This document shows, piece by piece, positions 1-40,506 of a stretch of DNA of 40,506 nucleotides (positions are counted from its first letter, which is position 1; every line of letters starts with the position of its first letter). The DNA is from Saprospiraceae bacterium. GTDB taxonomy: Bacteria; Bacteroidota; Bacteroidia; Chitinophagales; Saprospiraceae. A model generated the notes under the pieces. That model was not told where the DNA came from. It did not search any database and saw only the letters and a program-made list of their open reading frames with translations. The translations under genes were made by a program, and so were the position numbers. The stretch covers positions 1-40,506 of the forward strand of contig DAIPYV010000001.1 in the NCBI GenBank assembly GCA_036782555.1, in the 5' to 3' direction.

Positions 1-105
1 CAAACCCTCACAACTCTTGATCTACCTAAGCTCACTAGTGTAGGGAATGGGTTTTTGTATAGGAACCAAAACTTCGAAGAATTAAAAGAAAAATATAACA
101 TTTAA
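1..105 (+). CDS. Leucine-rich-repeat (BspA/TpLRR-like) protein, C-terminal fragment; 5' end outside window
   Basis: Frame 1 open from base 1: QTLTTLDLPKLTSVGNGFLYRNQNFEELKEKYNI*. Same 22-aa LRR unit and NFEELK tail as ORF 105..443. Its TAA overlaps the next ATG (TAATG). Confidence 0.6.
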   Translation, partial: QTLTTLDLPKLTSVGNGFLYRNQNFEELKEKYNI

Positions 106-443
106 TGATCATCAAACTACAAAACAAACAAATAGTGACACTAAGTGACAATCAGCTCACTAGTGTAGGGGAAGGATTTTTGTATAACAACGAAACCCTA
201 AAATCGTTTCAGGCTCCACTGCTCACTGATGTAGGGGATTGGTTTTTGTATAGCAACGAAACCCTAGAATCGTTTCAGGCTCCACTGCTCACTGATGTAG
301 GAGATTTGTTTTTGTATAACAACTTAGATCTAACAACTCTTGATATACCTAAGCTCACTAATGTAGGGGAGGGGTTTTTGTATAGCAACGAAAACTTCGA
401 AGAATTAAAAAAGAAATATATTAAATTCTTTGACAAGTTATAA
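105..443 (+). CDS. Leucine-rich-repeat protein, four 22-aa BspA/TpLRR-like units
   Basis: ORF track, 112 aa. Unit LT[SDN]VG[EDN]xFLY[NS]N..L..[FL]..P[LK] recurs every 66 nt. Confidence 0.7.
   Translation: MIIKLQNKQIVTLSDNQLTSVGEGFLYNNETLKSFQAPLLTDVGDWFLYSNETLESFQAPLLTDVGDLFLYNNLDLTTLDIPKLTNVGEGFLYSNENFEELKKKYIKFFDKL
156..419 (+). repeat. Four tandem 66-nt (22-aa) LRR coding units
   Basis: Units 2 and 3 are near-identical at DNA level (gtaggggattggtttttgtatagcaacgaaaccct.gaatcgtttcaggctccactgctcactgat). Confidence 0.8.
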
Positions 444-458
444 AATATATATTATATT
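430..458 (+). promoter_or_regulatory. Sigma70-type promoter, cassette type 1 (TTGACA-N17-TATATT)
   Basis: ttcttTGACAagttataaaatatatatTATATT. The -35 overlaps the last codons of the LRR gene. Shares TTGACAAGTTATAAAATATA with copies at 35169 and 39413. Confidence 0.55.
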
Positions 459-517
459 ACTTTTAATGACTATAAAAGATAAAATTATTCACATACTATT
501 TTTTGTTTTTGTAATTT

Positions 518-712
518 ATGCTATTTACTGGTATCAATTTGTTTATGTTTTTTAAATCCAAACTTTTAAGCAACGTCATTTATTTTATTCTGCTTGCATT
601 GTTATTTGGCTTTTGGTTTAACAATCAGACAATTGCAAAGCAACAAGAATACAGACAGACAACTTCAGATTTTTTTGTTTGGATGTCTAAACAGGTAAAT
701 CCAACTATATGA
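518..712 (+). CDS. Small membrane protein (64 aa)
   Basis: ORF track; hydrophobic stretches INLFMFF and VIYFILLALLFGFWF. A competing 29-aa hydrophobic ORF (466..555) starts 1 nt after the +1 predicted from promoter 430-458. Which one is expressed is unresolved. Confidence 0.4.
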   Translation: MLFTGINLFMFFKSKLLSNVIYFILLALLFGFWFNNQTIAKQQEYRQTTSDFFVWMSKQVNPTI

Positions 713-734
713 TATTTGTTATATATAATTCTAC

Positions 735-759
735 AAAAAAAGTCTTTCGATTAGACTTT
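735..759 (-). terminator. Hairpin plus T-run in minus orientation (possible end of leftward transcription, or bidirectional)
   Basis: AAAGTCT(739-745)/AGACTTT(753-759), 7-nt loop, preceded on the + strand by an A7 run, so it reads as hairpin+T7 on the - strand. Only TTT+GG follows on the + strand. Confidence 0.4.
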
Positions 760-812
760 GGCAACCTCAATATTGCTCACCCTTATAGGTGGCAAAACAT
801 CAAACTTTTTAA

Positions 813-827
813 ATGGACACTGTCCAT
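813..827. promoter_or_regulatory. 15-bp perfect palindrome ATGGACA-C-TGTCCAT, operator-like
   Basis: Read directly; lies 28 nt upstream of ATG 855. No binding protein can be assigned. Confidence 0.3.
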
Positions 828-854
828 AACCTTTGGTAAAGAAACTCATAAAAT

Positions 855-1067
855 ATGACTGCATTAGATCGATTACGACAACAAGTACAAAGAGAATACC
901 AAGCTGAAATAAATCAGCCACCTAAAGTTAAGGTTAGAATATCTAAACCTGTAGTTGTTAAATACAGAAACTTAAATGAGCTGTTTCCCAAGAGCAAAGA
1001 CAGTGCTAATATTTGCTATCATATAATCCGCAAATCACTATGTCAACAACTAAAAACAATCTCTTAA
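855..1067 (+). CDS. Hypothetical protein (70 aa)
   Basis: ORF track only; overlaps the start of the next gene. Confidence 0.4.
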   Translation: MTALDRLRQQVQREYQAEINQPPKVKVRISKPVVVKYRNLNELFPKSKDSANICYHIIRKSLCQQLKTIS

Positions 1068-1447
1068 AACCTTTTGTTAAAAGTAATAATATTAGTTATG
1101 GATTACCTAAAAGCAAAGGCAAAACCGAAAAGCAAGTGCAAGAAGAATGTATATTTTACTTAGAGATGTTAGAGAGACAAGGAATATGTTATGTAGTTAG
1201 AACTCAATCTGGAGCGGTCAAACTAGCTACAGGCAGATTCATGAAAACAGGACGCAAAGGTTGCCCTGATGTCTTATTGTGCCTTAAAGGTAAATTTATA
1301 GGTATAGAATTTAAAAGAGAAAAAGGAGGTAGGCAATCTGATGAGCAAAAAAAAACCTGTGAGATTATAATTGAGGCAGGAGGCATATATTTGTTAGTCA
1401 GCTCACTTCTAGAACTCCAGCAAGACATTAAAGCGATGTTAAATTAA
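1040..1447 (+). CDS. VRR-NUC domain nuclease (PD-(D/E)xK superfamily)
   Basis: GCPDVLLCL..GKFIGIEFKREKG..QSDEQK matches the G.PD ... E.K ... Q core of VRR-NUC. The ORF opens at 1013, but ATG 1040 (MSTTKNN) minimises overlap with 855..1067. Confidence 0.7.
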   Translation: MSTTKNNLLKPFVKSNNISYGLPKSKGKTEKQVQEECIFYLEMLERQGICYVVRTQSGAVKLATGRFMKTGRKGCPDVLLCLKGKFIGIEFKREKGGRQSDEQKKTCEIIIEAGGIYLLVSSLLELQQDIKAMLN

Positions 1448-1487
1448 GTTTGCTAAATATATAACTATCACTTATAGTATAGTTACT

Positions 1488-1730
1488 ATGTCAACAAACC
1501 TTAAAAAAACACCTAAAAGAACTCAGTTAATCATGACGATTACTGATAAGAACAAAGCTGTAGTAGAAGAAGCTAAGCGTAGATTTCCTATGCTTAAAGA
1601 TAATCAACTTGTTAAAGTTGCTTTAGTAGCTCTACTTAAAACTAACATTACAAGCCCAGAAATAAGAGACTTAGCTGAGAGCAAGGAAAAAATCAAAATA
1701 CTTAAGTTAAAACAACCTATTGAGGTTTAA
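1488..1730 (+). CDS. Ribbon-helix-helix (CopG/Arc-like) DNA-binding protein, putative
   Basis: 80 aa. Basic N-terminus, then strand LIMTIT, helix KAVVEEAKRRF and helix NQLVKVALVALL. Fold call by eye only. Confidence 0.4.
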   Translation: MSTNLKKTPKRTQLIMTITDKNKAVVEEAKRRFPMLKDNQLVKVALVALLKTNITSPEIRDLAESKEKIKILKLKQPIEV

Positions 1731-1765
1731 AATTTTTACACTAGGGGTTTTCTTTTACGTATTAC

Positions 1766-1797
1766 TTGACAAAATAATAATATTATAGTTGTATTAA
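1766..1797 (+). promoter_or_regulatory. TTGACAAAAT-class promoter candidate upstream of the KilA-N gene
   Basis: TTGACA at 1766-1771, but the -10 is ambiguous (TATAGT at N12, TATTAA at N20). The -35 context is shared with 33527 and 34064. Confidence 0.3.
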
Positions 1798-1883
1798 TCT
1801 GTAGTGGATTAAACAGAGGGTAGGTATCCCTAAAGCAGTAGCCTACTTTCTGTCTAGTCCATTAAGGGATTAGTACTGCTTAT

Positions 1884-2597
1884 ATGAATACTGCTTTATT
1901 CAACCAAACTGTGTCCACAGATCAATCTGATAAATTTGACATTTCAGCGTTAGAAGTTGATGGAGATCTAGTCAACTTAACAAAATTAGCTAAGTTAGCA
2001 AATAAAAGATTAGATGTCTGGTTAAAATCTAATCGTACTCAAAGATTTTTAGAGGCATTTATGAAGGTTACACCAAACGGTGGAATCCAAATTAAATTAG
2101 GTAGAGATAAAGAACAGGGAACTTTCGCTCATCGCAAAATTGCTTTGAAGTTTGCCGAATGGGTTAGTGTTGATTTTGAAATTTGGGTGAACCAACAAAT
2201 CGACACTTTATTACAAACTGGTAAAGTAAATTTACAACCTATAGCTCCACAAGATTACCCTTCAGCTCTAAGAGCATTGGCAACTCAATATGAGGTAAAC
2301 CAAATGATGGAAAAACAACTCGAACACAAACAAGCTGTAATAGTCGATCTAGCTGAGAATGTACCAGCTAAGAAAATGAGAACAGTAATAAATGAAGTCG
2401 TTAGAGCTTATGCTCATGGCGAAGGGGTTCTCTATAATTATGTTTGGAACAGGCTTTATAAAGAATTTAAATCAATTTATCATATTGACTTAAACACACG
2501 AGCTAAACATCGAGACCAGAGTAAAATTGATATAGCCGAAGATATTGGACAACTCGAAAATCTATATTTATTAGCTCTTAAAATGTTTGAATTATAA
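1884..2597 (+). CDS. KilA-N domain protein with antirepressor-like C-terminal half
   Basis: GTFAHRKIALKFAEWVSVDFEIWVNQQI is the conserved KilA-N core pattern. Confidence 0.7.
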   Translation: MNTALFNQTVSTDQSDKFDISALEVDGDLVNLTKLAKLANKRLDVWLKSNRTQRFLEAFMKVTPNGGIQIKLGRDKEQGTFAHRKIALKFAEWVSVDFEIWVNQQIDTLLQTGKVNLQPIAPQDYPSALRALATQYEVNQMMEKQLEHKQAVIVDLAENVPAKKMRTVINEVVRAYAHGEGVLYNYVWNRLYKEFKSIYHIDLNTRAKHRDQSKIDIAEDIGQLENLYLLALKMFEL

Positions 2598-2607
2598 TTA
2601 CAATAAA

Positions 2608-2928
2608 CTAGTTATTCCTAACCTTCTTATATTCATACCAAACTACCACCCCTTTATTGAGGGTGTTGTTGAATTCTAACAAACAGATGAACACAACTAA
2701 GGACGTCATTAGTAACAGCACCGATACGTAGACACTCTTGATTTTAGTATTTTCGACAAAAAAACCAAAAAATGACACACCATTGAAAACTTTGTTCCTG
2801 TGGCGTGTATTTTTAGAGACTTTTTCATAATTTCTGATATGATACATTATGAAATACCCAAACTCGTAAAAAAGAGCCTTTATGTGGCTCTTCTTAGATT
2901 TTGGCTTTCTCGGCTTGTAAATATACAC
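2608..2928 (-). CDS. Membrane protein, last gene of the leftward block (lysis-associated?)
   Basis: 106 aa, basic N-terminus, hydrophobic GVSFFGFFV and VYVSVLLLMTSLVVFICLL. Confidence 0.4.
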   Translation of the reverse strand: MYIYKPRKPKSKKSHIKALFYEFGYFIMYHIRNYEKVSKNTRHRNKVFNGVSFFGFFVENTKIKSVYVSVLLLMTSLVVFICLLEFNNTLNKGVVVWYEYKKVRNN

Positions 2929-2929
2929 A

Positions 2930-3136
2930 TCAAAGATTGATTTTACGGTTTTTGCGAATTTCTTCTAACAAGACATCTAATTTTTCACTCTGACGATTAT
3001 TAGAGTCTAAAATTGTCTGTCTGTATTTTTTTAGTCTAGCTCTATTGACTAATAGATTATACAACAAATAAAAAGATGACAGCATACTAAACCAAGGGTT
3101 AATATACTCCCAAAGAGTATAAATACTCTGAATCAT
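2930..3136 (-). CDS. Small single-pass membrane protein, holin candidate
   Basis: 68 aa. INPWFSMLSSFYLLYNLLV followed by a highly charged C-terminus. Sits 4 nt downstream of the endolysin gene. Confidence 0.35.
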   Translation of the reverse strand: MIQSIYTLWEYINPWFSMLSSFYLLYNLLVNRARLKKYRQTILDSNNRQSEKLDVLLEEIRKNRKINL

Positions 3137-3139
3137 AGA

Positions 3140-4537
3140 CTATTTCTTTCTTAATATTCGAGAAAAGAAGTTGCCATTTTTAGGGTTTTTAAGAATCGGT
3201 TTGATTGGTCTGCGATTATTAATATCAGCGATCATTGCAAATAACTTGTTGCTCATATCTGGTAATAGATTTTTAATATCAGTTTCCGATTGCTTAGTAA
3301 TTGCAACATAAGTTCTTTGCATAACAAAAATCAAATAAGTTAAAATTAAAGAAGCGGAATATAAAACAAAAGAAATTAAGTTTTGAGTAGCACTAGGGTC
3401 TAGCTCTAAACCTACCATGTTGCCCACAGATATAACCATTGTACCTATTATACTAGCATAATCTCCTACTTGATACAATATTGCTTGGATAGACGCAGCC
3501 ATTGCTAACATACCAGTCCAAGTCATAGTCCAAGTCTTAGACTGCAAAGGGGTTTTAGTTTTAGGTAGCTCTAAATGTGGGTTAGCTATTACTATTGGAT
3601 TGTCTAAAATATCAGCATTGCGGATTCCATTTAGAGCATCTTCTATCATGACTTGAACTTCCTCAGGAGTTTTATAGCCTTTTTCTTCAGCTATTTTTTT
3701 GATTTCTTCTTCAGTTGGAAGAATTTTAACAGAGATTTGATTAGCTAATTGAGTTTCTAATTCAGCTATTCTATTTTCTGAATTTCGATGGTCTTGCATA
3801 GCTTGTTCACCAGACCAAATAATTAAGTGGTCTGCGTCATCACCATACACCGCAGCTGATAATTGATCTTTTCGGGGTTGGTCAAATATTGTAGATGACT
3901 GTATTTTTTTAATTAATTTTTCTTTATCCATATTATTTTGACTGTTATTTACAATAGTTTGGGAGCTTAATTGACGATTATTTAAAATTTGATTGACTTT
4001 TTCAACGATAAATTCAACACCTAAAGAGCCGCTACACTCTGTGCCTGTATTAACTATGTTACGATGTCTAACTGCAATACCTACGCGTTGACCTTTGTAT
4101 TGATTAATTAAGTTTGTAGGGTCTTGATTCCTCTGATCGTAACTATAAGGTAATATTAACCTATCCCATCCTTGCTTACGACATAAATCAACGCAAAGTT
4201 CAATAGAATTAGCTACACACTGATCAGACGGAATACGTCTTGTACCGTTTGATAAAAATTCACCGCCTGAATGTTCTATACCTATAAAATAGCCATTTTC
4301 CCAAAAAGGGTCGCTGTCTCCAGCATGATAAGCTACTTTATTTACAGCTACGTATTGATGTACTTGACCTGGCAGATCACCAACTCCAAAGTGGGCTGAA
4401 GCCTTTCTGTTAGGGTCATTAAAAGTTGAATCTGCAGAATACAAATTGCCTACAATCCAATGAAAACAGATACCAGCTTTATAAGAGTCTTTAATCGACC
4501 AATTGCTTGGTGAAATGGTTTTTTGTATAATTTTCAT
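3140..4537 (-). CDS. N-acetylmuramoyl-L-alanine amidase (Amidase_2/PGRP-type) endolysin with a C-terminal three-helix membrane region
   Basis: The N-terminal ~185 aa carry CFHWIVG, AHFGVG, AYHAG and GIEHSG motifs of T7-lysozyme/PGRP amidases. Residues ~333-406 form three hydrophobic helices. Confidence 0.85.
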   Translation of the reverse strand: MKIIQKTISPSNWSIKDSYKAGICFHWIVGNLYSADSTFNDPNRKASAHFGVGDLPGQVHQYVAVNKVAYHAGDSDPFWENGYFIGIEHSGGEFLSNGTRRIPSDQCVANSIELCVDLCRKQGWDRLILPYSYDQRNQDPTNLINQYKGQRVGIAVRHRNIVNTGTECSGSLGVEFIVEKVNQILNNRQLSSQTIVNNSQNNMDKEKLIKKIQSSTIFDQPRKDQLSAAVYGDDADHLIIWSGEQAMQDHRNSENRIAELETQLANQISVKILPTEEEIKKIAEEKGYKTPEEVQVMIEDALNGIRNADILDNPIVIANPHLELPKTKTPLQSKTWTMTWTGMLAMAASIQAILYQVGDYASIIGTMVISVGNMVGLELDPSATQNLISFVLYSASLILTYLIFVMQRTYVAITKQSETDIKNLLPDMSNKLFAMIADINNRRPIKPILKNPKNGNFFSRILRKK

Positions 4538-4558
4538 AGTCTGTTAATTTAAAAATAG

Positions 4559-4789
4559 TTATTTAATTTGATCAGTTGGAATGTCTCTAGTAAATTCATC
4601 AATAATTTTATTCATGCTAGAATCATTTTCATCTTGCATTCCAAAAGTTAGAGTGTGTTCATTGATTACGACTGTCACGTCAAAACCTTCGTTAGAGGGT
4701 GATGTAGTTATTTCAGTCTTAGTGTAGTTTTTCTCTTCTAAATAAGAGTTTACTGTTTTGATGATGTTTGCATTGTTAGATTTTGACAT
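4559..4789 (-). CDS. Hypothetical acidic protein (76 aa)
   Basis: ORF track; tightly packed between the fibre and endolysin genes. Confidence 0.5.
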   Translation of the reverse strand: MSKSNNANIIKTVNSYLEEKNYTKTEITTSPSNEGFDVTVVINEHTLTFGMQDENDSSMNKIIDEFTRDIPTDQIK

Positions 4790-4803
4790 ATAGATTAAAT
4801 AAA

Positions 4804-5085
4804 TTAGTTGTTTTTAAGATTGTTGTTAATAAATTGAATAAGTTGGGGTTCTATATCTTTGTAGTTTTCTTCAGTTATATCAGATGTAAATGCGCCGTAA
4901 GCATGAAGTATTACTAGATGATAGACCATAGGTGAGATATTATTTTTTATCATTAAATAATCTGGCTCGATGGTAATATTTATTTTCCACCCGTTTTCAT
5001 CTGGTGTAATATCAATACCAGCGTCAACAAATATTTGTGAGATAAACGCGGTGATTTCGTTGTACATTTCTAAGTTTTGTTGCAT
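4804..5085 (-). CDS. Hypothetical acidic protein (93 aa)
   Basis: ORF track; directly downstream of the long fibre gene (fibre chaperone is possible but unsupported). Confidence 0.5.
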   Translation of the reverse strand: MQQNLEMYNEITAFISQIFVDAGIDITPDENGWKINITIEPDYLMIKNNISPMVYHLVILHAYGAFTSDITEENYKDIEPQLIQFINNNLKNN

Positions 5086-5091
5086 AAAAGT

Positions 5092-8000
5092 TTAATAAAT
5101 TTCTTGAATTAATCCAGCTCTAGTAACAATATTATCACTAGCTGAGGCATTAGTCCACTGTGCTGTAAAACCGTAAGTATTATTTACTGTAGTATTAATC
5201 GTACTTGAGCCGCTACCATTCATAGCAATACGTTTGATTTGACCAGTGGAATTTTCGCAAAAATCAGCCCAACCGTTTAATTGTAAAAATCCTGATGTAC
5301 CTGCAGCTCTTAAAGTTAGCAATCCATAAAAATTCCATTGTGAATTGGCCTGACTTAAAGGTAAAGAATTAAATCCAGCATTAGCACCTGACATAACCAT
5401 TGCTACTCCATTAATTGTAAATCTAAGATAGATTATATTAGCTGAAGCTCCTGTATTATAATGTCCGTTTAATTTTATTTCTACAGCTTTTCCACCTATA
5501 AAATATCCAGCTGGAAAAATATTACTACCTATACTCATTAATGAAGTTTCAGTAGTAGTATTAGTAACTGTATAGGTAGTGTTCATTGAACCTATACCTG
5601 TAGAAATTTGTTTTTTCAGGCCTGATCTTATGAATACCAAAGCATTTTTACCACCATCAATAAACACTTCTCCATTTGTACCAGCTAAAGCTCTATCTTC
5701 AAATTTAATAGCTCTTTGTATGACTAGATTAGAGTTAGAGTCTATAGTCTGGTTAGCAGTCCAAGTATTAGCATTTGATAAAGCTACTGCACCCGAATTG
5801 CTTGTAAGCATAATAGGTGTAGGATTCTGTCCACATTCCAATTTTACAAAAGTCATGTAGAATGTGCCAGGTACAGAGGTTCCGCATTGGAAGGCTCCGT
5901 TCATAACGTTACCCCCTGAACCGTCGGCTGCACCTGCCTCATACCATTGATAGCCGCTATAAGCTTCTTGTGGTGGCCAAGCATTACCAAATGAACTGTT
6001 TGAGTCCTTTTCAACACCTAAATGAAATTCACCGTTAGTTATACCATCGTCAGGAATAAACTTAATATAGGCTTTATGGTGAAAGTATTTATTACTTGCA
6101 TGAGTTCCAGGTAAACGATACCATACCCGAAAACTTGAAGGATTGTTAGTTTTTGTGTTGTGTCTAATTTTTAGAACTGATGTAATAACATCATACTCTG
6201 GTATCATGTGAAGTGCCCCAGTTTCTAGTGATATAGTACCTGGATTTGAACCTTTTACGCCCCACTTAGTGATATCTTTTGTTAAAGGGTCAGGACATAA
6301 ATTTTCTCTAATAACTTGTAGTCTTGATTCTTTAGTTTCAGCCTCACCTCTAAAATTAATATATCTAAGAATTTTAGCACCCTTAATTTTCTGTTCTAAA
6401 GAGTTCCACGCCCAATCTCTATAACCTGCCCAGTCTGTGTCAGTATCAGAACCTTTATTTTCCCAAAAAGGCGACCAATATTTAAGATGTCTTACATTGT
6501 TTTTAATCCAGAGCAACTGTCTAATATTCCAATTAGCTTTTGAGTATTCTGGACCTCTAACCCTAACAGTAACGTTTAAACCTGTACCACCAGAAAAACT
6601 ACTAGCAATTGTAACTACTGTATTTTCTGAACCTGGGTCATTAGCGTACATGTTAGTTATTACACCGCTTGCATTAGTCCTATATCTTATAGTAGGTTTT
6701 ACACCGTCAGATGTAATAGCAGAGGCAGGAATTAAAGTAGCATTTTGATTTGCTGGAAAACCTGTACCTCCATTAGTAATCGTAAATGAATTACTGAAAG
6801 TATCAGTTACTCTACCACCTGAGACAGTAGCAGTTTCTCCAATACCAATTGGTTTACCTCCTGCAACTTCTTTTATCTGATCAAATACATTTTTACAAAA
6901 TACTTCAAAGTCTCTCCATGTTCCGTCACCTGAAGCAATAAAGTATCTATTATATGGATTAAAGAATACTATGTCATAATCTTCTTTATTTACACAAAAA
7001 GCCTTAACAGGCATATAAGTGTACAAAGTGTTGTTTGCACAAGCTAACTCCATGACCATTTTAATCCAGGGTTTACCTACAGTTTGAGAACCAGTTGGCA
7101 TACCTTTATTATCCAATCTAGTGTTATTTCTAAACAAATCTGCAATCTTTTTAAACACTTGTTTAGAAACTTCTATAGACTCTAAAATACCACCTGCATT
7201 TGCTACATTAACAGGGTTACAGGCTGCGTGTATATAACCTGAGGTTAAATTAGTTTCGTGCAGAATTTTAATTAGAATTTCCCCTTTGAATTGTGGTCTT
7301 GTGGCTTTATATGCCATTAACCATTGGCAAAAATCAATTATTCCTTGGTCCATGCTACCTGCTAAGACACCATTAAAATAATCTGTAAGACCCCAGTTGA
7401 TGATTGTACATCTTCCAACCTTTTCGTCGCTCATTAAGTCAATCAAACCCTGCTTATCAGAATTGGATACATTCTTATTTGGCAGCATATTAAAAAACTT
7501 TTTACCGCCATGAAAATCAACGTCTAATTCTTGCGATATAAATTTTATACTATTTAGATTAGCTGAACCATTATTTTTACCATAGCCACCAAAGTGGGGT
7601 ACTAATCTTATATAGTCGTCTCTTACATCTATTTGCTCATTTAAATATTCTCTTTCTATAGCATTAAAAACATCATGTGTAACTATAGTTGCGGTATTCG
7701 TAGTAATTACATTACCTAAAGTATCATTAACACTTGTTATAGCACTACTAATAGCAGTTTGCACAGGTACAGATACAGGTTTTTCAGAGTCTCTTGTATT
7801 GTCTACATCGTCCAAGCCTACAGTTGTTTTATCAATATTTACAAACTGTTGATTACCATTTAAAAACTGATTTTCATCACCTAAAGGTAAAGAAGCTCCT
7901 TGAGGTATAAATGACAGAGATGTAACATCTAAAGTTATTGGGTTGGGTGTAGTTAACAACCACCGTGAACCAGCTTTATCACCTTCATAGATTATAACCT

Positions 8001-8331
8001 CATCAGCATTTTTTAAGGCTTCGTCTGGTCTAGTCCAAGTGCCAGCAGAGACAATATAAATACCGTTTTGGGTAGCAATAGTTTGAGCCGTAAGCAAGAC
8101 TCTATCATTAGGTAATAGAGTTACACCTTGAATTACTTGCAGACCTGCAAGAACAATATCAGTAACAGCCACTGTTCTAGCTGTTTTGGCTTGTAGACCT
8201 GAAGTTATTTGCTCAATAGTTGCTATTTTAGTTTGAAAGGCTGCATTAGTTTCTTGACTATCTACAATGATAATTTGATCTTGCTTATTTACTGATAAGG
8301 CTTGAGGTAATTGGGTTATAAGAGTATCCAT
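5092..8331 (-). CDS. Long tail fibre / receptor-binding protein with central glycoside-hydrolase-like domain
   Basis: 1079 aa at the end of the tail module. Fibre-type N-terminus (GIYIVSAGTWTRPDE). Central region has ILHETN (E359) and PIGIGETA (E499), resembling the clan GH-A acid/base and nucleophile strands. C-terminal tip is paralogous to ORF 8708..9703. Confidence 0.7.
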   Translation of the reverse strand: MDTLITQLPQALSVNKQDQIIIVDSQETNAAFQTKIATIEQITSGLQAKTARTVAVTDIVLAGLQVIQGVTLLPNDRVLLTAQTIATQNGIYIVSAGTWTRPDEALKNADEVIIYEGDKAGSRWLLTTPNPITLDVTSLSFIPQGASLPLGDENQFLNGNQQFVNIDKTTVGLDDVDNTRDSEKPVSVPVQTAISSAITSVNDTLGNVITTNTATIVTHDVFNAIEREYLNEQIDVRDDYIRLVPHFGGYGKNNGSANLNSIKFISQELDVDFHGGKKFFNMLPNKNVSNSDKQGLIDLMSDEKVGRCTIINWGLTDYFNGVLAGSMDQGIIDFCQWLMAYKATRPQFKGEILIKILHETNLTSGYIHAACNPVNVANAGGILESIEVSKQVFKKIADLFRNNTRLDNKGMPTGSQTVGKPWIKMVMELACANNTLYTYMPVKAFCVNKEDYDIVFFNPYNRYFIASGDGTWRDFEVFCKNVFDQIKEVAGGKPIGIGETATVSGGRVTDTFSNSFTITNGGTGFPANQNATLIPASAITSDGVKPTIRYRTNASGVITNMYANDPGSENTVVTIASSFSGGTGLNVTVRVRGPEYSKANWNIRQLLWIKNNVRHLKYWSPFWENKGSDTDTDWAGYRDWAWNSLEQKIKGAKILRYINFRGEAETKESRLQVIRENLCPDPLTKDITKWGVKGSNPGTISLETGALHMIPEYDVITSVLKIRHNTKTNNPSSFRVWYRLPGTHASNKYFHHKAYIKFIPDDGITNGEFHLGVEKDSNSSFGNAWPPQEAYSGYQWYEAGAADGSGGNVMNGAFQCGTSVPGTFYMTFVKLECGQNPTPIMLTSNSGAVALSNANTWTANQTIDSNSNLVIQRAIKFEDRALAGTNGEVFIDGGKNALVFIRSGLKKQISTGIGSMNTTYTVTNTTTETSLMSIGSNIFPAGYFIGGKAVEIKLNGHYNTGASANIIYLRFTINGVAMVMSGANAGFNSLPLSQANSQWNFYGLLTLRAAGTSGFLQLNGWADFCENSTGQIKRIAMNGSGSSTINTTVNNTYGFTAQWTNASASDNIVTRAGLIQEIY

Positions 8332-8333
8332 AG

Positions 8334-8699
8334 TTATCGAAATATTAAAATTTGACCTGCTGGGGTAACTAACCTACCTCCTGCTTCAGTTAAAATATAG
8401 TATGTTTCTGTTGCAATTATTTGATTTTGGTTAAGTGCTGGAATTAAATCTGATATATTCACTGGAGTTGTAGATTCAGGAACCATAATTTGAAATTTAG
8501 TAGTTAAAATATACACATCATATTTACCAGCATATAGATTTATTGTAGCTTGCCCTAATTCGTTTGTAGATATAGACTGTAAACCTCCAATAGACAATAA
8601 ATAGCGACTTACTTTTAATGGCTGTATCGGTCTGAAAAGAATGTCGGTCTGTAACACCCTGCCAAACGAGTCGGTCAATGATATGTTTACAGTTGTCAT
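8334..8699 (-). CDS. Small tail-associated beta-sandwich-like protein
   Basis: 121 aa. GQATINLYAGKYDVYI resembles the carboxypeptidase-regulatory-domain pattern. Lies between the two fibre genes. Confidence 0.4.
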   Translation of the reverse strand: MTTVNISLTDSFGRVLQTDILFRPIQPLKVSRYLLSIGGLQSISTNELGQATINLYAGKYDVYILTTKFQIMVPESTTPVNISDLIPALNQNQIIATETYYILTEAGGRLVTPAGQILIFR

Positions 8700-8707
8700 A
8701 AGTCATT

Positions 8708-9703
8708 TTAGACTATAGTTTGAGAAGCTAATCTGGTTTGTATTGAGTTAGAAGCATTAGCCACTGACCAAGTTGCCCTTAAAATTAAATTCTGACCTAT
8801 ACTTAAGTCAGAGGTTTTTCCACCGGGGCCTGAAAAACTGGCACCCACTGGAGTTCCACTTGTTGGGGCGACTGCCACTGCATATCCTATGGTTGATAAG
8901 GCAAATGTACCCGGTGGTACTATATTATTTGCAGAAAAACTGGCATTGACATCTATAACTCCGTCTGTGGTTGAGGCAGGTAGATTTAAAGTGCATGTAC
9001 CCAGTGAATTAGTACCATGTAACATTTCTAAGGTAATATTATTTGTACCTGTTGTGGTGCTATATCTTAATAGCCAATTAAACTTATTAGTTCGGCCAGT
9101 TTGCCAGAATCCAGTTTGTAGAGTAGTTACAGATAAATCTACAGGACTTGTAGTATTAGAAGCAGAAATTTGTACTGTAGTTCTTGATTTTTCAAGGGTG
9201 TACCCAAATTTTAGTAAGGCTCCGTTGTTATTCATTAAAATACCTTTGGCTTGAGCACTGTTGTAAATATCACCATTAGCACTAGGTGAGGGAATTGCTA
9301 AAGATTCACCTAATGTGATTGCTGCTCTAGTATCAGCATGAGTGAATATTTGTTTAGCAGTCCAAGTATTAGATGTAGAAGTTGAAATTCCATCTCCATT
9401 TCCTACAGTTCCTCCAGTTCCTCCAACAACGTCAAAATGCGTAGCTAAAGTAAGTGTAGTATTAGCAGGTAAAGAACTTTGACCAAAATTATTAATAAAG
9501 GCAGATTTTAAAGTATACAAACTTATAGTACCGTCTAAGTTATCCTGACCATACAAAAACCCTGGTTTAATATCAATAGCTTGCATATCTATTATTCTGC
9601 GTCGTGTACCTGTAGCTGAGTTAGTACCTGAACGAATTAAAACAAGGCCCATCTTATTCTTAAAATTGTTGCCTGCTTTGTCTAAAAAATTTAAATACGA
9701 CAT
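8708..9703 (-). CDS. Tail fibre 2 (short fibre)
   Basis: 331 aa, preceded by late motif A. Has an NTWTAKQ motif, and its C-terminus aligns by eye with that of ORF 5092..8331 (ATWSVANASNSIQTRLASQTIV vs AQWTNASASDNIVTRAGLIQEIY). Confidence 0.6.
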   Translation of the reverse strand: MSYLNFLDKAGNNFKNKMGLVLIRSGTNSATGTRRRIIDMQAIDIKPGFLYGQDNLDGTISLYTLKSAFINNFGQSSLPANTTLTLATHFDVVGGTGGTVGNGDGISTSTSNTWTAKQIFTHADTRAAITLGESLAIPSPSANGDIYNSAQAKGILMNNNGALLKFGYTLEKSRTTVQISASNTTSPVDLSVTTLQTGFWQTGRTNKFNWLLRYSTTTGTNNITLEMLHGTNSLGTCTLNLPASTTDGVIDVNASFSANNIVPPGTFALSTIGYAVAVAPTSGTPVGASFSGPGGKTSDLSIGQNLILRATWSVANASNSIQTRLASQTIV

Positions 9704-9728
9704 AATTAGTTATTAATAACCTAATAAT

Positions 9729-9753
9729 GGGGTGATATAACTTGTCATGTCTA
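9729..9753 (-). promoter_or_regulatory. Late motif copy A: TAGACATGACAAGTTATATCACCCC (putative late promoter core)
   Basis: Read on the - strand. Ends 25 nt before ATG 9703. ATGACA-N16-TATTAG geometry. Confidence 0.6.
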
Positions 9754-10467
9754 TTAGATAGATAGACCAGTGTACAAAAAGTAGTTACTCATTAAGACTT
9801 GTTTATTTGTGTTATTTCCAAATAAAATAGCTTGTGGACTTGTGAGTAAAGTTATATCAAATGATAAATAAATAGACAAAAATAATCCACCCAAAATTGC
9901 CGATAATTCTTGAGGTAAGGTATTGATTTTAGTTTTATTAGAAATTACTGAGCTTAGAGACCTGTCAAACAAATTAAAACTATATTTAAAATATAAATTT
10001 GAAAACTTTTTAGTAGTGTTATTATAGACAACATCTCCAACTTTCAGACTATATAGAACGCCTGTGTCGGTGTTGTTAGTCATTGCAAAATCGTTAAACC
10101 ATTCTACTGTGTAATAAATTGGTATTGTATAATCAGACGTAACTGATGTTGTAGGCCCAGTAATATTAGAGACCAAAGATCCCCCACCTTGCAGTATAGC
10201 CGTATTGACTTGAGAATACCCTAACTCTTGAAAAGTCGGCAAGTATGTAATACTGCCTTTAGCTCTTTTATATAATCCTTGACTGTTCAGTGTACCTGTC
10301 AATAAATTAGTTGCACAAGGCACAAAGATATTTTGAGCTAAAAAACTATTTTGTGGCTGCTCTATTTTATCCTTTTGTTTTTCAACCAAAGTATCAATGA
10401 CAATTTGATTACCATCTCTTGTATCTGAAGTTGCTGAATCCGCAAAAGTACTGTTAAATTCCATCAT
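9754..10467 (-). CDS. Tail tip/baseplate protein, function unknown
   Basis: ORF track, 237 aa; position in the tail module; ATGA overlap with the upstream gene. Confidence 0.4.
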   Translation of the reverse strand: MMEFNSTFADSATSDTRDGNQIVIDTLVEKQKDKIEQPQNSFLAQNIFVPCATNLLTGTLNSQGLYKRAKGSITYLPTFQELGYSQVNTAILQGGGSLVSNITGPTTSVTSDYTIPIYYTVEWFNDFAMTNNTDTGVLYSLKVGDVVYNNTTKKFSNLYFKYSFNLFDRSLSSVISNKTKINTLPQELSAILGGLFLSIYLSFDITLLTSPQAILFGNNTNKQVLMSNYFLYTGLSI

Positions 10468-11624
10468 AAAAAATTATATAAATCTACTCCATTGTTAAAT
10501 CCAATAAATATTTTTTCTGTGTTAATATCAAAACCATCTATGGGTATCCTAAATATATTTTGGATATTTTCTTTAACTCTAATCTTAATTTTAGAACCTT
10601 CTAATAAAAATATATTAGGCATTAGATCTATGTCTAGGGAAGGGTAGAGTTCTCTGACATTAGTAATAACTACTTCGGGACGTTTAAACCAGTTGTCTTG
10701 TGATATTTGATAGGCACTAGCTACAGTTGGTAACTGATCAAAATCACCGACTTCTACTACAGTATTGTTATCTTTGTCTAAGCCAATTTCTCGCCATTTC
10801 CAACCTGTTGCTTCCACAATTTTGTTTAATAGGTCATAATTATCATATACTCCAGTTTGAACTTGAATTACTTTATCTTCTTGCTTAGAAATGAATTTAA
10901 ATTTAATTGGTGATAAACCGTTAAGCAAATTCAAAGCAAAACCTGAATAGACTTTATTAAGTGGAACAATTCTTTTTTCTCTTTTAATTTCTAAAATAGA
11001 AGAGTAAAAATGAATATCACTTGAACCTTCTAATCTGTTAATTTGTTGTTTTATACTGATTCTTTTAGCATTCTGTTTTAAAAAGTTCACACCCTGTCTA
11101 TATATTCTAGCCTGCAACGCATTAATGTCAGTAGCTTCCAACATTTCTACATTATCAGTAGTATCAGTTTGCGTTGAATAGACTTGAATTTCATAATACT
11201 TTTTAGTACCAGATTCATAATCAGCTGACTGAATATAATAATATGTTTTATCATTTATCATGACAAAGTCTTCTAAAGAAAGAGGATAATCTAATATTAA
11301 ATATCCATTATTAAAGTTATCTAAACCTACTGTAGTATTTTCATTTGTTCCTTGCCCTGTGTCTGCTAAAACTAATAAATGGGTTATTTTATTAACCGAT
11401 TTAGAAAAGCCAATCTCATAATTATTAATTTTAACTCTTATTTTAGCTTCTGGAATAGATCTTAGATAATTATAGCTATGATTAAGATTATGATTAATTG
11501 TAATATCTAATTCTCTATATTGACTTAAATTTGTCATAATACGACCCAACTCAAAACCATAAGACCCGAAATATATTGGTACAATATTATTGTAGTTTAT
11601 ATCAGTAGTATGTATTTGTAGCAT
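10464..11624 (-). CDS. Tail-associated/baseplate protein, function unknown
   Basis: ORF track, 386 aa; synteny only. Confidence 0.4.
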   Translation of the reverse strand: MLQIHTTDINYNNIVPIYFGSYGFELGRIMTNLSQYRELDITINHNLNHSYNYLRSIPEAKIRVKINNYEIGFSKSVNKITHLLVLADTGQGTNENTTVGLDNFNNGYLILDYPLSLEDFVMINDKTYYYIQSADYESGTKKYYEIQVYSTQTDTTDNVEMLEATDINALQARIYRQGVNFLKQNAKRISIKQQINRLEGSSDIHFYSSILEIKREKRIVPLNKVYSGFALNLLNGLSPIKFKFISKQEDKVIQVQTGVYDNYDLLNKIVEATGWKWREIGLDKDNNTVVEVGDFDQLPTVASAYQISQDNWFKRPEVVITNVRELYPSLDIDLMPNIFLLEGSKIKIRVKENIQNIFRIPIDGFDINTEKIFIGFNNGVDLYNFL

Positions 11625-11626
11625 AT

Positions 11627-12307
11627 TTAAACCGTAAATCCGTTGCTAATGTCGTATATAATATAATTAGATTTATCAAAGTTGTTGCCTGACGCATTGG
11701 CACCTAAAATTGATATAGGTTCGCCTGCAAAACTGGCATTATTAATACTAGCTAAAATAACTTTAAGTCTATAATACCAAACACCAGCTGTAGGCACTAA
11801 ATCAATAATCCTAAATTTCAAATATCTAAATTGACTATTTGGACCTGAAGTTACAAAATAAAATTTCTCTTGATTACCCGCTATTAAAGTGCTAGCTGTA
11901 AAAACACTAGTACTAGATCTTTCCATTACCGCACCTATAAGATAATCCCCAGCTGGTCCTGTAGCCTCAAAAGCTTGTTGTAAGTATAAGTCTACATTTG
12001 CATTAGGAAATTCTGTGACAACTTGGATTTGTTGAGCTGTCTTAAAACTATTCCCTAAAGTAAAGCCATTATTTGTCATCTGTATAATATTTTTTTGGGG
12101 TCGAATATGCCTAGATCTTATAGCTGCATTGGCTATTTGATCTTCCGTCCAACCAGCACCGCCAATAGTACGCTCATAAAAAGCTCTTTGGGTCTGCAAA
12201 TAATTATCAAGTGAGTTCCAATTAGGATTGTTGATTGGGTTAGCTACGTTGACGTTTGAACCGTCTGAGCCTAAAGTAACGTTAGGTGTATTTGGTGATA
12301 TAGACAT
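11627..12307 (-). CDS. Tail-associated protein, function unknown
   Basis: ORF track, 226 aa; synteny only. Confidence 0.4.
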   Translation of the reverse strand: MSISPNTPNVTLGSDGSNVNVANPINNPNWNSLDNYLQTQRAFYERTIGGAGWTEDQIANAAIRSRHIRPQKNIIQMTNNGFTLGNSFKTAQQIQVVTEFPNANVDLYLQQAFEATGPAGDYLIGAVMERSSTSVFTASTLIAGNQEKFYFVTSGPNSQFRYLKFRIIDLVPTAGVWYYRLKVILASINNASFAGEPISILGANASGNNFDKSNYIIYDISNGFTV

Positions 12308-12308
12308 A

Positions 12309-13589
12309 TTAACTATTCCATGTTTTAAGATTTTTGATTATCATTTTATTTGTTCTTGTAGGTGAAGAAGCTACATTGTGTCTGGCTTGTAAAATATCTC
12401 CTTGCTCATATTGGACATACTCTGAAATTGGATATAAGCCCCTAAATTCAAGTAAAAATGTTGATTTACTTTGAGGCATATATTCGAGTGTATATTTACC
12501 AGCATAATCATTATAAGGATCTAGAAAATTTCCCTTTCCGTCAAACACTCCATCTTGGACTTGAGTTCTAATCACTATTTCTCCAGGACACTGTTCTCTA
12601 GGAGCTAACCATGTAAATTTAAAACCTGTTCGTGTAGATGTATTATACAAACTTATAGACTCGTTTTGATCAAAAGCATTAGCATTTATACCTGAAGTGC
12701 TATAGTTTAAAAAATAAACAATTGACACACTATTAGTTGCATTACTCATCAGATTGAGTCCGATACCTTGTGTTATGTCTGCAATACCACTAGGCAAAAC
12801 ATTGGTGTCAATTAATAAAGGTTCGTTACGAGCCATGTTATCAATAAAATCAACCTCTAAATATCTTTGCCTCGGTTGGTTGCCATATAATGGCTTACCT
12901 TCAAAAGAATAAAAAAATACATCATAATAATAAAATAAACCAGCTTCATTACATTCTATTTTGTCCATGTAAATTTTCTTTTCTTTTCGAGCCAACGAAT
13001 TGAATTTGACTGTAGTCTCATTTATATCATCACCATACTGGCCACCTCCACCATAAGTAGTGAAAAAGCTACCATACAAAAACTTTTTATATAAATGTTT
13101 TTTATCAGGGGTCAAATAAACTAAATAATCGTTGTCTGCCTCATACATATAAGGTGTCATCAAACGAATCTTAAAAGACAATGTTATAAACTCAGTGCCA
13201 TTATCTCTAGCCTCTATATTACTTTGTGTGATAGGCTCAATGACATGAGCATAATTATATTTTATTCTATAATCTACCTCATTTGAACTCATTTTACCTG
13301 TATATACTTTTTTATTATATTTCTCAGCAAAAAAGACTATTTGAGGTCCTTCATACATTAACCTTTGGATAGAATGAATATCATCTACATCGGAGTTATA
13401 CAAAAAGCTTATTTCATACTCTAAATCATCTTTTTTATCAGCACTTAAACCATTTTGTTTTACTGAACCGTTAGAGTAGGGGGTAGATACAATTTGAGTC
13501 TTAGCACCTGATTTAATAAGTTTCACTGCATTTAAGCCATGAAAATTATAAAAACCGAATTGAATTATTTGAGGTATGTTTAAATCCAT
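12309..13589 (-). CDS. Distal tail protein (Dit) candidate
   Basis: 426 aa, immediately downstream of the tape measure gene, which is the usual Dit position in siphoviruses. Confidence 0.4.
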   Translation of the reverse strand: MDLNIPQIIQFGFYNFHGLNAVKLIKSGAKTQIVSTPYSNGSVKQNGLSADKKDDLEYEISFLYNSDVDDIHSIQRLMYEGPQIVFFAEKYNKKVYTGKMSSNEVDYRIKYNYAHVIEPITQSNIEARDNGTEFITLSFKIRLMTPYMYEADNDYLVYLTPDKKHLYKKFLYGSFFTTYGGGGQYGDDINETTVKFNSLARKEKKIYMDKIECNEAGLFYYYDVFFYSFEGKPLYGNQPRQRYLEVDFIDNMARNEPLLIDTNVLPSGIADITQGIGLNLMSNATNSVSIVYFLNYSTSGINANAFDQNESISLYNTSTRTGFKFTWLAPREQCPGEIVIRTQVQDGVFDGKGNFLDPYNDYAGKYTLEYMPQSKSTFLLEFRGLYPISEYVQYEQGDILQARHNVASSPTRTNKMIIKNLKTWNS

Positions 13590-13591
13590 AA

Positions 13592-15970
13592 TTAGATTGC
13601 TGATTGTCTGGTTTTAAATAGATTAGCATTAGTACCAAAGTTATTATAAGTGTTATTTTGAATATTAGTCACTGATTCTCTGGACTCACCAATACCCCCT
13701 GAATTATTACGATTTAGACCGCTAACATTTTGACCTTGTAATAGCTTACGTGTATCAGAATTATTAAATACATTAGTACCCTTAGGCAAGTTAATAATTT
13801 CTGGACCCTGTTCACCTACTACAGCATAACCTCCACCAAAGTTTCTAACACCAGTAGCAAAACCAGGTATTGTTGGTAATAATTTAGGCTTAGTGATACC
13901 AGGTATTTCAGGTATGGATTTTACTATATCGTTAATATTATTAATTAATCTGTTGGCTTGATTAATAGCTACATTACCAGCTGTTCTAATACCACTACTC
14001 ACAATGCCAGCCAGCCCATTAAATACATCACTAAATATTCTACTGATAGAGTTTGCAACATCAACAAAAGTATTTCTAAAATCATTAAGTGGTCCTTGAA
14101 CTCTAGTATTTAAATCATTAAAACCGTTAACTATTGGCTGTAAGTTTCTGACATAAAAACCTCCTGCAATACCTAAAACAAAATCAGCGAAACTTTGTAC
14201 ATCATTAATTAATTGAGTCACTTTTGACCCTACAAAATTGGCTACAGTCTTAAAAGCTTCCACAAGTACTTTACCAACATAAAACGTAGCAACCTGACCT
14301 AAATAGATTAATATATCAATATAAGGCTGAAATGGAGCTATGATTGAGGCTGCCCAGTTAGTAATAAAATTAAGTATGCCTGTAAACACATTGCTTATAG
14401 TCTGTCCAAGTATGTTTGCCTGCTCAGTCAAAAATCCCCAATTTTGGTATAGTAAGATACCTGCGGCAATTACTACTCCAATTGCTAAACCAATTAAAAA
14501 TAATGGTGATGTAACAAATGCTAAGACCGCAGCATAGCCAGTAGTCACAGCAGTAGCTATAGCCATGACAGTATTATAAATCTTTACACCTGTAGCTACA
14601 ATCCCAAAGCCAATCCCTAAACCTAACAACACACTAGCCAAAGTATTAATCCAAAAACTATTATCATTATACCAATCTGAAATTTGATTTATTAAACTAG
14701 GAAGTTGTTCAATCTGTTCAATTACATAAACTAAACCATTGCCAATAGATGTGAAAACTGACGGGTCAATTGCTCCTAATAAGTCATTAAAAGAAGTACC
14801 TAATTGACTTAACTTAGGTAATAATGGACTTATAGTCTGGATTGATAAAGTTTCAAATGTGCCTCTTAAAGTTTCTAATACACCAGCTAAGTTATTCAGC
14901 CTTTCATTCGCCACATCTTGAGCAGATATAGCATTTATAGAGACTTTAAGAGCGTCAAAGTCTTTGGCTCCACCTTTGGCTAATATTGCAGCGGCTCTTA
15001 TAGCGTCACTACCAAAAATAGTTTCTAAAGCCAGAGATTTTTGAGACTCAGATAAACCTTTAGTAGCATTAGTTAAAATTTCTGAGATTTGGGATAAATC
15101 TTTAAATGAACCGTCTGCATTCAAAAAAGCATTACCAACCCCATTAACAGATAAACCTAATTCATCAAAAGCTGCCTCTGCTGTGTTTGTTGTTGGAATT
15201 AAATTATTTAAAAATGTTTTTAGTGATGTTCCAGCGTCAGATCCCTTCAAACCGTTGTTAGTAAATAAAGCAAGAGCAGTAGCAGTATCTTCAAAACTTT
15301 GTCCAGCTAAAACAGCTACATTACCAACGGCAGCGAGACCAAACTTAAGATCGCTCATATTAGCTGCACTAGAATTGGCAGCACCTGCCAAAATATCCGC
15401 AGCTCTGGATACTGACAAACCATCTTTACTAAAAGTATTTAACGCTGTAGAAGCTAAAGTTGCAGCGTCTGCAACAGCGATACCACCCGCGGAGGCTAAA
15501 TCTAAAGCTCCTGCAATACCACCATTTAGTACCTGATCAAGACTTAAACCTGCTTTTAAAAGTTCTTCAAAACCTTGTGCAGCTTCTAAAGCTGAGAATG
15601 CTGTATCTTTTCCTAAAGTGATTGACACAGCTTTAATCCTTTCTATTTCTGTTGCTGTAGCACCTGTTAAAGCTTTAATTGAGCTAATTTGTTGTTCAAA
15701 ATTAATTGCTATGCCAAAACCATTAGATAACAAAGCAGAAGAGGTCTGCACTCCTTTAGTCACTGCATTTGCAAGTAATGTACCAAAAGCAAAATCAAAT
15801 ACTCTGCCAATACGAGTACCAAAACCATCAAAACCTTTACCCAGATTTTCTGCTGATTTAGACCCTGCATTAGCTCCTAGTTTTTCAAATCTATTGAAAA
15901 AATCATTACTAGTTCTCTGAGCCTGATCAAACAGGATTTGGTATTGTGATTGAATTGCGGAATCTGCCAT
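13592..15970 (-). CDS. Tail tape measure protein
   Basis: 792 aa. The TP901-type core (ISSIKALTGATATEIERIK..LGKDTAFSALEAAQGFEELLKAGLSL) is followed by a long hydrophobic/Gly-Ala-rich region. Canonical position after the G/GT genes. Confidence 0.9.
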   Translation of the reverse strand: MADSAIQSQYQILFDQAQRTSNDFFNRFEKLGANAGSKSAENLGKGFDGFGTRIGRVFDFAFGTLLANAVTKGVQTSSALLSNGFGIAINFEQQISSIKALTGATATEIERIKAVSITLGKDTAFSALEAAQGFEELLKAGLSLDQVLNGGIAGALDLASAGGIAVADAATLASTALNTFSKDGLSVSRAADILAGAANSSAANMSDLKFGLAAVGNVAVLAGQSFEDTATALALFTNNGLKGSDAGTSLKTFLNNLIPTTNTAEAAFDELGLSVNGVGNAFLNADGSFKDLSQISEILTNATKGLSESQKSLALETIFGSDAIRAAAILAKGGAKDFDALKVSINAISAQDVANERLNNLAGVLETLRGTFETLSIQTISPLLPKLSQLGTSFNDLLGAIDPSVFTSIGNGLVYVIEQIEQLPSLINQISDWYNDNSFWINTLASVLLGLGIGFGIVATGVKIYNTVMAIATAVTTGYAAVLAFVTSPLFLIGLAIGVVIAAGILLYQNWGFLTEQANILGQTISNVFTGILNFITNWAASIIAPFQPYIDILIYLGQVATFYVGKVLVEAFKTVANFVGSKVTQLINDVQSFADFVLGIAGGFYVRNLQPIVNGFNDLNTRVQGPLNDFRNTFVDVANSISRIFSDVFNGLAGIVSSGIRTAGNVAINQANRLINNINDIVKSIPEIPGITKPKLLPTIPGFATGVRNFGGGYAVVGEQGPEIINLPKGTNVFNNSDTRKLLQGQNVSGLNRNNSGGIGESRESVTNIQNNTYNNFGTNANLFKTRQSAI

Positions 15971-15973
15971 GGG

Positions 15974-16231
15974 CTAGGTTTTTTTTCTAAACGGATAATG
16001 TATTTTAATAATTTTACCAGTTTTATCTTGAGGAGGGTTTAACCTATGATAATTCTCTTCTTGTCTATTAATCATGTGGACGTATGCTTGAGTCATTTCC
16101 AGCATTGTAAAGTTTTCTATTACTGGTCCAAAATTATTAAGTACAAGATCAAAATAAATACCTACCATGCCTTCAACTAACTCACCTGATTTAGTGCTTT
16201 TTGACTGGTCAAAGACAATAGTTGAAAAAAA
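15974..16231 (-). CDS. Tail assembly chaperone, -1 frameshift extension (GT-type product, joined to 16812..16225)
   Basis: The -1 frame is open from the T7 slippery run (16225-16231) through ATG 16168 to stop 15974 (..FFSTIVFDQSKSTKSGELVEGMVGIY..). Confidence 0.6.
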   Translation of the reverse strand, partial: FFSTIVFDQSKSTKSGELVEGMVGIYFDLVLNNFGPVIENFTMLEMTQAYVHMINRQEENYHRLNPPQDKTGKIIKIHYPFRKKT

Positions 16232-16812
16232 TCTGTTTGCAACTCATTTTCTTCATTAATAATTATTGAATCAATAATTAAGGTTTTTTGTTTAGGTGTT
16301 GAGTTTTCTAGAACCTCATCAATATTTTTAAAGCCTTTCTCTTTTAAGAAATATTTTAAAATTTTGTCTCTTTGCTCTAGCAACTCTTCATAAGACTTAG
16401 TAGCTATTTCGTTCCATTTTTCTTGTCTTTTTTGATCTAAAGCTTGCTGTTCTTCATTAGAGTAGTAAGCTTGTGATTTCTCATTAATTTCGTGGAATAA
16501 TGTCTCCATTTTAGCGACTTTCTCATCTAATTGAATTTGATATTTAACAGCTAAGTTTTTGTCTTTAGATAACTTAATTTTATTATCTAGCTTTTCACTC
16601 TCATCTCTAAGTATTTGCATTTCTTGGTTTAAGACGACTACCTCTTTAACTGATGAAGTATTAAGAGGGTGCAATTTATCCCTAGCCTGTTTAGCTTCTA
16701 AATAAAAACTAAGCATTTGGTGAACAGTTGCACCCATTTTACCTGTCAAAGTTGTATCATCAATTTGAATCTGGAATTTTTCAGATCCTAGTATATTATG
16801 GTCTGTTGTCAT
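16177..16812 (-). CDS. Tail assembly chaperone (G-type)
   Basis: 211 aa, coiled-coil rich, between the major tail and tape measure genes. Carries GAT TTT TTT CAA near its 3' end. Confidence 0.65.
   Translation of the reverse strand: MTTDHNILGSEKFQIQIDDTTLTGKMGATVHQMLSFYLEAKQARDKLHPLNTSSVKEVVVLNQEMQILRDESEKLDNKIKLSKDKNLAVKYQIQLDEKVAKMETLFHEINEKSQAYYSNEEQQALDQKRQEKWNEIATKSYEELLEQRDKILKYFLKEKGFKNIDEVLENSTPKQKTLIIDSIIINEENELQTDFFQLLSLTSQKALNQVS
16225..16231 (-). other. Programmed -1 ribosomal frameshift slippery heptamer U UUU UUU
   Basis: A7 on the + strand. The zero-frame codons are GAT|TTT|TTT|CAA, checked against both ORF frames. Confidence 0.6.
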
Positions 16813-16831
16813 ATATATAGAATTTTAAAGT

Positions 16832-18133
16832 TTATTCGATTATTGTATTGTAGTTTCCATCTAAGTCAGGTAATTCGATTATATCTACTGAATATTCAGT
16901 GTCATTATCTGTTACAAAGTCAGATGTAAATGTATCAATCTGACCGTTAAAAGCAATTGTTCTAGTTGAGCCATCTTCAAGCTTTTCTGGAATCTCACAA
17001 TAAACATAGTAACCAGAAGATAAAGACTTTTTAGAGGCGACTAAACGAGTGTCAGAGGAACCAGCATATACAGTGATTCTTTTACCTCCATATTTAGACC
17101 CTGAGACTGTTATATTTCCACTGGTAGAATCGTAAGCAGCTTGGTTGTAGTCTAAAATATTAGTAGATAGAACCAAGGCTAAAACCTCACTACCAACTTC
17201 GATTTTGGTGATCGTTCTATTAGCACCAATATTGAAAGTGACATTGCCATTACCAGTAGGTAAAATACCTGACCCAGCTAATTTAGAAATAGTAGTAGGA
17301 GCAAATTTGGCTGTAGCACCTGTAAATATAAGTAAAGACTGTAAATCTAACTCTTTTACTTTGAGTGTATATTTAGAAGTTTCTTTAGTGATAACAGTAC
17401 CAGTTACTAAACCTGCACAAGTTCTATCGTTCTTATCTTGAGTATTGTCTTTAGATATTTCTTCTAAACAACATATTGAACCTGAGTAAATAGAGCCAGG
17501 GAAATTAGACTGTAGAGATGACACATAAGAAGCGAATATAGTTATACTACCTGTAGCTGTAGCACCTAAAGTTTCCTTAGTAGAAGGACTTGTCAAAGCT
17601 GCTCCTGTAGTAGTACCTCCCAAAGCTCTAGGTGTAGAAGCTTGCAAACCAATTACATTAGGCTTCCACATGAAAACTTGAGGAGTATTAGCTACAGTAA
17701 TTGCACCTGTAAATGTGCTTACATTAGTACCATCAGTGATTGCATAAGTAAAAGTCTTACCAATTGTTGGAGAAGAAGCTACTATATATTTCCAATCGTT
17801 GATAGCATAATTATTGTTAAAAGATTGAGCTTCTTGAAACTCACCTGGCCAAGTTCTACCTTGACTTGAACCAAAAACCTGACCAGAATTATTCACATTA
17901 GCATAATATTCAAAATTATTACCAACTGGTAAAGCGATTTTAGGTAGGGTAGTTCCTGTATATGGAGTTGAGTTAGCACCTGTGTGATCTGCTAGAATAT
18001 ACTGACTAGGGTCATTCCAATTTAAACTTAAAATACCGTTATCTCTGTATTGAAAAGCATTTATTGTTATATTTTGAAACCTCTTAATGTCTGATGTGGG
18101 TAAACAGGTTGAAGGGCGATTATATAATGGCAT
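16832..18133 (-). CDS. Major tail (tube) protein, probably with a C-terminal decoration domain
   Basis: 433 aa, directly upstream of the G/GT chaperones and preceded by late motif B. Synteny-based call. Confidence 0.55.
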   Translation of the reverse strand: MPLYNRPSTCLPTSDIKRFQNITINAFQYRDNGILSLNWNDPSQYILADHTGANSTPYTGTTLPKIALPVGNNFEYYANVNNSGQVFGSSQGRTWPGEFQEAQSFNNNYAINDWKYIVASSPTIGKTFTYAITDGTNVSTFTGAITVANTPQVFMWKPNVIGLQASTPRALGGTTTGAALTSPSTKETLGATATGSITIFASYVSSLQSNFPGSIYSGSICCLEEISKDNTQDKNDRTCAGLVTGTVITKETSKYTLKVKELDLQSLLIFTGATAKFAPTTISKLAGSGILPTGNGNVTFNIGANRTITKIEVGSEVLALVLSTNILDYNQAAYDSTSGNITVSGSKYGGKRITVYAGSSDTRLVASKKSLSSGYYVYCEIPEKLEDGSTRTIAFNGQIDTFTSDFVTDNDTEYSVDIIELPDLDGNYNTIIE

Positions 18134-18153
18134 ACGTATTTTTACTTTATAAT

Positions 18154-18178
18154 GGGGTGATATTACTTGTCATGTCTA
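18154..18178 (-). promoter_or_regulatory. Late motif copy B: TAGACATGACAAGTAATATCACCCC
   Basis: Its TAG is the stop codon of ORF 18176..18835. ATGACA-N16-TATAAA. Ends 20 nt before ATG 18133. Confidence 0.65.
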
Positions 18179-18835
18179 CCACAGATCTAAGCTCTGTTGA
18201 TGACTCTGACTATTCCATTTATTGATGTCTGACTCTATAACTCTTAGGTTATAAGTAAATCCACCAACAACAAAATTTCTTTGATTAAATTCTTCATTCA
18301 ATAGCTCAAACCTTGAATTAGGTTGAATCTTATTAAAACTTAAAGTTGTTTTATATTTATGGCCTTTTAAAGGATCTGTATTTTTTACATCAGTGTTAAT
18401 TACTGAACTCACTGGACTATCTGTTGTCAGTATAGCCTCTAAACTATCTAATACATCAATCAGTCTTTTTTTGGCATTAAATACAGGGTTTCTACTTTTA
18501 TCTTTAGTTATACCTGTCTTAGCTACTCTTGCATATATGTTATAGTCTAAGCTTGTATGTCTACCGCATATTTCAGGTCTTGTAGCTCTATCAGCTTCAA
18601 AAGAAACTAAAACCTCAAGCTCATTTGTATTTACATATTCATTAAATAATATGTCGTCTTGGTTATGAATAACTTTAGCATTTCTAAATATTGGCTTTGT
18701 TTTACTACCCTCTAAGACGTTTTCTTGGTAGTCTGTAGCAACCTTTAATATCTGATGTAAAAACTCGTCTATGGCGTTGTTATGCCCTAATCTTATAGCT
18801 TCATTTAATTGTGGTATTTGTGACAGTGGAATCAT
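18176..18835 (-). CDS. Tail terminator / tail completion candidate
   Basis: 219 aa; position between the gp10-like gene and the major tail gene. Confidence 0.35.
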   Translation of the reverse strand: MIPLSQIPQLNEAIRLGHNNAIDEFLHQILKVATDYQENVLEGSKTKPIFRNAKVIHNQDDILFNEYVNTNELEVLVSFEADRATRPEICGRHTSLDYNIYARVAKTGITKDKSRNPVFNAKKRLIDVLDSLEAILTTDSPVSSVINTDVKNTDPLKGHKYKTTLSFNKIQPNSRFELLNEEFNQRNFVVGGFTYNLRVIESDINKWNSQSHQQSLDLW

Positions 18836-18838
18836 ATA

Positions 18839-19288
18839 CTATTTGTCTAATCTTTTTCTCCTTTGTAGAATATTTTTTTGTTTTCCTTTTTCTAAATTTC
18901 CACTTTGTTTTGAGCCACCTTTACCAAACACTCTCTGTAAATTACCTGCCTCAAATAATTGTTTAGCTTTTAAAGCCGAGATTAAATTAAATTTTCTAGG
19001 ACCATAAGATTTGTTACTCCCCAATCCAAAGTATACATACTGTGCATACTCTACATTATTTGTGTTAAAGGTTATATTTATTGATTTGGTAGTAGATATT
19101 ATTTTTGCGTTGGTCCTAGATTTTAACAGACCAGTATCCACAGCTTCGAGATCTTGGACAGACTGTTTAGCAATTTCTTGTAAAACAGGTTGTAAAGTTC
19201 TAATTTTAGTCTCTACAACGTTCCTTACATTACCCTGTAAACTGGATATAATTCTTTTTTTATTTAATAGTTTTAAATTTCCTTTCAT
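18839..19288 (-). CDS. HK97 gp10-like neck/tail-completion protein
   Basis: 149 aa. EAVDTGLLKSRT resembles the vDTG.L..S motif of the HK97-gp10 family. Position fits. Confidence 0.55.
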   Translation of the reverse strand: MKGNLKLLNKKRIISSLQGNVRNVVETKIRTLQPVLQEIAKQSVQDLEAVDTGLLKSRTNAKIISTTKSINITFNTNNVEYAQYVYFGLGSNKSYGPRKFNLISALKAKQLFEAGNLQRVFGKGGSKQSGNLEKGKQKNILQRRKRLDK

Positions 19289-19716
19289 TATATTGCAATT
19301 CCAATTACTTCTAACATACCAACTTCTAAACCTGCATGGCGTGGTATATCTTTAATTTCTAATCTCACCGTATCTTCAAGATCTCTAGGCTCATAAGGTC
19401 GTCTTGCCATAAACTGAGACCTGTTAAAATACACATAGTCACCTTTTTGAATAACCTTTTTATCACCAGCACCTAAATCAAAATAAATAATATACATTTC
19501 AGTTCCCCATGTGCCAAATTCTTCAGCTATTTGCTCTTTAAAAGCTGAGTTTATAGACTCAAAAGCTTCAATAAACCTAAACTGATCATCGGGTAGGGGA
19601 ATCTCAACAAGTTCTTTTTCAGTGTCAGACTGTAGGAATTGTTTCTGGTTCTTGACTACTCTGTACACTTGGATACCTGTCTCGTATTGTATAAAATTGC
19701 GGTGTGGGTTCCTCAT
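19288..19716 (-). CDS. Head closure / head-tail joining protein candidate
   Basis: 142 aa; synteny. Its only ATG gives a 92-nt overlap with the upstream gene. Confidence 0.35.
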   Translation of the reverse strand: MRNPHRNFIQYETGIQVYRVVKNQKQFLQSDTEKELVEIPLPDDQFRFIEAFESINSAFKEQIAEEFGTWGTEMYIIYFDLGAGDKKVIQKGDYVYFNRSQFMARRPYEPRDLEDTVRLEIKDIPRHAGLEVGMLEVIGIAI

Positions 19717-20416
19717 ATTGTAAGCTAATTGATTTAAAAAGAGGTTTGATATTATATTTGTTGAGACAGCTAGCTTCCAATAAATCAGTGATAGGAGTAC
19801 CAGAAATAAGTTTATTTGCTATGTCTACATAAGACTGGTTAACTTCTACTTTAGAAGTCATATTACGGCTTTTTTCGTCTGTCTTATAAGAATATACTTG
19901 AGAAGTTAAACCGTAACCACTGTTAGTAGTTAAAACTTTTTTCATTGATTCAACTAATAAGTTGACAACATCAAACGGAGGAGTAGCAGAGTAACCATAA
20001 GAGCCAGTGATTCTTATTTTTTCGCATTGGCAATAACAAGGGTAGTAACAGCTAAAGTCTAAACCTGTAATACACAGTCTATCCTTAGAAAATTCATAAT
20101 CAAAATCAACTCCTAGAGTTAATACTTTTGTTACTATACCCTTGTTAATCTGTTCTATGATTAATTCAGGCGAAGACTGCCAGCACCCTATAGCAAGGTA
20201 ACTGGCATTACAATTGTCAATCTTGTATACTTTAGATACTTGAGGTGTAACCTCAAAAGTTACTCCTGTAAATGTATCAATCTGTTGACTCCATGACTTA
20301 AAAAAATTGTCTATATAAACAACACTAAACCCTGACGGGATAACAGACAACCCCGTCAGGGAAGTAAAAGAGTTAGTTATCCCATTATTGAAAGTAACAT
20401 ATGGTAAACTTGGCAT
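19625..20416 (-). CDS. Head-tail adaptor candidate (Cys-rich)
   Basis: 263 aa with DFSCYYPCYCQCEK; synteny only. Confidence 0.35.
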   Translation of the reverse strand: MPSLPYVTFNNGITNSFTSLTGLSVIPSGFSVVYIDNFFKSWSQQIDTFTGVTFEVTPQVSKVYKIDNCNASYLAIGCWQSSPELIIEQINKGIVTKVLTLGVDFDYEFSKDRLCITGLDFSCYYPCYCQCEKIRITGSYGYSATPPFDVVNLLVESMKKVLTTNSGYGLTSQVYSYKTDEKSRNMTSKVEVNQSYVDIANKLISGTPITDLLEASCLNKYNIKPLFKSISLQYEEPTPQFYTIRDRYPSVQSSQEPETIPTV

Positions 20417-20435
20417 GCTGTCTGTGCTTTCTAAT

Positions 20436-20654
20436 TTATTGAATTGAACCCTCTAACTCATCTTGAGTTAAATCTTCATCATTATTGCTATTAGACTTAA
20501 GTTTTTTATTGGTAGATTGATTCTGTTCTTCTAAATAACCTTCTTTTACCCATTCGTTAATAACGTAATAAGGTACACCTAATTTTTCAATTTCTTCTTT
20601 AGAATAAATTCTATCAATTTCAAAACCGTTTAATTCGTTTATTACTTTATACAT
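20436..20654 (-). CDS. Hypothetical protein (72 aa)
   Basis: ORF track; head module. Confidence 0.45.
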   Translation of the reverse strand: MYKVINELNGFEIDRIYSKEEIEKLGVPYYVINEWVKEGYLEEQNQSTNKKLKSNSNNDEDLTQDELEGSIQ

Positions 20655-20656
20655 AA

Positions 20657-21022
20657 TTATTTAGTCTTATTTTTAATTTCAGCTCTATTAGCTTCAACTT
20701 GTAATTTCATTTGTTCATCTCGCATTGCAACCTCACTTAATATTTCACCCCACTTTAATGGAACGTCTATTGCTCTTTGGTCATAATCGAAATTAATAGT
20801 AGCATTTACAATATTTTCAGGTATTGGATATGTCGGATACTTAGTATCAAGATCGTCTATAATCATCATCTGTTCTGCTTTAAACAGAGACATTGCCTCA
20901 TCAAAAATAAGGGTATCTCTGTCTATTTCAAAAGTCTGTCCAATTGTAAATGATTTATTTTCAAGAAGACTGTTAGAGTTTCTTAAAAATAGTTTTGCAT
21001 TAGTATTTAGTTTAAATTTCAT
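20657..21022 (-). CDS. Hypothetical head-associated protein (121 aa)
   Basis: ORF track; first gene downstream of the major capsid gene. Confidence 0.4.
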   Translation of the reverse strand: MKFKLNTNAKLFLRNSNSLLENKSFTIGQTFEIDRDTLIFDEAMSLFKAEQMMIIDDLDTKYPTYPIPENIVNATINFDYDQRAIDVPLKWGEILSEVAMRDEQMKLQVEANRAEIKNKTK

Positions 21023-21046
21023 AATAAATAAGTCTGTTATTATTTA

Positions 21047-21071
21047 ATGATTAATATGATTAATATGATTA
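21047..21071. repeat. 9-bp tandem repeat ATGATTAAT x2.8
   Basis: Read directly in the gap after the capsid gene. The last unit overlaps the capsid stop codon. Confidence 0.6.
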
Positions 21072-22235
21072 TACAGGGAAAGCTATAGATCTCTGTACGA
21101 TAGTGTCTTGTTGATTAATAGGCATAGCAACCGCTAAATCCATTATAAATTCAACTCTAACACCTTGTGAAGGAGAATTGTTTAATAAGTTCTCTGAGAT
21201 TTCAGGTCTAGTTTGTTTTGTTGCTATTGCAGCAATTTTACCAGAATATATCTTAGAAGAGTAAGTACCATTGACGTCTACTGTACCTAAAGGCATTGAG
21301 TCATCAACTAAAATGTTGAATCCATCAATACAATATACTTTACAAGTCTGAGGTGGGCAAATTCCAGCACCTAATACATAAGGTCTCTCCATTGCATCAG
21401 AATCATAGAAGAACTTTTGGAAAGTTACAGGGTCCATAACATGGATAATCTCAGACATTCCAACTTTACCAGTTGTTAACACTGAAGTCTGGTTAGAAAT
21501 TAGAGTCTGTCTAATACCTGAAGTAGTAGCTGGTAAATTAGTTGCTTGAGCATTCATCAACTGATAAATATCGTCTCTGATTTTTCTCTTAAGAGCTAAA
21601 GGAGCTTGAATCATTACAAATTCCAACATGTTCAGACAGTCATTACATTTTAACCGTCTTCTTGAAATTTCAACCATTCCACCAATTTGATAAGGTGCTA
21701 AAGTAGTACATACTAAAAAGTCTGTAGCGACTGGAGTTCCAGATCTTTGGAAGCTTGGAGACAAATCAAATGGGATTGAATTCTCACCCATAAATCTTGC
21801 TCTAGGTTTTCCTGTAAATGAAGCAAACTGTTCAGTACAAGTACCTATAGAAATTGAGTTAGTAGTGTATTCTTCAATACCACTCTGACAGTCATAAACC
21901 ATCATCATAATATCGGAACATCCAACTATATCGCAACCTGAGTTACCTACAGTCAAACCTCTGAGACCATTATCTTCTATCTCTTCTACATTATCATAAT
22001 TAAGTCTGGCACCTTCAATGCCTAATCTATCTAATTTGCGGTTAAGACCATCTACAAAAGAAGGGTTGTCAATTAAAAATGAGTCAACTGCACCAGCTAT
22101 CTCATTTAGCTCAACATTATAATTATCCCTTAAATTTTGCTCAAGGGATGACCTTAATAGTTCATCGGCAGCCTCGACACCTGCTTTATTAGTTTTTCCC
22201 TTGAATTTTTGGGATAAAGATTTATTTAGTTTCAT
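21069..22235 (-). CDS. Major capsid protein
   Basis: 388 aa, follows the scaffold gene and is preceded by late motif C. Synteny-based; no motif recognised. Confidence 0.65.
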   Translation of the reverse strand: MKLNKSLSQKFKGKTNKAGVEAADELLRSSLEQNLRDNYNVELNEIAGAVDSFLIDNPSFVDGLNRKLDRLGIEGARLNYDNVEEIEDNGLRGLTVGNSGCDIVGCSDIMMMVYDCQSGIEEYTTNSISIGTCTEQFASFTGKPRARFMGENSIPFDLSPSFQRSGTPVATDFLVCTTLAPYQIGGMVEISRRRLKCNDCLNMLEFVMIQAPLALKRKIRDDIYQLMNAQATNLPATTSGIRQTLISNQTSVLTTGKVGMSEIIHVMDPVTFQKFFYDSDAMERPYVLGAGICPPQTCKVYCIDGFNILVDDSMPLGTVDVNGTYSSKIYSGKIAAIATKQTRPEISENLLNNSPSQGVRVEFIMDLAVAMPINQQDTIVQRSIAFPV

Positions 22236-22262
22236 AGAATTATTTAATAACTGTTTAACTAT

Positions 22263-22287
22263 GGGGTGATATTACTTGTCACGTCTA
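22263..22287 (-). promoter_or_regulatory. Late motif copy C: TAGACGTGACAAGTAATATCACCCC
   Basis: Its TAG is the stop codon of ORF 22285..23532. Ends 27 nt before ATG 22235. Confidence 0.6.
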
Positions 22288-23532
22288 CCTAGCCTTAGCA
22301 TATCCTTCAAAGATAGATCTGACATCAGAGTTTTCAATGTTGGTTGGTTTAAAGCTTCTAGTAGTTGGTTGGTCTCTACTTTCCATCTTAGATATAAAAC
22401 TACGATTGAGATTAAGTAATTCTTCAGCTTCTTTTGATTTTGCTTCAGCAACAGTTTTGATATCATTTGATAGAGTTTCTACTGTAGATCTTAGATTTTC
22501 TAAACTAGATTTTAGGGTATCTATTTCTAGTTTTCTTTGCTGTTCTTGAGCCTTGTTGTCAGCTTCAAGCTTGTCTGCTTCTTCTTGAGCCTCTTGCTCA
22601 GCTTTTAGTTGCTCTTCAGTAGGTTTAGAATCATCAGTAGGTTTAAAATCTTCAGTAGGTGGAATAAGAGCTTCTGGTTTATTTACCTCTTCTTCAGCCA
22701 TCCTCGTAGCTGTATCTTCTGCTAATCTTTTTTTCTCTCTCTCTTTTTTCATGTCACACATTATGCAACGATTACTCTGATCTTGGTCTAAAGTAAATTG
22801 GTCTAAAGGCAAAGTTAACTCAAAAATACCTTGGTCGTCTTTGCCTTCAATTCTACCAAGGTTTAAGTCAGTGTCAAATTCAGTGAGTTCGCCTGTAAGT
22901 TCTACACCGCGAAAAGTTGTTTTTAGGATATCTCCTTCGTTAAATAGCATATAGTTGTTGTTATTAAATTTTCTTAAAGTTGATGATATTTCGCCTGAGC
23001 TAGGTTGCCCTGGCATATCACCTGTAGTAGAAACTAGAACAGATATCCTAGTTAACCACCATCTGTTATAATGTATTCGACCTGATTTAGATCTGACAGT
23101 ATCAGTAGACCTAAAAGGCTTATCATTGAACTGTAGAGATATACCTTTGATTATGCCTTGCTCATAAGCATCGTATGAACTCATGATTTTATTTCCTCTA
23201 AAATCAGTTATATAGTTTTCCTTAGAGTACTTTACTTCACCCATTAAATAAGGTGTACCATTATCACCGAACTCATTCCATATTCTTTGGACATCACCAG
23301 CTATATCTACATTAGTTGACTCTTTAATCCCTCTTTCATGGTCATAGTGGCTGGTATCCATTCCAATGTTTTTGACTGGGGTAGCCTGTCTTACATTTTC
23401 ACAGCCAAGAGGATTTATCACTGTATCAAAAAGGTCAGGTATGTCACTGACTAATCTATAAGTAACATAGTAAGATTTATCTACAGATGATATTTTGACG
23501 TCAGTCTGTTCAGCTATTGTAATATTTGACAT
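22285..23532 (-). CDS. Scaffolding protein (possibly protease-scaffold fusion)
   Basis: 415 aa. The C-terminal third is an acidic/Lys coiled coil (KPTEDFKPTDDSKPTEEQLKAEQEAQEEADKLEADNKAQEQQRKLE). Lies between the portal and capsid genes. Confidence 0.5.
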   Translation of the reverse strand: MSNITIAEQTDVKISSVDKSYYVTYRLVSDIPDLFDTVINPLGCENVRQATPVKNIGMDTSHYDHERGIKESTNVDIAGDVQRIWNEFGDNGTPYLMGEVKYSKENYITDFRGNKIMSSYDAYEQGIIKGISLQFNDKPFRSTDTVRSKSGRIHYNRWWLTRISVLVSTTGDMPGQPSSGEISSTLRKFNNNNYMLFNEGDILKTTFRGVELTGELTEFDTDLNLGRIEGKDDQGIFELTLPLDQFTLDQDQSNRCIMCDMKKEREKKRLAEDTATRMAEEEVNKPEALIPPTEDFKPTDDSKPTEEQLKAEQEAQEEADKLEADNKAQEQQRKLEIDTLKSSLENLRSTVETLSNDIKTVAEAKSKEAEELLNLNRSFISKMESRDQPTTRSFKPTNIENSDVRSIFEGYAKAR

Positions 23533-23547
23533 TGTTATCTACAATAT

Positions 23548-23572
23548 TGTGTGATATTACTTGTCACGTCTA
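23548..23572 (-). promoter_or_regulatory. Late motif copy D: TAGACGTGACAAGTAATATCACACA
   Basis: GTGACA-N15-TATTGT, then 8 nt to ATG 23532 (near-leaderless geometry). Confidence 0.55.
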
Positions 23573-23667
23573 AAGTAGTTTTAGTTGGTGGTGTAAAATA
23601 GCAATATTATGCAACTACGGGTAAGAATATTAAGCTGTTTTCTCTCTTCTTAATAACAAAATAGAAG

Positions 23668-25749
23668 TTAAATTACAAAACCATTATCCAGTACTTTTTC
23701 TCTAGTACTGTAAAAATAAGTACATCTACAGCCAAACTCTGACCAAGGGGTAGATGAACCACCCGGTGCAGTAGTTCCAACTTTCCAAGCTCTACCATCG
23801 TTAGCTCGGTGAGTCGGCCTTACATTCTCATCTGATACATCCAAAGCACCAACCCAATCATCGCCATTACTTAGAGCTATATCTTCTGTAAACTCATAAT
23901 ATAAAGAGGCAAATAAACCATCTTCTAAACGTTTAAATCCATTTTCTAGAAAATAATCTTTTCTAGCTGTAAAATAATCAAACACATTACCATCTCCAGA
24001 TTCAGATATAATTTTTAATTCTTTATTCAGCATTTTAGATGTAGTTTGGCTAGTCCCTGCAAAATCTTCATCTCCAAAGGTTTGTTTTATTTTTTTATCT
24101 ATTATGTCATCTTTGTTTTTAATCTCGTCTATAATTGCTTTATATGTGGTTTGATAATCTTTAATACTCTCTTGAGCTATTATATCCAACATTTTTATAA
24201 GTTCTTCTTTGCTTAAAGCTTGAGATAAATCAGGGTAAGTGTAATTACCTACATCAATTCTATTAAAAGAGATAGACTCTAAAAAAGAATCATATTGTTT
24301 AGACAAGACCTTTTTCAGTTTGTTTTTAACACTAATTATTTTCTTATTTTTATCAATATTGTTGTAGGTAGACCCTTTAATATTTTTTTTTAATGCACGA
24401 GTATTTTCATCTAGATTGTTATTTGTATTTTCTGTAGTATTAGCTATAACAGTTGCAGGTGTTTGAATATCTTCTAACTCAAGATCTAATGATACTAAAA
24501 GTTTAGCTATAGATTCTTGCTTAACTTTAATTCCCATCTTATACAGATTAGGTAATACTGAATTAATTGTATTAATGTTTTGTGCTCTAATTGCAATTGA
24601 TTCGGCAGTAGGGTCTTTAGGATAAACTAAGTGATAATCGTTATTAGTAAAATTATTATCAGATAAATAGTTTAAGACCCATGTACCAGCATCTTGTAAT
24701 AGATTTTTCCAGTATTGCACTGTGACCTCGCCTAGGTTGTCACGGTCCTGTTCTGATTTAGCTCTGTTATTAGCTGCGTCATTAGTTAAAGAACCTGCAA
24801 TTGAACAGCCTGTATATATCTTTTTATCACAGTATTCTAGGAGCTTGTCTACCATATTTTGATTAAGAGCCTGTGACAAAGTTTTGGCAATCAGAGGCAT
24901 AGGAGTGACCACCGCATTAGCATTATCTCTTAGAGCTGACTGCATGTTACTTACATTTTGTTCCCATGATTCAGCCCAACGTTTTAATAATTTTTCACCT
25001 TCAATACCTCCTTGTGCTACACTCTGATAATCAGGACTTATAGCTGTTGCCTCTTTAAAACCACCTTGAGCTTTGTTTTGAATAGCTGCAACAATAGTCT
25101 TTTTTAAAATTATGTATGGAGATACTTTTCTTAAAATAGAAGTAGATCTAAGTTGTAAATCACTAAAGGTGATAAGCTTACAGTCCTCAGGACTTAAATA
25201 TTTAAAGTGACTGTTGTTTCTTAAAACATTAAAGGCTACTATCTTATTTTTAGACCAGTCAATCATAGGTTCTACATGTTTTCTCAGTCCTGTTCTACAC
25301 GGTTGAAACTCTATCTTAGGAGTTTTATAATCCCAGGTGTTAAGATAAATTACACCCATTCCATAGCCTGCAAACAACTCATTGAATATCTCATTTTCCA
25401 TTTTATGCCAATCTATAAAATCTAAATAATCTGTGTATTGATTTATAATTTTATTGTATTTACCAGTGATTTTAGGTGATACTTTAAAAAGCTGTGAGGT
25501 TAACACAAGATAACAAGCATTAAACTGCTCATCATTTTTTAAAATTTCTAAGTCCTGATAAGAGTTTGTAGGCTCTGTCAGTGGCATGATAAGACTTGCC
25601 TGATTAGTTTGCCCTATCCTATATACATCATCTACATTACTTGGTTTAGGTAACTTAGGGGTATTCTGGAACGCTCTTAGATTATTAGTAACCGTGTTAA
25701 TAATCTCAGTAGTCTTATTATCTAAATAATTTTGAATAGGATTTGGCAT
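23668..25749 (-). CDS. Portal protein fused to a C-terminal MuF / SPP1 gp7-like minor head protein domain
   Basis: 693 aa in the portal position after TerL. The C-terminus VRPTHRANDGRAW..PWSEFGCRCTY matches the Phage_Mu_F signature (..H....dG.......CRC). Confidence 0.7.
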   Translation of the reverse strand: MPNPIQNYLDNKTTEIINTVTNNLRAFQNTPKLPKPSNVDDVYRIGQTNQASLIMPLTEPTNSYQDLEILKNDEQFNACYLVLTSQLFKVSPKITGKYNKIINQYTDYLDFIDWHKMENEIFNELFAGYGMGVIYLNTWDYKTPKIEFQPCRTGLRKHVEPMIDWSKNKIVAFNVLRNNSHFKYLSPEDCKLITFSDLQLRSTSILRKVSPYIILKKTIVAAIQNKAQGGFKEATAISPDYQSVAQGGIEGEKLLKRWAESWEQNVSNMQSALRDNANAVVTPMPLIAKTLSQALNQNMVDKLLEYCDKKIYTGCSIAGSLTNDAANNRAKSEQDRDNLGEVTVQYWKNLLQDAGTWVLNYLSDNNFTNNDYHLVYPKDPTAESIAIRAQNINTINSVLPNLYKMGIKVKQESIAKLLVSLDLELEDIQTPATVIANTTENTNNNLDENTRALKKNIKGSTYNNIDKNKKIISVKNKLKKVLSKQYDSFLESISFNRIDVGNYTYPDLSQALSKEELIKMLDIIAQESIKDYQTTYKAIIDEIKNKDDIIDKKIKQTFGDEDFAGTSQTTSKMLNKELKIISESGDGNVFDYFTARKDYFLENGFKRLEDGLFASLYYEFTEDIALSNGDDWVGALDVSDENVRPTHRANDGRAWKVGTTAPGGSSTPWSEFGCRCTYFYSTREKVLDNGFVI

Positions 25750-25762
25750 ATATATTGCTAGA

Positions 25763-26188
25763 CTAAGTGATACTAGATGTCATGTCTAGATAATCTTTAT
25801 AGGCTTTTGATAGTAATTGATATAATGTTTTTGCTTTTTCCATATCCGTCAAATAATGATAAGCCAATTTCTTAAGTGTATAGTCAAAAGTTTCTTCATC
25901 AACTGATTTTCTTATTCCTGTAAGTTGCTTCCTAAAGAAAAAGTTAGCTGGGATTTGTTCTCTTCTTTGTAAGTACCATATGTACTTACGGATTACCGCA
26001 GGGTCTTTCTCTTTAATATTTTGCATTTTGGATATTTGATAACAGGGCAAAAAAGAATGTTCTTTAATGATTAATTTATCACTATCAATCAATTGAGAAT
26101 AATCGTGTAAAATCTGTCTTTTATTAGCCAGAGGTTTAAAGTGTGTTCTTTGAGATAAAAACTCGTGTATTGTTTGCTTATTTTCCAT
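25763..26188 (-). CDS. Hypothetical protein (141 aa) between TerL and portal
   Basis: ORF track. Its last 8 codons contain late motif E. Confidence 0.5.
   Translation of the reverse strand: MENKQTIHEFLSQRTHFKPLANKRQILHDYSQLIDSDKLIIKEHSFLPCYQISKMQNIKEKDPAVIRKYIWYLQRREQIPANFFFRKQLTGIRKSVDEETFDYTLKKLAYHYLTDMEKAKTLYQLLSKAYKDYLDMTSSIT
25764..25788 (-). promoter_or_regulatory. Late motif copy E (degenerate): TAGACATGACATCTAGTATCACTTA
   Basis: Shares TAGACATGACA and TATCAC with the other copies. ATGACA-N17-TAGCAA, then 5 nt to ATG 25749. Embedded in the 3' end of ORF 25763..26188. Confidence 0.45.
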
Positions 26189-26193
26189 AGTTT

Positions 26194-27465
26194 TTAATAT
26201 AATACTTGAAATGTAAATTTATCCATATAACTTAAATCTTTTTTTGCATTAGAGTAATGCGAATAAATTGCATAACGTAAGGCATCTACCGCATCGTCCC
26301 AAGCTTTTATAGGCTCATCAAGTTGTTTGCCATTACGATCTTTTTTCCATGCATATCTTTTTAATTCTTTTTGCAAATTAGCACTGTTAGCAGTAATAAG
26401 TATTCTGCGTTTCAAAACATGTTTAGGCTTATTGTTCTCATCAAATTCAATACCTTTCATAAACATAATACCCTCTAGGACTGATTTTTCAGCCGTAGTA
26501 ATGTAGTATCCTGCTCGTTTAATAGCCTCTATAGTTTCAGGTCTGGCACCATCAGCGTATATAGGAATTTCTTTGTCTATGTGTAAATCATCCATTCTTT
26601 TAATCAACATATCTGTTGTTAATCCAGCTTCATATAATAACTCATCACATATTATATCCTCTGTACCGTCACCGTCTTGCATAGTAGCTTTGACCAAACC
26701 TGTAGGGTGACCATACCCAAAATCTAAACCATATACATAGTCTACTGCCTCGGGGAAAGTATTTATAATCTCAAAGTTAGAAAATATAATACCTTCAATC
26801 CTACCCCCCCACTGACCTAAAGCATATATATTATAATAGTTAGAGTCTTGTTCTTTAAGTCTAGCCATTACATCTTGATAATCATCGCCTACAAATCTAT
26901 TATCTAAATACGTTGTTTTAAGAATTTTAGTACTTGGTGGAGGATTATCGTGCCAATCAGTTTTCAACCAATGATCTGAGTCTATAGGATTATATGTTAA
27001 ATTGTGCTGTAAAGACTTATAACCTCTTAAACGCAAGTCAATTTGGTTAAAATCTTCTCTATCTAATTCGCTGGCTTCTTCAATCCATGTTCTAGTAGCA
27101 CCTTTAATAGATTTTATCTTTTCGGGGTCGTCTACACCTCTAAATGTAAAAAAAGCTTTAGTGATGTTATTAATTATTCTTAAAGGTGATTTGGTAACAT
27201 GAAAGTGATGTTGCAAATTCCATGTGTTAATCCAATCACACAGTAAAGCATAGGTTGAGTCTCTGTGAGTATCAGCAATTTTACGAATGACTAAGAATCC
27301 ATGTTTTTTTTCAAAAGACTCAATAATTAGTTTCTGGCCTACAAATTCTGATTTACCAGACCCACCACCTCCATAATAATGAAGATACCTCTCGGTCCAA
27401 TTAAAAGAAGGTATGTATGCCTTATTATAATTTTCAGGGGATGAAAAATCAAATGTAACCGCCAT
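26194..27465 (-). CDS. terL: Terminase large subunit
   Basis: 423 aa. Walker A YGGGGSGKSEF near the N-terminus, nuclease-type C-terminal half, and position after TerS. Confidence 0.9.
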   Translation of the reverse strand: MAVTFDFSSPENYNKAYIPSFNWTERYLHYYGGGGSGKSEFVGQKLIIESFEKKHGFLVIRKIADTHRDSTYALLCDWINTWNLQHHFHVTKSPLRIINNITKAFFTFRGVDDPEKIKSIKGATRTWIEEASELDREDFNQIDLRLRGYKSLQHNLTYNPIDSDHWLKTDWHDNPPPSTKILKTTYLDNRFVGDDYQDVMARLKEQDSNYYNIYALGQWGGRIEGIIFSNFEIINTFPEAVDYVYGLDFGYGHPTGLVKATMQDGDGTEDIICDELLYEAGLTTDMLIKRMDDLHIDKEIPIYADGARPETIEAIKRAGYYITTAEKSVLEGIMFMKGIEFDENNKPKHVLKRRILITANSANLQKELKRYAWKKDRNGKQLDEPIKAWDDAVDALRYAIYSHYSNAKKDLSYMDKFTFQVLY

Positions 27466-27503
27466 GTAAAAAATCTGTTTAATTTTGTCAGGTTGGTTAG
27501 ACT

Positions 27504-27977
27504 CTAGTCCGTGTCTTCTTCTATAGTGTCTTCTTCTATTTTTGGTCTAACAACAATAATTGAAGATTTTAGTTTATCACCTCCAGAAGTGATGTCAAGT
27601 TTATTGTCATCATAACCAATCATTTTTGAAATTTGTTGATATGCTTTAATTGCATTTTCGTGAAATTTAAACGATTGTGGATGTTCTTCTACATATTCAG
27701 ATCTTGCAGCTAACTTACGGAGCTTTTCAACTATCTGAGCTTTGGAAATTCCGAGTGTTTCTTCGATGTCATTTTTAAGCTCTTTTATTCTTGCTTGCAC
27801 CTTGCTCACATTTTTCACATGAAAAGCTCGCCTGTGAATAGTTTCAGGTAGCATATTCGAAAAGTTATAAGCAGATTTATAAGCTTGAGTTGCATTCATC
27901 GATACAACATACTCTTTACAGAACCTTTCTTGTCTGTCTGTTAGCTTTTGATTTTTTTCTGTTTTTTTATATGACAT
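27504..27977 (-). CDS. terS: Terminase small subunit (Terminase_2/P27-like)
   Basis: LTDRQERFCKEYVVSMNATQAYKSAYNFS matches the conserved N-terminal HTH pattern of P27-family small terminases. Confidence 0.75.
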   Translation of the reverse strand: MSYKKTEKNQKLTDRQERFCKEYVVSMNATQAYKSAYNFSNMLPETIHRRAFHVKNVSKVQARIKELKNDIEETLGISKAQIVEKLRKLAARSEYVEEHPQSFKFHENAIKAYQQISKMIGYDDNKLDITSGGDKLKSSIIVVRPKIEEDTIEEDTD

Positions 27978-27978
27978 A

Positions 27979-28131
27979 TTATAAATTTAAAACAAAAATT
28001 GCTAATTTATAAACTAATACTAGAAATATAACAAGCTCTAAAAATAATTCTGCAAAAGTAATTAAAGCTAAAATAGAATTTATTGCTTTGCTAGGACCTT
28101 TAAAATAAGTAAATATTAAATATAATATCAT
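27979..28131 (-). CDS. Small two-helix membrane protein (50 aa), not in the ORF track
   Basis: MILYLIFTYFKGPSKAINSILALITFAELFLELVIFLVLVYKLAIFVLNL*. ATGA overlap with the stop of 28128..28388. Stop lies 1 nt before the TerS ATG. Confidence 0.35.
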   Translation of the reverse strand: MILYLIFTYFKGPSKAINSILALITFAELFLELVIFLVLVYKLAIFVLNL

Positions 28132-28388
28132 AGCTTATCTATTTCTTTAATTGTTAATTCAAGTTGTTCATTAGCAGCCTGCATCACTTTGTTAGTATTA
28201 TTTACTTCTATATATATCTTAGGGAATAAAGAACCACCTGAGTCGTTAACATAAACAGCTACTAAAATATAGCCTATTACACTCTCAATACAAATTGAGA
28301 TTTTATTCTCTTTATACTCAGTTAAATATTCATAGTAGTAACACTCATGTGAAAGATCTATTTTTTTAAAGTCTGTTTCTTTAATCAT
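28128..28388 (-). CDS. Hypothetical protein (86 aa)
   Basis: ORF track. Confidence 0.5.
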   Translation of the reverse strand: MIKETDFKKIDLSHECYYYEYLTEYKENKISICIESVIGYILVAVYVNDSGGSLFPKIYIEVNNTNKVMQAANEQLELTIKEIDKL

Positions 28389-28391
28389 AAC

Positions 28392-28505
28392 TTAATCTAT
28401 ATATAGATTATTTTGTTGATATGTTTTTGTCAAAAAATAATTAAACCCTATAGTTAAAAAACCTAGTAATAAAGTTGTTATAGTTAAAAGTATTACAATT
28501 TTCAT
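28392..28505 (-). CDS. Small membrane protein (37 aa), not in the ORF track
   Basis: MKIVILLTITTLLLGFLTIGFNYFLTKTYQQNNLYID*. Starts 5 nt after the stop of 28511..29077. Confidence 0.3.
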   Translation of the reverse strand: MKIVILLTITTLLLGFLTIGFNYFLTKTYQQNNLYID

Positions 28506-28510
28506 AAGGT

Positions 28511-29077
28511 TTACTTCCCTCTAGTAATAGTTAAAATGACACCTCCAATTAAAAGTACAGCTAAAACAATTGGGAAAAGTAAACTCTCTATTCCTCCTGA
28601 TCTTACAGTCATTATAGGCTGTTGTGGTTTATCCGCTACAACAGTTTGAGTTTTCTTAACTTCTGGTTTAACCACCTCTTGCTTAGGCTGTGGTTTTATA
28701 ACTGGCAATTTGTCAGTTTGAGTTTCTTTTACTGGCTCTGGTTTAACTACTACAACTTCTGGCTTAGGCTCTGTAGGTTTAATTATAACAGGTGTAGGCT
28801 CTACTGATATTATCGGCAAAGCTAGATTTAATTGTTTAGCCCAATTAATTAATATTGGGTATTGTTGAGCATAATCCATAATTTGTTTATCACTAACAGT
28901 AGTTGCAAAAGTAATGTCACCTTTAAAATTTGCACATGGAGTTAACTTGTAACTCTGAATCTGATTGACCAAAGAAATGTCAATTTTTGAAAAATCTGGG
29001 TTGTTTTTTAACTTTATAGTTGCTACTTGGCAAGTAGGTGTTTTTCCTGTTAGGTTTAGTTTGAGGTTGTAAGTCAT
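28511..29077 (-). CDS. Tail-anchored membrane protein with Pro/Lys/Glu-rich (TonB-like) spacer
   Basis: 188 aa. KPTEPKPEVVVVKPEPVKE..VIKPQPKQEVVKPEVKK spacer, then a C-terminal TM helix LLFPIVLAVLLIGGVILTI. Confidence 0.55.
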   Translation of the reverse strand: MTYNLKLNLTGKTPTCQVATIKLKNNPDFSKIDISLVNQIQSYKLTPCANFKGDITFATTVSDKQIMDYAQQYPILINWAKQLNLALPIISVEPTPVIIKPTEPKPEVVVVKPEPVKETQTDKLPVIKPQPKQEVVKPEVKKTQTVVADKPQQPIMTVRSGGIESLLFPIVLAVLLIGGVILTITRGK

Positions 29078-29086
29078 AGTAATTTA

Positions 29087-29115
29087 CTAATATAATTTAT
29101 TTTATTTTTTGTCAA
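29087..29115 (-). promoter_or_regulatory. Sigma70-type promoter TTGACA-N17-TATTAG on the - strand
   Basis: -35 at 29115-29110 and -10 at 29092-29087. The predicted +1 lies ~3 nt before ATG 29077. Confidence 0.5.
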
Positions 29116-29118
29116 GAA

Positions 29119-29622
29119 TTAACTCTTAACATTGAGTATACACACATAACAGTACTTGTATTTCTCTCTTAAAAAATCAATATGTTTCTGGTCTATATCT
29201 GAATCAGTGAACTCTTCCCCTACCCCAATAATTTTAAATTTTTTGCCTTTGCGATCATTAGATACAGTCTCAGTATCAATCAGCCAAGGGTCGTCAGATA
29301 CATGCACATATTGGTCAATAAAAGCCTTATCAGCATAATTCTTGCCGTCATCCATAAATATTGAATCTCCTCTATCAATAATCTTAAGCTTGAGTTCATC
29401 TCCTTCAACTGCCCTATACTCTTGAGGGTCTACATCAGCTGGATGTCTCTGTTGGAATCTAGTTTTACCGTTTTCATCGCAAACATCAACTAAAATATAG
29501 GTATTACTTCCAATAGTGTAAATTTGTCTTAGATAATAAAGTTGGCCAGATTCAGCTTTTTCTATCCTTTCTTTTTGCTTTTGGATAGTTTCAGCTACAA
29601 GTGTGTTATGAATCTTCATCAT
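29119..29622 (-). CDS. Hypothetical protein (~167 aa)
   Basis: The ORF track opens at TTG 29640. The first ATG (MMKIHN) is at 29622, and a CTTGACA element sits at 29661-29667. Confidence 0.5.
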   Translation of the reverse strand: MMKIHNTLVAETIQKQKERIEKAESGQLYYLRQIYTIGSNTYILVDVCDENGKTRFQQRHPADVDPQEYRAVEGDELKLKIIDRGDSIFMDDGKNYADKAFIDQYVHVSDDPWLIDTETVSNDRKGKKFKIIGVGEEFTDSDIDQKHIDFLREKYKYCYVCILNVKS

Positions 29623-29671
29623 AGATTTATGATTTAACAAAAATCTTATATTCTATTTTCTGTCAAGGATT

Positions 29672-29923
29672 TTAGCGGTTTCTCCACTTTTCTCTCCTAT
29701 CATTAAGGCTAAACTCATTAAGCATACCTTTTTTGGAAGCTCCTTTAAACTCTACTATACCCTCAAAAATATTCTGGATGTGTCGTTCTTCTGGTTTGAC
29801 CTCGTAGCTTTCATTTTCAGAGGTTTCAGTTTCAGTTTCGATACTTGATTCACCGAATACAGCATTAACCTCTTTCTGTGTAAGTTTTGGGTCAATTAAG
29901 AGTTGTTTAGATTCTTTAGTCAT
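29672..29923 (-). CDS. Hypothetical acidic protein (83 aa)
   Basis: ORF track; 1 nt downstream of dnaB. Confidence 0.5.
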   Translation of the reverse strand: MTKESKQLLIDPKLTQKEVNAVFGESSIETETETSENESYEVKPEERHIQNIFEGIVEFKGASKKGMLNEFSLNDRREKWRNR

Positions 29924-29924
29924 A

Positions 29925-31178
29925 TTAGATATTGCTTAAATTTAAATCTGCAAATTTAGCTAATTTACTGTCAAAAATTAAATCAAATTTACCACCTGCA
30001 TTGTGTCTCGATGTCACAAAACAACTTGCTTTTTGATCTTTTCTATACAATAACAAAATCATATCACTAGTCTCTTCAATACCTCCGCAATCTTTTAAGT
30101 CTGACAATAAAGGTCTTTCATCACCTCTTTTTTCTACCTCCCTGTTTAATTGAGCTAATAGAATTATAGGAGTTTTAAGTTCTCTAGCTAACAATTTAAG
30201 CTGTCTCACAACAAAATCATACTCTTCAATTTTTCCCCCCCGTCTAAACTGACCATCTGTTTTAACAAAAGATAGCTGGTCAATTATCACTAGATCTATA
30301 TGTCCCTGCATATCCTCTCTTCTAATCATCTGCTCCAAAGACCAAACATTTGTATTATCAGTAAATAATTTTAGGTTTAGTTGTGATAACTCTTCTAAAC
30401 CTTTTTTAAACTGATTTTGATATTTAGCTTGAGCAAATTGGGATATATTATCTTGACTCGCCCAATTTTTCACTACTGTAGGAGATACACCTCCTAAATA
30501 AGCTATAGATTTATCTATAATTTCTTCTTGACTCATTTCTAAACTAAAGAAAACTACTTTTTTCCCTGTTTTAGCTACTTCTAAAGCTGTTTGTAGAGCA
30601 AAAGTAGACTTACCCATTTTTGCTCTAGCTCCAATTGTGACAAGCCACCCCTGCCCGATTGTAATATTTTCATCAATAAAACATTTCAAAGGAAAGTTGA
30701 GTGTAGGTGAATTAGCAGTAGCCGCTTTTTGCTCCAGCCAGTTTCCCAAACAATCAGATACGCTCAATAAATTTTGCGTAGTATTAAAACTTTCTATCAT
30801 TTGTAAGTTATTTTTCAAATTTTCTATGTTTGTATGATTTACTCCATCTTGTAAAGTTTGTTGTAATAATTTAGTTGACTCTCTGTTTTTGTAATTGCTA
30901 CGTAAATGATCAATAGCAGTGTTAATATTGGTCCAAGTAGTTTTCGAAATAGCGTTGATAAGTACATCTTCAAAATCTAAACCAGACCCTAATTTTAAGC
31001 TTAGAAAATCAATTGTCTGGCCTGTTTTATATAACTCAAGTGCTGTTTGGTAGTATTGAGAAATAATCGGATTTTCAAAGTGCTTAGATTCTAATCCTGT
31101 ACACTCTAAAACGTTTTTGTTGTTAGCTAAAATGTGGCCTAATATTGTGAGTTCAATTTCGTGAATAGTGTTAGTCAT
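29925..31178 (-). CDS. dnaB: Replicative DNA helicase (DnaB family)
   Basis: Walker A GARAKMGKST, Walker B LVIIDQLSF, and LLAQLNREVEKRGDERPLLSDLKDCGGIEETSDMILLLYR, typical of DnaB. Confidence 0.9.
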   Translation of the reverse strand: MTNTIHEIELTILGHILANNKNVLECTGLESKHFENPIISQYYQTALELYKTGQTIDFLSLKLGSGLDFEDVLINAISKTTWTNINTAIDHLRSNYKNRESTKLLQQTLQDGVNHTNIENLKNNLQMIESFNTTQNLLSVSDCLGNWLEQKAATANSPTLNFPLKCFIDENITIGQGWLVTIGARAKMGKSTFALQTALEVAKTGKKVVFFSLEMSQEEIIDKSIAYLGGVSPTVVKNWASQDNISQFAQAKYQNQFKKGLEELSQLNLKLFTDNTNVWSLEQMIRREDMQGHIDLVIIDQLSFVKTDGQFRRGGKIEEYDFVVRQLKLLARELKTPIILLAQLNREVEKRGDERPLLSDLKDCGGIEETSDMILLLYRKDQKASCFVTSRHNAGGKFDLIFDSKLAKFADLNLSNI

Positions 31179-31186
31179 AAATAATT

Positions 31187-32053
31187 TTAATTATTTTGGT
31201 AATATTCTTGAGGAGTATAAAAATCTGACAATTGCTGCCAATGTGAGATACTCTTCCAACCCTGTAATTTCCATTCTGGGAGGTTTTTTTCTTCTTCTTG
31301 ACTCTTGGTATTAGCTACTGCCCAAAAGCTCTTAAAATCATCAATCCAGAAGCGATGAGAGGTAATCAATTGTTCTCGAAAGTTGCGTTTACTCCCTCGC
31401 TCTCTTTTCAACCAAATAAAATAGGCTTCAAGTTCTTTTTCTGTTTTGAAAGTGGTCTCTAACTTTTCAACGATAGTGGCTAAATGCGGTACACCCTGTT
31501 CTTGGGGGCTAAGAGAAAAACTATTAACAAAGAGAGAGAGGAAGTCTGGATAAGCTGGTGAGTCTCGATGTATTTCGCAATTCGCAGAAACAGGTTGAGA
31601 TACAGAATCAGAATTTTGGTTTTTTGTTTCTCTCTCTTCTCTTCTCTCTTCTTCTTTATCTTTGTATATATAATGTTGTGAAAAAACTGTATCACTAGTA
31701 CCCCATTTTTTTGATGACAAGTGACCCAGAATTTTAACTACTGAATCTGAAGCGATTAAGAGGTAATTTTGGGCTGGCAAGCCCTTCTTTTCGATTGTCA
31801 AAATTCCTAATTTTTTAAGAATTTTTTCTGATTCGGTTTGTCTGTAATTTGACAATCCAGTATCTTCCTCAATTAACTCTCTAGAATAGTAAAAACTATC
31901 TCCATTTTGTATTTTTTCGGTCTCAATTAAGTGATTTTCTTTGTTTATGATTGCACCTAAATATACTGCACAATCTAAACCAAAAGTTTTTATAAAATGT
32001 TTGTTAATGGTTAGAAAATTACCTGAACCAATTAAAATGTTATGTGCATTCAT
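31187..32053 (-). CDS. Replication initiation / replisome organiser protein (DnaD- or phage-O-like wHTH N-terminus), putative
   Basis: 288 aa directly upstream of dnaB. The N-terminal ~100 aa (FLTINKHFIKTFGLDCAVYLGAIINK..TGLSNYRQTESEKILKKLGIL) looks like a winged helix. Call rests on position plus pattern. Confidence 0.5.
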   Translation of the reverse strand: MNAHNILIGSGNFLTINKHFIKTFGLDCAVYLGAIINKENHLIETEKIQNGDSFYYSRELIEEDTGLSNYRQTESEKILKKLGILTIEKKGLPAQNYLLIASDSVVKILGHLSSKKWGTSDTVFSQHYIYKDKEEERREERETKNQNSDSVSQPVSANCEIHRDSPAYPDFLSLFVNSFSLSPQEQGVPHLATIVEKLETTFKTEKELEAYFIWLKRERGSKRNFREQLITSHRFWIDDFKSFWAVANTKSQEEEKNLPEWKLQGWKSISHWQQLSDFYTPQEYYQNN

Positions 32054-32220
32054 ATTATATTAATTTCCAATAGTTTAACTTAAAAATATCTGCCAAGCCA
32101 ATTGCACGGCTTTATAATTTTCAATTTTGGGATTTAGTTTGTAAATAGTAGATACTATAAGTCGTAGTTTTTTATACTGTATGAAGCTTATTTTCATATA
32201 TTTTAATTATATAGAGGCAC

Positions 32221-32246
32221 AAAAAAAACCCCCGATTTAACGGGAG
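32221..32246 (-). terminator. Intrinsic terminator T1 (minus strand)
   Basis: On the - strand: CTCCCG-ttaaat-CGGGGG (one G-U pair) followed by T8. Confidence 0.6.
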
Positions 32247-32264
32247 AGAATACAGAACTTGGTT
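32221..32264 (-). ncRNA. Predicted ~44-nt terminated transcript from P1
   Basis: Promoter 32271-32299 and terminator 32221-32246 bracket AACCAAGUUCUGUAUUC plus the hairpin. No ORF. Confidence 0.4.
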
Positions 32265-32368
32265 AATTTAATACTAAAACAAAACTGCAACTTTGTCAAG
32301 TACTTTTTTTAACTAGGTTAGATTTCTCCCTAGTCTTACCAAATACATAACAACCAAGTTCTGTATTC
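32248..32368. repeat. Perfect 17-bp inverted repeat (32248-32264 / 32352-32368) around an 87-bp promoter-bearing segment
   Basis: GAATACAGAACTTGGTT and AACCAAGTTCTGTATTC, checked base by base. Confidence 0.9.
32271..32299 (-). promoter_or_regulatory. Promoter P1, TTGACA-N17-TAGTAT (minus strand)
   Basis: -35 at 32299-32294 and -10 at 32276-32271. The predicted +1 falls on the first base of the left IR arm. Confidence 0.55.
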
Positions 32369-32383
32369 GATAAGAATATTTCG

Positions 32384-32412
32384 ATCTAAAACAACAACTC
32401 ATATTTTGTCAA
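32384..32412 (-). promoter_or_regulatory. Promoter P2 candidate, TTGACA-N17-TTAGAT (minus strand)
   Basis: Consensus -35 at 32412-32407; weak -10. Confidence 0.4.
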
Positions 32413-32441
32413 CTATCCTATTTTTCTGGATAGTTCATAAC

Positions 32442-32482
32442 AAAAAAAGTCACATGAGTAAAACGAGATACTCAATGTGACT
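32442..32482 (-). terminator. Intrinsic terminator T3 (minus strand)
   Basis: 13-bp stem AGTCACAT(t)GAGTA / TACTCATGTGACT (32448-32482) followed by a T-run (A-run 32442-32448 on the + strand). Confidence 0.65.
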
Positions 32483-32524
32483 GTAATACGCTAGTGTGAC
32501 GTAAGTTCTTCCAGGGTAAGAACC
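32442..32524 (-). ncRNA. Predicted ~83-nt terminated transcript from P3
   Basis: Bracketed by promoter 32531-32559 and terminator T3. Contains a second hairpin GTTCTT/AAGAAC. No ORF. Confidence 0.4.
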
Positions 32525-32530
32525 ACCTTA

Positions 32531-32559
32531 GTAATAAAATTTTTCTCTAACCTTGTCAA
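32531..32559 (-). promoter_or_regulatory. Promoter P3, TTGACA-N17-TATTAC (minus strand)
   Basis: -35 at 32559-32554 and -10 at 32536-32531. Confidence 0.5.
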
Positions 32560-32596
32560 TATCTAAAATATAGGTATGAAATATAATGCAAATTAT

Positions 32597-32601
32597 GGAG
32601 G
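32597..32601 (+). promoter_or_regulatory. Shine-Dalgarno GGAGG, 7 nt before ATG 32609
   Basis: One of very few canonical SD sequences I noticed in the window. A TATAAT hexamer lies at 32582-32587. Confidence 0.5.
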
Positions 32602-32608
32602 TCATCTA

Positions 32609-32779
32609 ATGACTAACAACAAAGAAAGGTTTGACCCTATTGTTAAAATGTCAGAGTATATTGAAGCCAGAGCTGACGCCCAAGATAAAGCAGCAGCTAA
32701 AGTAGTTGAGTATCTACACTATCGCATTGAACAAGCCCAAAATACAACTGACACTGACAAGGAGGATAAATCCAAGTAA
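32609..32779 (+). CDS. Hypothetical helical protein (56 aa), first rightward gene
   Basis: The ORF track opens at 32576. ATG 32609 (MTNNKERF) has the GGAGG at proper spacing. Confidence 0.5.
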   Translation: MTNNKERFDPIVKMSEYIEARADAQDKAAAKVVEYLHYRIEQAQNTTDTDKEDKSK

Positions 32780-32786
32780 TGTTTGC

Positions 32787-32815
32787 ACCGTCTATATTAA
32801 ATTATAGGCGGTTTT
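32787..32815 (+). terminator. Intrinsic terminator candidate
   Basis: 10-bp stem ACCGTCTATA/TATAGGCGGT (one G-U pair), loop TTAAAT, then TTTAT. Confidence 0.5.
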
Positions 32816-32836
32816 ATCATCTTAATTAATAATTAC

Positions 32837-32865
32837 TTGCACAAAAATAAAAAGAAATATATAAT
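32837..32865 (+). promoter_or_regulatory. Sigma70-type promoter, cassette type 2 (TTGCAC-N17-TATAAT)
   Basis: cttaattaataattacTTGCACaaaaataaaaagaaataTATAAT; the cassette recurs at 36692 and 37487. Confidence 0.6.
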
Positions 32866-32907
32866 TAATGTAAGAGGAATTTTTAGCCCTCACTTATATA
32901 AAAACAT

Positions 32908-33402
32908 ATGACTAAAACAAAACTAATCTCACTACTTACAATTGGCTTGGCTTTATCTGGCTGTATTTATGCCTTAATGTACAAATCTGAAGTTGTTACC
33001 TCTTCTGTTAACACATCAGCTCAGACAGAAATTAAAACCCCTAAAAAGCCTGATTTTGTTCCTTTGATGAATACACAAGCTACAGAGCCAGCGGTTACAA
33101 GAATTGTTGACGAAAAAACAAATATAATTTCTAGTGTGTCTACTTATGAAAGACCTAAAAAAATTAGCTCTTCAACTGCTAAAAAAGTTTTACCACCGAT
33201 TAAAGTATCCAAAGTACCCCAAAGTCAGAATGATGGAAACTCCCAGCCCCTACCAAAAGTAGAAGCTACTCAAGAATTATCAGAGGCTAAAGGTGGTTTT
33301 GCTATGCCTGAATTACCTGAGACTGAAACTACTAATACTGTTGATATTTGCTCTACTCGGTCACAAAACAACCCTGAGACTGAATTAGAATATTGCATTT
33401 AA
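32908..33402 (+). CDS. Lipoprotein (possible superinfection-exclusion type surface protein)
   Basis: Signal peptide with lipobox: MTKTKLISLLTIGLALSG-C. The mature part is low-complexity and Pro/Ser/Thr/Lys-rich. Confidence 0.65.
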   Translation: MTKTKLISLLTIGLALSGCIYALMYKSEVVTSSVNTSAQTEIKTPKKPDFVPLMNTQATEPAVTRIVDEKTNIISSVSTYERPKKISSSTAKKVLPPIKVSKVPQSQNDGNSQPLPKVEATQELSEAKGGFAMPELPETETTNTVDICSTRSQNNPETELEYCI

Positions 33403-33405
33403 TTC

Positions 33406-33434
33406 TTGACACAAATAAAAAAATATATTATGTA
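33406..33434 (+). promoter_or_regulatory. Promoter candidate TTGACA-N17-TATGTA (degenerate type 2 cassette)
   Basis: cTTGACAcaaataaaaaaatatat aligns with the type 2 cassette with small deletions. Poor -10. Confidence 0.3.
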
Positions 33435-33480
33435 TTGATTGGGTTGTTTAGGCACAACTCCAGTCATAAATAATAGGTTC

Positions 33481-33510
33481 ACCCCGCAGTAATAGGCGGG
33501 GTTAATCTTT
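33481..33510 (+). terminator. GC-rich hairpin, weak terminator candidate
   Basis: ACCCCGC(33481-33487)/GCGGGGT(33496-33502), 8-nt loop. The downstream tract TAATCTTT is T-poor. Confidence 0.3.
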
Positions 33511-33526
33511 GGCTAATAATTATTAT

Positions 33527-33555
33527 TTGACAAAATATGAAATAATGTGTAATTA
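33527..33555 (+). promoter_or_regulatory. TTGACAAAAT-class promoter (TTGACA-N17-TAATTA)
   Basis: TATTATTTGACAAAATAT is identical over 18 nt to 34058-34075. ATG 33566 lies ~10 nt after the -10. Confidence 0.4.
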
Positions 33556-33565
33556 ATATCATATT

Positions 33566-33799
33566 ATGACCTTAACACAAGCATACTTCCTAGTTCGCAG
33601 AAATTCAGTTTTGAGAGCTGAATTTATTAATAGACGCAAAGCCATATCTAAAGAATTAAGAGCTGAACTTAAAACCAAACAAAAAAAGGCTATTAAAGAT
33701 TTAATCACTGAATTTGAACCAGAATTAAAAAAACTCAAAAATCCTAACAGGAGACCTAAAAAAGTAGAAACTCAAGCTGAAGAAGTAAAATACTGGTAG
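33566..33799 (+). CDS. Small highly basic protein (77 aa), possible nucleic-acid binder
   Basis: Arg/Lys-rich: VRRNSVLRAEFINRRKAISKELRAELKTKQKK..NPNRRPKK. Confidence 0.5.
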   Translation: MTLTQAYFLVRRNSVLRAEFINRRKAISKELRAELKTKQKKAIKDLITEFEPELKKLKNPNRRPKKVETQAEEVKYW

Positions 33800-33800
33800 T

Positions 33801-34085
33801 ATGTCTTCTTTCACATTATATTTTTGTACGTATAAAATACTAGCTTGTCACTCTGATGGTACTGTTGTATGGTCACAATCAATAATTTCCAACATTTGGA
33901 TTAGATTTAAGGATTATTTTGGCTTTGTACCACCTAAAACTATTAAGATTACTAAATCTGACCAATTGCTTGAGCTTGTACGAACTCAACCTATAAGTTA
34001 TTATGATGTAGCTGACATTCTAAATGGCATAAACAAACACAACAAATTATTATTTGACAAAATATACAATATATTATATCGTTAG
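33801..34085 (+). CDS. Hypothetical protein (94 aa)
   Basis: ORF track. Confidence 0.45.
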   Translation: MSSFTLYFCTYKILACHSDGTVVWSQSIISNIWIRFKDYFGFVPPKTIKITKSDQLLELVRTQPISYYDVADILNGINKHNKLLFDKIYNILYR

Positions 34086-34092
34086 TATGTTT
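34064..34092 (+). promoter_or_regulatory. TTGACAAAAT-class promoter candidate inside the 3' end of ORF 33801..34085
   Basis: TTGACA at 34064-34069; -10 ambiguous (TATCGT at N17). Confidence 0.3.
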
Positions 34093-34114
34093 ACAGTTAA
34101 ACTAACCTATTATT

Positions 34115-34834
34115 ATGTCACTAACAGATACACTCCAAAACCAAATACCCAACCCTGTAAAAAAATATCTTCAGTGGTCTGGTGACCGCAACACTTTATT
34201 TTATTGGGATAAAGATTTGTCGCAACAATTAGATGTTCCCCTACCCTGCACTTTTATTGTACTAGACACTCTGGCAACAATTAGAGGTTGGAATGATTCT
34301 GATCAATGTGGAATTTATGCTAATGAAGTACGTAACATCTTGCAAGAAGATTTTATTGTTAGAACTTTTGGCAACAAAAAAACTAATACCAAAAGTAAAA
34401 TTCTTGCTACTGGTAAGTATAGAGATATTAAAGGCAGCTTAGACGGTGGTAAATTTGCTACTTCAGCTTACATCTATTACAATAACGAGCTCTGTAACTT
34501 AACTATGGCAGGTTCAGCCCTAAACGCTTGGATAGATGCTAACATTAAATCTGATGGCACTGAAATTATTTGGGCAGCTGGGCCAGAAGTTAGCAGAAAA
34601 GGTAAAACTGAATACTTTATACCTTTAATCGCTAAAGCTGAAAAATTACATCAAGAGCATTTAGAAGGTGCTTTACAAGCAGATAAAGAATTAAAGGAAT
34701 ATTTTAAAGCAAGATCTGTTTTAGCTAACAACTCATTTACTTTACAAATAGATGAAGAAATAGACGAAGAAATAGCTAACATACCAGTTGAAGACATGAA
34801 AAATGACGATTCAAGCGTTATTATGCCGTTTTAA
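34115..34834 (+). CDS. Putative ssDNA-binding / recombination-associated protein with SSB-like acidic C-terminal tip
   Basis: 239 aa. The acidic tail ..DEEIDEEIANIPVEDMKNDDSSVIMPF ends like the bacterial SSB tip (DDDIPF). No fold recognised. Confidence 0.4.
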   Translation: MSLTDTLQNQIPNPVKKYLQWSGDRNTLFYWDKDLSQQLDVPLPCTFIVLDTLATIRGWNDSDQCGIYANEVRNILQEDFIVRTFGNKKTNTKSKILATGKYRDIKGSLDGGKFATSAYIYYNNELCNLTMAGSALNAWIDANIKSDGTEIIWAAGPEVSRKGKTEYFIPLIAKAEKLHQEHLEGALQADKELKEYFKARSVLANNSFTLQIDEEIDEEIANIPVEDMKNDDSSVIMPF

Positions 34835-34837
34835 GAT

Positions 34838-35092
34838 ATGTCTCGGTCTCTAATTTACAATTCAGTCGATTGTTTGATACCTGAGTATGTAGATACTTAC
34901 ACTCTTAGGTCTATGTGCTACTATATCGAATGTGTAGCCAAACTCAAACAGATTAGTTTTAATAAGGCTGAGGAAAAATGGAAAATCTGGGCTGGGGTTG
35001 AACATCTTAGTAGCATAACTCCAAACCAAGCCCAACAAATTATTTACAGGTGCAAACAAATTTTAGGGTTTGTGCCTTCAGATTATATTTAA
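34838..35092 (+). CDS. Hypothetical protein (84 aa)
   Basis: ORF track. Confidence 0.45.
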   Translation: MSRSLIYNSVDCLIPEYVDTYTLRSMCYYIECVAKLKQISFNKAEEKWKIWAGVEHLSSITPNQAQQIIYRCKQILGFVPSDYI

Positions 35093-35114
35093 CTTATGTT
35101 ATTATACATACAAT

Positions 35115-35140
35115 ACACCTTTTTTTAAGGGTGTTTTTGT
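35115..35140 (+). terminator. Intrinsic terminator
   Basis: ACACCTTT/AAGGGTGT stem (one G-U pair), T4 loop, followed by TTTTGTTATTTT. Confidence 0.55.
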
Positions 35141-35168
35141 TATTTTAATGATTTTTTTACATTATTTC

Positions 35169-35197
35169 TTGACAAGTTATAAAATATAATTTATTAT
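35169..35197 (+). promoter_or_regulatory. Sigma70-type promoter, cassette type 1 (TTGACA-N17-TATTAT)
   Basis: ttcTTGACAagttataaaatataattTATTAT. Confidence 0.6.
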
Positions 35198-35236
35198 TAA
35201 TATATTGAGTTGAAAAACTTAATTTATTGACAGCTA
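35198..35236 (+). promoter_or_regulatory. Early leader module copy 1: hairpin UUGAGUU-GAAA-AACUUAA plus TTGACAGCTA box
   Basis: taatatattgagttgaaaaacttaatttattgacagcta, directly after the -10. Confidence 0.55.
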
Positions 35237-35401
35237 GTTAGAGATTACGGGACACCCTTACAAGACATCTCTAGCGACAACTAATTAAATACTAACACTC
35301 AGAGGCACACCGTTATTAATTATTTATGTGGTACTTGCCTCTGTTTTTCCCTCGACGAAGAGCCTAAAGCTTGGGTTGCGAGTAATCTATTATTTACAAC
35401 T

Positions 35402-35515
35402 ATGTCTAACACACCCTATACTACTAACAAATCAAATCTTCCTATATATTGGGGAGACACCTATACAGGACAACAGCCTCGAGTTTCCAGAGGCGATAAC
35501 TGGAACAACAAATAA
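35402..35515 (+). CDS. Possible small ORF (37 aa) in the long leader
   Basis: MSNTPYTTNKSNLPIYWGDTYTGQQPRVSRGDNWNNK*. Preceded by the TATTATTT motif seen before other starts. Below the ORF-track size cutoff. Confidence 0.25.
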   Translation: MSNTPYTTNKSNLPIYWGDTYTGQQPRVSRGDNWNNK

Positions 35516-35528
35516 CTATTATATATTT

Positions 35529-35771
35529 ATGACTCAATACTTAAGCCTTAATGTCCTACGCAAAGCGTGGGAGGCAGATAAAACTCAATATATGATGTTT
35601 ACTGTTAAAGAACTTCAATACTACATTGAAGCTATTAAACGCATAAATGTAGTGACCTACCATGTAGATAACTGGAACGAACTAGTTGCTGATCTTGAGC
35701 AAACGCTTGAGATTGTGCGATTAAACGATTTTAAATTTATTAATAAACATTTAGAAAAATATGGAAATTAA
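35529..35771 (+). CDS. Hypothetical protein (80 aa)
   Basis: The ORF track opens at GTG 35328, but that extension covers the structured leader. ATG 35529 (MTQYLSL) follows TATTATATATTT. Confidence 0.5.
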   Translation: MTQYLSLNVLRKAWEADKTQYMMFTVKELQYYIEAIKRINVVTYHVDNWNELVADLEQTLEIVRLNDFKFINKHLEKYGN

Positions 35772-36102
35772 AGAAATTCTGGCTTTGGATGTTACATCTT
35801 TAAGTATCAGCCAACACCATTCTGTCCAAGAACATATCCATCATAGACTCAATGATCTGGAGCTGTTATGTGATAAAAACCAGATGACTGAGCAAGACAC
35901 AGCTGATCGTCTGGCTTTGTACGAACTATCCTGTCACTTATATGTGATTGAACATGAAGCCACCTCTGAATACAGAGCATGGCAAAATACACTACCAAAG
36001 AAAAAACGCAGGGGTGGTAGTACTGACATCACTTATATTATAGACTCACGTCGCGAGTTGCAAAACTATGACGACGAATACAACTTAAAGTACAACAACT
36101 AA
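35761..36102 (+). CDS. Hypothetical protein (113 aa)
   Basis: ORF track; 11-nt overlap with the upstream gene. Confidence 0.5.
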   Translation: MEIKEILALDVTSLSISQHHSVQEHIHHRLNDLELLCDKNQMTEQDTADRLALYELSCHLYVIEHEATSEYRAWQNTLPKKKRRGGSTDITYIIDSRRELQNYDDEYNLKYNN

Positions 36103-36130
36103 TTTTTAATTTAACAAAAACAAATATTAT

Positions 36131-36223
36131 ATGTACCAAAATATATACGCTATCTTTATGATTTCCGCACTTTCAATTGTTTTACCCATTATTTATTTAT
36201 GGGCTATAAACAACCTTAAATAA
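36131..36223 (+). CDS. Small hydrophobic peptide (30 aa), not in the ORF track
   Basis: MYQNIYAIFMISALSIVLPIIYLWAINNLK*. Confidence 0.3.
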   Translation: MYQNIYAIFMISALSIVLPIIYLWAINNLK

Positions 36224-36226
36224 TCT

Positions 36227-36403
36227 ATGATTTCTTCTTTTTATGAAATGATCTTTGGGGTTCAGGTTATATTCTTGTTCCCTATCATAGTCCACGCTCT
36301 TCACCTTAACTTGCAACGTCGTCGTCTACAATTAGACGAGATTAAAAAGCAGGTTGAAAAACTTGGTTCTAGACAAGACCCTAACTATAAACTTTATAAT
36401 TAA
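36227..36403 (+). CDS. Small membrane protein (58 aa), not in the ORF track
   Basis: MISSFYEMIFGVQVIFLFPIIVHALHLNLQRRRLQLDEIKKQVEKLGSRQDPNYKLYN*. Starts 3 nt after the previous stop. Confidence 0.35.
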   Translation: MISSFYEMIFGVQVIFLFPIIVHALHLNLQRRRLQLDEIKKQVEKLGSRQDPNYKLYN

Positions 36404-36407
36404 TATT

Positions 36408-36671
36408 ATGGCTTATGTACCCAATCACTCTGATTTAATAGTCAGATGTCTTATTGCTCAACCTTCCAACTACAATATGGAAGAATGCTTAAGACTTAAA
36501 GGAGATTTAATCTTTCTCAAACAATTAAACGATAATCACATTATTAATTTATGTGATGTTCAACTGCAAACTTTATGCAAAATTTCTTTACATTTAGCTC
36601 AGAGAATATCTGAGCTGCACCCTAAAAAAGTGCAAATCCAAGTAGTGGAGGTCAACGAAGCTTGGATTTAA
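36408..36671 (+). CDS. Hypothetical protein (87 aa)
   Basis: The ORF track opens at TTG 36354, overlapping the 58-aa ORF. ATG 36408 (MAYVPNH) sits 4 nt after that ORF's stop. Confidence 0.5.
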   Translation: MAYVPNHSDLIVRCLIAQPSNYNMEECLRLKGDLIFLKQLNDNHIINLCDVQLQTLCKISLHLAQRISELHPKKVQIQVVEVNEAWI

Positions 36672-36691
36672 TATATTATTAATAATATTAC

Positions 36692-36720
36692 TTGCACAAA
36701 AATAAAAAGTAATATATAAT
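36692..36720 (+). promoter_or_regulatory. Sigma70-type promoter, cassette type 2 (TTGCAC-N17-TATAAT)
   Basis: attacTTGCACaaaaataaaaagtaataTATAAT. Confidence 0.6.
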
Positions 36721-36759
36721 TAATATGTTAAATTGCAAAACTTAATTGATTGACAGCTA
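36721..36759 (+). promoter_or_regulatory. Early leader module copy 2 (hairpin with one A-C mismatch, GCAA loop) plus TTGACAGCTA
   Basis: taatatgttaaattgcaaaacttaattgattgacagcta. Confidence 0.5.
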
Positions 36760-36788
36760 GAAACCCTAAAAACTAACAATTATTATTT

Positions 36789-37004
36789 ATGTACAATTTA
36801 ACCACAACTATATTAGAACTCATGTGTGCTTACAACTGCTCAGAGGGGTATGATACCCCCAACTTAATTAACCAAGCTAAAGAGGTCAAACTCGCTTGGT
36901 TAAACAAAACCAAAAAAACACAACAAGAATACAATACAATGTTTGAGCTTATCCGAATTTTACCACATGACTCACAAATTAAAGCAGTACTAGCTACTGC
37001 ATAA
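36789..37004 (+). CDS. Hypothetical protein (71 aa)
   Basis: ORF track; ATG preceded by TATTATTT. Confidence 0.5.
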   Translation: MYNLTTTILELMCAYNCSEGYDTPNLINQAKEVKLAWLNKTKKTQQEYNTMFELIRILPHDSQIKAVLATA

Positions 37005-37023
37005 ACTTAAAAACCTATTATTT

Positions 37024-37404
37024 ATGTTCAACTTTCTAAAACAAACAAAATCGCATTTAACTCCAGAACAGCTTACAATATGTGAGCAATTAAAACTAGA
37101 CTCATCTACTATAGACGATATAGCTATTACCGAAAACGGTGTAGCTATGTGGTCTTGCTTTAGAGTAGAACCTACTCGAACAGATAATTCAGTATGGAAA
37201 CTTATGTGGTCTTGCTTTAGAGTAGAACCTACTGGAAAAAATTTTTCAGTATGGAAACTCGTAGATGAAATCGAATCTAAAAGAGATCAGTATTATTCTG
37301 CTGGACTTTTAAGATTCAACTCTATATCTGCCACTTTAGCTTTATCCAAAAAAAGAGCTGAGGCAGGTAAAAAAGGAGGAAAGCAAAGTAAAAGCAAAAA
37401 ATAG
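37024..37404 (+). CDS. Hypothetical protein (126 aa) with internal 19-aa tandem duplication and basic C-terminus
   Basis: MWSCFRVEPT..SVWKL occurs twice. The C-terminus is KKRAEAGKKGGKQSKSKK. Confidence 0.5.
   Translation: MFNFLKQTKSHLTPEQLTICEQLKLDSSTIDDIAITENGVAMWSCFRVEPTRTDNSVWKLMWSCFRVEPTGKNFSVWKLVDEIESKRDQYYSAGLLRFNSISATLALSKKRAEAGKKGGKQSKSKK
37147..37260 (+). repeat. 57-bp tandem duplication x2 inside a CDS
   Basis: The first 30 nt and last 14 nt of the units are identical. The middle 12 nt differs (cgaacagataat vs ggaaaaaatttt). Confidence 0.85.
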
Positions 37405-37433
37405 TTTACCACAAAATGTAATAAGCAAAATGC

Positions 37434-37459
37434 AAGCAAAATATTATTTGCTTTTCTTT
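37434..37459 (+). terminator. Intrinsic terminator candidate
   Basis: AAGCAAA-atatta-TTTGCTT followed by TTCTTT. Confidence 0.5.
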
Positions 37460-37486
37460 ATCCTAATAATCTTAATTAATAATTAC

Positions 37487-37515
37487 TTTCACAAAAATAA
37501 AAAGTAATATATAAT
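37487..37515 (+). promoter_or_regulatory. Sigma70-type promoter, cassette type 2 variant (TTTCAC-N17-TATAAT)
   Basis: cttaattaataattacTTTCACaaaaataaaaagtaataTATAAT. Confidence 0.55.
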
Positions 37516-37554
37516 TAATATATTGAGTTGCAAAACTTAATATATTGACAGCTA
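37516..37554 (+). promoter_or_regulatory. Early leader module copy 3: hairpin UUGAGUU-GCAA-AACUUAA plus TTGACAGCTA
   Basis: taatatattgagttgcaaaacttaatatattgacagcta. Confidence 0.55.
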
Positions 37555-37641
37555 CACAGGTTACTCGGTCATCCTACTTAAAACCGAGACTAACCACTCC
37601 GACTAGCCTAAAGCTACGGTTGAGTGCCTATAAAAAACAAA

Positions 37642-37866
37642 ATGTTTATGACTAACACAAAAACAACAACCAACACACAATATGCTGACAATATTGATCA
37701 GCTACTTAACACATTACACGTAACAGTACGAGATCTGATTGACTCAGTCGATAAACTCGAAAAACAATGTCGAATCGATGCAATTCGAGACTTTGAACTT
37801 GATGAGTTAGATTTCTACTCAGATAATAACAACACCCCTATTTTAAGCATACATGACTTAAAGTAA
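37642..37866 (+). CDS. Hypothetical acidic protein (74 aa)
   Basis: The ORF track opens at GTG 37624 inside the conserved leader. The first ATG (MFMTN) is at 37642. Confidence 0.5.
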   Translation: MFMTNTKTTTNTQYADNIDQLLNTLHVTVRDLIDSVDKLEKQCRIDAIRDFELDELDFYSDNNNTPILSIHDLK

Positions 37867-37899
37867 ACAATATAAATATAAACCTAAATATATACTAAT

Positions 37900-38136
37900 A
37901 TGACTGATCAACAATACATCCAAAAACTAGAAGAAGCCTACTTACAACGTAAAGAATCAGGAGGATCTTTTATAATTGTCCTAATGATTGTAGGTGCTAT
38001 AGCTATCATGGCTTGGAACCAAAACAATAAAGTAGAAACTGTAGTAACTAAAAAACCAGTTCCAGTACAGACAGCAGAGCAAAAGACAATTACTTCTACC
38101 AATACAATCAAAGCCCCCAAAGACATTTTTAAATAA
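37900..38136 (+). CDS. Single-pass membrane protein (78 aa)
   Basis: Hydrophobic FIIVLMIVGAIAIMAW. Confidence 0.5.
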   Translation: MTDQQYIQKLEEAYLQRKESGGSFIIVLMIVGAIAIMAWNQNNKVETVVTKKPVPVQTAEQKTITSTNTIKAPKDIFK

Positions 38137-38147
38137 AAACCAAAATT

Positions 38148-38468
38148 ATGACTGATGAAAAATTTAAACTATGGCAGATAGCTAGACATTCTTCAGCTAC
38201 ATCTTCAGTTTGGAGAGCAACATCTAAAGGTAACTTTGACATTGCCAAACAACTGATTATTGATTCCTCACCTTTAATCTCTTTATCTGATTTTCTGGAT
38301 TTGCCAGAACCAAAAGATGAGATTGACAATGAAGTAGATGAGTTGATGGCTGAAGTTTTAAAGCTTCAAAGAGAAGGAATAAAACTCAATCCCACTCTTC
38401 TGCAAAAGAGACTCAAGATAGGCTGGGGGAGAGCTAAAAAGCTGATAAACAAAGTATCTTTAGGTTAA
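38148..38468 (+). CDS. FtsK-gamma-like winged-helix DNA-binding protein
   Basis: The C-terminal DELMAEVLKLQREGIKLNPTLLQKRLKIGWGRAKKLINKV parallels the FtsK gamma consensus (..A...V.....S.SLLQRRL.IGY.RAA.L.D.LE). Confidence 0.6.
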   Translation: MTDEKFKLWQIARHSSATSSVWRATSKGNFDIAKQLIIDSSPLISLSDFLDLPEPKDEIDNEVDELMAEVLKLQREGIKLNPTLLQKRLKIGWGRAKKLINKVSLG

Positions 38469-38524
38469 CCCCCCGACCCACCAGTGGATTTACCCCCACC
38501 CCCGTTATACCCCCCGTACCCCCC
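38469..38524 (+). other. C-rich island: 33 C and 6 G in 56 nt (C6, C3, C5, C5, C6, C6 runs)
   Basis: Counted directly. Intergenic, starting 1 nt after the stop of 38148..38468. The complement is G6/G6/G5/G5/G3/G6. Confidence 0.9.
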
Positions 38525-38554
38525 TAAATTGGCATATTTCAAAATCCACCGATA

Positions 38555-38562
38555 GGGTAGGG
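38555..38562 (+). other. GGGTAGGG octamer (matches E. coli KOPS consensus GGGNAGGG)
   Basis: Read directly, 87 nt downstream of the FtsK-gamma-like gene. A second match (GGGGAGGG) lies inside the LRR gene near 365, so chance is not excluded. Confidence 0.25.
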
Positions 38563-38594
38563 TACACAAAAATAAACTTAATAAATAAACAAAT

Positions 38595-39068
38595 ATGACA
38601 CAAAAACTAACATCACCAACCGCAGGTAAGATTATATTTCTTATTATACTCACCTCAATTATTGCTTATTCAATGTTTGAAGGTTATACAATTTTCATGA
38701 TCTGTTTAGGTGTATTTTTCCTAACAGTCAAAGCAACTTTTCATCAGCTTGATGAAAAAGCAATAGAAATCAAACTAAAAAAGAAAGTACACCAGTACTA
38801 CCAGCCTTACAGATCTAATATGGATTTACTAGGGTGGATTAACAGCATAGATAAAAAAGCAGAGGCTCAAGAACCTGAACCAGTTGTCAATACTAAACCA
38901 GAAAGTTTAGACTTCAATCCTTATAAATATAAGTCTGACTTTGGTTCATTCTTTGACACTGATAAAATGAGAGCAGATTTAGAACGCAAGATGGAGTCTA
39001 CGTCTGACCCTAAAGTCAAACATCAGATCTCTTCTATTATTGGAAGTTTGAATAAGCTAAACGCATAA
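38595..39068 (+). CDS. Membrane protein (157 aa), two N-terminal TM helices
   Basis: GKIIFLIILTSIIAYSMF and IFMICLGVFFLTV. Confidence 0.55.
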   Translation: MTQKLTSPTAGKIIFLIILTSIIAYSMFEGYTIFMICLGVFFLTVKATFHQLDEKAIEIKLKKKVHQYYQPYRSNMDLLGWINSIDKKAEAQEPEPVVNTKPESLDFNPYKYKSDFGSFFDTDKMRADLERKMESTSDPKVKHQISSIIGSLNKLNA

Positions 39069-39074
39069 CATATA

Positions 39075-39098
39075 CCACCCCTTCGGGGGTGGTTTTTT
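39075..39098 (+). terminator. Intrinsic terminator
   Basis: CCACCCC-ttcg-GGGGTGG followed by TTTTTT. Confidence 0.75.
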
Positions 39099-39114
39099 GT
39101 TGTTTAATTTAAAC

Positions 39115-39143
39115 TTGACAGAAATAAAAAAAGAATATATAAA
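39115..39143 (+). promoter_or_regulatory. Sigma70-type promoter TTGACA-N17-TATAAA
   Basis: aaacTTGACAgaaataaaaaaagaataTATAAA. Confidence 0.55.
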
Positions 39144-39149
39144 GTAATA

Positions 39150-39390
39150 GTGTAGTTAGCAGAGTTTTCTTTCCGAAAGGAGAGTAAACAAAACTGACTG
39201 CTTAAATCTTAGATCTGATTCAAGTCTAATCTAAGTAATTATTAACCGAATGTTAAATAAGTTAATAATTTGCAAATCTTTTAACATCATCTAACACGCT
39301 TAAACTTGAAATAAGTTAAATGATTATAGCAGAAACTTGAGATTGTATCAATTAGTTATAACACCCTAAGGACGCTTAGGGAGTTTTTTT
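39150..39390 (+). ncRNA. Predicted ~240-nt non-coding transcript
   Basis: Bracketed by promoter 39115-39143 and terminator 39364-39390. The longest ATG ORF is 14 codons. Internal hairpins: UUUCC-GAAA-GGAGA and CUUAGAU..AUCUAAG. Confidence 0.45.
39364..39390 (+). terminator. Intrinsic terminator
   Basis: CCCTAAG-gacg-CTTAGGG followed by AGTTTTTTT. Confidence 0.75.
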
Positions 39391-39456
39391 ATGTCTAATT
39401 ATTAAATATTTCTTGACAAGTTATAAAATATAATTTATAACTTAAGCATGTCTAAT
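39391..39456 (+). repeat. 9-bp direct repeat ATGTCTAAT (39391-39399, 39448-39456) flanking the type 1 promoter cassette
   Basis: Read directly. The second copy is the start of the 310-aa gene. Confidence 0.7.
39413..39441 (+). promoter_or_regulatory. Sigma70-type promoter, cassette type 1 (TTGACA-N17-TATAAC), leaderless geometry
   Basis: Six nt separate the -10 from ATG 39448, so the canonical +1 is the A of the start codon. Confidence 0.6.
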
Positions 39457-40380
39457 CAAAATAACATTAAAAAACAAATCGGAGAGCAAAACTTTAATTT
39501 TTTCAGTCGCAATTTTTCTGGTGATTTTTTGTCTGAGTGGTTACCAAAAATTTTTAATAATTTAAAAGATCTAAAATACTTACCAGAATCAGAATTGCCG
39601 AAACTAAAAATATTACTAAATTCAAAATTAGAAAATAAAAAAGAAAAAATAATTTCAAGTAAAACAGCTAAAGAGATGCTGGATAAGGCAGGTTATATTT
39701 TGTATGATAATATACAAAATAAACAAGATTATATGATTTTTAGAAAATACTATAAAGTAAACACAAACACCGATTTGTGCAAATTTAGAAATTATGATGC
39801 AACTGCAAGATACCACAAACTTTTTTGGATTTTATCTAAAAATGTAGACACAGTGAAACCCCAAGAAAAACCTCATAGGCAAGATGAATATTCTACATCG
39901 TCAATGTCTATCGGCATTAGCAAAGACAAAAAAAATATTATCCAAATTACTAGCAGATACAATCACTTGGTTAGTGGTTGTGATAATACTTTTAACTCTA
40001 ATTTGGATAATTTAATTGAAGGTCTAACCGAAGCCTTCAATAAAGACTATAATCTGAATCTAAACAAAGAAAATTTTATAGAATTAAACAATTTTTATGT
40101 GCATGATGGTAAATATTTTCACTACCATTACGAAATGAACGGATTAAAATATGGTGATAATACTATTGACGGTGTAAATTATAATCCTAATGAGATCTTA
40201 ATTTTTGACAAATATATTCTAAATCTAAAACACAAGAGTATAAAGACAGCTGATGGTACTGTCGAAACCTTTGTCGATGTCGTTAACGAAAAACTTAAAA
40301 ATGGTTATAAAATAGAAATAAGAAAAGGTGAAGTAGAACCAAATTTAGATGACACAAATAAAATCATTATATATATATAA
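39448..40380 (+). CDS. Hypothetical protein (310 aa), Asn/Lys-rich, no recognisable domain
   Basis: ORF track; followed after 5 nt by an LRR paralog. Confidence 0.6.
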   Translation: MSNQNNIKKQIGEQNFNFFSRNFSGDFLSEWLPKIFNNLKDLKYLPESELPKLKILLNSKLENKKEKIISSKTAKEMLDKAGYILYDNIQNKQDYMIFRKYYKVNTNTDLCKFRNYDATARYHKLFWILSKNVDTVKPQEKPHRQDEYSTSSMSIGISKDKKNIIQITSRYNHLVSGCDNTFNSNLDNLIEGLTEAFNKDYNLNLNKENFIELNNFYVHDGKYFHYHYEMNGLKYGDNTIDGVNYNPNEILIFDKYILNLKHKSIKTADGTVETFVDVVNEKLKNGYKIEIRKGEVEPNLDDTNKIIIYI

Positions 40381-40385
40381 ATTTT

Positions 40386-40506
40386 ATGATCATAAAACTA
40401 AAACACAAACAAATAGTGACACTAAGTGACAATCAGCTCACTAGTGTAGGGAATGGGTTTTTGTATTTGAACAAAACCCTCACAAATCTTGATCTACCTA
40501 AGCTCA
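40386..40506 (+). CDS. Leucine-rich-repeat protein paralog, N-terminal fragment running off the window
   Basis: MIIKLKHKQIVTLSDNQLTSVGNGFLYLNKTLTNLDLPKL. The first ~80 nt are about 90% identical to the start of ORF 105..443. Confidence 0.6.
   Translation, partial: MIIKLKHKQIVTLSDNQLTSVGNGFLYLNKTLTNLDLPKL

Follow-up and report, generated by a model that had tools for sequence, protein, structure and literature searches.

What are the five closely similar 25-nt repeats that precede structural genes in an orphan phage? The window, i.e., the stretch of DNA analysed here, is the whole 40.5-kb phage contig (40,506 nt), and the lineage is one without a cultured or annotated relative. A first-pass annotation had described the repeats as a distinct class of late promoters that depend on an activator or phage factor. 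Comparison of the sequences leads us to think it likely that the repeats are promoters. Our preferred reading, to which we assign a probability of about 0.45, is that they are internal promoter cores of the structural-gene block, switched on late by a phage factor; here "late" is a label assumed from gene content only. Promoters at these positions would provide a transcription map for the lineage, define five structural-gene modules, predict leaderless expression, and make the 25-bp motif a ready bait for the regulator.

A pattern search allowing up to three mismatches recovered copies A–D at exactly the minus-strand positions first given for them (Table 1), each fitting the IUPAC consensus with 0 mismatches; the consensus was matched in 0 of 100 shuffles, and 0 matches were expected by chance. 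Copy E, which had been described as degenerate, matches at 18 of 25 bases, retaining TAGACATGACA and TATCAC, with the 5 nt between them altered. When a weight matrix built from copies A–D was used to score all positions on both strands, copy E scored 18.6 and ranked fifth genome-wide, ahead of a next site at 10.3. The maxima in shuffled sequence (n = 50) had a mean of 10.8 and a largest value of 18.9, so that copy E is borderline on score alone, yet it is on the right strand and 14 nt before the portal ATG. Only these five sites rose above background in the whole genome, all at module starts.

On the 5′ side the element begins abruptly at TAGAC. Mean pairwise identity among copies A–D is 0.30 upstream, 0.91 over positions 1–25 and 0.61 over positions 26–31, then falls to background; the spacer is better conserved than the −10. 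This drop in identity from the −10 onward makes a recent segmental duplication unlikely, since a duplication would not stop there.

All copies are co-oriented with the genes and lie directly before the first genes of structural modules. The gaps between the end of the motif and the ATG (25, 20, 27, 15 and 14 nt for A–E) are exactly those claimed, and the same is true of the stop codons formed by the leading TAG in copies B and C and of the location of copy E within the 3′ end of an upstream ORF. Four of the six gaps of at least 30 nt that lie from terS to the end of the block contain a copy. The motif stands in front of only 5 of the ~34 genes of the block, and no terminator-like site was detected next to any copy.

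The names given to the downstream genes held up to different degrees. The portal assignment agrees with weak Pfam matches, and the protein is 52–53% identical to P0003. The scaffold, capsid and major tail assignments agree with synteny and homologues: the scaffold-like protein is 51% identical to the product of the gene after the portal gene in a distant relative, L005; the capsid candidate, which gave no match in family profile searches, is 47% and 26% identical to the same-position proteins of L005 and another relative, L010, respectively; and the tail candidate is 37% identical to the same-position L010 protein. For the ORF named "fibre 2" no match was found in Pfam, PHROGs or PDB sequence searches; the block that it heads includes a 1079-aa fibre-like protein and an amidase.

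Table 1. Motif copies, putative −10 hexamers and neighbouring features in the window
Feature	Position	Strand	Details
Copy A	9729..9753	−	TAGACATGACAAGTTATATCACCCC; behind TAA stop of ORF 9754-10467; 25 nt to ATG (9703) of 331-aa ORF
Copy B	18154..18178	−	TAGACATGACAAGTAATATCACCCC; TAG is stop of ORF 18176-18835; 20 nt to major tail ATG (18133)
Copy C	22263..22287	−	TAGACGTGACAAGTAATATCACCCC; TAG is stop of scaffold gene; ends 27 nt before capsid ATG (22235)
Copy D	23548..23572	−	TAGACGTGACAAGTAATATCACACA; in 135-nt gap behind portal gene; 15 nt to scaffold ATG (23532)
Copy E (degenerate)	25764..25788	−	TAGACATGACATCTAGTATCACTTA; in 3′ end of ORF 25763-26188; 14 nt to portal ATG (25749)
Putative −10, copy A	9724..9729	−	CATTAT, 18 nt after TAGACA
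Putative −10, copy B	18149-18154	−	CATTAT
Putative −10, copy C	22258-22263	−	CATAGT
Putative −10, copy D	23543-23548	−	AATATT
Putative −10, copy E	25760-25765	−	TAGTCT, 17-nt spacer after TAGACA
331-aa ORF ("fibre 2")	8708..9703	−	after copy A; heads fibre and lysis genes
Tape-measure gene	13592-15970
Major tail protein candidate, 433 aa	16832..18133	−	after copy B; upstream of two small ORFs and tape measure
Major capsid candidate	21069..22235	−	after copy C; by position and homologues in relatives
Scaffold-like gene	22285..23532	−	after copy D; C-terminal half Glu/Lys/Ala-rich
Portal gene, C-terminal Mu-F-like part	23668..25749	−	first gene after copy E; weak Pfam matches Portal_Mu, Phage_Mu_F
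KilA-N DNA-binding-domain protein	1884-2597		only regulator candidate identified
Early sigma-70-type promoter	35169..35197	+	TTGACA-17-TATTAT, contains TGACAAGTTAT; two others start at 430 and 39413

The promoter reading draws on the co-orientation of the repeats with the genes, their placement at module starts, the lack of RNA structure or Rfam matches, and the repeated motifs that relatives have of their own. These observations indirectly favor the promoter claim of the first-pass annotation, although the register in which it had read the motif is probably not the right one. That register, with RTGACA as the −35, gives spacers of 16, 16, 15, 15 and 17 nt and leaves four of the five −10 hexamers without their last T. 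If TAGACR is taken as the −35 instead, copies A–D show a constant 18-nt spacer followed by NATNNT, a hexamer with A as its second and T as its sixth base; TAGACR is also the only workable register in L005 and in the second copy of the L013 motif. We therefore consider TAGACR the probable −35. Hexamer matches, however, tie between the two registers (9, 9, 8, 8, 8 vs 9, 10, 7, 9, 8), and the 11-mer TGACAAGTTAT, which, just as had been noted for the first class of early cassettes, the late motif has in common with three plus-strand early promoters (at 431, 35170 and 39414), counts for the original register. The early promoters of this phage follow the consensus TTGACA-17-TATAAT.

With TAGACR as the −35, 8–9 of the 12 sigma-70 hexamer positions match, including A2 and T6 of the −10. 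Such matches are weak evidence, being about as common in shuffled sequence: one hexamer scan of this AT-rich DNA gave 118 matches vs 92 ± 10 in shuffles, and a second gave 64 vs 61 ± 8, with no discrimination.

In the layout that we propose, the five copies would represent the conserved core shared by a set of internal promoters and divide the block into modules for the portal, the scaffold, the capsid with head completion, the tail, and the fibres with lysis. Motif positions 1–6 (TAGACR) would serve as the −35, positions 7–24 as an almost invariant 18-nt spacer and positions 25–30 (NATNNT) as a weak −10. Transcription would begin ~37 nt from the first T of the motif, with predicted starts near 9717, 18142, 22251, 23536 and 25753, and the resulting mRNAs would be leaderless or carry very short leaders (~4 to 16 nt); Shine-Dalgarno sequences are not used in this system. 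Short-leader promoters appear to be normal for this phage, given that a Shine-Dalgarno-like sequence is found at just 2 of the 56 genes and that promoters often lie 35–40 nt from the ATG (35–39 nt for several early ones). Finally, a phage-encoded factor, either DNA-binding or RNA-polymerase-modifying, would read the region from about −37 to −13 and turn the promoters on late. We infer such a factor because conservation is far stronger in the spacer and the off-consensus −35 than in the −10 and because the corresponding sites of related phages have a different sequence, specific to each phage. That the repeats, besides being promoters, need a phage factor is a tentative proposition, a little short of an even bet.

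Relatives of this phage are scarce. Searches of 50,697 phage records with megablast and tblastn revealed none for the late region or the capsid, at the DNA or protein level, and those with the terminase and helicase returned distant matches only. An exhaustive portal search yielded a few distant relatives on short contigs. In three of these (L005, L011 and L014), a repeated motif that differs from that of the window, with only two copies in each case, stands before the portal gene, the gene that follows the portal, or the capsid gene. L005 (47–53% amino acid identity) has TAGACTTACTRTAAATCAGTWACTATAWT at both the portal–scaffold and the scaffold–capsid junction. This motif can be read as TAGACT-17-TATATT/TATAAT, apparently a near-textbook sigma-70 promoter; it opens with the same TAGAC, and the upstream stop codon is again TAG. 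Its distance to the ATG is also similar, namely 37 nt in L005 vs 40 nt in the window at the first junction and 53 nt vs 52 nt at the second. L011 has two copies of TTGTAACTCCGCCCT, before the portal and capsid genes, and L014 two of TTAAAGGTGAAAAAKRGTAWAAT.

Not all relatives are organized in this way. In L013 the internal gaps are absent altogether, and TTGACTTGAC occurs twice before the portal gene, the second copy reading TTGACT-18-TATACT, while in L009 and L010 near-consensus −35 boxes could be picked by eye without any repeated spacer. This pattern implies that the arrangement is not universal and that a factor need not be required. At the junction corresponding to copy D, promoters picked by eye lie 36 nt (L008) and 37 nt (L009) from the ATG; the picks in L008, L009 and L010 are non-unique, and in L010 an objective scan found better-scoring alternatives in the same gaps. 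Our promoter inference is confined to the repeat-anchored sites, i.e., those of the window, L005, L011, L013 and L014.

Attempts to find exact matches to the motif elsewhere gave chance matches only, two in viral contigs (inside coding sequence) and one in a metagenome contig (within a giant ORF), with none in genome contigs; the L005 motif was absent from viral contigs. Protein-guided locus searches of viral and genome contigs with the capsid, the terminase, the portal and a portal alignment returned nothing. Word-indexed protein searches found no further capsid and, for the portal and the scaffold, a single additional protein each, from L005 in both cases.

Could the repeats be ordinary host sigma-70 promoters that act without any phage factor, i.e., weak, constitutive sites that top up abundant structural proteins, with the copies nearly identical because one cassette spread by duplication or gene conversion? 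The L005 version is indeed near the consensus (TAGACT-17-TATAAT), and boxes such as TTGACA, TTGCCA and TTGACT occur in L009, L010 and L013. The early promoters of the genome are likewise near-identical cassettes with conserved spacers, and the TGACAAGTTAT common to the late motif and one early class suggests common descent. However, similarity among the early cassettes extends over ~100 nt and amounts to 60–76% identity, whereas that among the late copies is confined to exactly 25 nt, at 91% identity, and gives way to background upstream. Sigma-70 selection alone should leave the −10 better conserved than the spacer, and the late copies show the reverse. All five of them, like L005, share the TAGAC deviation, in contrast to the early promoters, which retain TTGACA. 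On balance, we consider plain sigma-70 promoters rather unlikely; were this the case, our results would amount to routine annotation.

We regard as improbable that the repeats are operators for a phage repressor, which would recognize either the 25-mer or an imperfect dyad within it (RTGACA-N5-TATCAC, positions 6–22). Such a repressor would sit in a promoter spacer or block elongation in a stoperator-like manner, so that the structural genes stay off in the early phase or in a carrier state, and it might in addition occupy the three early promoters that share the core TGACAAGTTAT. The sites are asymmetric, in a single orientation, and overlap stop codons; copy E keeps both half-sites with the 5 central bases changed, and the same positions 6–22 of the first L005 copy form a perfect 6-N5-6 dyad (TTACTG-N5-CAGTAA). 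Nevertheless, the dyad is weak and by itself not significant, with 4–5 of 6 pairs in the window and 4 of 6 in the second L005 copy, and an equally good one is expected in a random 30-mer with p = 0.47 (0.05 for a perfect dyad); the coincidence of position has a probability of ~5e-4, a post hoc figure. Furthermore, Pfam, PHROGs and NCBIfam revealed neither a repressor nor an integrase or any other lysogeny gene among the ORFs, and the sites number just five, each at the start of a module. The stoperators of phage L5 have a TTGACA-like core and are asymmetric, one-orientation repeats in small gaps at stop and start codons, a disposition found again in the repeats of Cluster K phages and in the window motif. 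L5, however, is temperate, with dozens of sites (>20) spread over both arms of the genome and a known repressor, whereas the window has five sites and no lysogeny gene that could be detected.

An RNA-level role is no more probable in our estimation. In that case the motif would act within a long polycistronic late transcript, as a processing site, a site for a translational regulator, or an enhancer that replaces the Shine-Dalgarno sequence. The start codon is at most 27 nt from every copy, on the sense strand, the host system lacks Shine-Dalgarno sequences, and with no terminator-like hairpins before the copies a read-through RNA would contain the motif. Against this, the spacing between motif and ATG is variable (14–27 nt), the motif is found at just five of the ~34 genes, fold z-scores range from −1.24 to +1.62 with folds that differ between copies, and there was no Rfam match at the gathering threshold. 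The motifs of the relatives, moreover, read as −35/−10 pairs with 17–18-nt spacing, and the ATCACCCC part presumably resembles the 16S rRNA 3′ end itself and not its complement. The start-associated sequences of Cluster K phages differ as well, in that they lie a fixed 3–8 nt from the start codon and include a ribosome-binding site, whereas the window motif lies 14–27 nt away, with no Shine-Dalgarno sequence.

Recognition by an alternative host sigma factor, e.g., of the heat-shock type (−10 in enterobacteria, CCCCATNT), in place of a phage factor is very improbable: TAGACA agrees with TTGAAA at 4 of 6 positions, and CCCCATTA or CCCCATAG, with CCCCAT, follows 15 nt after TAGACA in copies A–C, but CCCCAT is missing from copies D (CACACAATATT) and E (CACTTAGTCT) and from all the relatives' motifs, and the host, judging from the lack of Shine-Dalgarno use, is clearly not enterobacterium-like.

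To return to our main reading, the repeats are most likely a family of internal "late" promoters, a type of control element well known from phages, although this phage itself is not. As in activator-dependent late systems, several copies of one element (five in the window) head the late modules, and L005, L011 and L014 have their own repeated motif at the same genes. The closest analogue in layout, to whose family the motif does not belong, is provided by the Lpa-dependent late promoters of P1, a short element present in 11 copies before morphogenesis, packaging and lysis operons (PMC10695390). In P1 the Lpa site has its centre at −22 and occupies the region that separates the −10 from the position of a −35 (PMC3152322); three promoters in the P1 record show AAGTGATTT, AAGTTACTT or ATGTGACTT, then 4 nt, then the −10. 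With TAGACR as the −35, the best-conserved block of the window would similarly span about −37 to −13, with AAGTWATAT centred near −22/−23. Unlike the P1 box, AAGTWATAT is not a 9-bp inverted repeat, and the −35-like TAGACR is present, whereas P1 promoters lack a −35. The host, with its predicted leaderless mRNAs and no Shine-Dalgarno sequences, is also unrelated, and no Lpa homologue was found among all ORFs of at least 40 aa in six frames (best E-values of 1.1 with phmmer --max and 0.11 with blastp).

The promoters activated by P2 Ogr/P4 Delta and by Mu C resemble those proposed here in number (about four late promoters per genome), in their association with morphogenetic operons, and in combining a poor −35 with a conserved activator site. 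The Ogr site, though, has its centre at −55, and the region bound by Mu C extends from −30 to −55 (PMC3152322). The conserved block of the window (−37 to −13) lies downstream of those sites, and conservation does not extend upstream of −37; Pfam, PHROGs and NCBIfam detected no Ogr- or C-like protein among the window ORFs. In T4 middle promoters, a phage box replaces or overlaps the −35 of a promoter with a sigma-70 −10, while early promoters have a consensus −35. The likeness to the MotA/AsiA system lies in a phage-specific box at the −35 region next to consensus early promoters in the same phage, but the block in the window measures 25 nt, vs a 9-bp box at −30 in T4, and no MotA or AsiA homologue was found with Pfam or PHROGs. 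T7-type promoters, too, are conserved phage-specific stretches of ~23–25 nt that are repeated before late genes and differ between related phages. The window motif differs in containing sigma-70-like hexamers, and no ORF in the window matches an RNA polymerase gene, the ORFs above 450 aa being the fibre, tape measure, portal and amidase.

A more specific version of our preferred reading, which we put forward as possible but doubtful, is that a phage specificity factor of an undescribed family, not recognizably similar to Lpa, Ogr, C, MotA/AsiA, RinA or sigma factors, recognizes positions 6–25 and co-evolves with the motif. If so, each member of the clade would have a late-promoter code of its own at the same junctions, i.e., TAGACRTGACAAGTWATATCAC in the window, TAGACTTACTRTAAATCAGTWAC in L005, TTGTAACTCCGCCCT in L011 and AAAGGTGAAAAA in L014. 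Since TGACAAGTWAT overlaps the −35 of one early-promoter class, the same protein could shut off that early class and open the late promoters, acting as a single-protein switch from early to late expression in a host able to translate leaderless mRNAs. Motif turnover at conserved positions would make a compact natural example of promoter–factor co-evolution, and could yield orthogonal promoter/factor pairs.

The two ORFs originally proposed as positional candidates for the regulator (25763-26188 and 29119-29622) gave no protein-family match, and a PDB sequence search with the former was empty; their single-sequence AlphaFold models (pLDDT 45 and 38, respectively) were too poor for a fold search. 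Pfam searches on the neighbours of the relatives' portal genes produced nothing useful. Among the ~50 ORFs searched with Pfam, PHROGs and NCBIfam, the KilA-N protein was the only regulator candidate found.

Pattern searching with up to three mismatches permitted returned four copies (A–D) of the motif consensus, each without a mismatch and all on the minus strand, and none in shuffled sequence. With a weight matrix derived from A–D, the degenerate copy E ranked fifth genome-wide, scoring 18.6 against 10.3 for the next site; the maxima of shuffled sequences averaged 10.8, although one reached 18.9. Copy E retains TAGACATGACA and TATCAC, with five intervening bases altered. The repeated motif described in the first-pass annotation is real, and so are the particulars given for it: the distances to the start codons, the overlap of its TAG with the upstream gene's stop codon in copies B and C, and the location of copy E inside the upstream ORF.

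The mean pairwise identity of copies A–D was 0.30 upstream of the motif, 0.91 over its 25 nt and 0.61 over the next six nt, falling to background beyond. The 5' edge is sharp at TAGAC, and conservation fades where a -10 hexamer would sit. From terS to the end of the block, a copy occupies four of the six gaps of at least 30 nt. The 46-nt gap behind the capsid gene has no motif and holds a tandem TCATATTAA TCATATTAA TCATTAA. About 145 nt upstream of the amidase gene, TTGACGTGACAGTCGTAATCAATG agrees with motif bases 1–11 except for one change; this may represent a sixth copy that has decayed, or a chance match (~0.4 such matches expected).

Positions of the motif copies, with both promoter registers (spacer in nt, -10 hexamer, matches out of 12 positions), and of other features
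Feature	Position (strand)	ATG	Motif end to ATG (nt)	RTGACA as -35	TAGACR as -35
Copy A, 331-aa ORF	9753-9729 (-)	9703	25	16, TATTAG, 9	18, CATTAT, 9
Copy B, tail	18178-18154 (-)	18133	20	16, TATAAA, 10	18, CATTAT, 9
Copy C, capsid	22287-22263 (-)	22235	27	15, TAGTTA, 7	18, CATAGT, 8
Copy D, scaffold	23572-23548 (-)	23532	15	15, TATTGT, 9	18, AATATT, 8
Copy E, portal	25788-25764 (-)	25749	14	17, TAGCAA, 8	17, TAGTCT, 8
Minus-strand block	32053-2608 (-)
terL-portal slot ORF (contains copy E)	25763-26188 (-)
Slot ORF, L008	631-1071
Slot ORF, L010	2692-3231
Second positional candidate ORF	29119-29622
KilA-N gene	1884-2597 (+)
Portal gene	23668-25749 (-)
TTGACGTGACAGTCGTAATCAATG, within ORF 4559-4789	4660-4683 (-)
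Gap behind capsid gene	21023-21068 (-)
Hairpin, within ORF 19625-20416	20330-20361 (-)
Early cassettes	32788-39480 and 381-520 (+)
Tandem duplication, in ORF 37024-37404	37146-37259 (+)
Leucine-rich-repeat units	1-443 and 40381-40506
L014 elements	4103-4213 and 6731-6790

The window comprises an entire contig, equal in length (40,506 nt) to the longest member of the capsid cluster, and has a GC content of ~32%. Its minus-strand block opens with a replication initiator and DnaB, followed by small ORFs with a TTGACA promoter ahead of each, terS and terL, a 141-aa ORF, portal, scaffold and capsid, head-completion genes, a 433-aa tail protein and the tape measure, distal tail genes, the 331-aa ORF with a 1079-aa fibre-like protein, and finally the amidase. 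The plus strand carries the early genes, preceded by terminator-plus-promoter cassettes (TTGCAC/TTGACA-17-TATAAT). In these cassettes a T-run terminator hairpin precedes one of two promoter classes, each near-identical internally (TTGCACAAAAATAAAAAGWAATATATAAT and TTGACAAGTTATAAAATATAAT, three occurrences each), and then a second conserved box (AAACTTAATTnATTGACAGCTA, three occurrences). Only 2 of the 56 ORFs in the whole window have a Shine-Dalgarno-like sequence, and an ATG lies 35–39 nt from several consensus promoters, a distance at which leaderless or near-leaderless mRNAs would be normal here; together, these observations imply leaderless translation.

Several lines of evidence suggest that the motif copies are promoters. 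They share orientation and sit at module starts; no RNA fold was found in them, and Rfam and tRNA searches gave no hit; phage-specific repeats with -35/-10 geometry recur before the same genes in three relatives (contigs L005, L011 and L014), and a doubled box also precedes the portal gene in a fourth, L013. The promoter reading of the first-pass annotation is supported in kind, but its register, with RTGACA as the -35, should probably be replaced by one in which TAGACR takes that role. The TAGACR register keeps the spacing constant and preserves A2 and T6 of the hexamer, places the -35 on the conserved 5' edge, and is the sole register workable in L005 and in the second copy of L013. What speaks for RTGACA is the 11-mer TGACAAGTTAT, which the motif core has in common with three early promoters; in those, the -35 is clearly TTGACA. 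We assign the TAGACR register a probability of roughly 60%, and regard RTGACA as the less likely, though still serious, candidate. In either register, transcription would start ~35–42 nt from the first T, giving predicted leaders of ~4 nt for portal and scaffold, 9 nt for tail, and 14–16 nt for the 331-aa ORF and capsid.

Neither a DNA match nor a capsid match to the window was present among 50,697 phage records, a word-indexed protein search found no capsid homologue, and scans of viral and genome contigs found nothing. The nearest terminase matches, at 43% identity, were in Helicobacter pullorum prophages. The phage is thus an orphan, and its lineage is itself new. A portal search yielded a single relative, P0003, encoded on the 4.7-kb JGI contig L005, with identities of 53% (portal), 51% (scaffold) and 47% (capsid). 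Both portals show the same architecture, an apparent C-terminal fusion to a Mu-F-like head-morphogenesis domain (weak Pfam hits for the window protein).

The two intergenic gaps of L005 contain a repeat of its own (TAGACTTACTGTAAATCAGTAACTATATTT; TAGACTTACTATAAATCAGTTACTATAATT), readable as TAGACT-17-TATATT or TATAAT. In both copies TAG is the stop codon of the preceding gene, as in the window, and the scaffold and capsid ATGs follow at 37 and 53 nt; for copies D and C the corresponding distances are 40 and 52 nt. When the portal alignment was used in an exhaustive profile search, 53 further, more distant relatives emerged, whose contigs we retrieved. L011 carries TTGTAACTCCGCCCT twice, in the 3' end of the pre-portal ORF, like copy E, and ahead of the capsid gene. 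The more distant L014 (listed alongside L015 and L016) has TTAAAGGTGAAAAAKRGTAWAAT ahead of portal and of the following gene; this element differs from the window motif, having a -10 and no TTGACA-like -35. In L013 the structural genes are tightly packed, and the 237-nt pre-portal gap carries TTGACTTGAC twice, with a doubled box, T[TA]GACNTGAC, that also begins the window motif. Its second copy reads TTGACT, 18 nt (TGACTCACAGTAATGTGT), TATACT, and only the first box has the correct -10 spacing. We chose the promoter-like sequences at the same junctions of L008, L009 and L010 by visual inspection; because objective scanning of L010 gave alternatives, they play no part in the argument. From relative to relative (L005, L011, L014), the conserved block is replaced wholesale.

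Dependence of these putative promoters on a phage factor is plausible. Spacer and -35 are equally invariant and conservation is lowest in the -10, whereas selection by sigma-70 alone should conserve the hexamers and leave the spacer free. All five copies, and L005 with them, deviate from TTGACA in the same way; the early promoters of this genome retain TTGACA. Conserved spacer, shared deviation and turnover between relatives form the pattern of phage-specific late-promoter systems. An imperfect dyad, RTGACA-N5-TATCAC (motif positions 6-22), lies in the same place as TTACTG-N5-CAGTAA in L005, but is not significant alone, and the second L005 copy lacks the dyad.

The two ORFs named in the first pass as purely positional candidates gave no family hit and unusable structure models. 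One of them fills the terL-portal slot, occupied in the window, L008 and L010 by ORFs of 141–179 aa; despite conserved flanking genes, no similarity was detectable between the window ORF and either counterpart, which is compatible with, but no evidence for, a fast-evolving specificity factor. Only one protein is recognisable as DNA-binding, a KilA-N protein (Pfam 1.5e-18). It has an anti-repressor-like C-terminal part, and its gene, the last of the plus block, terminates 10 nt away from the late block's own end.

In layout, the closest analogue is phage P1, whose 11 late promoters have in common a 9-bp inverted repeat to which Lpa binds (PMC10695390), with the site centred at -22 (PMC3152322). 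Three promoters in the P1 record have AAGTGATTT, AAGTTACTT or ATGTGACTT, then 4 nt and the -10. AAGTWATAT of the window occupies about the same place as the Lpa box; however, it is not an inverted repeat, the window promoters have a -35-like box, and a search of the window for an Lpa homologue found none, so we rejected membership of this family. Membership was likewise rejected for the other systems compared. The sites of P2 Ogr and Mu C lie further upstream (PMC3152322). Stoperators and start-associated sequences do not fit in site number, lifestyle or spacing. T7-type promoters depend on a phage-encoded RNA polymerase, and the window has none. The motif belongs to a well-known kind of element; the phage lineage that hosts it is new.

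Among hairpins in the late block, the strongest has a perfect 12-bp stem with eight G-C pairs (CCCTGACGGGGT...ATCCCGTCAGGG) at about codons 19-29 of its ORF. It lacks a proper T-run; following the capsid operon, it might serve in attenuation, pausing or RNA stability. Both window ends carry 66-nt (22-aa) BspA-type leucine-rich-repeat units (Pfam LRR_5, weak); joining end to start does not keep the repeat reading frame, and the contig was probably broken within the array. The tandem duplication on the plus strand has a 57-nt unit, with 91% identity.

Follow-up and report, generated by a model that had tools for sequence, protein, structure and literature searches.

How is transcription admitted to the leftward replication-to-lysis operon of a phage whose promoters, ahead of that operon, run straight into terminators? 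The window analyzed here is a 40,506-nt stretch of phage DNA, and the features located below in the operon head and its first genes all lie on the minus strand. The original prediction described three promoter–terminator units in series in the gap between the divergent gene blocks. On re-reading the sequence, every hexamer, hairpin and T-run of that description is found at its coordinates. However, these elements make up only two units, since promoter P2 has no terminator of its own and terminator t1 is common to P2 and P1. One unit runs from P3 to t3, and the other runs from P2, with P1 nested in it, to t1. The earlier reading missed a covarying long-range helix, the nesting of P1 and a small first gene; with these three features the picture becomes that of a compound structured leader. 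Two RNAs are predicted from the non-coding head of the operon: a small RNA that stands alone, and a conserved, compactly folded leader within which a second promoter, P1, is nested. Both RNAs end at terminators, and transcription into the replication genes apparently must read through. The units were also thought to hold no ORF longer than about 10 codons. Minus-strand ORFs of 20–29 codons do exist in 32221–32560, but none exceeds 29 codons and none is conserved in relatives. We dropped them for lack of conservation and because they mostly begin upstream of the predicted start sites.

Promoter P3 (32531..32559) reads TTGACA-N17-TATTAC, with TTGACA at 32559-32554. Its predicted RNA of ~83 nt (32441..32524) has a 5' hairpin at 32524-32504, a linker and terminator t3. 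The t3 hairpin and T-run proposed originally are present as a stem at 32482-32448 (−14.1 kcal/mol) and T7 at 32447-32441. The whole RNA folds with −24.3 kcal/mol and a z-score of −3.7. Both P3 and t3 are kept in L002, the relative whose contig extends that far, and a promoter with TTGACA-17-TATTCT occupies the position of P3. The L002 RNA is non-homologous in sequence and identical in build to that of the window; the P3 RNA shows fast sequence change with its build retained. Stand-alone sRNAs had been offered as an alternative explanation of the locus, and the self-contained P3–t3 unit fits that description well.

Promoter P2 (32384..32412) reads TTGACA-N17-TTAGAT, with TTGACA at 32412-32407 and a predicted start near 32378, and is conserved in the relatives L001 and L002. 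The P2 leader RNA (~158 nt, 32221..32378) folds into a three-way junction closed by helix X:Z and followed by t1, with a minimum free energy of −51.2 kcal/mol and a z-score of −6.8. The L002 leader has a fold identical in shape (z −6.5). Hairpin A of the junction (32311..32335) contains an invariant AGGGAG. Hairpin B (32270..32304) is the DNA of promoter P1, with TTGACA at 32299-32294, a 17-nt spacer and TAGTAT at 32276-32271. P1 is the best consensus promoter of the region (10/12); its −35 hexamer and spacer are invariant in relatives, and its −10 hexamer is weaker in both L001 and L002 (TAGTGT). The promoters had all been called strong. P1 alone in the window passes the consensus scanner, whereas P2 and P3 fail with their weak −10 hexamers, so that the label stays unverified for these two. 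A G-C to G.U change in hairpin B retains the RNA stem, which points to selection on RNA rather than on DNA. Transcription from P1 is predicted to start at 32264, the first base of Z, and to give a 44-nt RNA to t1. In the fold of this RNA the 5' 19 nt, including Z, are unpaired. Terminator t1 (32221..32246), CUCCCG-loop-CGGGGG plus U8, has a stem that is invariant and a loop that is variable in L001 and L002.

The 5' arm X, GAAUACAGAACUUGGUU (32352..32368), and the 3' arm Z, AACCAAGUUCUGUAUUC (32248..32264), form a perfect inverted repeat and pair in a perfect 17-bp helix. Z starts at the predicted P1 start site. The helix encloses P1, ends 1 nt before the t1 hairpin and is coaxial with the 6-bp t1 stem in the predicted fold. 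Of 300 genomes simulated with a Markov model, 2 contain a perfect inverted repeat of 17 bp whose loop is at most 150 nt. X has another, proximal partner, Y (32335..32347), with which it makes an early hairpin (32374-32362 pairs with 32347-32335). This hairpin competes with X:Z and forms in folds of nascent length, at −18 kcal/mol in the window, L001 and L002. One segment of a single leader is thus complementary, on the same strand, to two others, and both pairings covary. X:Z shows four compensatory pairs against L001 and L002, all of them transitions. Its alignment has 98% of cells paired, and the observed score is reached in one of 500 shuffles, on a basis of effectively two independent lineages. 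X:Y shows two compensatory and two wobble-compatible changes among the window, L001 and L002.

We considered how the two pairings could act on t1. The t1 hairpin forms with a probability above 0.95 in the folds whether X is blocked or not, so no thermodynamic antiterminator ties the X:Y/X:Z switch to termination. Such an antiterminator was rejected, as GGGAGA/UCUCCC pairing costs 13 kcal/mol and t1 stays folded with X blocked. Sequestration of the first start codon by the leader, as in IsrK, is not seen in the folds either. Rfam returned no family at gathering score for the window, L002, L012 or L013, only unrelated sub-threshold families with E up to 10. A riboswitch or known cis leader was rejected, with the Rfam aptamer families below threshold; the perfect 17-bp closing helix also seems too stable for the ligand-tuned "P1 stem" of a riboswitch. 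A tRNA and tmRNA search found nothing.

The leader is the best-conserved DNA of its neighborhood in the comparison with L002: it is 76% identical in nucleotides, compared with 57% for the replication initiator gene rep and 68% for dnaB. The two metagenomic relatives L001 and L002 keep P2, P1, X, Y, Z and t1. Covariation of the hairpins and conservation of the promoters in relatives had been proposed as a check of the locus, and the elements are indeed kept, with compensatory changes in X:Z and X:Y. The distant relatives L012 and L013 each have a non-homologous long-stem leader and a terminator directly upstream of rep, and the nested promoter is missing from both leaders. The layout of promoters running into intrinsic terminators ahead of the first gene is shared by every relative identified, and the first gene after the terminator differs among them. 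Relatives are few. Protein searches found only L001, L002, L012 and L013–L018, and a lipoprotein search matched only itself. Sequences of relatives are contained in SRR3311151, ERR14794629, SRR3184712, SRR3184710, ERZ23495719 and JGI 3300078450. BLAST searches with the region and with 24 kb found no DNA match among GenBank phages; known phages reach no more than 30% identity in DnaB and 44% in terminase. In IMG/VR, JGI metagenomes and GTDB genomes, scanning by pattern and by protein gave only chance matches in coding regions.

About 168 nt after t1 had been described as a gap without a gene. It contains a 40-codon ORF, orf40 (32075..32197), the first gene of the operon, with its ATG 24 nt past the U8 of t1. 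The orf40 product is 44% identical over 39 aa to that of an ORF between the terminator and rep in L013, where the first gene starts 8 nt past the terminator. Shine-Dalgarno sites are nearly absent from this phage. The O-like replication initiator rep (31187..32053) and the DnaB helicase gene (31178-29925) follow, both with PHROG and Pfam matches. The weak promoter candidate noticed earlier after t1 is there as such: it is the only promoter match, at 9/12, and is situated inside orf40. The consensus scanner finds no convincing promoter between t1 and the first gene, and the 40.5 kb contain no intergenic leftward terminator besides t1 and t3. These two results make a read-through checkpoint, by attenuation or antitermination, plausible.

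Our preferred reading, to which we give a probability of roughly one half, is that the region controls transcription at the head of the leftward operon and acts as a terminator-gated, attenuating leader. We infer promoter activity, termination efficiency, read-through and the function of the helices here from sequence, conservation and folding. At infection, host sigma-70-type promoters would fire. Transcription from P3 would halt at t3 and release a free RNA of ~83 nt. In the nascent P2 transcript the local 5' hairpin X:Y would form first, and once the distal Z is synthesized the RNA would refold into the three-way junction closed by the 17-bp X:Z helix, 1 nt before t1. The majority of polymerases would then halt at the U8 of t1 and leave a compact ~158-nt RNA, and mRNA for orf40, rep and dnaB would come solely from the read-through fraction. 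P1, inside the junction, would add transcripts lacking X, 44-nt RNAs with a free Z followed by t1, and the free Z could pair with X of nascent P2 leaders. By gating promoters that would fire often, t1 may keep the dose of replication proteins low or time it. In its closed form the leader could serve as a nuclease-resistant 5' end of the read-through mRNA or, alternatively, as a processing site for a double-strand-specific (RNase III-type) enzyme.

A free Z in a separate RNA raises another reading, in which the 44-nt P1 RNA is a same-strand antisense regulator that pairs with X on nascent P2 leaders and decides between X:Y and X:Z, and with it termination, processing or stability. Z is unpaired within the P1 RNA and would make a perfect 17-nt duplex with X (−26.6 kcal/mol). 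X is the sole near-perfect target of Z in the phage genome and is complementary to both Y and Z, with covariation of both pairings; P4 and IsrK are precedents (PMC4825925). However, blocking X changes neither the folding of t1 nor access to the start codon, so the loop has no visible output. Every P2 transcript also carries Z in cis as a competitor, a nested promoter is missing from the leaders of L012 and L013, and no Rfam family reaches gathering score. We regard this loop as unlikely. We are equally doubtful of its fuller form, in which a lytic-type phage would gate its replication operon by a self-targeting circuit: a nested promoter makes a 44-nt RNA whose free 17-nt 5' end equals the 3' arm of the leader and flips X:Y against X:Z, and the fold sets termination, processing or stability. 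Such a circuit would amount to P4-type RNA immunity in a same-strand form driven by a promoter. Antitermination of the lambda type, where a product of the early rightward block modifies RNA polymerase near P1 and P2 so that it ignores t1 (and t3) and turns on replication and late genes (pR'-tR'/Q or pL-nut/N type), would also give a gated operon. The analogy had been drawn in the original prediction, and one part of it stands: promoters do run straight into terminators ahead of the operon, with no convincing promoter between, and short terminated transcripts are predicted (44 nt from P1 and 158 nt from P2 to t1). The leader is structured and conserved, and a regulator could be hidden among the small early-type genes that make up the divergent rightward block. 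The other part does not. No Q, N or other antiterminator family is found among the scanned ORFs flanking the region and in the rightward block (20 against PHROGs and Pfam, seven more against one library only); these are mostly uncharacterised, the scan takes in only a minor part of the leftward structural block, and a distant or novel Q protein may escape it. No boxA-like sequence occurs in 32190-32620 with up to 2–4 mismatches, and no −10-like pause element is conserved in the first transcribed bases: TATTCT at +1 of P2 and +13 of P1 is present in the window only and is not kept in L001 or L002. No other terminators were found downstream, so processivity of antitermination is not required, and since the first gene after t1 differs among relatives there is no conserved N-like first gene. 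Late genes do not come first. This reading, too, is improbable in our view.

Another possibility is that the RNAs themselves matter in trans, for example against host mRNAs, and the operon lives on terminator leak. P3–t3 forms a unit of its own that ends in a strong terminator, the P3 RNA evolves fast in sequence with its build unchanged, and comparable ORF-less units exist elsewhere in the genome. In the phage, however, targets of the P1 seed and of the P3 linker are not above shuffled background. Trans action of the P3 RNA, the P1 RNA and the terminated P2 leader also leaves unexplained both the covariation of two alternative pairings and a conservation of the leader exceeding that of the genes, and we consider it quite unlikely. 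The 17-bp repeats could instead act as DNA, either as paired operators just downstream of the P2 and P1 starts or as boundaries between which a small promoter segment inverts. Relative to the start sites, one arm covers about +10 to +26 of P2 and the other +1 to +17 of P1; their centers are 104 bp apart, and co-varying arms are also expected of a shared protein site or of recombination ends. A promoter does lie between inverted repeats, as the perfect 17-bp arms flank P1 and are separated by 87 bp; a segment of 87 bp is very short for inversion. We consider a DNA element very improbable. Covariation of X extends to Y, a third and imperfect partner, by way of G.U pairs, the change in hairpin B goes via G.U, and the equivalent helix of L012 contains a U.G pair. 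The scanned ORFs hold no recombinase or repressor family (PHROGs, Pfam), and a single orientation is seen across the assemblies of the window, L001 and L002. The last alternative, primer or origin transcripts, was part of the original prediction and finds no support here. Short RNAs that prime or activate replication would suit a site adjoining the O-like initiator and DnaB, and the DNA after t1 is AT-rich. But that AT-rich stretch is a conserved coding ORF (orf40), no iterons or ordered repeats occur in or near the initiator gene, and the skew profile merely tracks gene orientation, making this the explanation we find hardest to credit.

The terminator-gated leader resembles several known systems in part. 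Phages classically time expression with terminators close to promoters and with structured leaders; to our knowledge, the cases worked out so far come almost entirely from a handful of model phages and rely on proteins (N, Q) or on processed RNAs (P4 CI). The predicted layout recalls lambda pR'-tR' (6S transcript), in which a constitutive promoter of host type yields a short, terminated RNA directly upstream of a long operon whose expression depends on read-through. Unlike lambda, no Q homologue (in the ORFs scanned) or conserved pause element is found here, the operon opens with replication genes rather than late genes, two promoters, one nested in the leader of the other, share a terminator, and a covarying long-range helix is present. 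The early region of T7 has tandem promoters A1, A2 and A3 followed by the RNase III site R0.3. It shares with the window three tandem host-polymerase promoters ~110–150 bp apart at the operon head and, immediately ahead of the first gene, a long element of double-stranded RNA. Terminators are lacking between the T7 promoters and first gene, and R0.3 is a local hairpin, whereas here terminators precede the first gene and a predicted 17-bp helix, similar to an RNase III substrate, encloses a promoter. In pT181 and pIP501, rep leaders are attenuated by countertranscripts from the opposite strand, whose binding chooses between preemptor and terminator. The present leader likewise has a terminator upstream of a replication initiator and a small RNA complementary to its 5' part, but this RNA comes from the same strand and no preemptor/terminator overlap is seen in the folds.

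The immunity leader of satellite phage P4 (CI RNA with seqA, seqB and seqC), and likewise the P1 c4 and N15 CA RNAs, have complementary segments on one strand of a single leader that are associated with premature termination (PMC4825925). Like the P4 immunity leader, the leader described here has one segment with two partners and lies upstream of replication genes. The P4 regulator arises by processing of the leader, while the candidate regulator described here would be transcribed from a promoter of its own. Neither in sequence nor by Rfam is there a similarity to P4, P1 c4 or N15 CA, this phage shows no lysogeny genes, and an effect on termination is not predicted by folding. For IsrK of the Gifsy-1 prophage, a promoter gives a short terminated RNA and a read-through mRNA with the same sequence, and the short RNA can pair with the long (PMC4825925). 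The sharing of sequence and the possible pairing are predicted here too. IsrK frees a ribosome-binding site from sequestration; the leader studied here does not sequester the first start codon, and the pairing partner is upstream, in the transcript of a different promoter.

Our terminator-gated leader would be a new variation on known phage leader and attenuator control. A phage lineage without close sequenced relatives keeps a non-coding leader better than its replication genes, and this leader has two mutually exclusive pairings, each held by compensatory change, with a promoter buried in the junction. If it is functional, the tandem promoters, the switchable leader and the leaky terminator would together form a compact RNA-only module that is portable and could dose replication proteins, and the system would be a clear test case for same-strand complementary RNAs regulating their own operon. 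If it provides only constitutive attenuation, it is an ordinary, though tidy, example.

Promoters of the same kind occur elsewhere in the phage. The leftward block had been described as uninterrupted over 29 kb; it is indeed a leftward block, but it has internal TTGACA promoters at 29666, 29115 and 28433. Bacteroidetes-type promoters (TAnnTTTG) were dropped from consideration as not enriched. Other ORF-less units of promoter, short RNA and terminator lie at 33406-33502 and 39115-39381, so the stacking may be the general style of this phage rather than a dedicated switch. Three TTGACA hexamers within 270 bp on one strand occur somewhere in 38 of 300 Markov-simulated genomes, and the cluster by itself is therefore not significant. 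The real support for these predicted promoters is their position, orientation and conservation in L001 and L002. Perfect TTGACA promoters form a family in this phage and are situated in co-oriented intergenic gaps.

The leftward replication-to-lysis operon of this phage genome is preceded by a series of predicted promoters and terminators, all present on the minus strand of 31900-32900. These are promoter P3 (32559-32554, TTGACA-N17-TATTAC), terminator t3 (13-bp interrupted stem 32482-32448 plus T7), promoters P2 (32412-32407, TTGACA-N17-TTAGAT) and P1 (32299-32294, TTGACA-N17-TAGTAT), and terminator t1 (CTCCCG/CGGGGG plus T8, 32246-32221), with the promoters assigned by sequence reading. Only P1 (10/12) and t1 pass the consensus scanner in the window; P2 and P3 have poor -10 hexamers. 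Three same-strand TTGACA hexamers within 270 bp occur somewhere in 38 of 300 simulated genomes, so the hexamers by themselves are weak proof. The weight of the cluster comes from its context: perfect TTGACA promoters form a family in this phage, placed in co-oriented intergenic gaps of both gene blocks, and the arrangement recurs in relatives. The elements make two units, P3-t3 and a compound P2[P1]-t1 in which P2 has no terminator of its own, rather than the three promoter-terminator mini-units of the original prediction. The gap after t1 holds a 40-codon ORF (orf40, 32197-32075) that is 44% identical to the same-position ORF in the distant relative L013; the first gene of the operon thus begins 24 nt past the U8. 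The -35 of P2 is overlapped by an operator-like perfect palindrome of 8 bp at 32406-32440, with 9 nt between its halves (AACTATCC-N9-GGATAGTT), which is not kept in the close relative L002. A perfect 13-nt inverted repeat (CAATTGGCTTGGC), with one arm where orf40 ends (32092-32104) and the other within the signal peptide encoded by the divergent lipoprotein gene (32939-32951), may be chance in coding sequence.

The P2 leader RNA contains a perfect 17-nt inverted repeat, with its 5' arm X (32368-32352, GAAUACAGAACUUGGUU on the RNA) and 3' arm Z (32264-32248) 87 nt apart. P1 is located within the loop of the X:Z helix. Z begins at the predicted P1 start site and stops a single base short of the t1 hairpin. 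The P2 transcript (32378 to 32221) is predicted to fold into a three-way junction closed by X:Z, with t1 after the junction (-51.2 kcal/mol, z = -6.8). Hairpin A of the junction contains an invariant AGGGAG, and the P1 promoter sequence itself makes up hairpin B. Until transcription reaches Z, X can form a competing early hairpin with its proximal partner Y (32374-32362 paired to 32347-32335), which is -18 kcal/mol in the window and in the close metagenomic relatives L001 and L002. The earlier anatomy had the elements right and overlooked the X:Z helix, the structured leader, the X:Y hairpin and the 40-codon gene. In the comparison of the window with L001/L002, which amounts to just two independent lineages, 4 of the 17 X:Z pairs changed on both sides, all four by transitions. 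Pairing holds in 98% of cells, the observed score is reached in only 1 of 500 shuffles, and in slid controls pairing collapses to 33-54%. In X:Y two changes are compensatory and two wobble-compatible, and L001/L002 lack two of the pairs. Changes in X are therefore matched in both partners, as mutually exclusive functional pairings predict. Hairpin B retains its stem despite a G-C to G.U change, and the analogous helix in the more distant L012 includes a U.G (sequence reading and fold). Such wobble pairs favor selection on the RNA of this strand over selection on duplex DNA.

Relatives are few. No DNA match to the window was found among GenBank phages, and pattern scans of IMG/VR, JGI metagenomes and GTDB genomes returned chance matches only. 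Protein searches with the O-like replication initiator and DnaB recovered the close contigs L001 and L002 and the more distant L012 and L013-L018. L002 carries the counterparts P3', t3', P2', P1' and t1' in an order identical to the window; the L001 contig starts inside P2' and keeps the remainder. Nucleotide identity between the window and L002 is 76% for the P2-to-t1 leader, 68% for the helicase gene dnaB, 57% for the initiator gene rep, 51% for the lipoprotein gene and 49% for the P3 unit. Between the window and L002, the place of the P3 unit and its architecture of 5' hairpin, linker and terminator are retained and its sequence is not. In L012 and L013 the leader is non-homologous; each is closed by a long stem and has a terminator immediately upstream of rep (z = -3.8 and -7.9). 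The lineage trait is the design of the leader rather than its sequence. L012 (1480-1560) and L013 (2295-2350) also share a conserved hairpin-rich non-coding element in divergent intergenic regions (consensus tagccctt..aaggct ... atcctgaggggtkgg.taaagc), which is not in the window and has no Rfam match. In L013 (3101-4734; also L014 1-120) an IS200/IS605 element (TnpA and TnpB) lies immediately upstream of the replication-operon leader promoter, and the same insertion is found in contigs of separate samples. L002 has near its contig end (40-100) a fragment like the 5' half of a tRNA gene (reverse complement of cgtgctctaccaactgagctacatgctgca), flanked by two aagtaactcttttattgct copies.

A permissive hairpin-plus-T-run search of both strands finds t1 and t3 as the only intergenic leftward terminators. 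The interval from t1 to the first ATG is too short for a promoter, the sole promoter candidate beyond that ATG is a 9/12 match within the small ORF, and internal TTGACA promoters of the leftward block occur only from 29666 downward. Together these argue that orf40, rep and dnaB are most likely supplied only by polymerases passing t1. In L001, L002 and L013 a terminator likewise sits directly before the first gene. The meeting point of the two convergent gene blocks carries a terminator-like hairpin (2775-2808) that is bidirectional, having T-runs on each strand; it falls inside the called ORF 2608-2928, which may be mis-called or shorter.

On sequence and folding grounds, the reading with the best support is a structured, terminator-gated leader heading the replication-to-lysis operon, with an independent small-RNA gene before it, and we take attenuation at t1 to be its predicted primary function. 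The closed three-way junction would be an RNA-level element, providing 5' protection or a double-strand-nuclease processing site as well as a two-state fold. An antiterminator fold was rejected. With X blocked, t1 keeps a pairing probability >0.95, and forcing GGGAGA to pair with UCUCCC, the only plausible t1 competitor, costs 13 kcal/mol, so no thermodynamic coupling links the X:Y/X:Z switch to t1. Sequestration of a start codon finds no support either, the orf40 start region being equally open in P2- and P1-derived read-through RNAs. The nested P1 RNA might compete for X: the first 19 nt at its 5' end are unpaired in the predicted fold, its duplex with X reaches -26.6 kcal/mol, and the genome holds no other near-perfect target for it. 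The P3 RNA has no targets above background in the phage. No iterons were found as origin signals.

The locus fits none of the lambda Q/N, T7 early region, P4 CI/seqA-seqC or IsrK families. The original prediction, largely right in its observation and plausible in outline, had likened the layout to lambda pR'-tR' with Q or pL-nutL-tL1. The analogy captures the layout, but the specific lambda form is unsupported, with none of the defining components of Q/N found. No boxA-like sequence or conserved pause element was detected, and the ORFs scanned, nearly all of which are uncharacterised, gave no match to an antiterminator, repressor, recombinase or sigma family. In layout the nearest case is the T7 early region, where tandem promoters are followed by a double-stranded element, as here. 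For the complementary segments of the leader, the nearest logic is that of Gifsy-1 IsrK and of the P4 CI/seqA-seqC leader, whose complementary segments lie upstream of the P4 replication genes (PMC4825925).

The rightward block, too, has promoter-to-short-RNA-to-terminator-to-promoter units (33406-33502 and 39115-39381), and tandem promoter modules recur there, so stacked transcription units are a general habit of this phage genome. What sets the 32221-32412 unit apart is its conservation, its covarying alternative pairings and its nested promoter. In the rightward mini-unit at 33406-33532, the TTGACA promoter at 33406 is followed by an RNA of ~65 nt and the next promoter at 33527; this RNA has a 5' hairpin and the terminator ACCCCGC/GCGGGGT (33481-33502; fold z -4.0), a build like that of the P3 RNA. 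The 380-bp gap at 39069-39447 has no ORF and is a candidate non-coding RNA gene: terminator 39074-39093 and the TTGACA promoter at 39115 are followed by a structured RNA of ~240 nt (z -3.6), terminator 39364-39381 with T7, and a promoter at 39413. The promoter module TAATAATTACTTGCACAAAAATAAAAAGTAATATATAATTAAT is repeated at 36680-36760, 37478-37555, 35140-35236 and 32822-32868. After three of the copies come the near-palindrome TTGAGTTGCAAAACTTAA and ATTGACAGCTA, an arrangement that resembles a shared operator placed immediately 3' of a TATAAT promoter. The window shows no enrichment of Bacteroidetes-type promoter motifs. Almost all gene starts in the window lack a Shine-Dalgarno sequence and have A/T-rich upstream regions. 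The exception is a 56-aa gene (32609-32779) with GGAGG, which looks moron-like given its own terminator (32787-32812) and its absence from L002. The contig ends (1-60 and 40431-40506) share a ~60-nt unit (gctcactagtgtagggaatgggtttttgtat...aaccctcacaa.tcttgatctacctaagctca); this reflects a terminal repeat, circular overlap or a short tandem repeat where the ends join.
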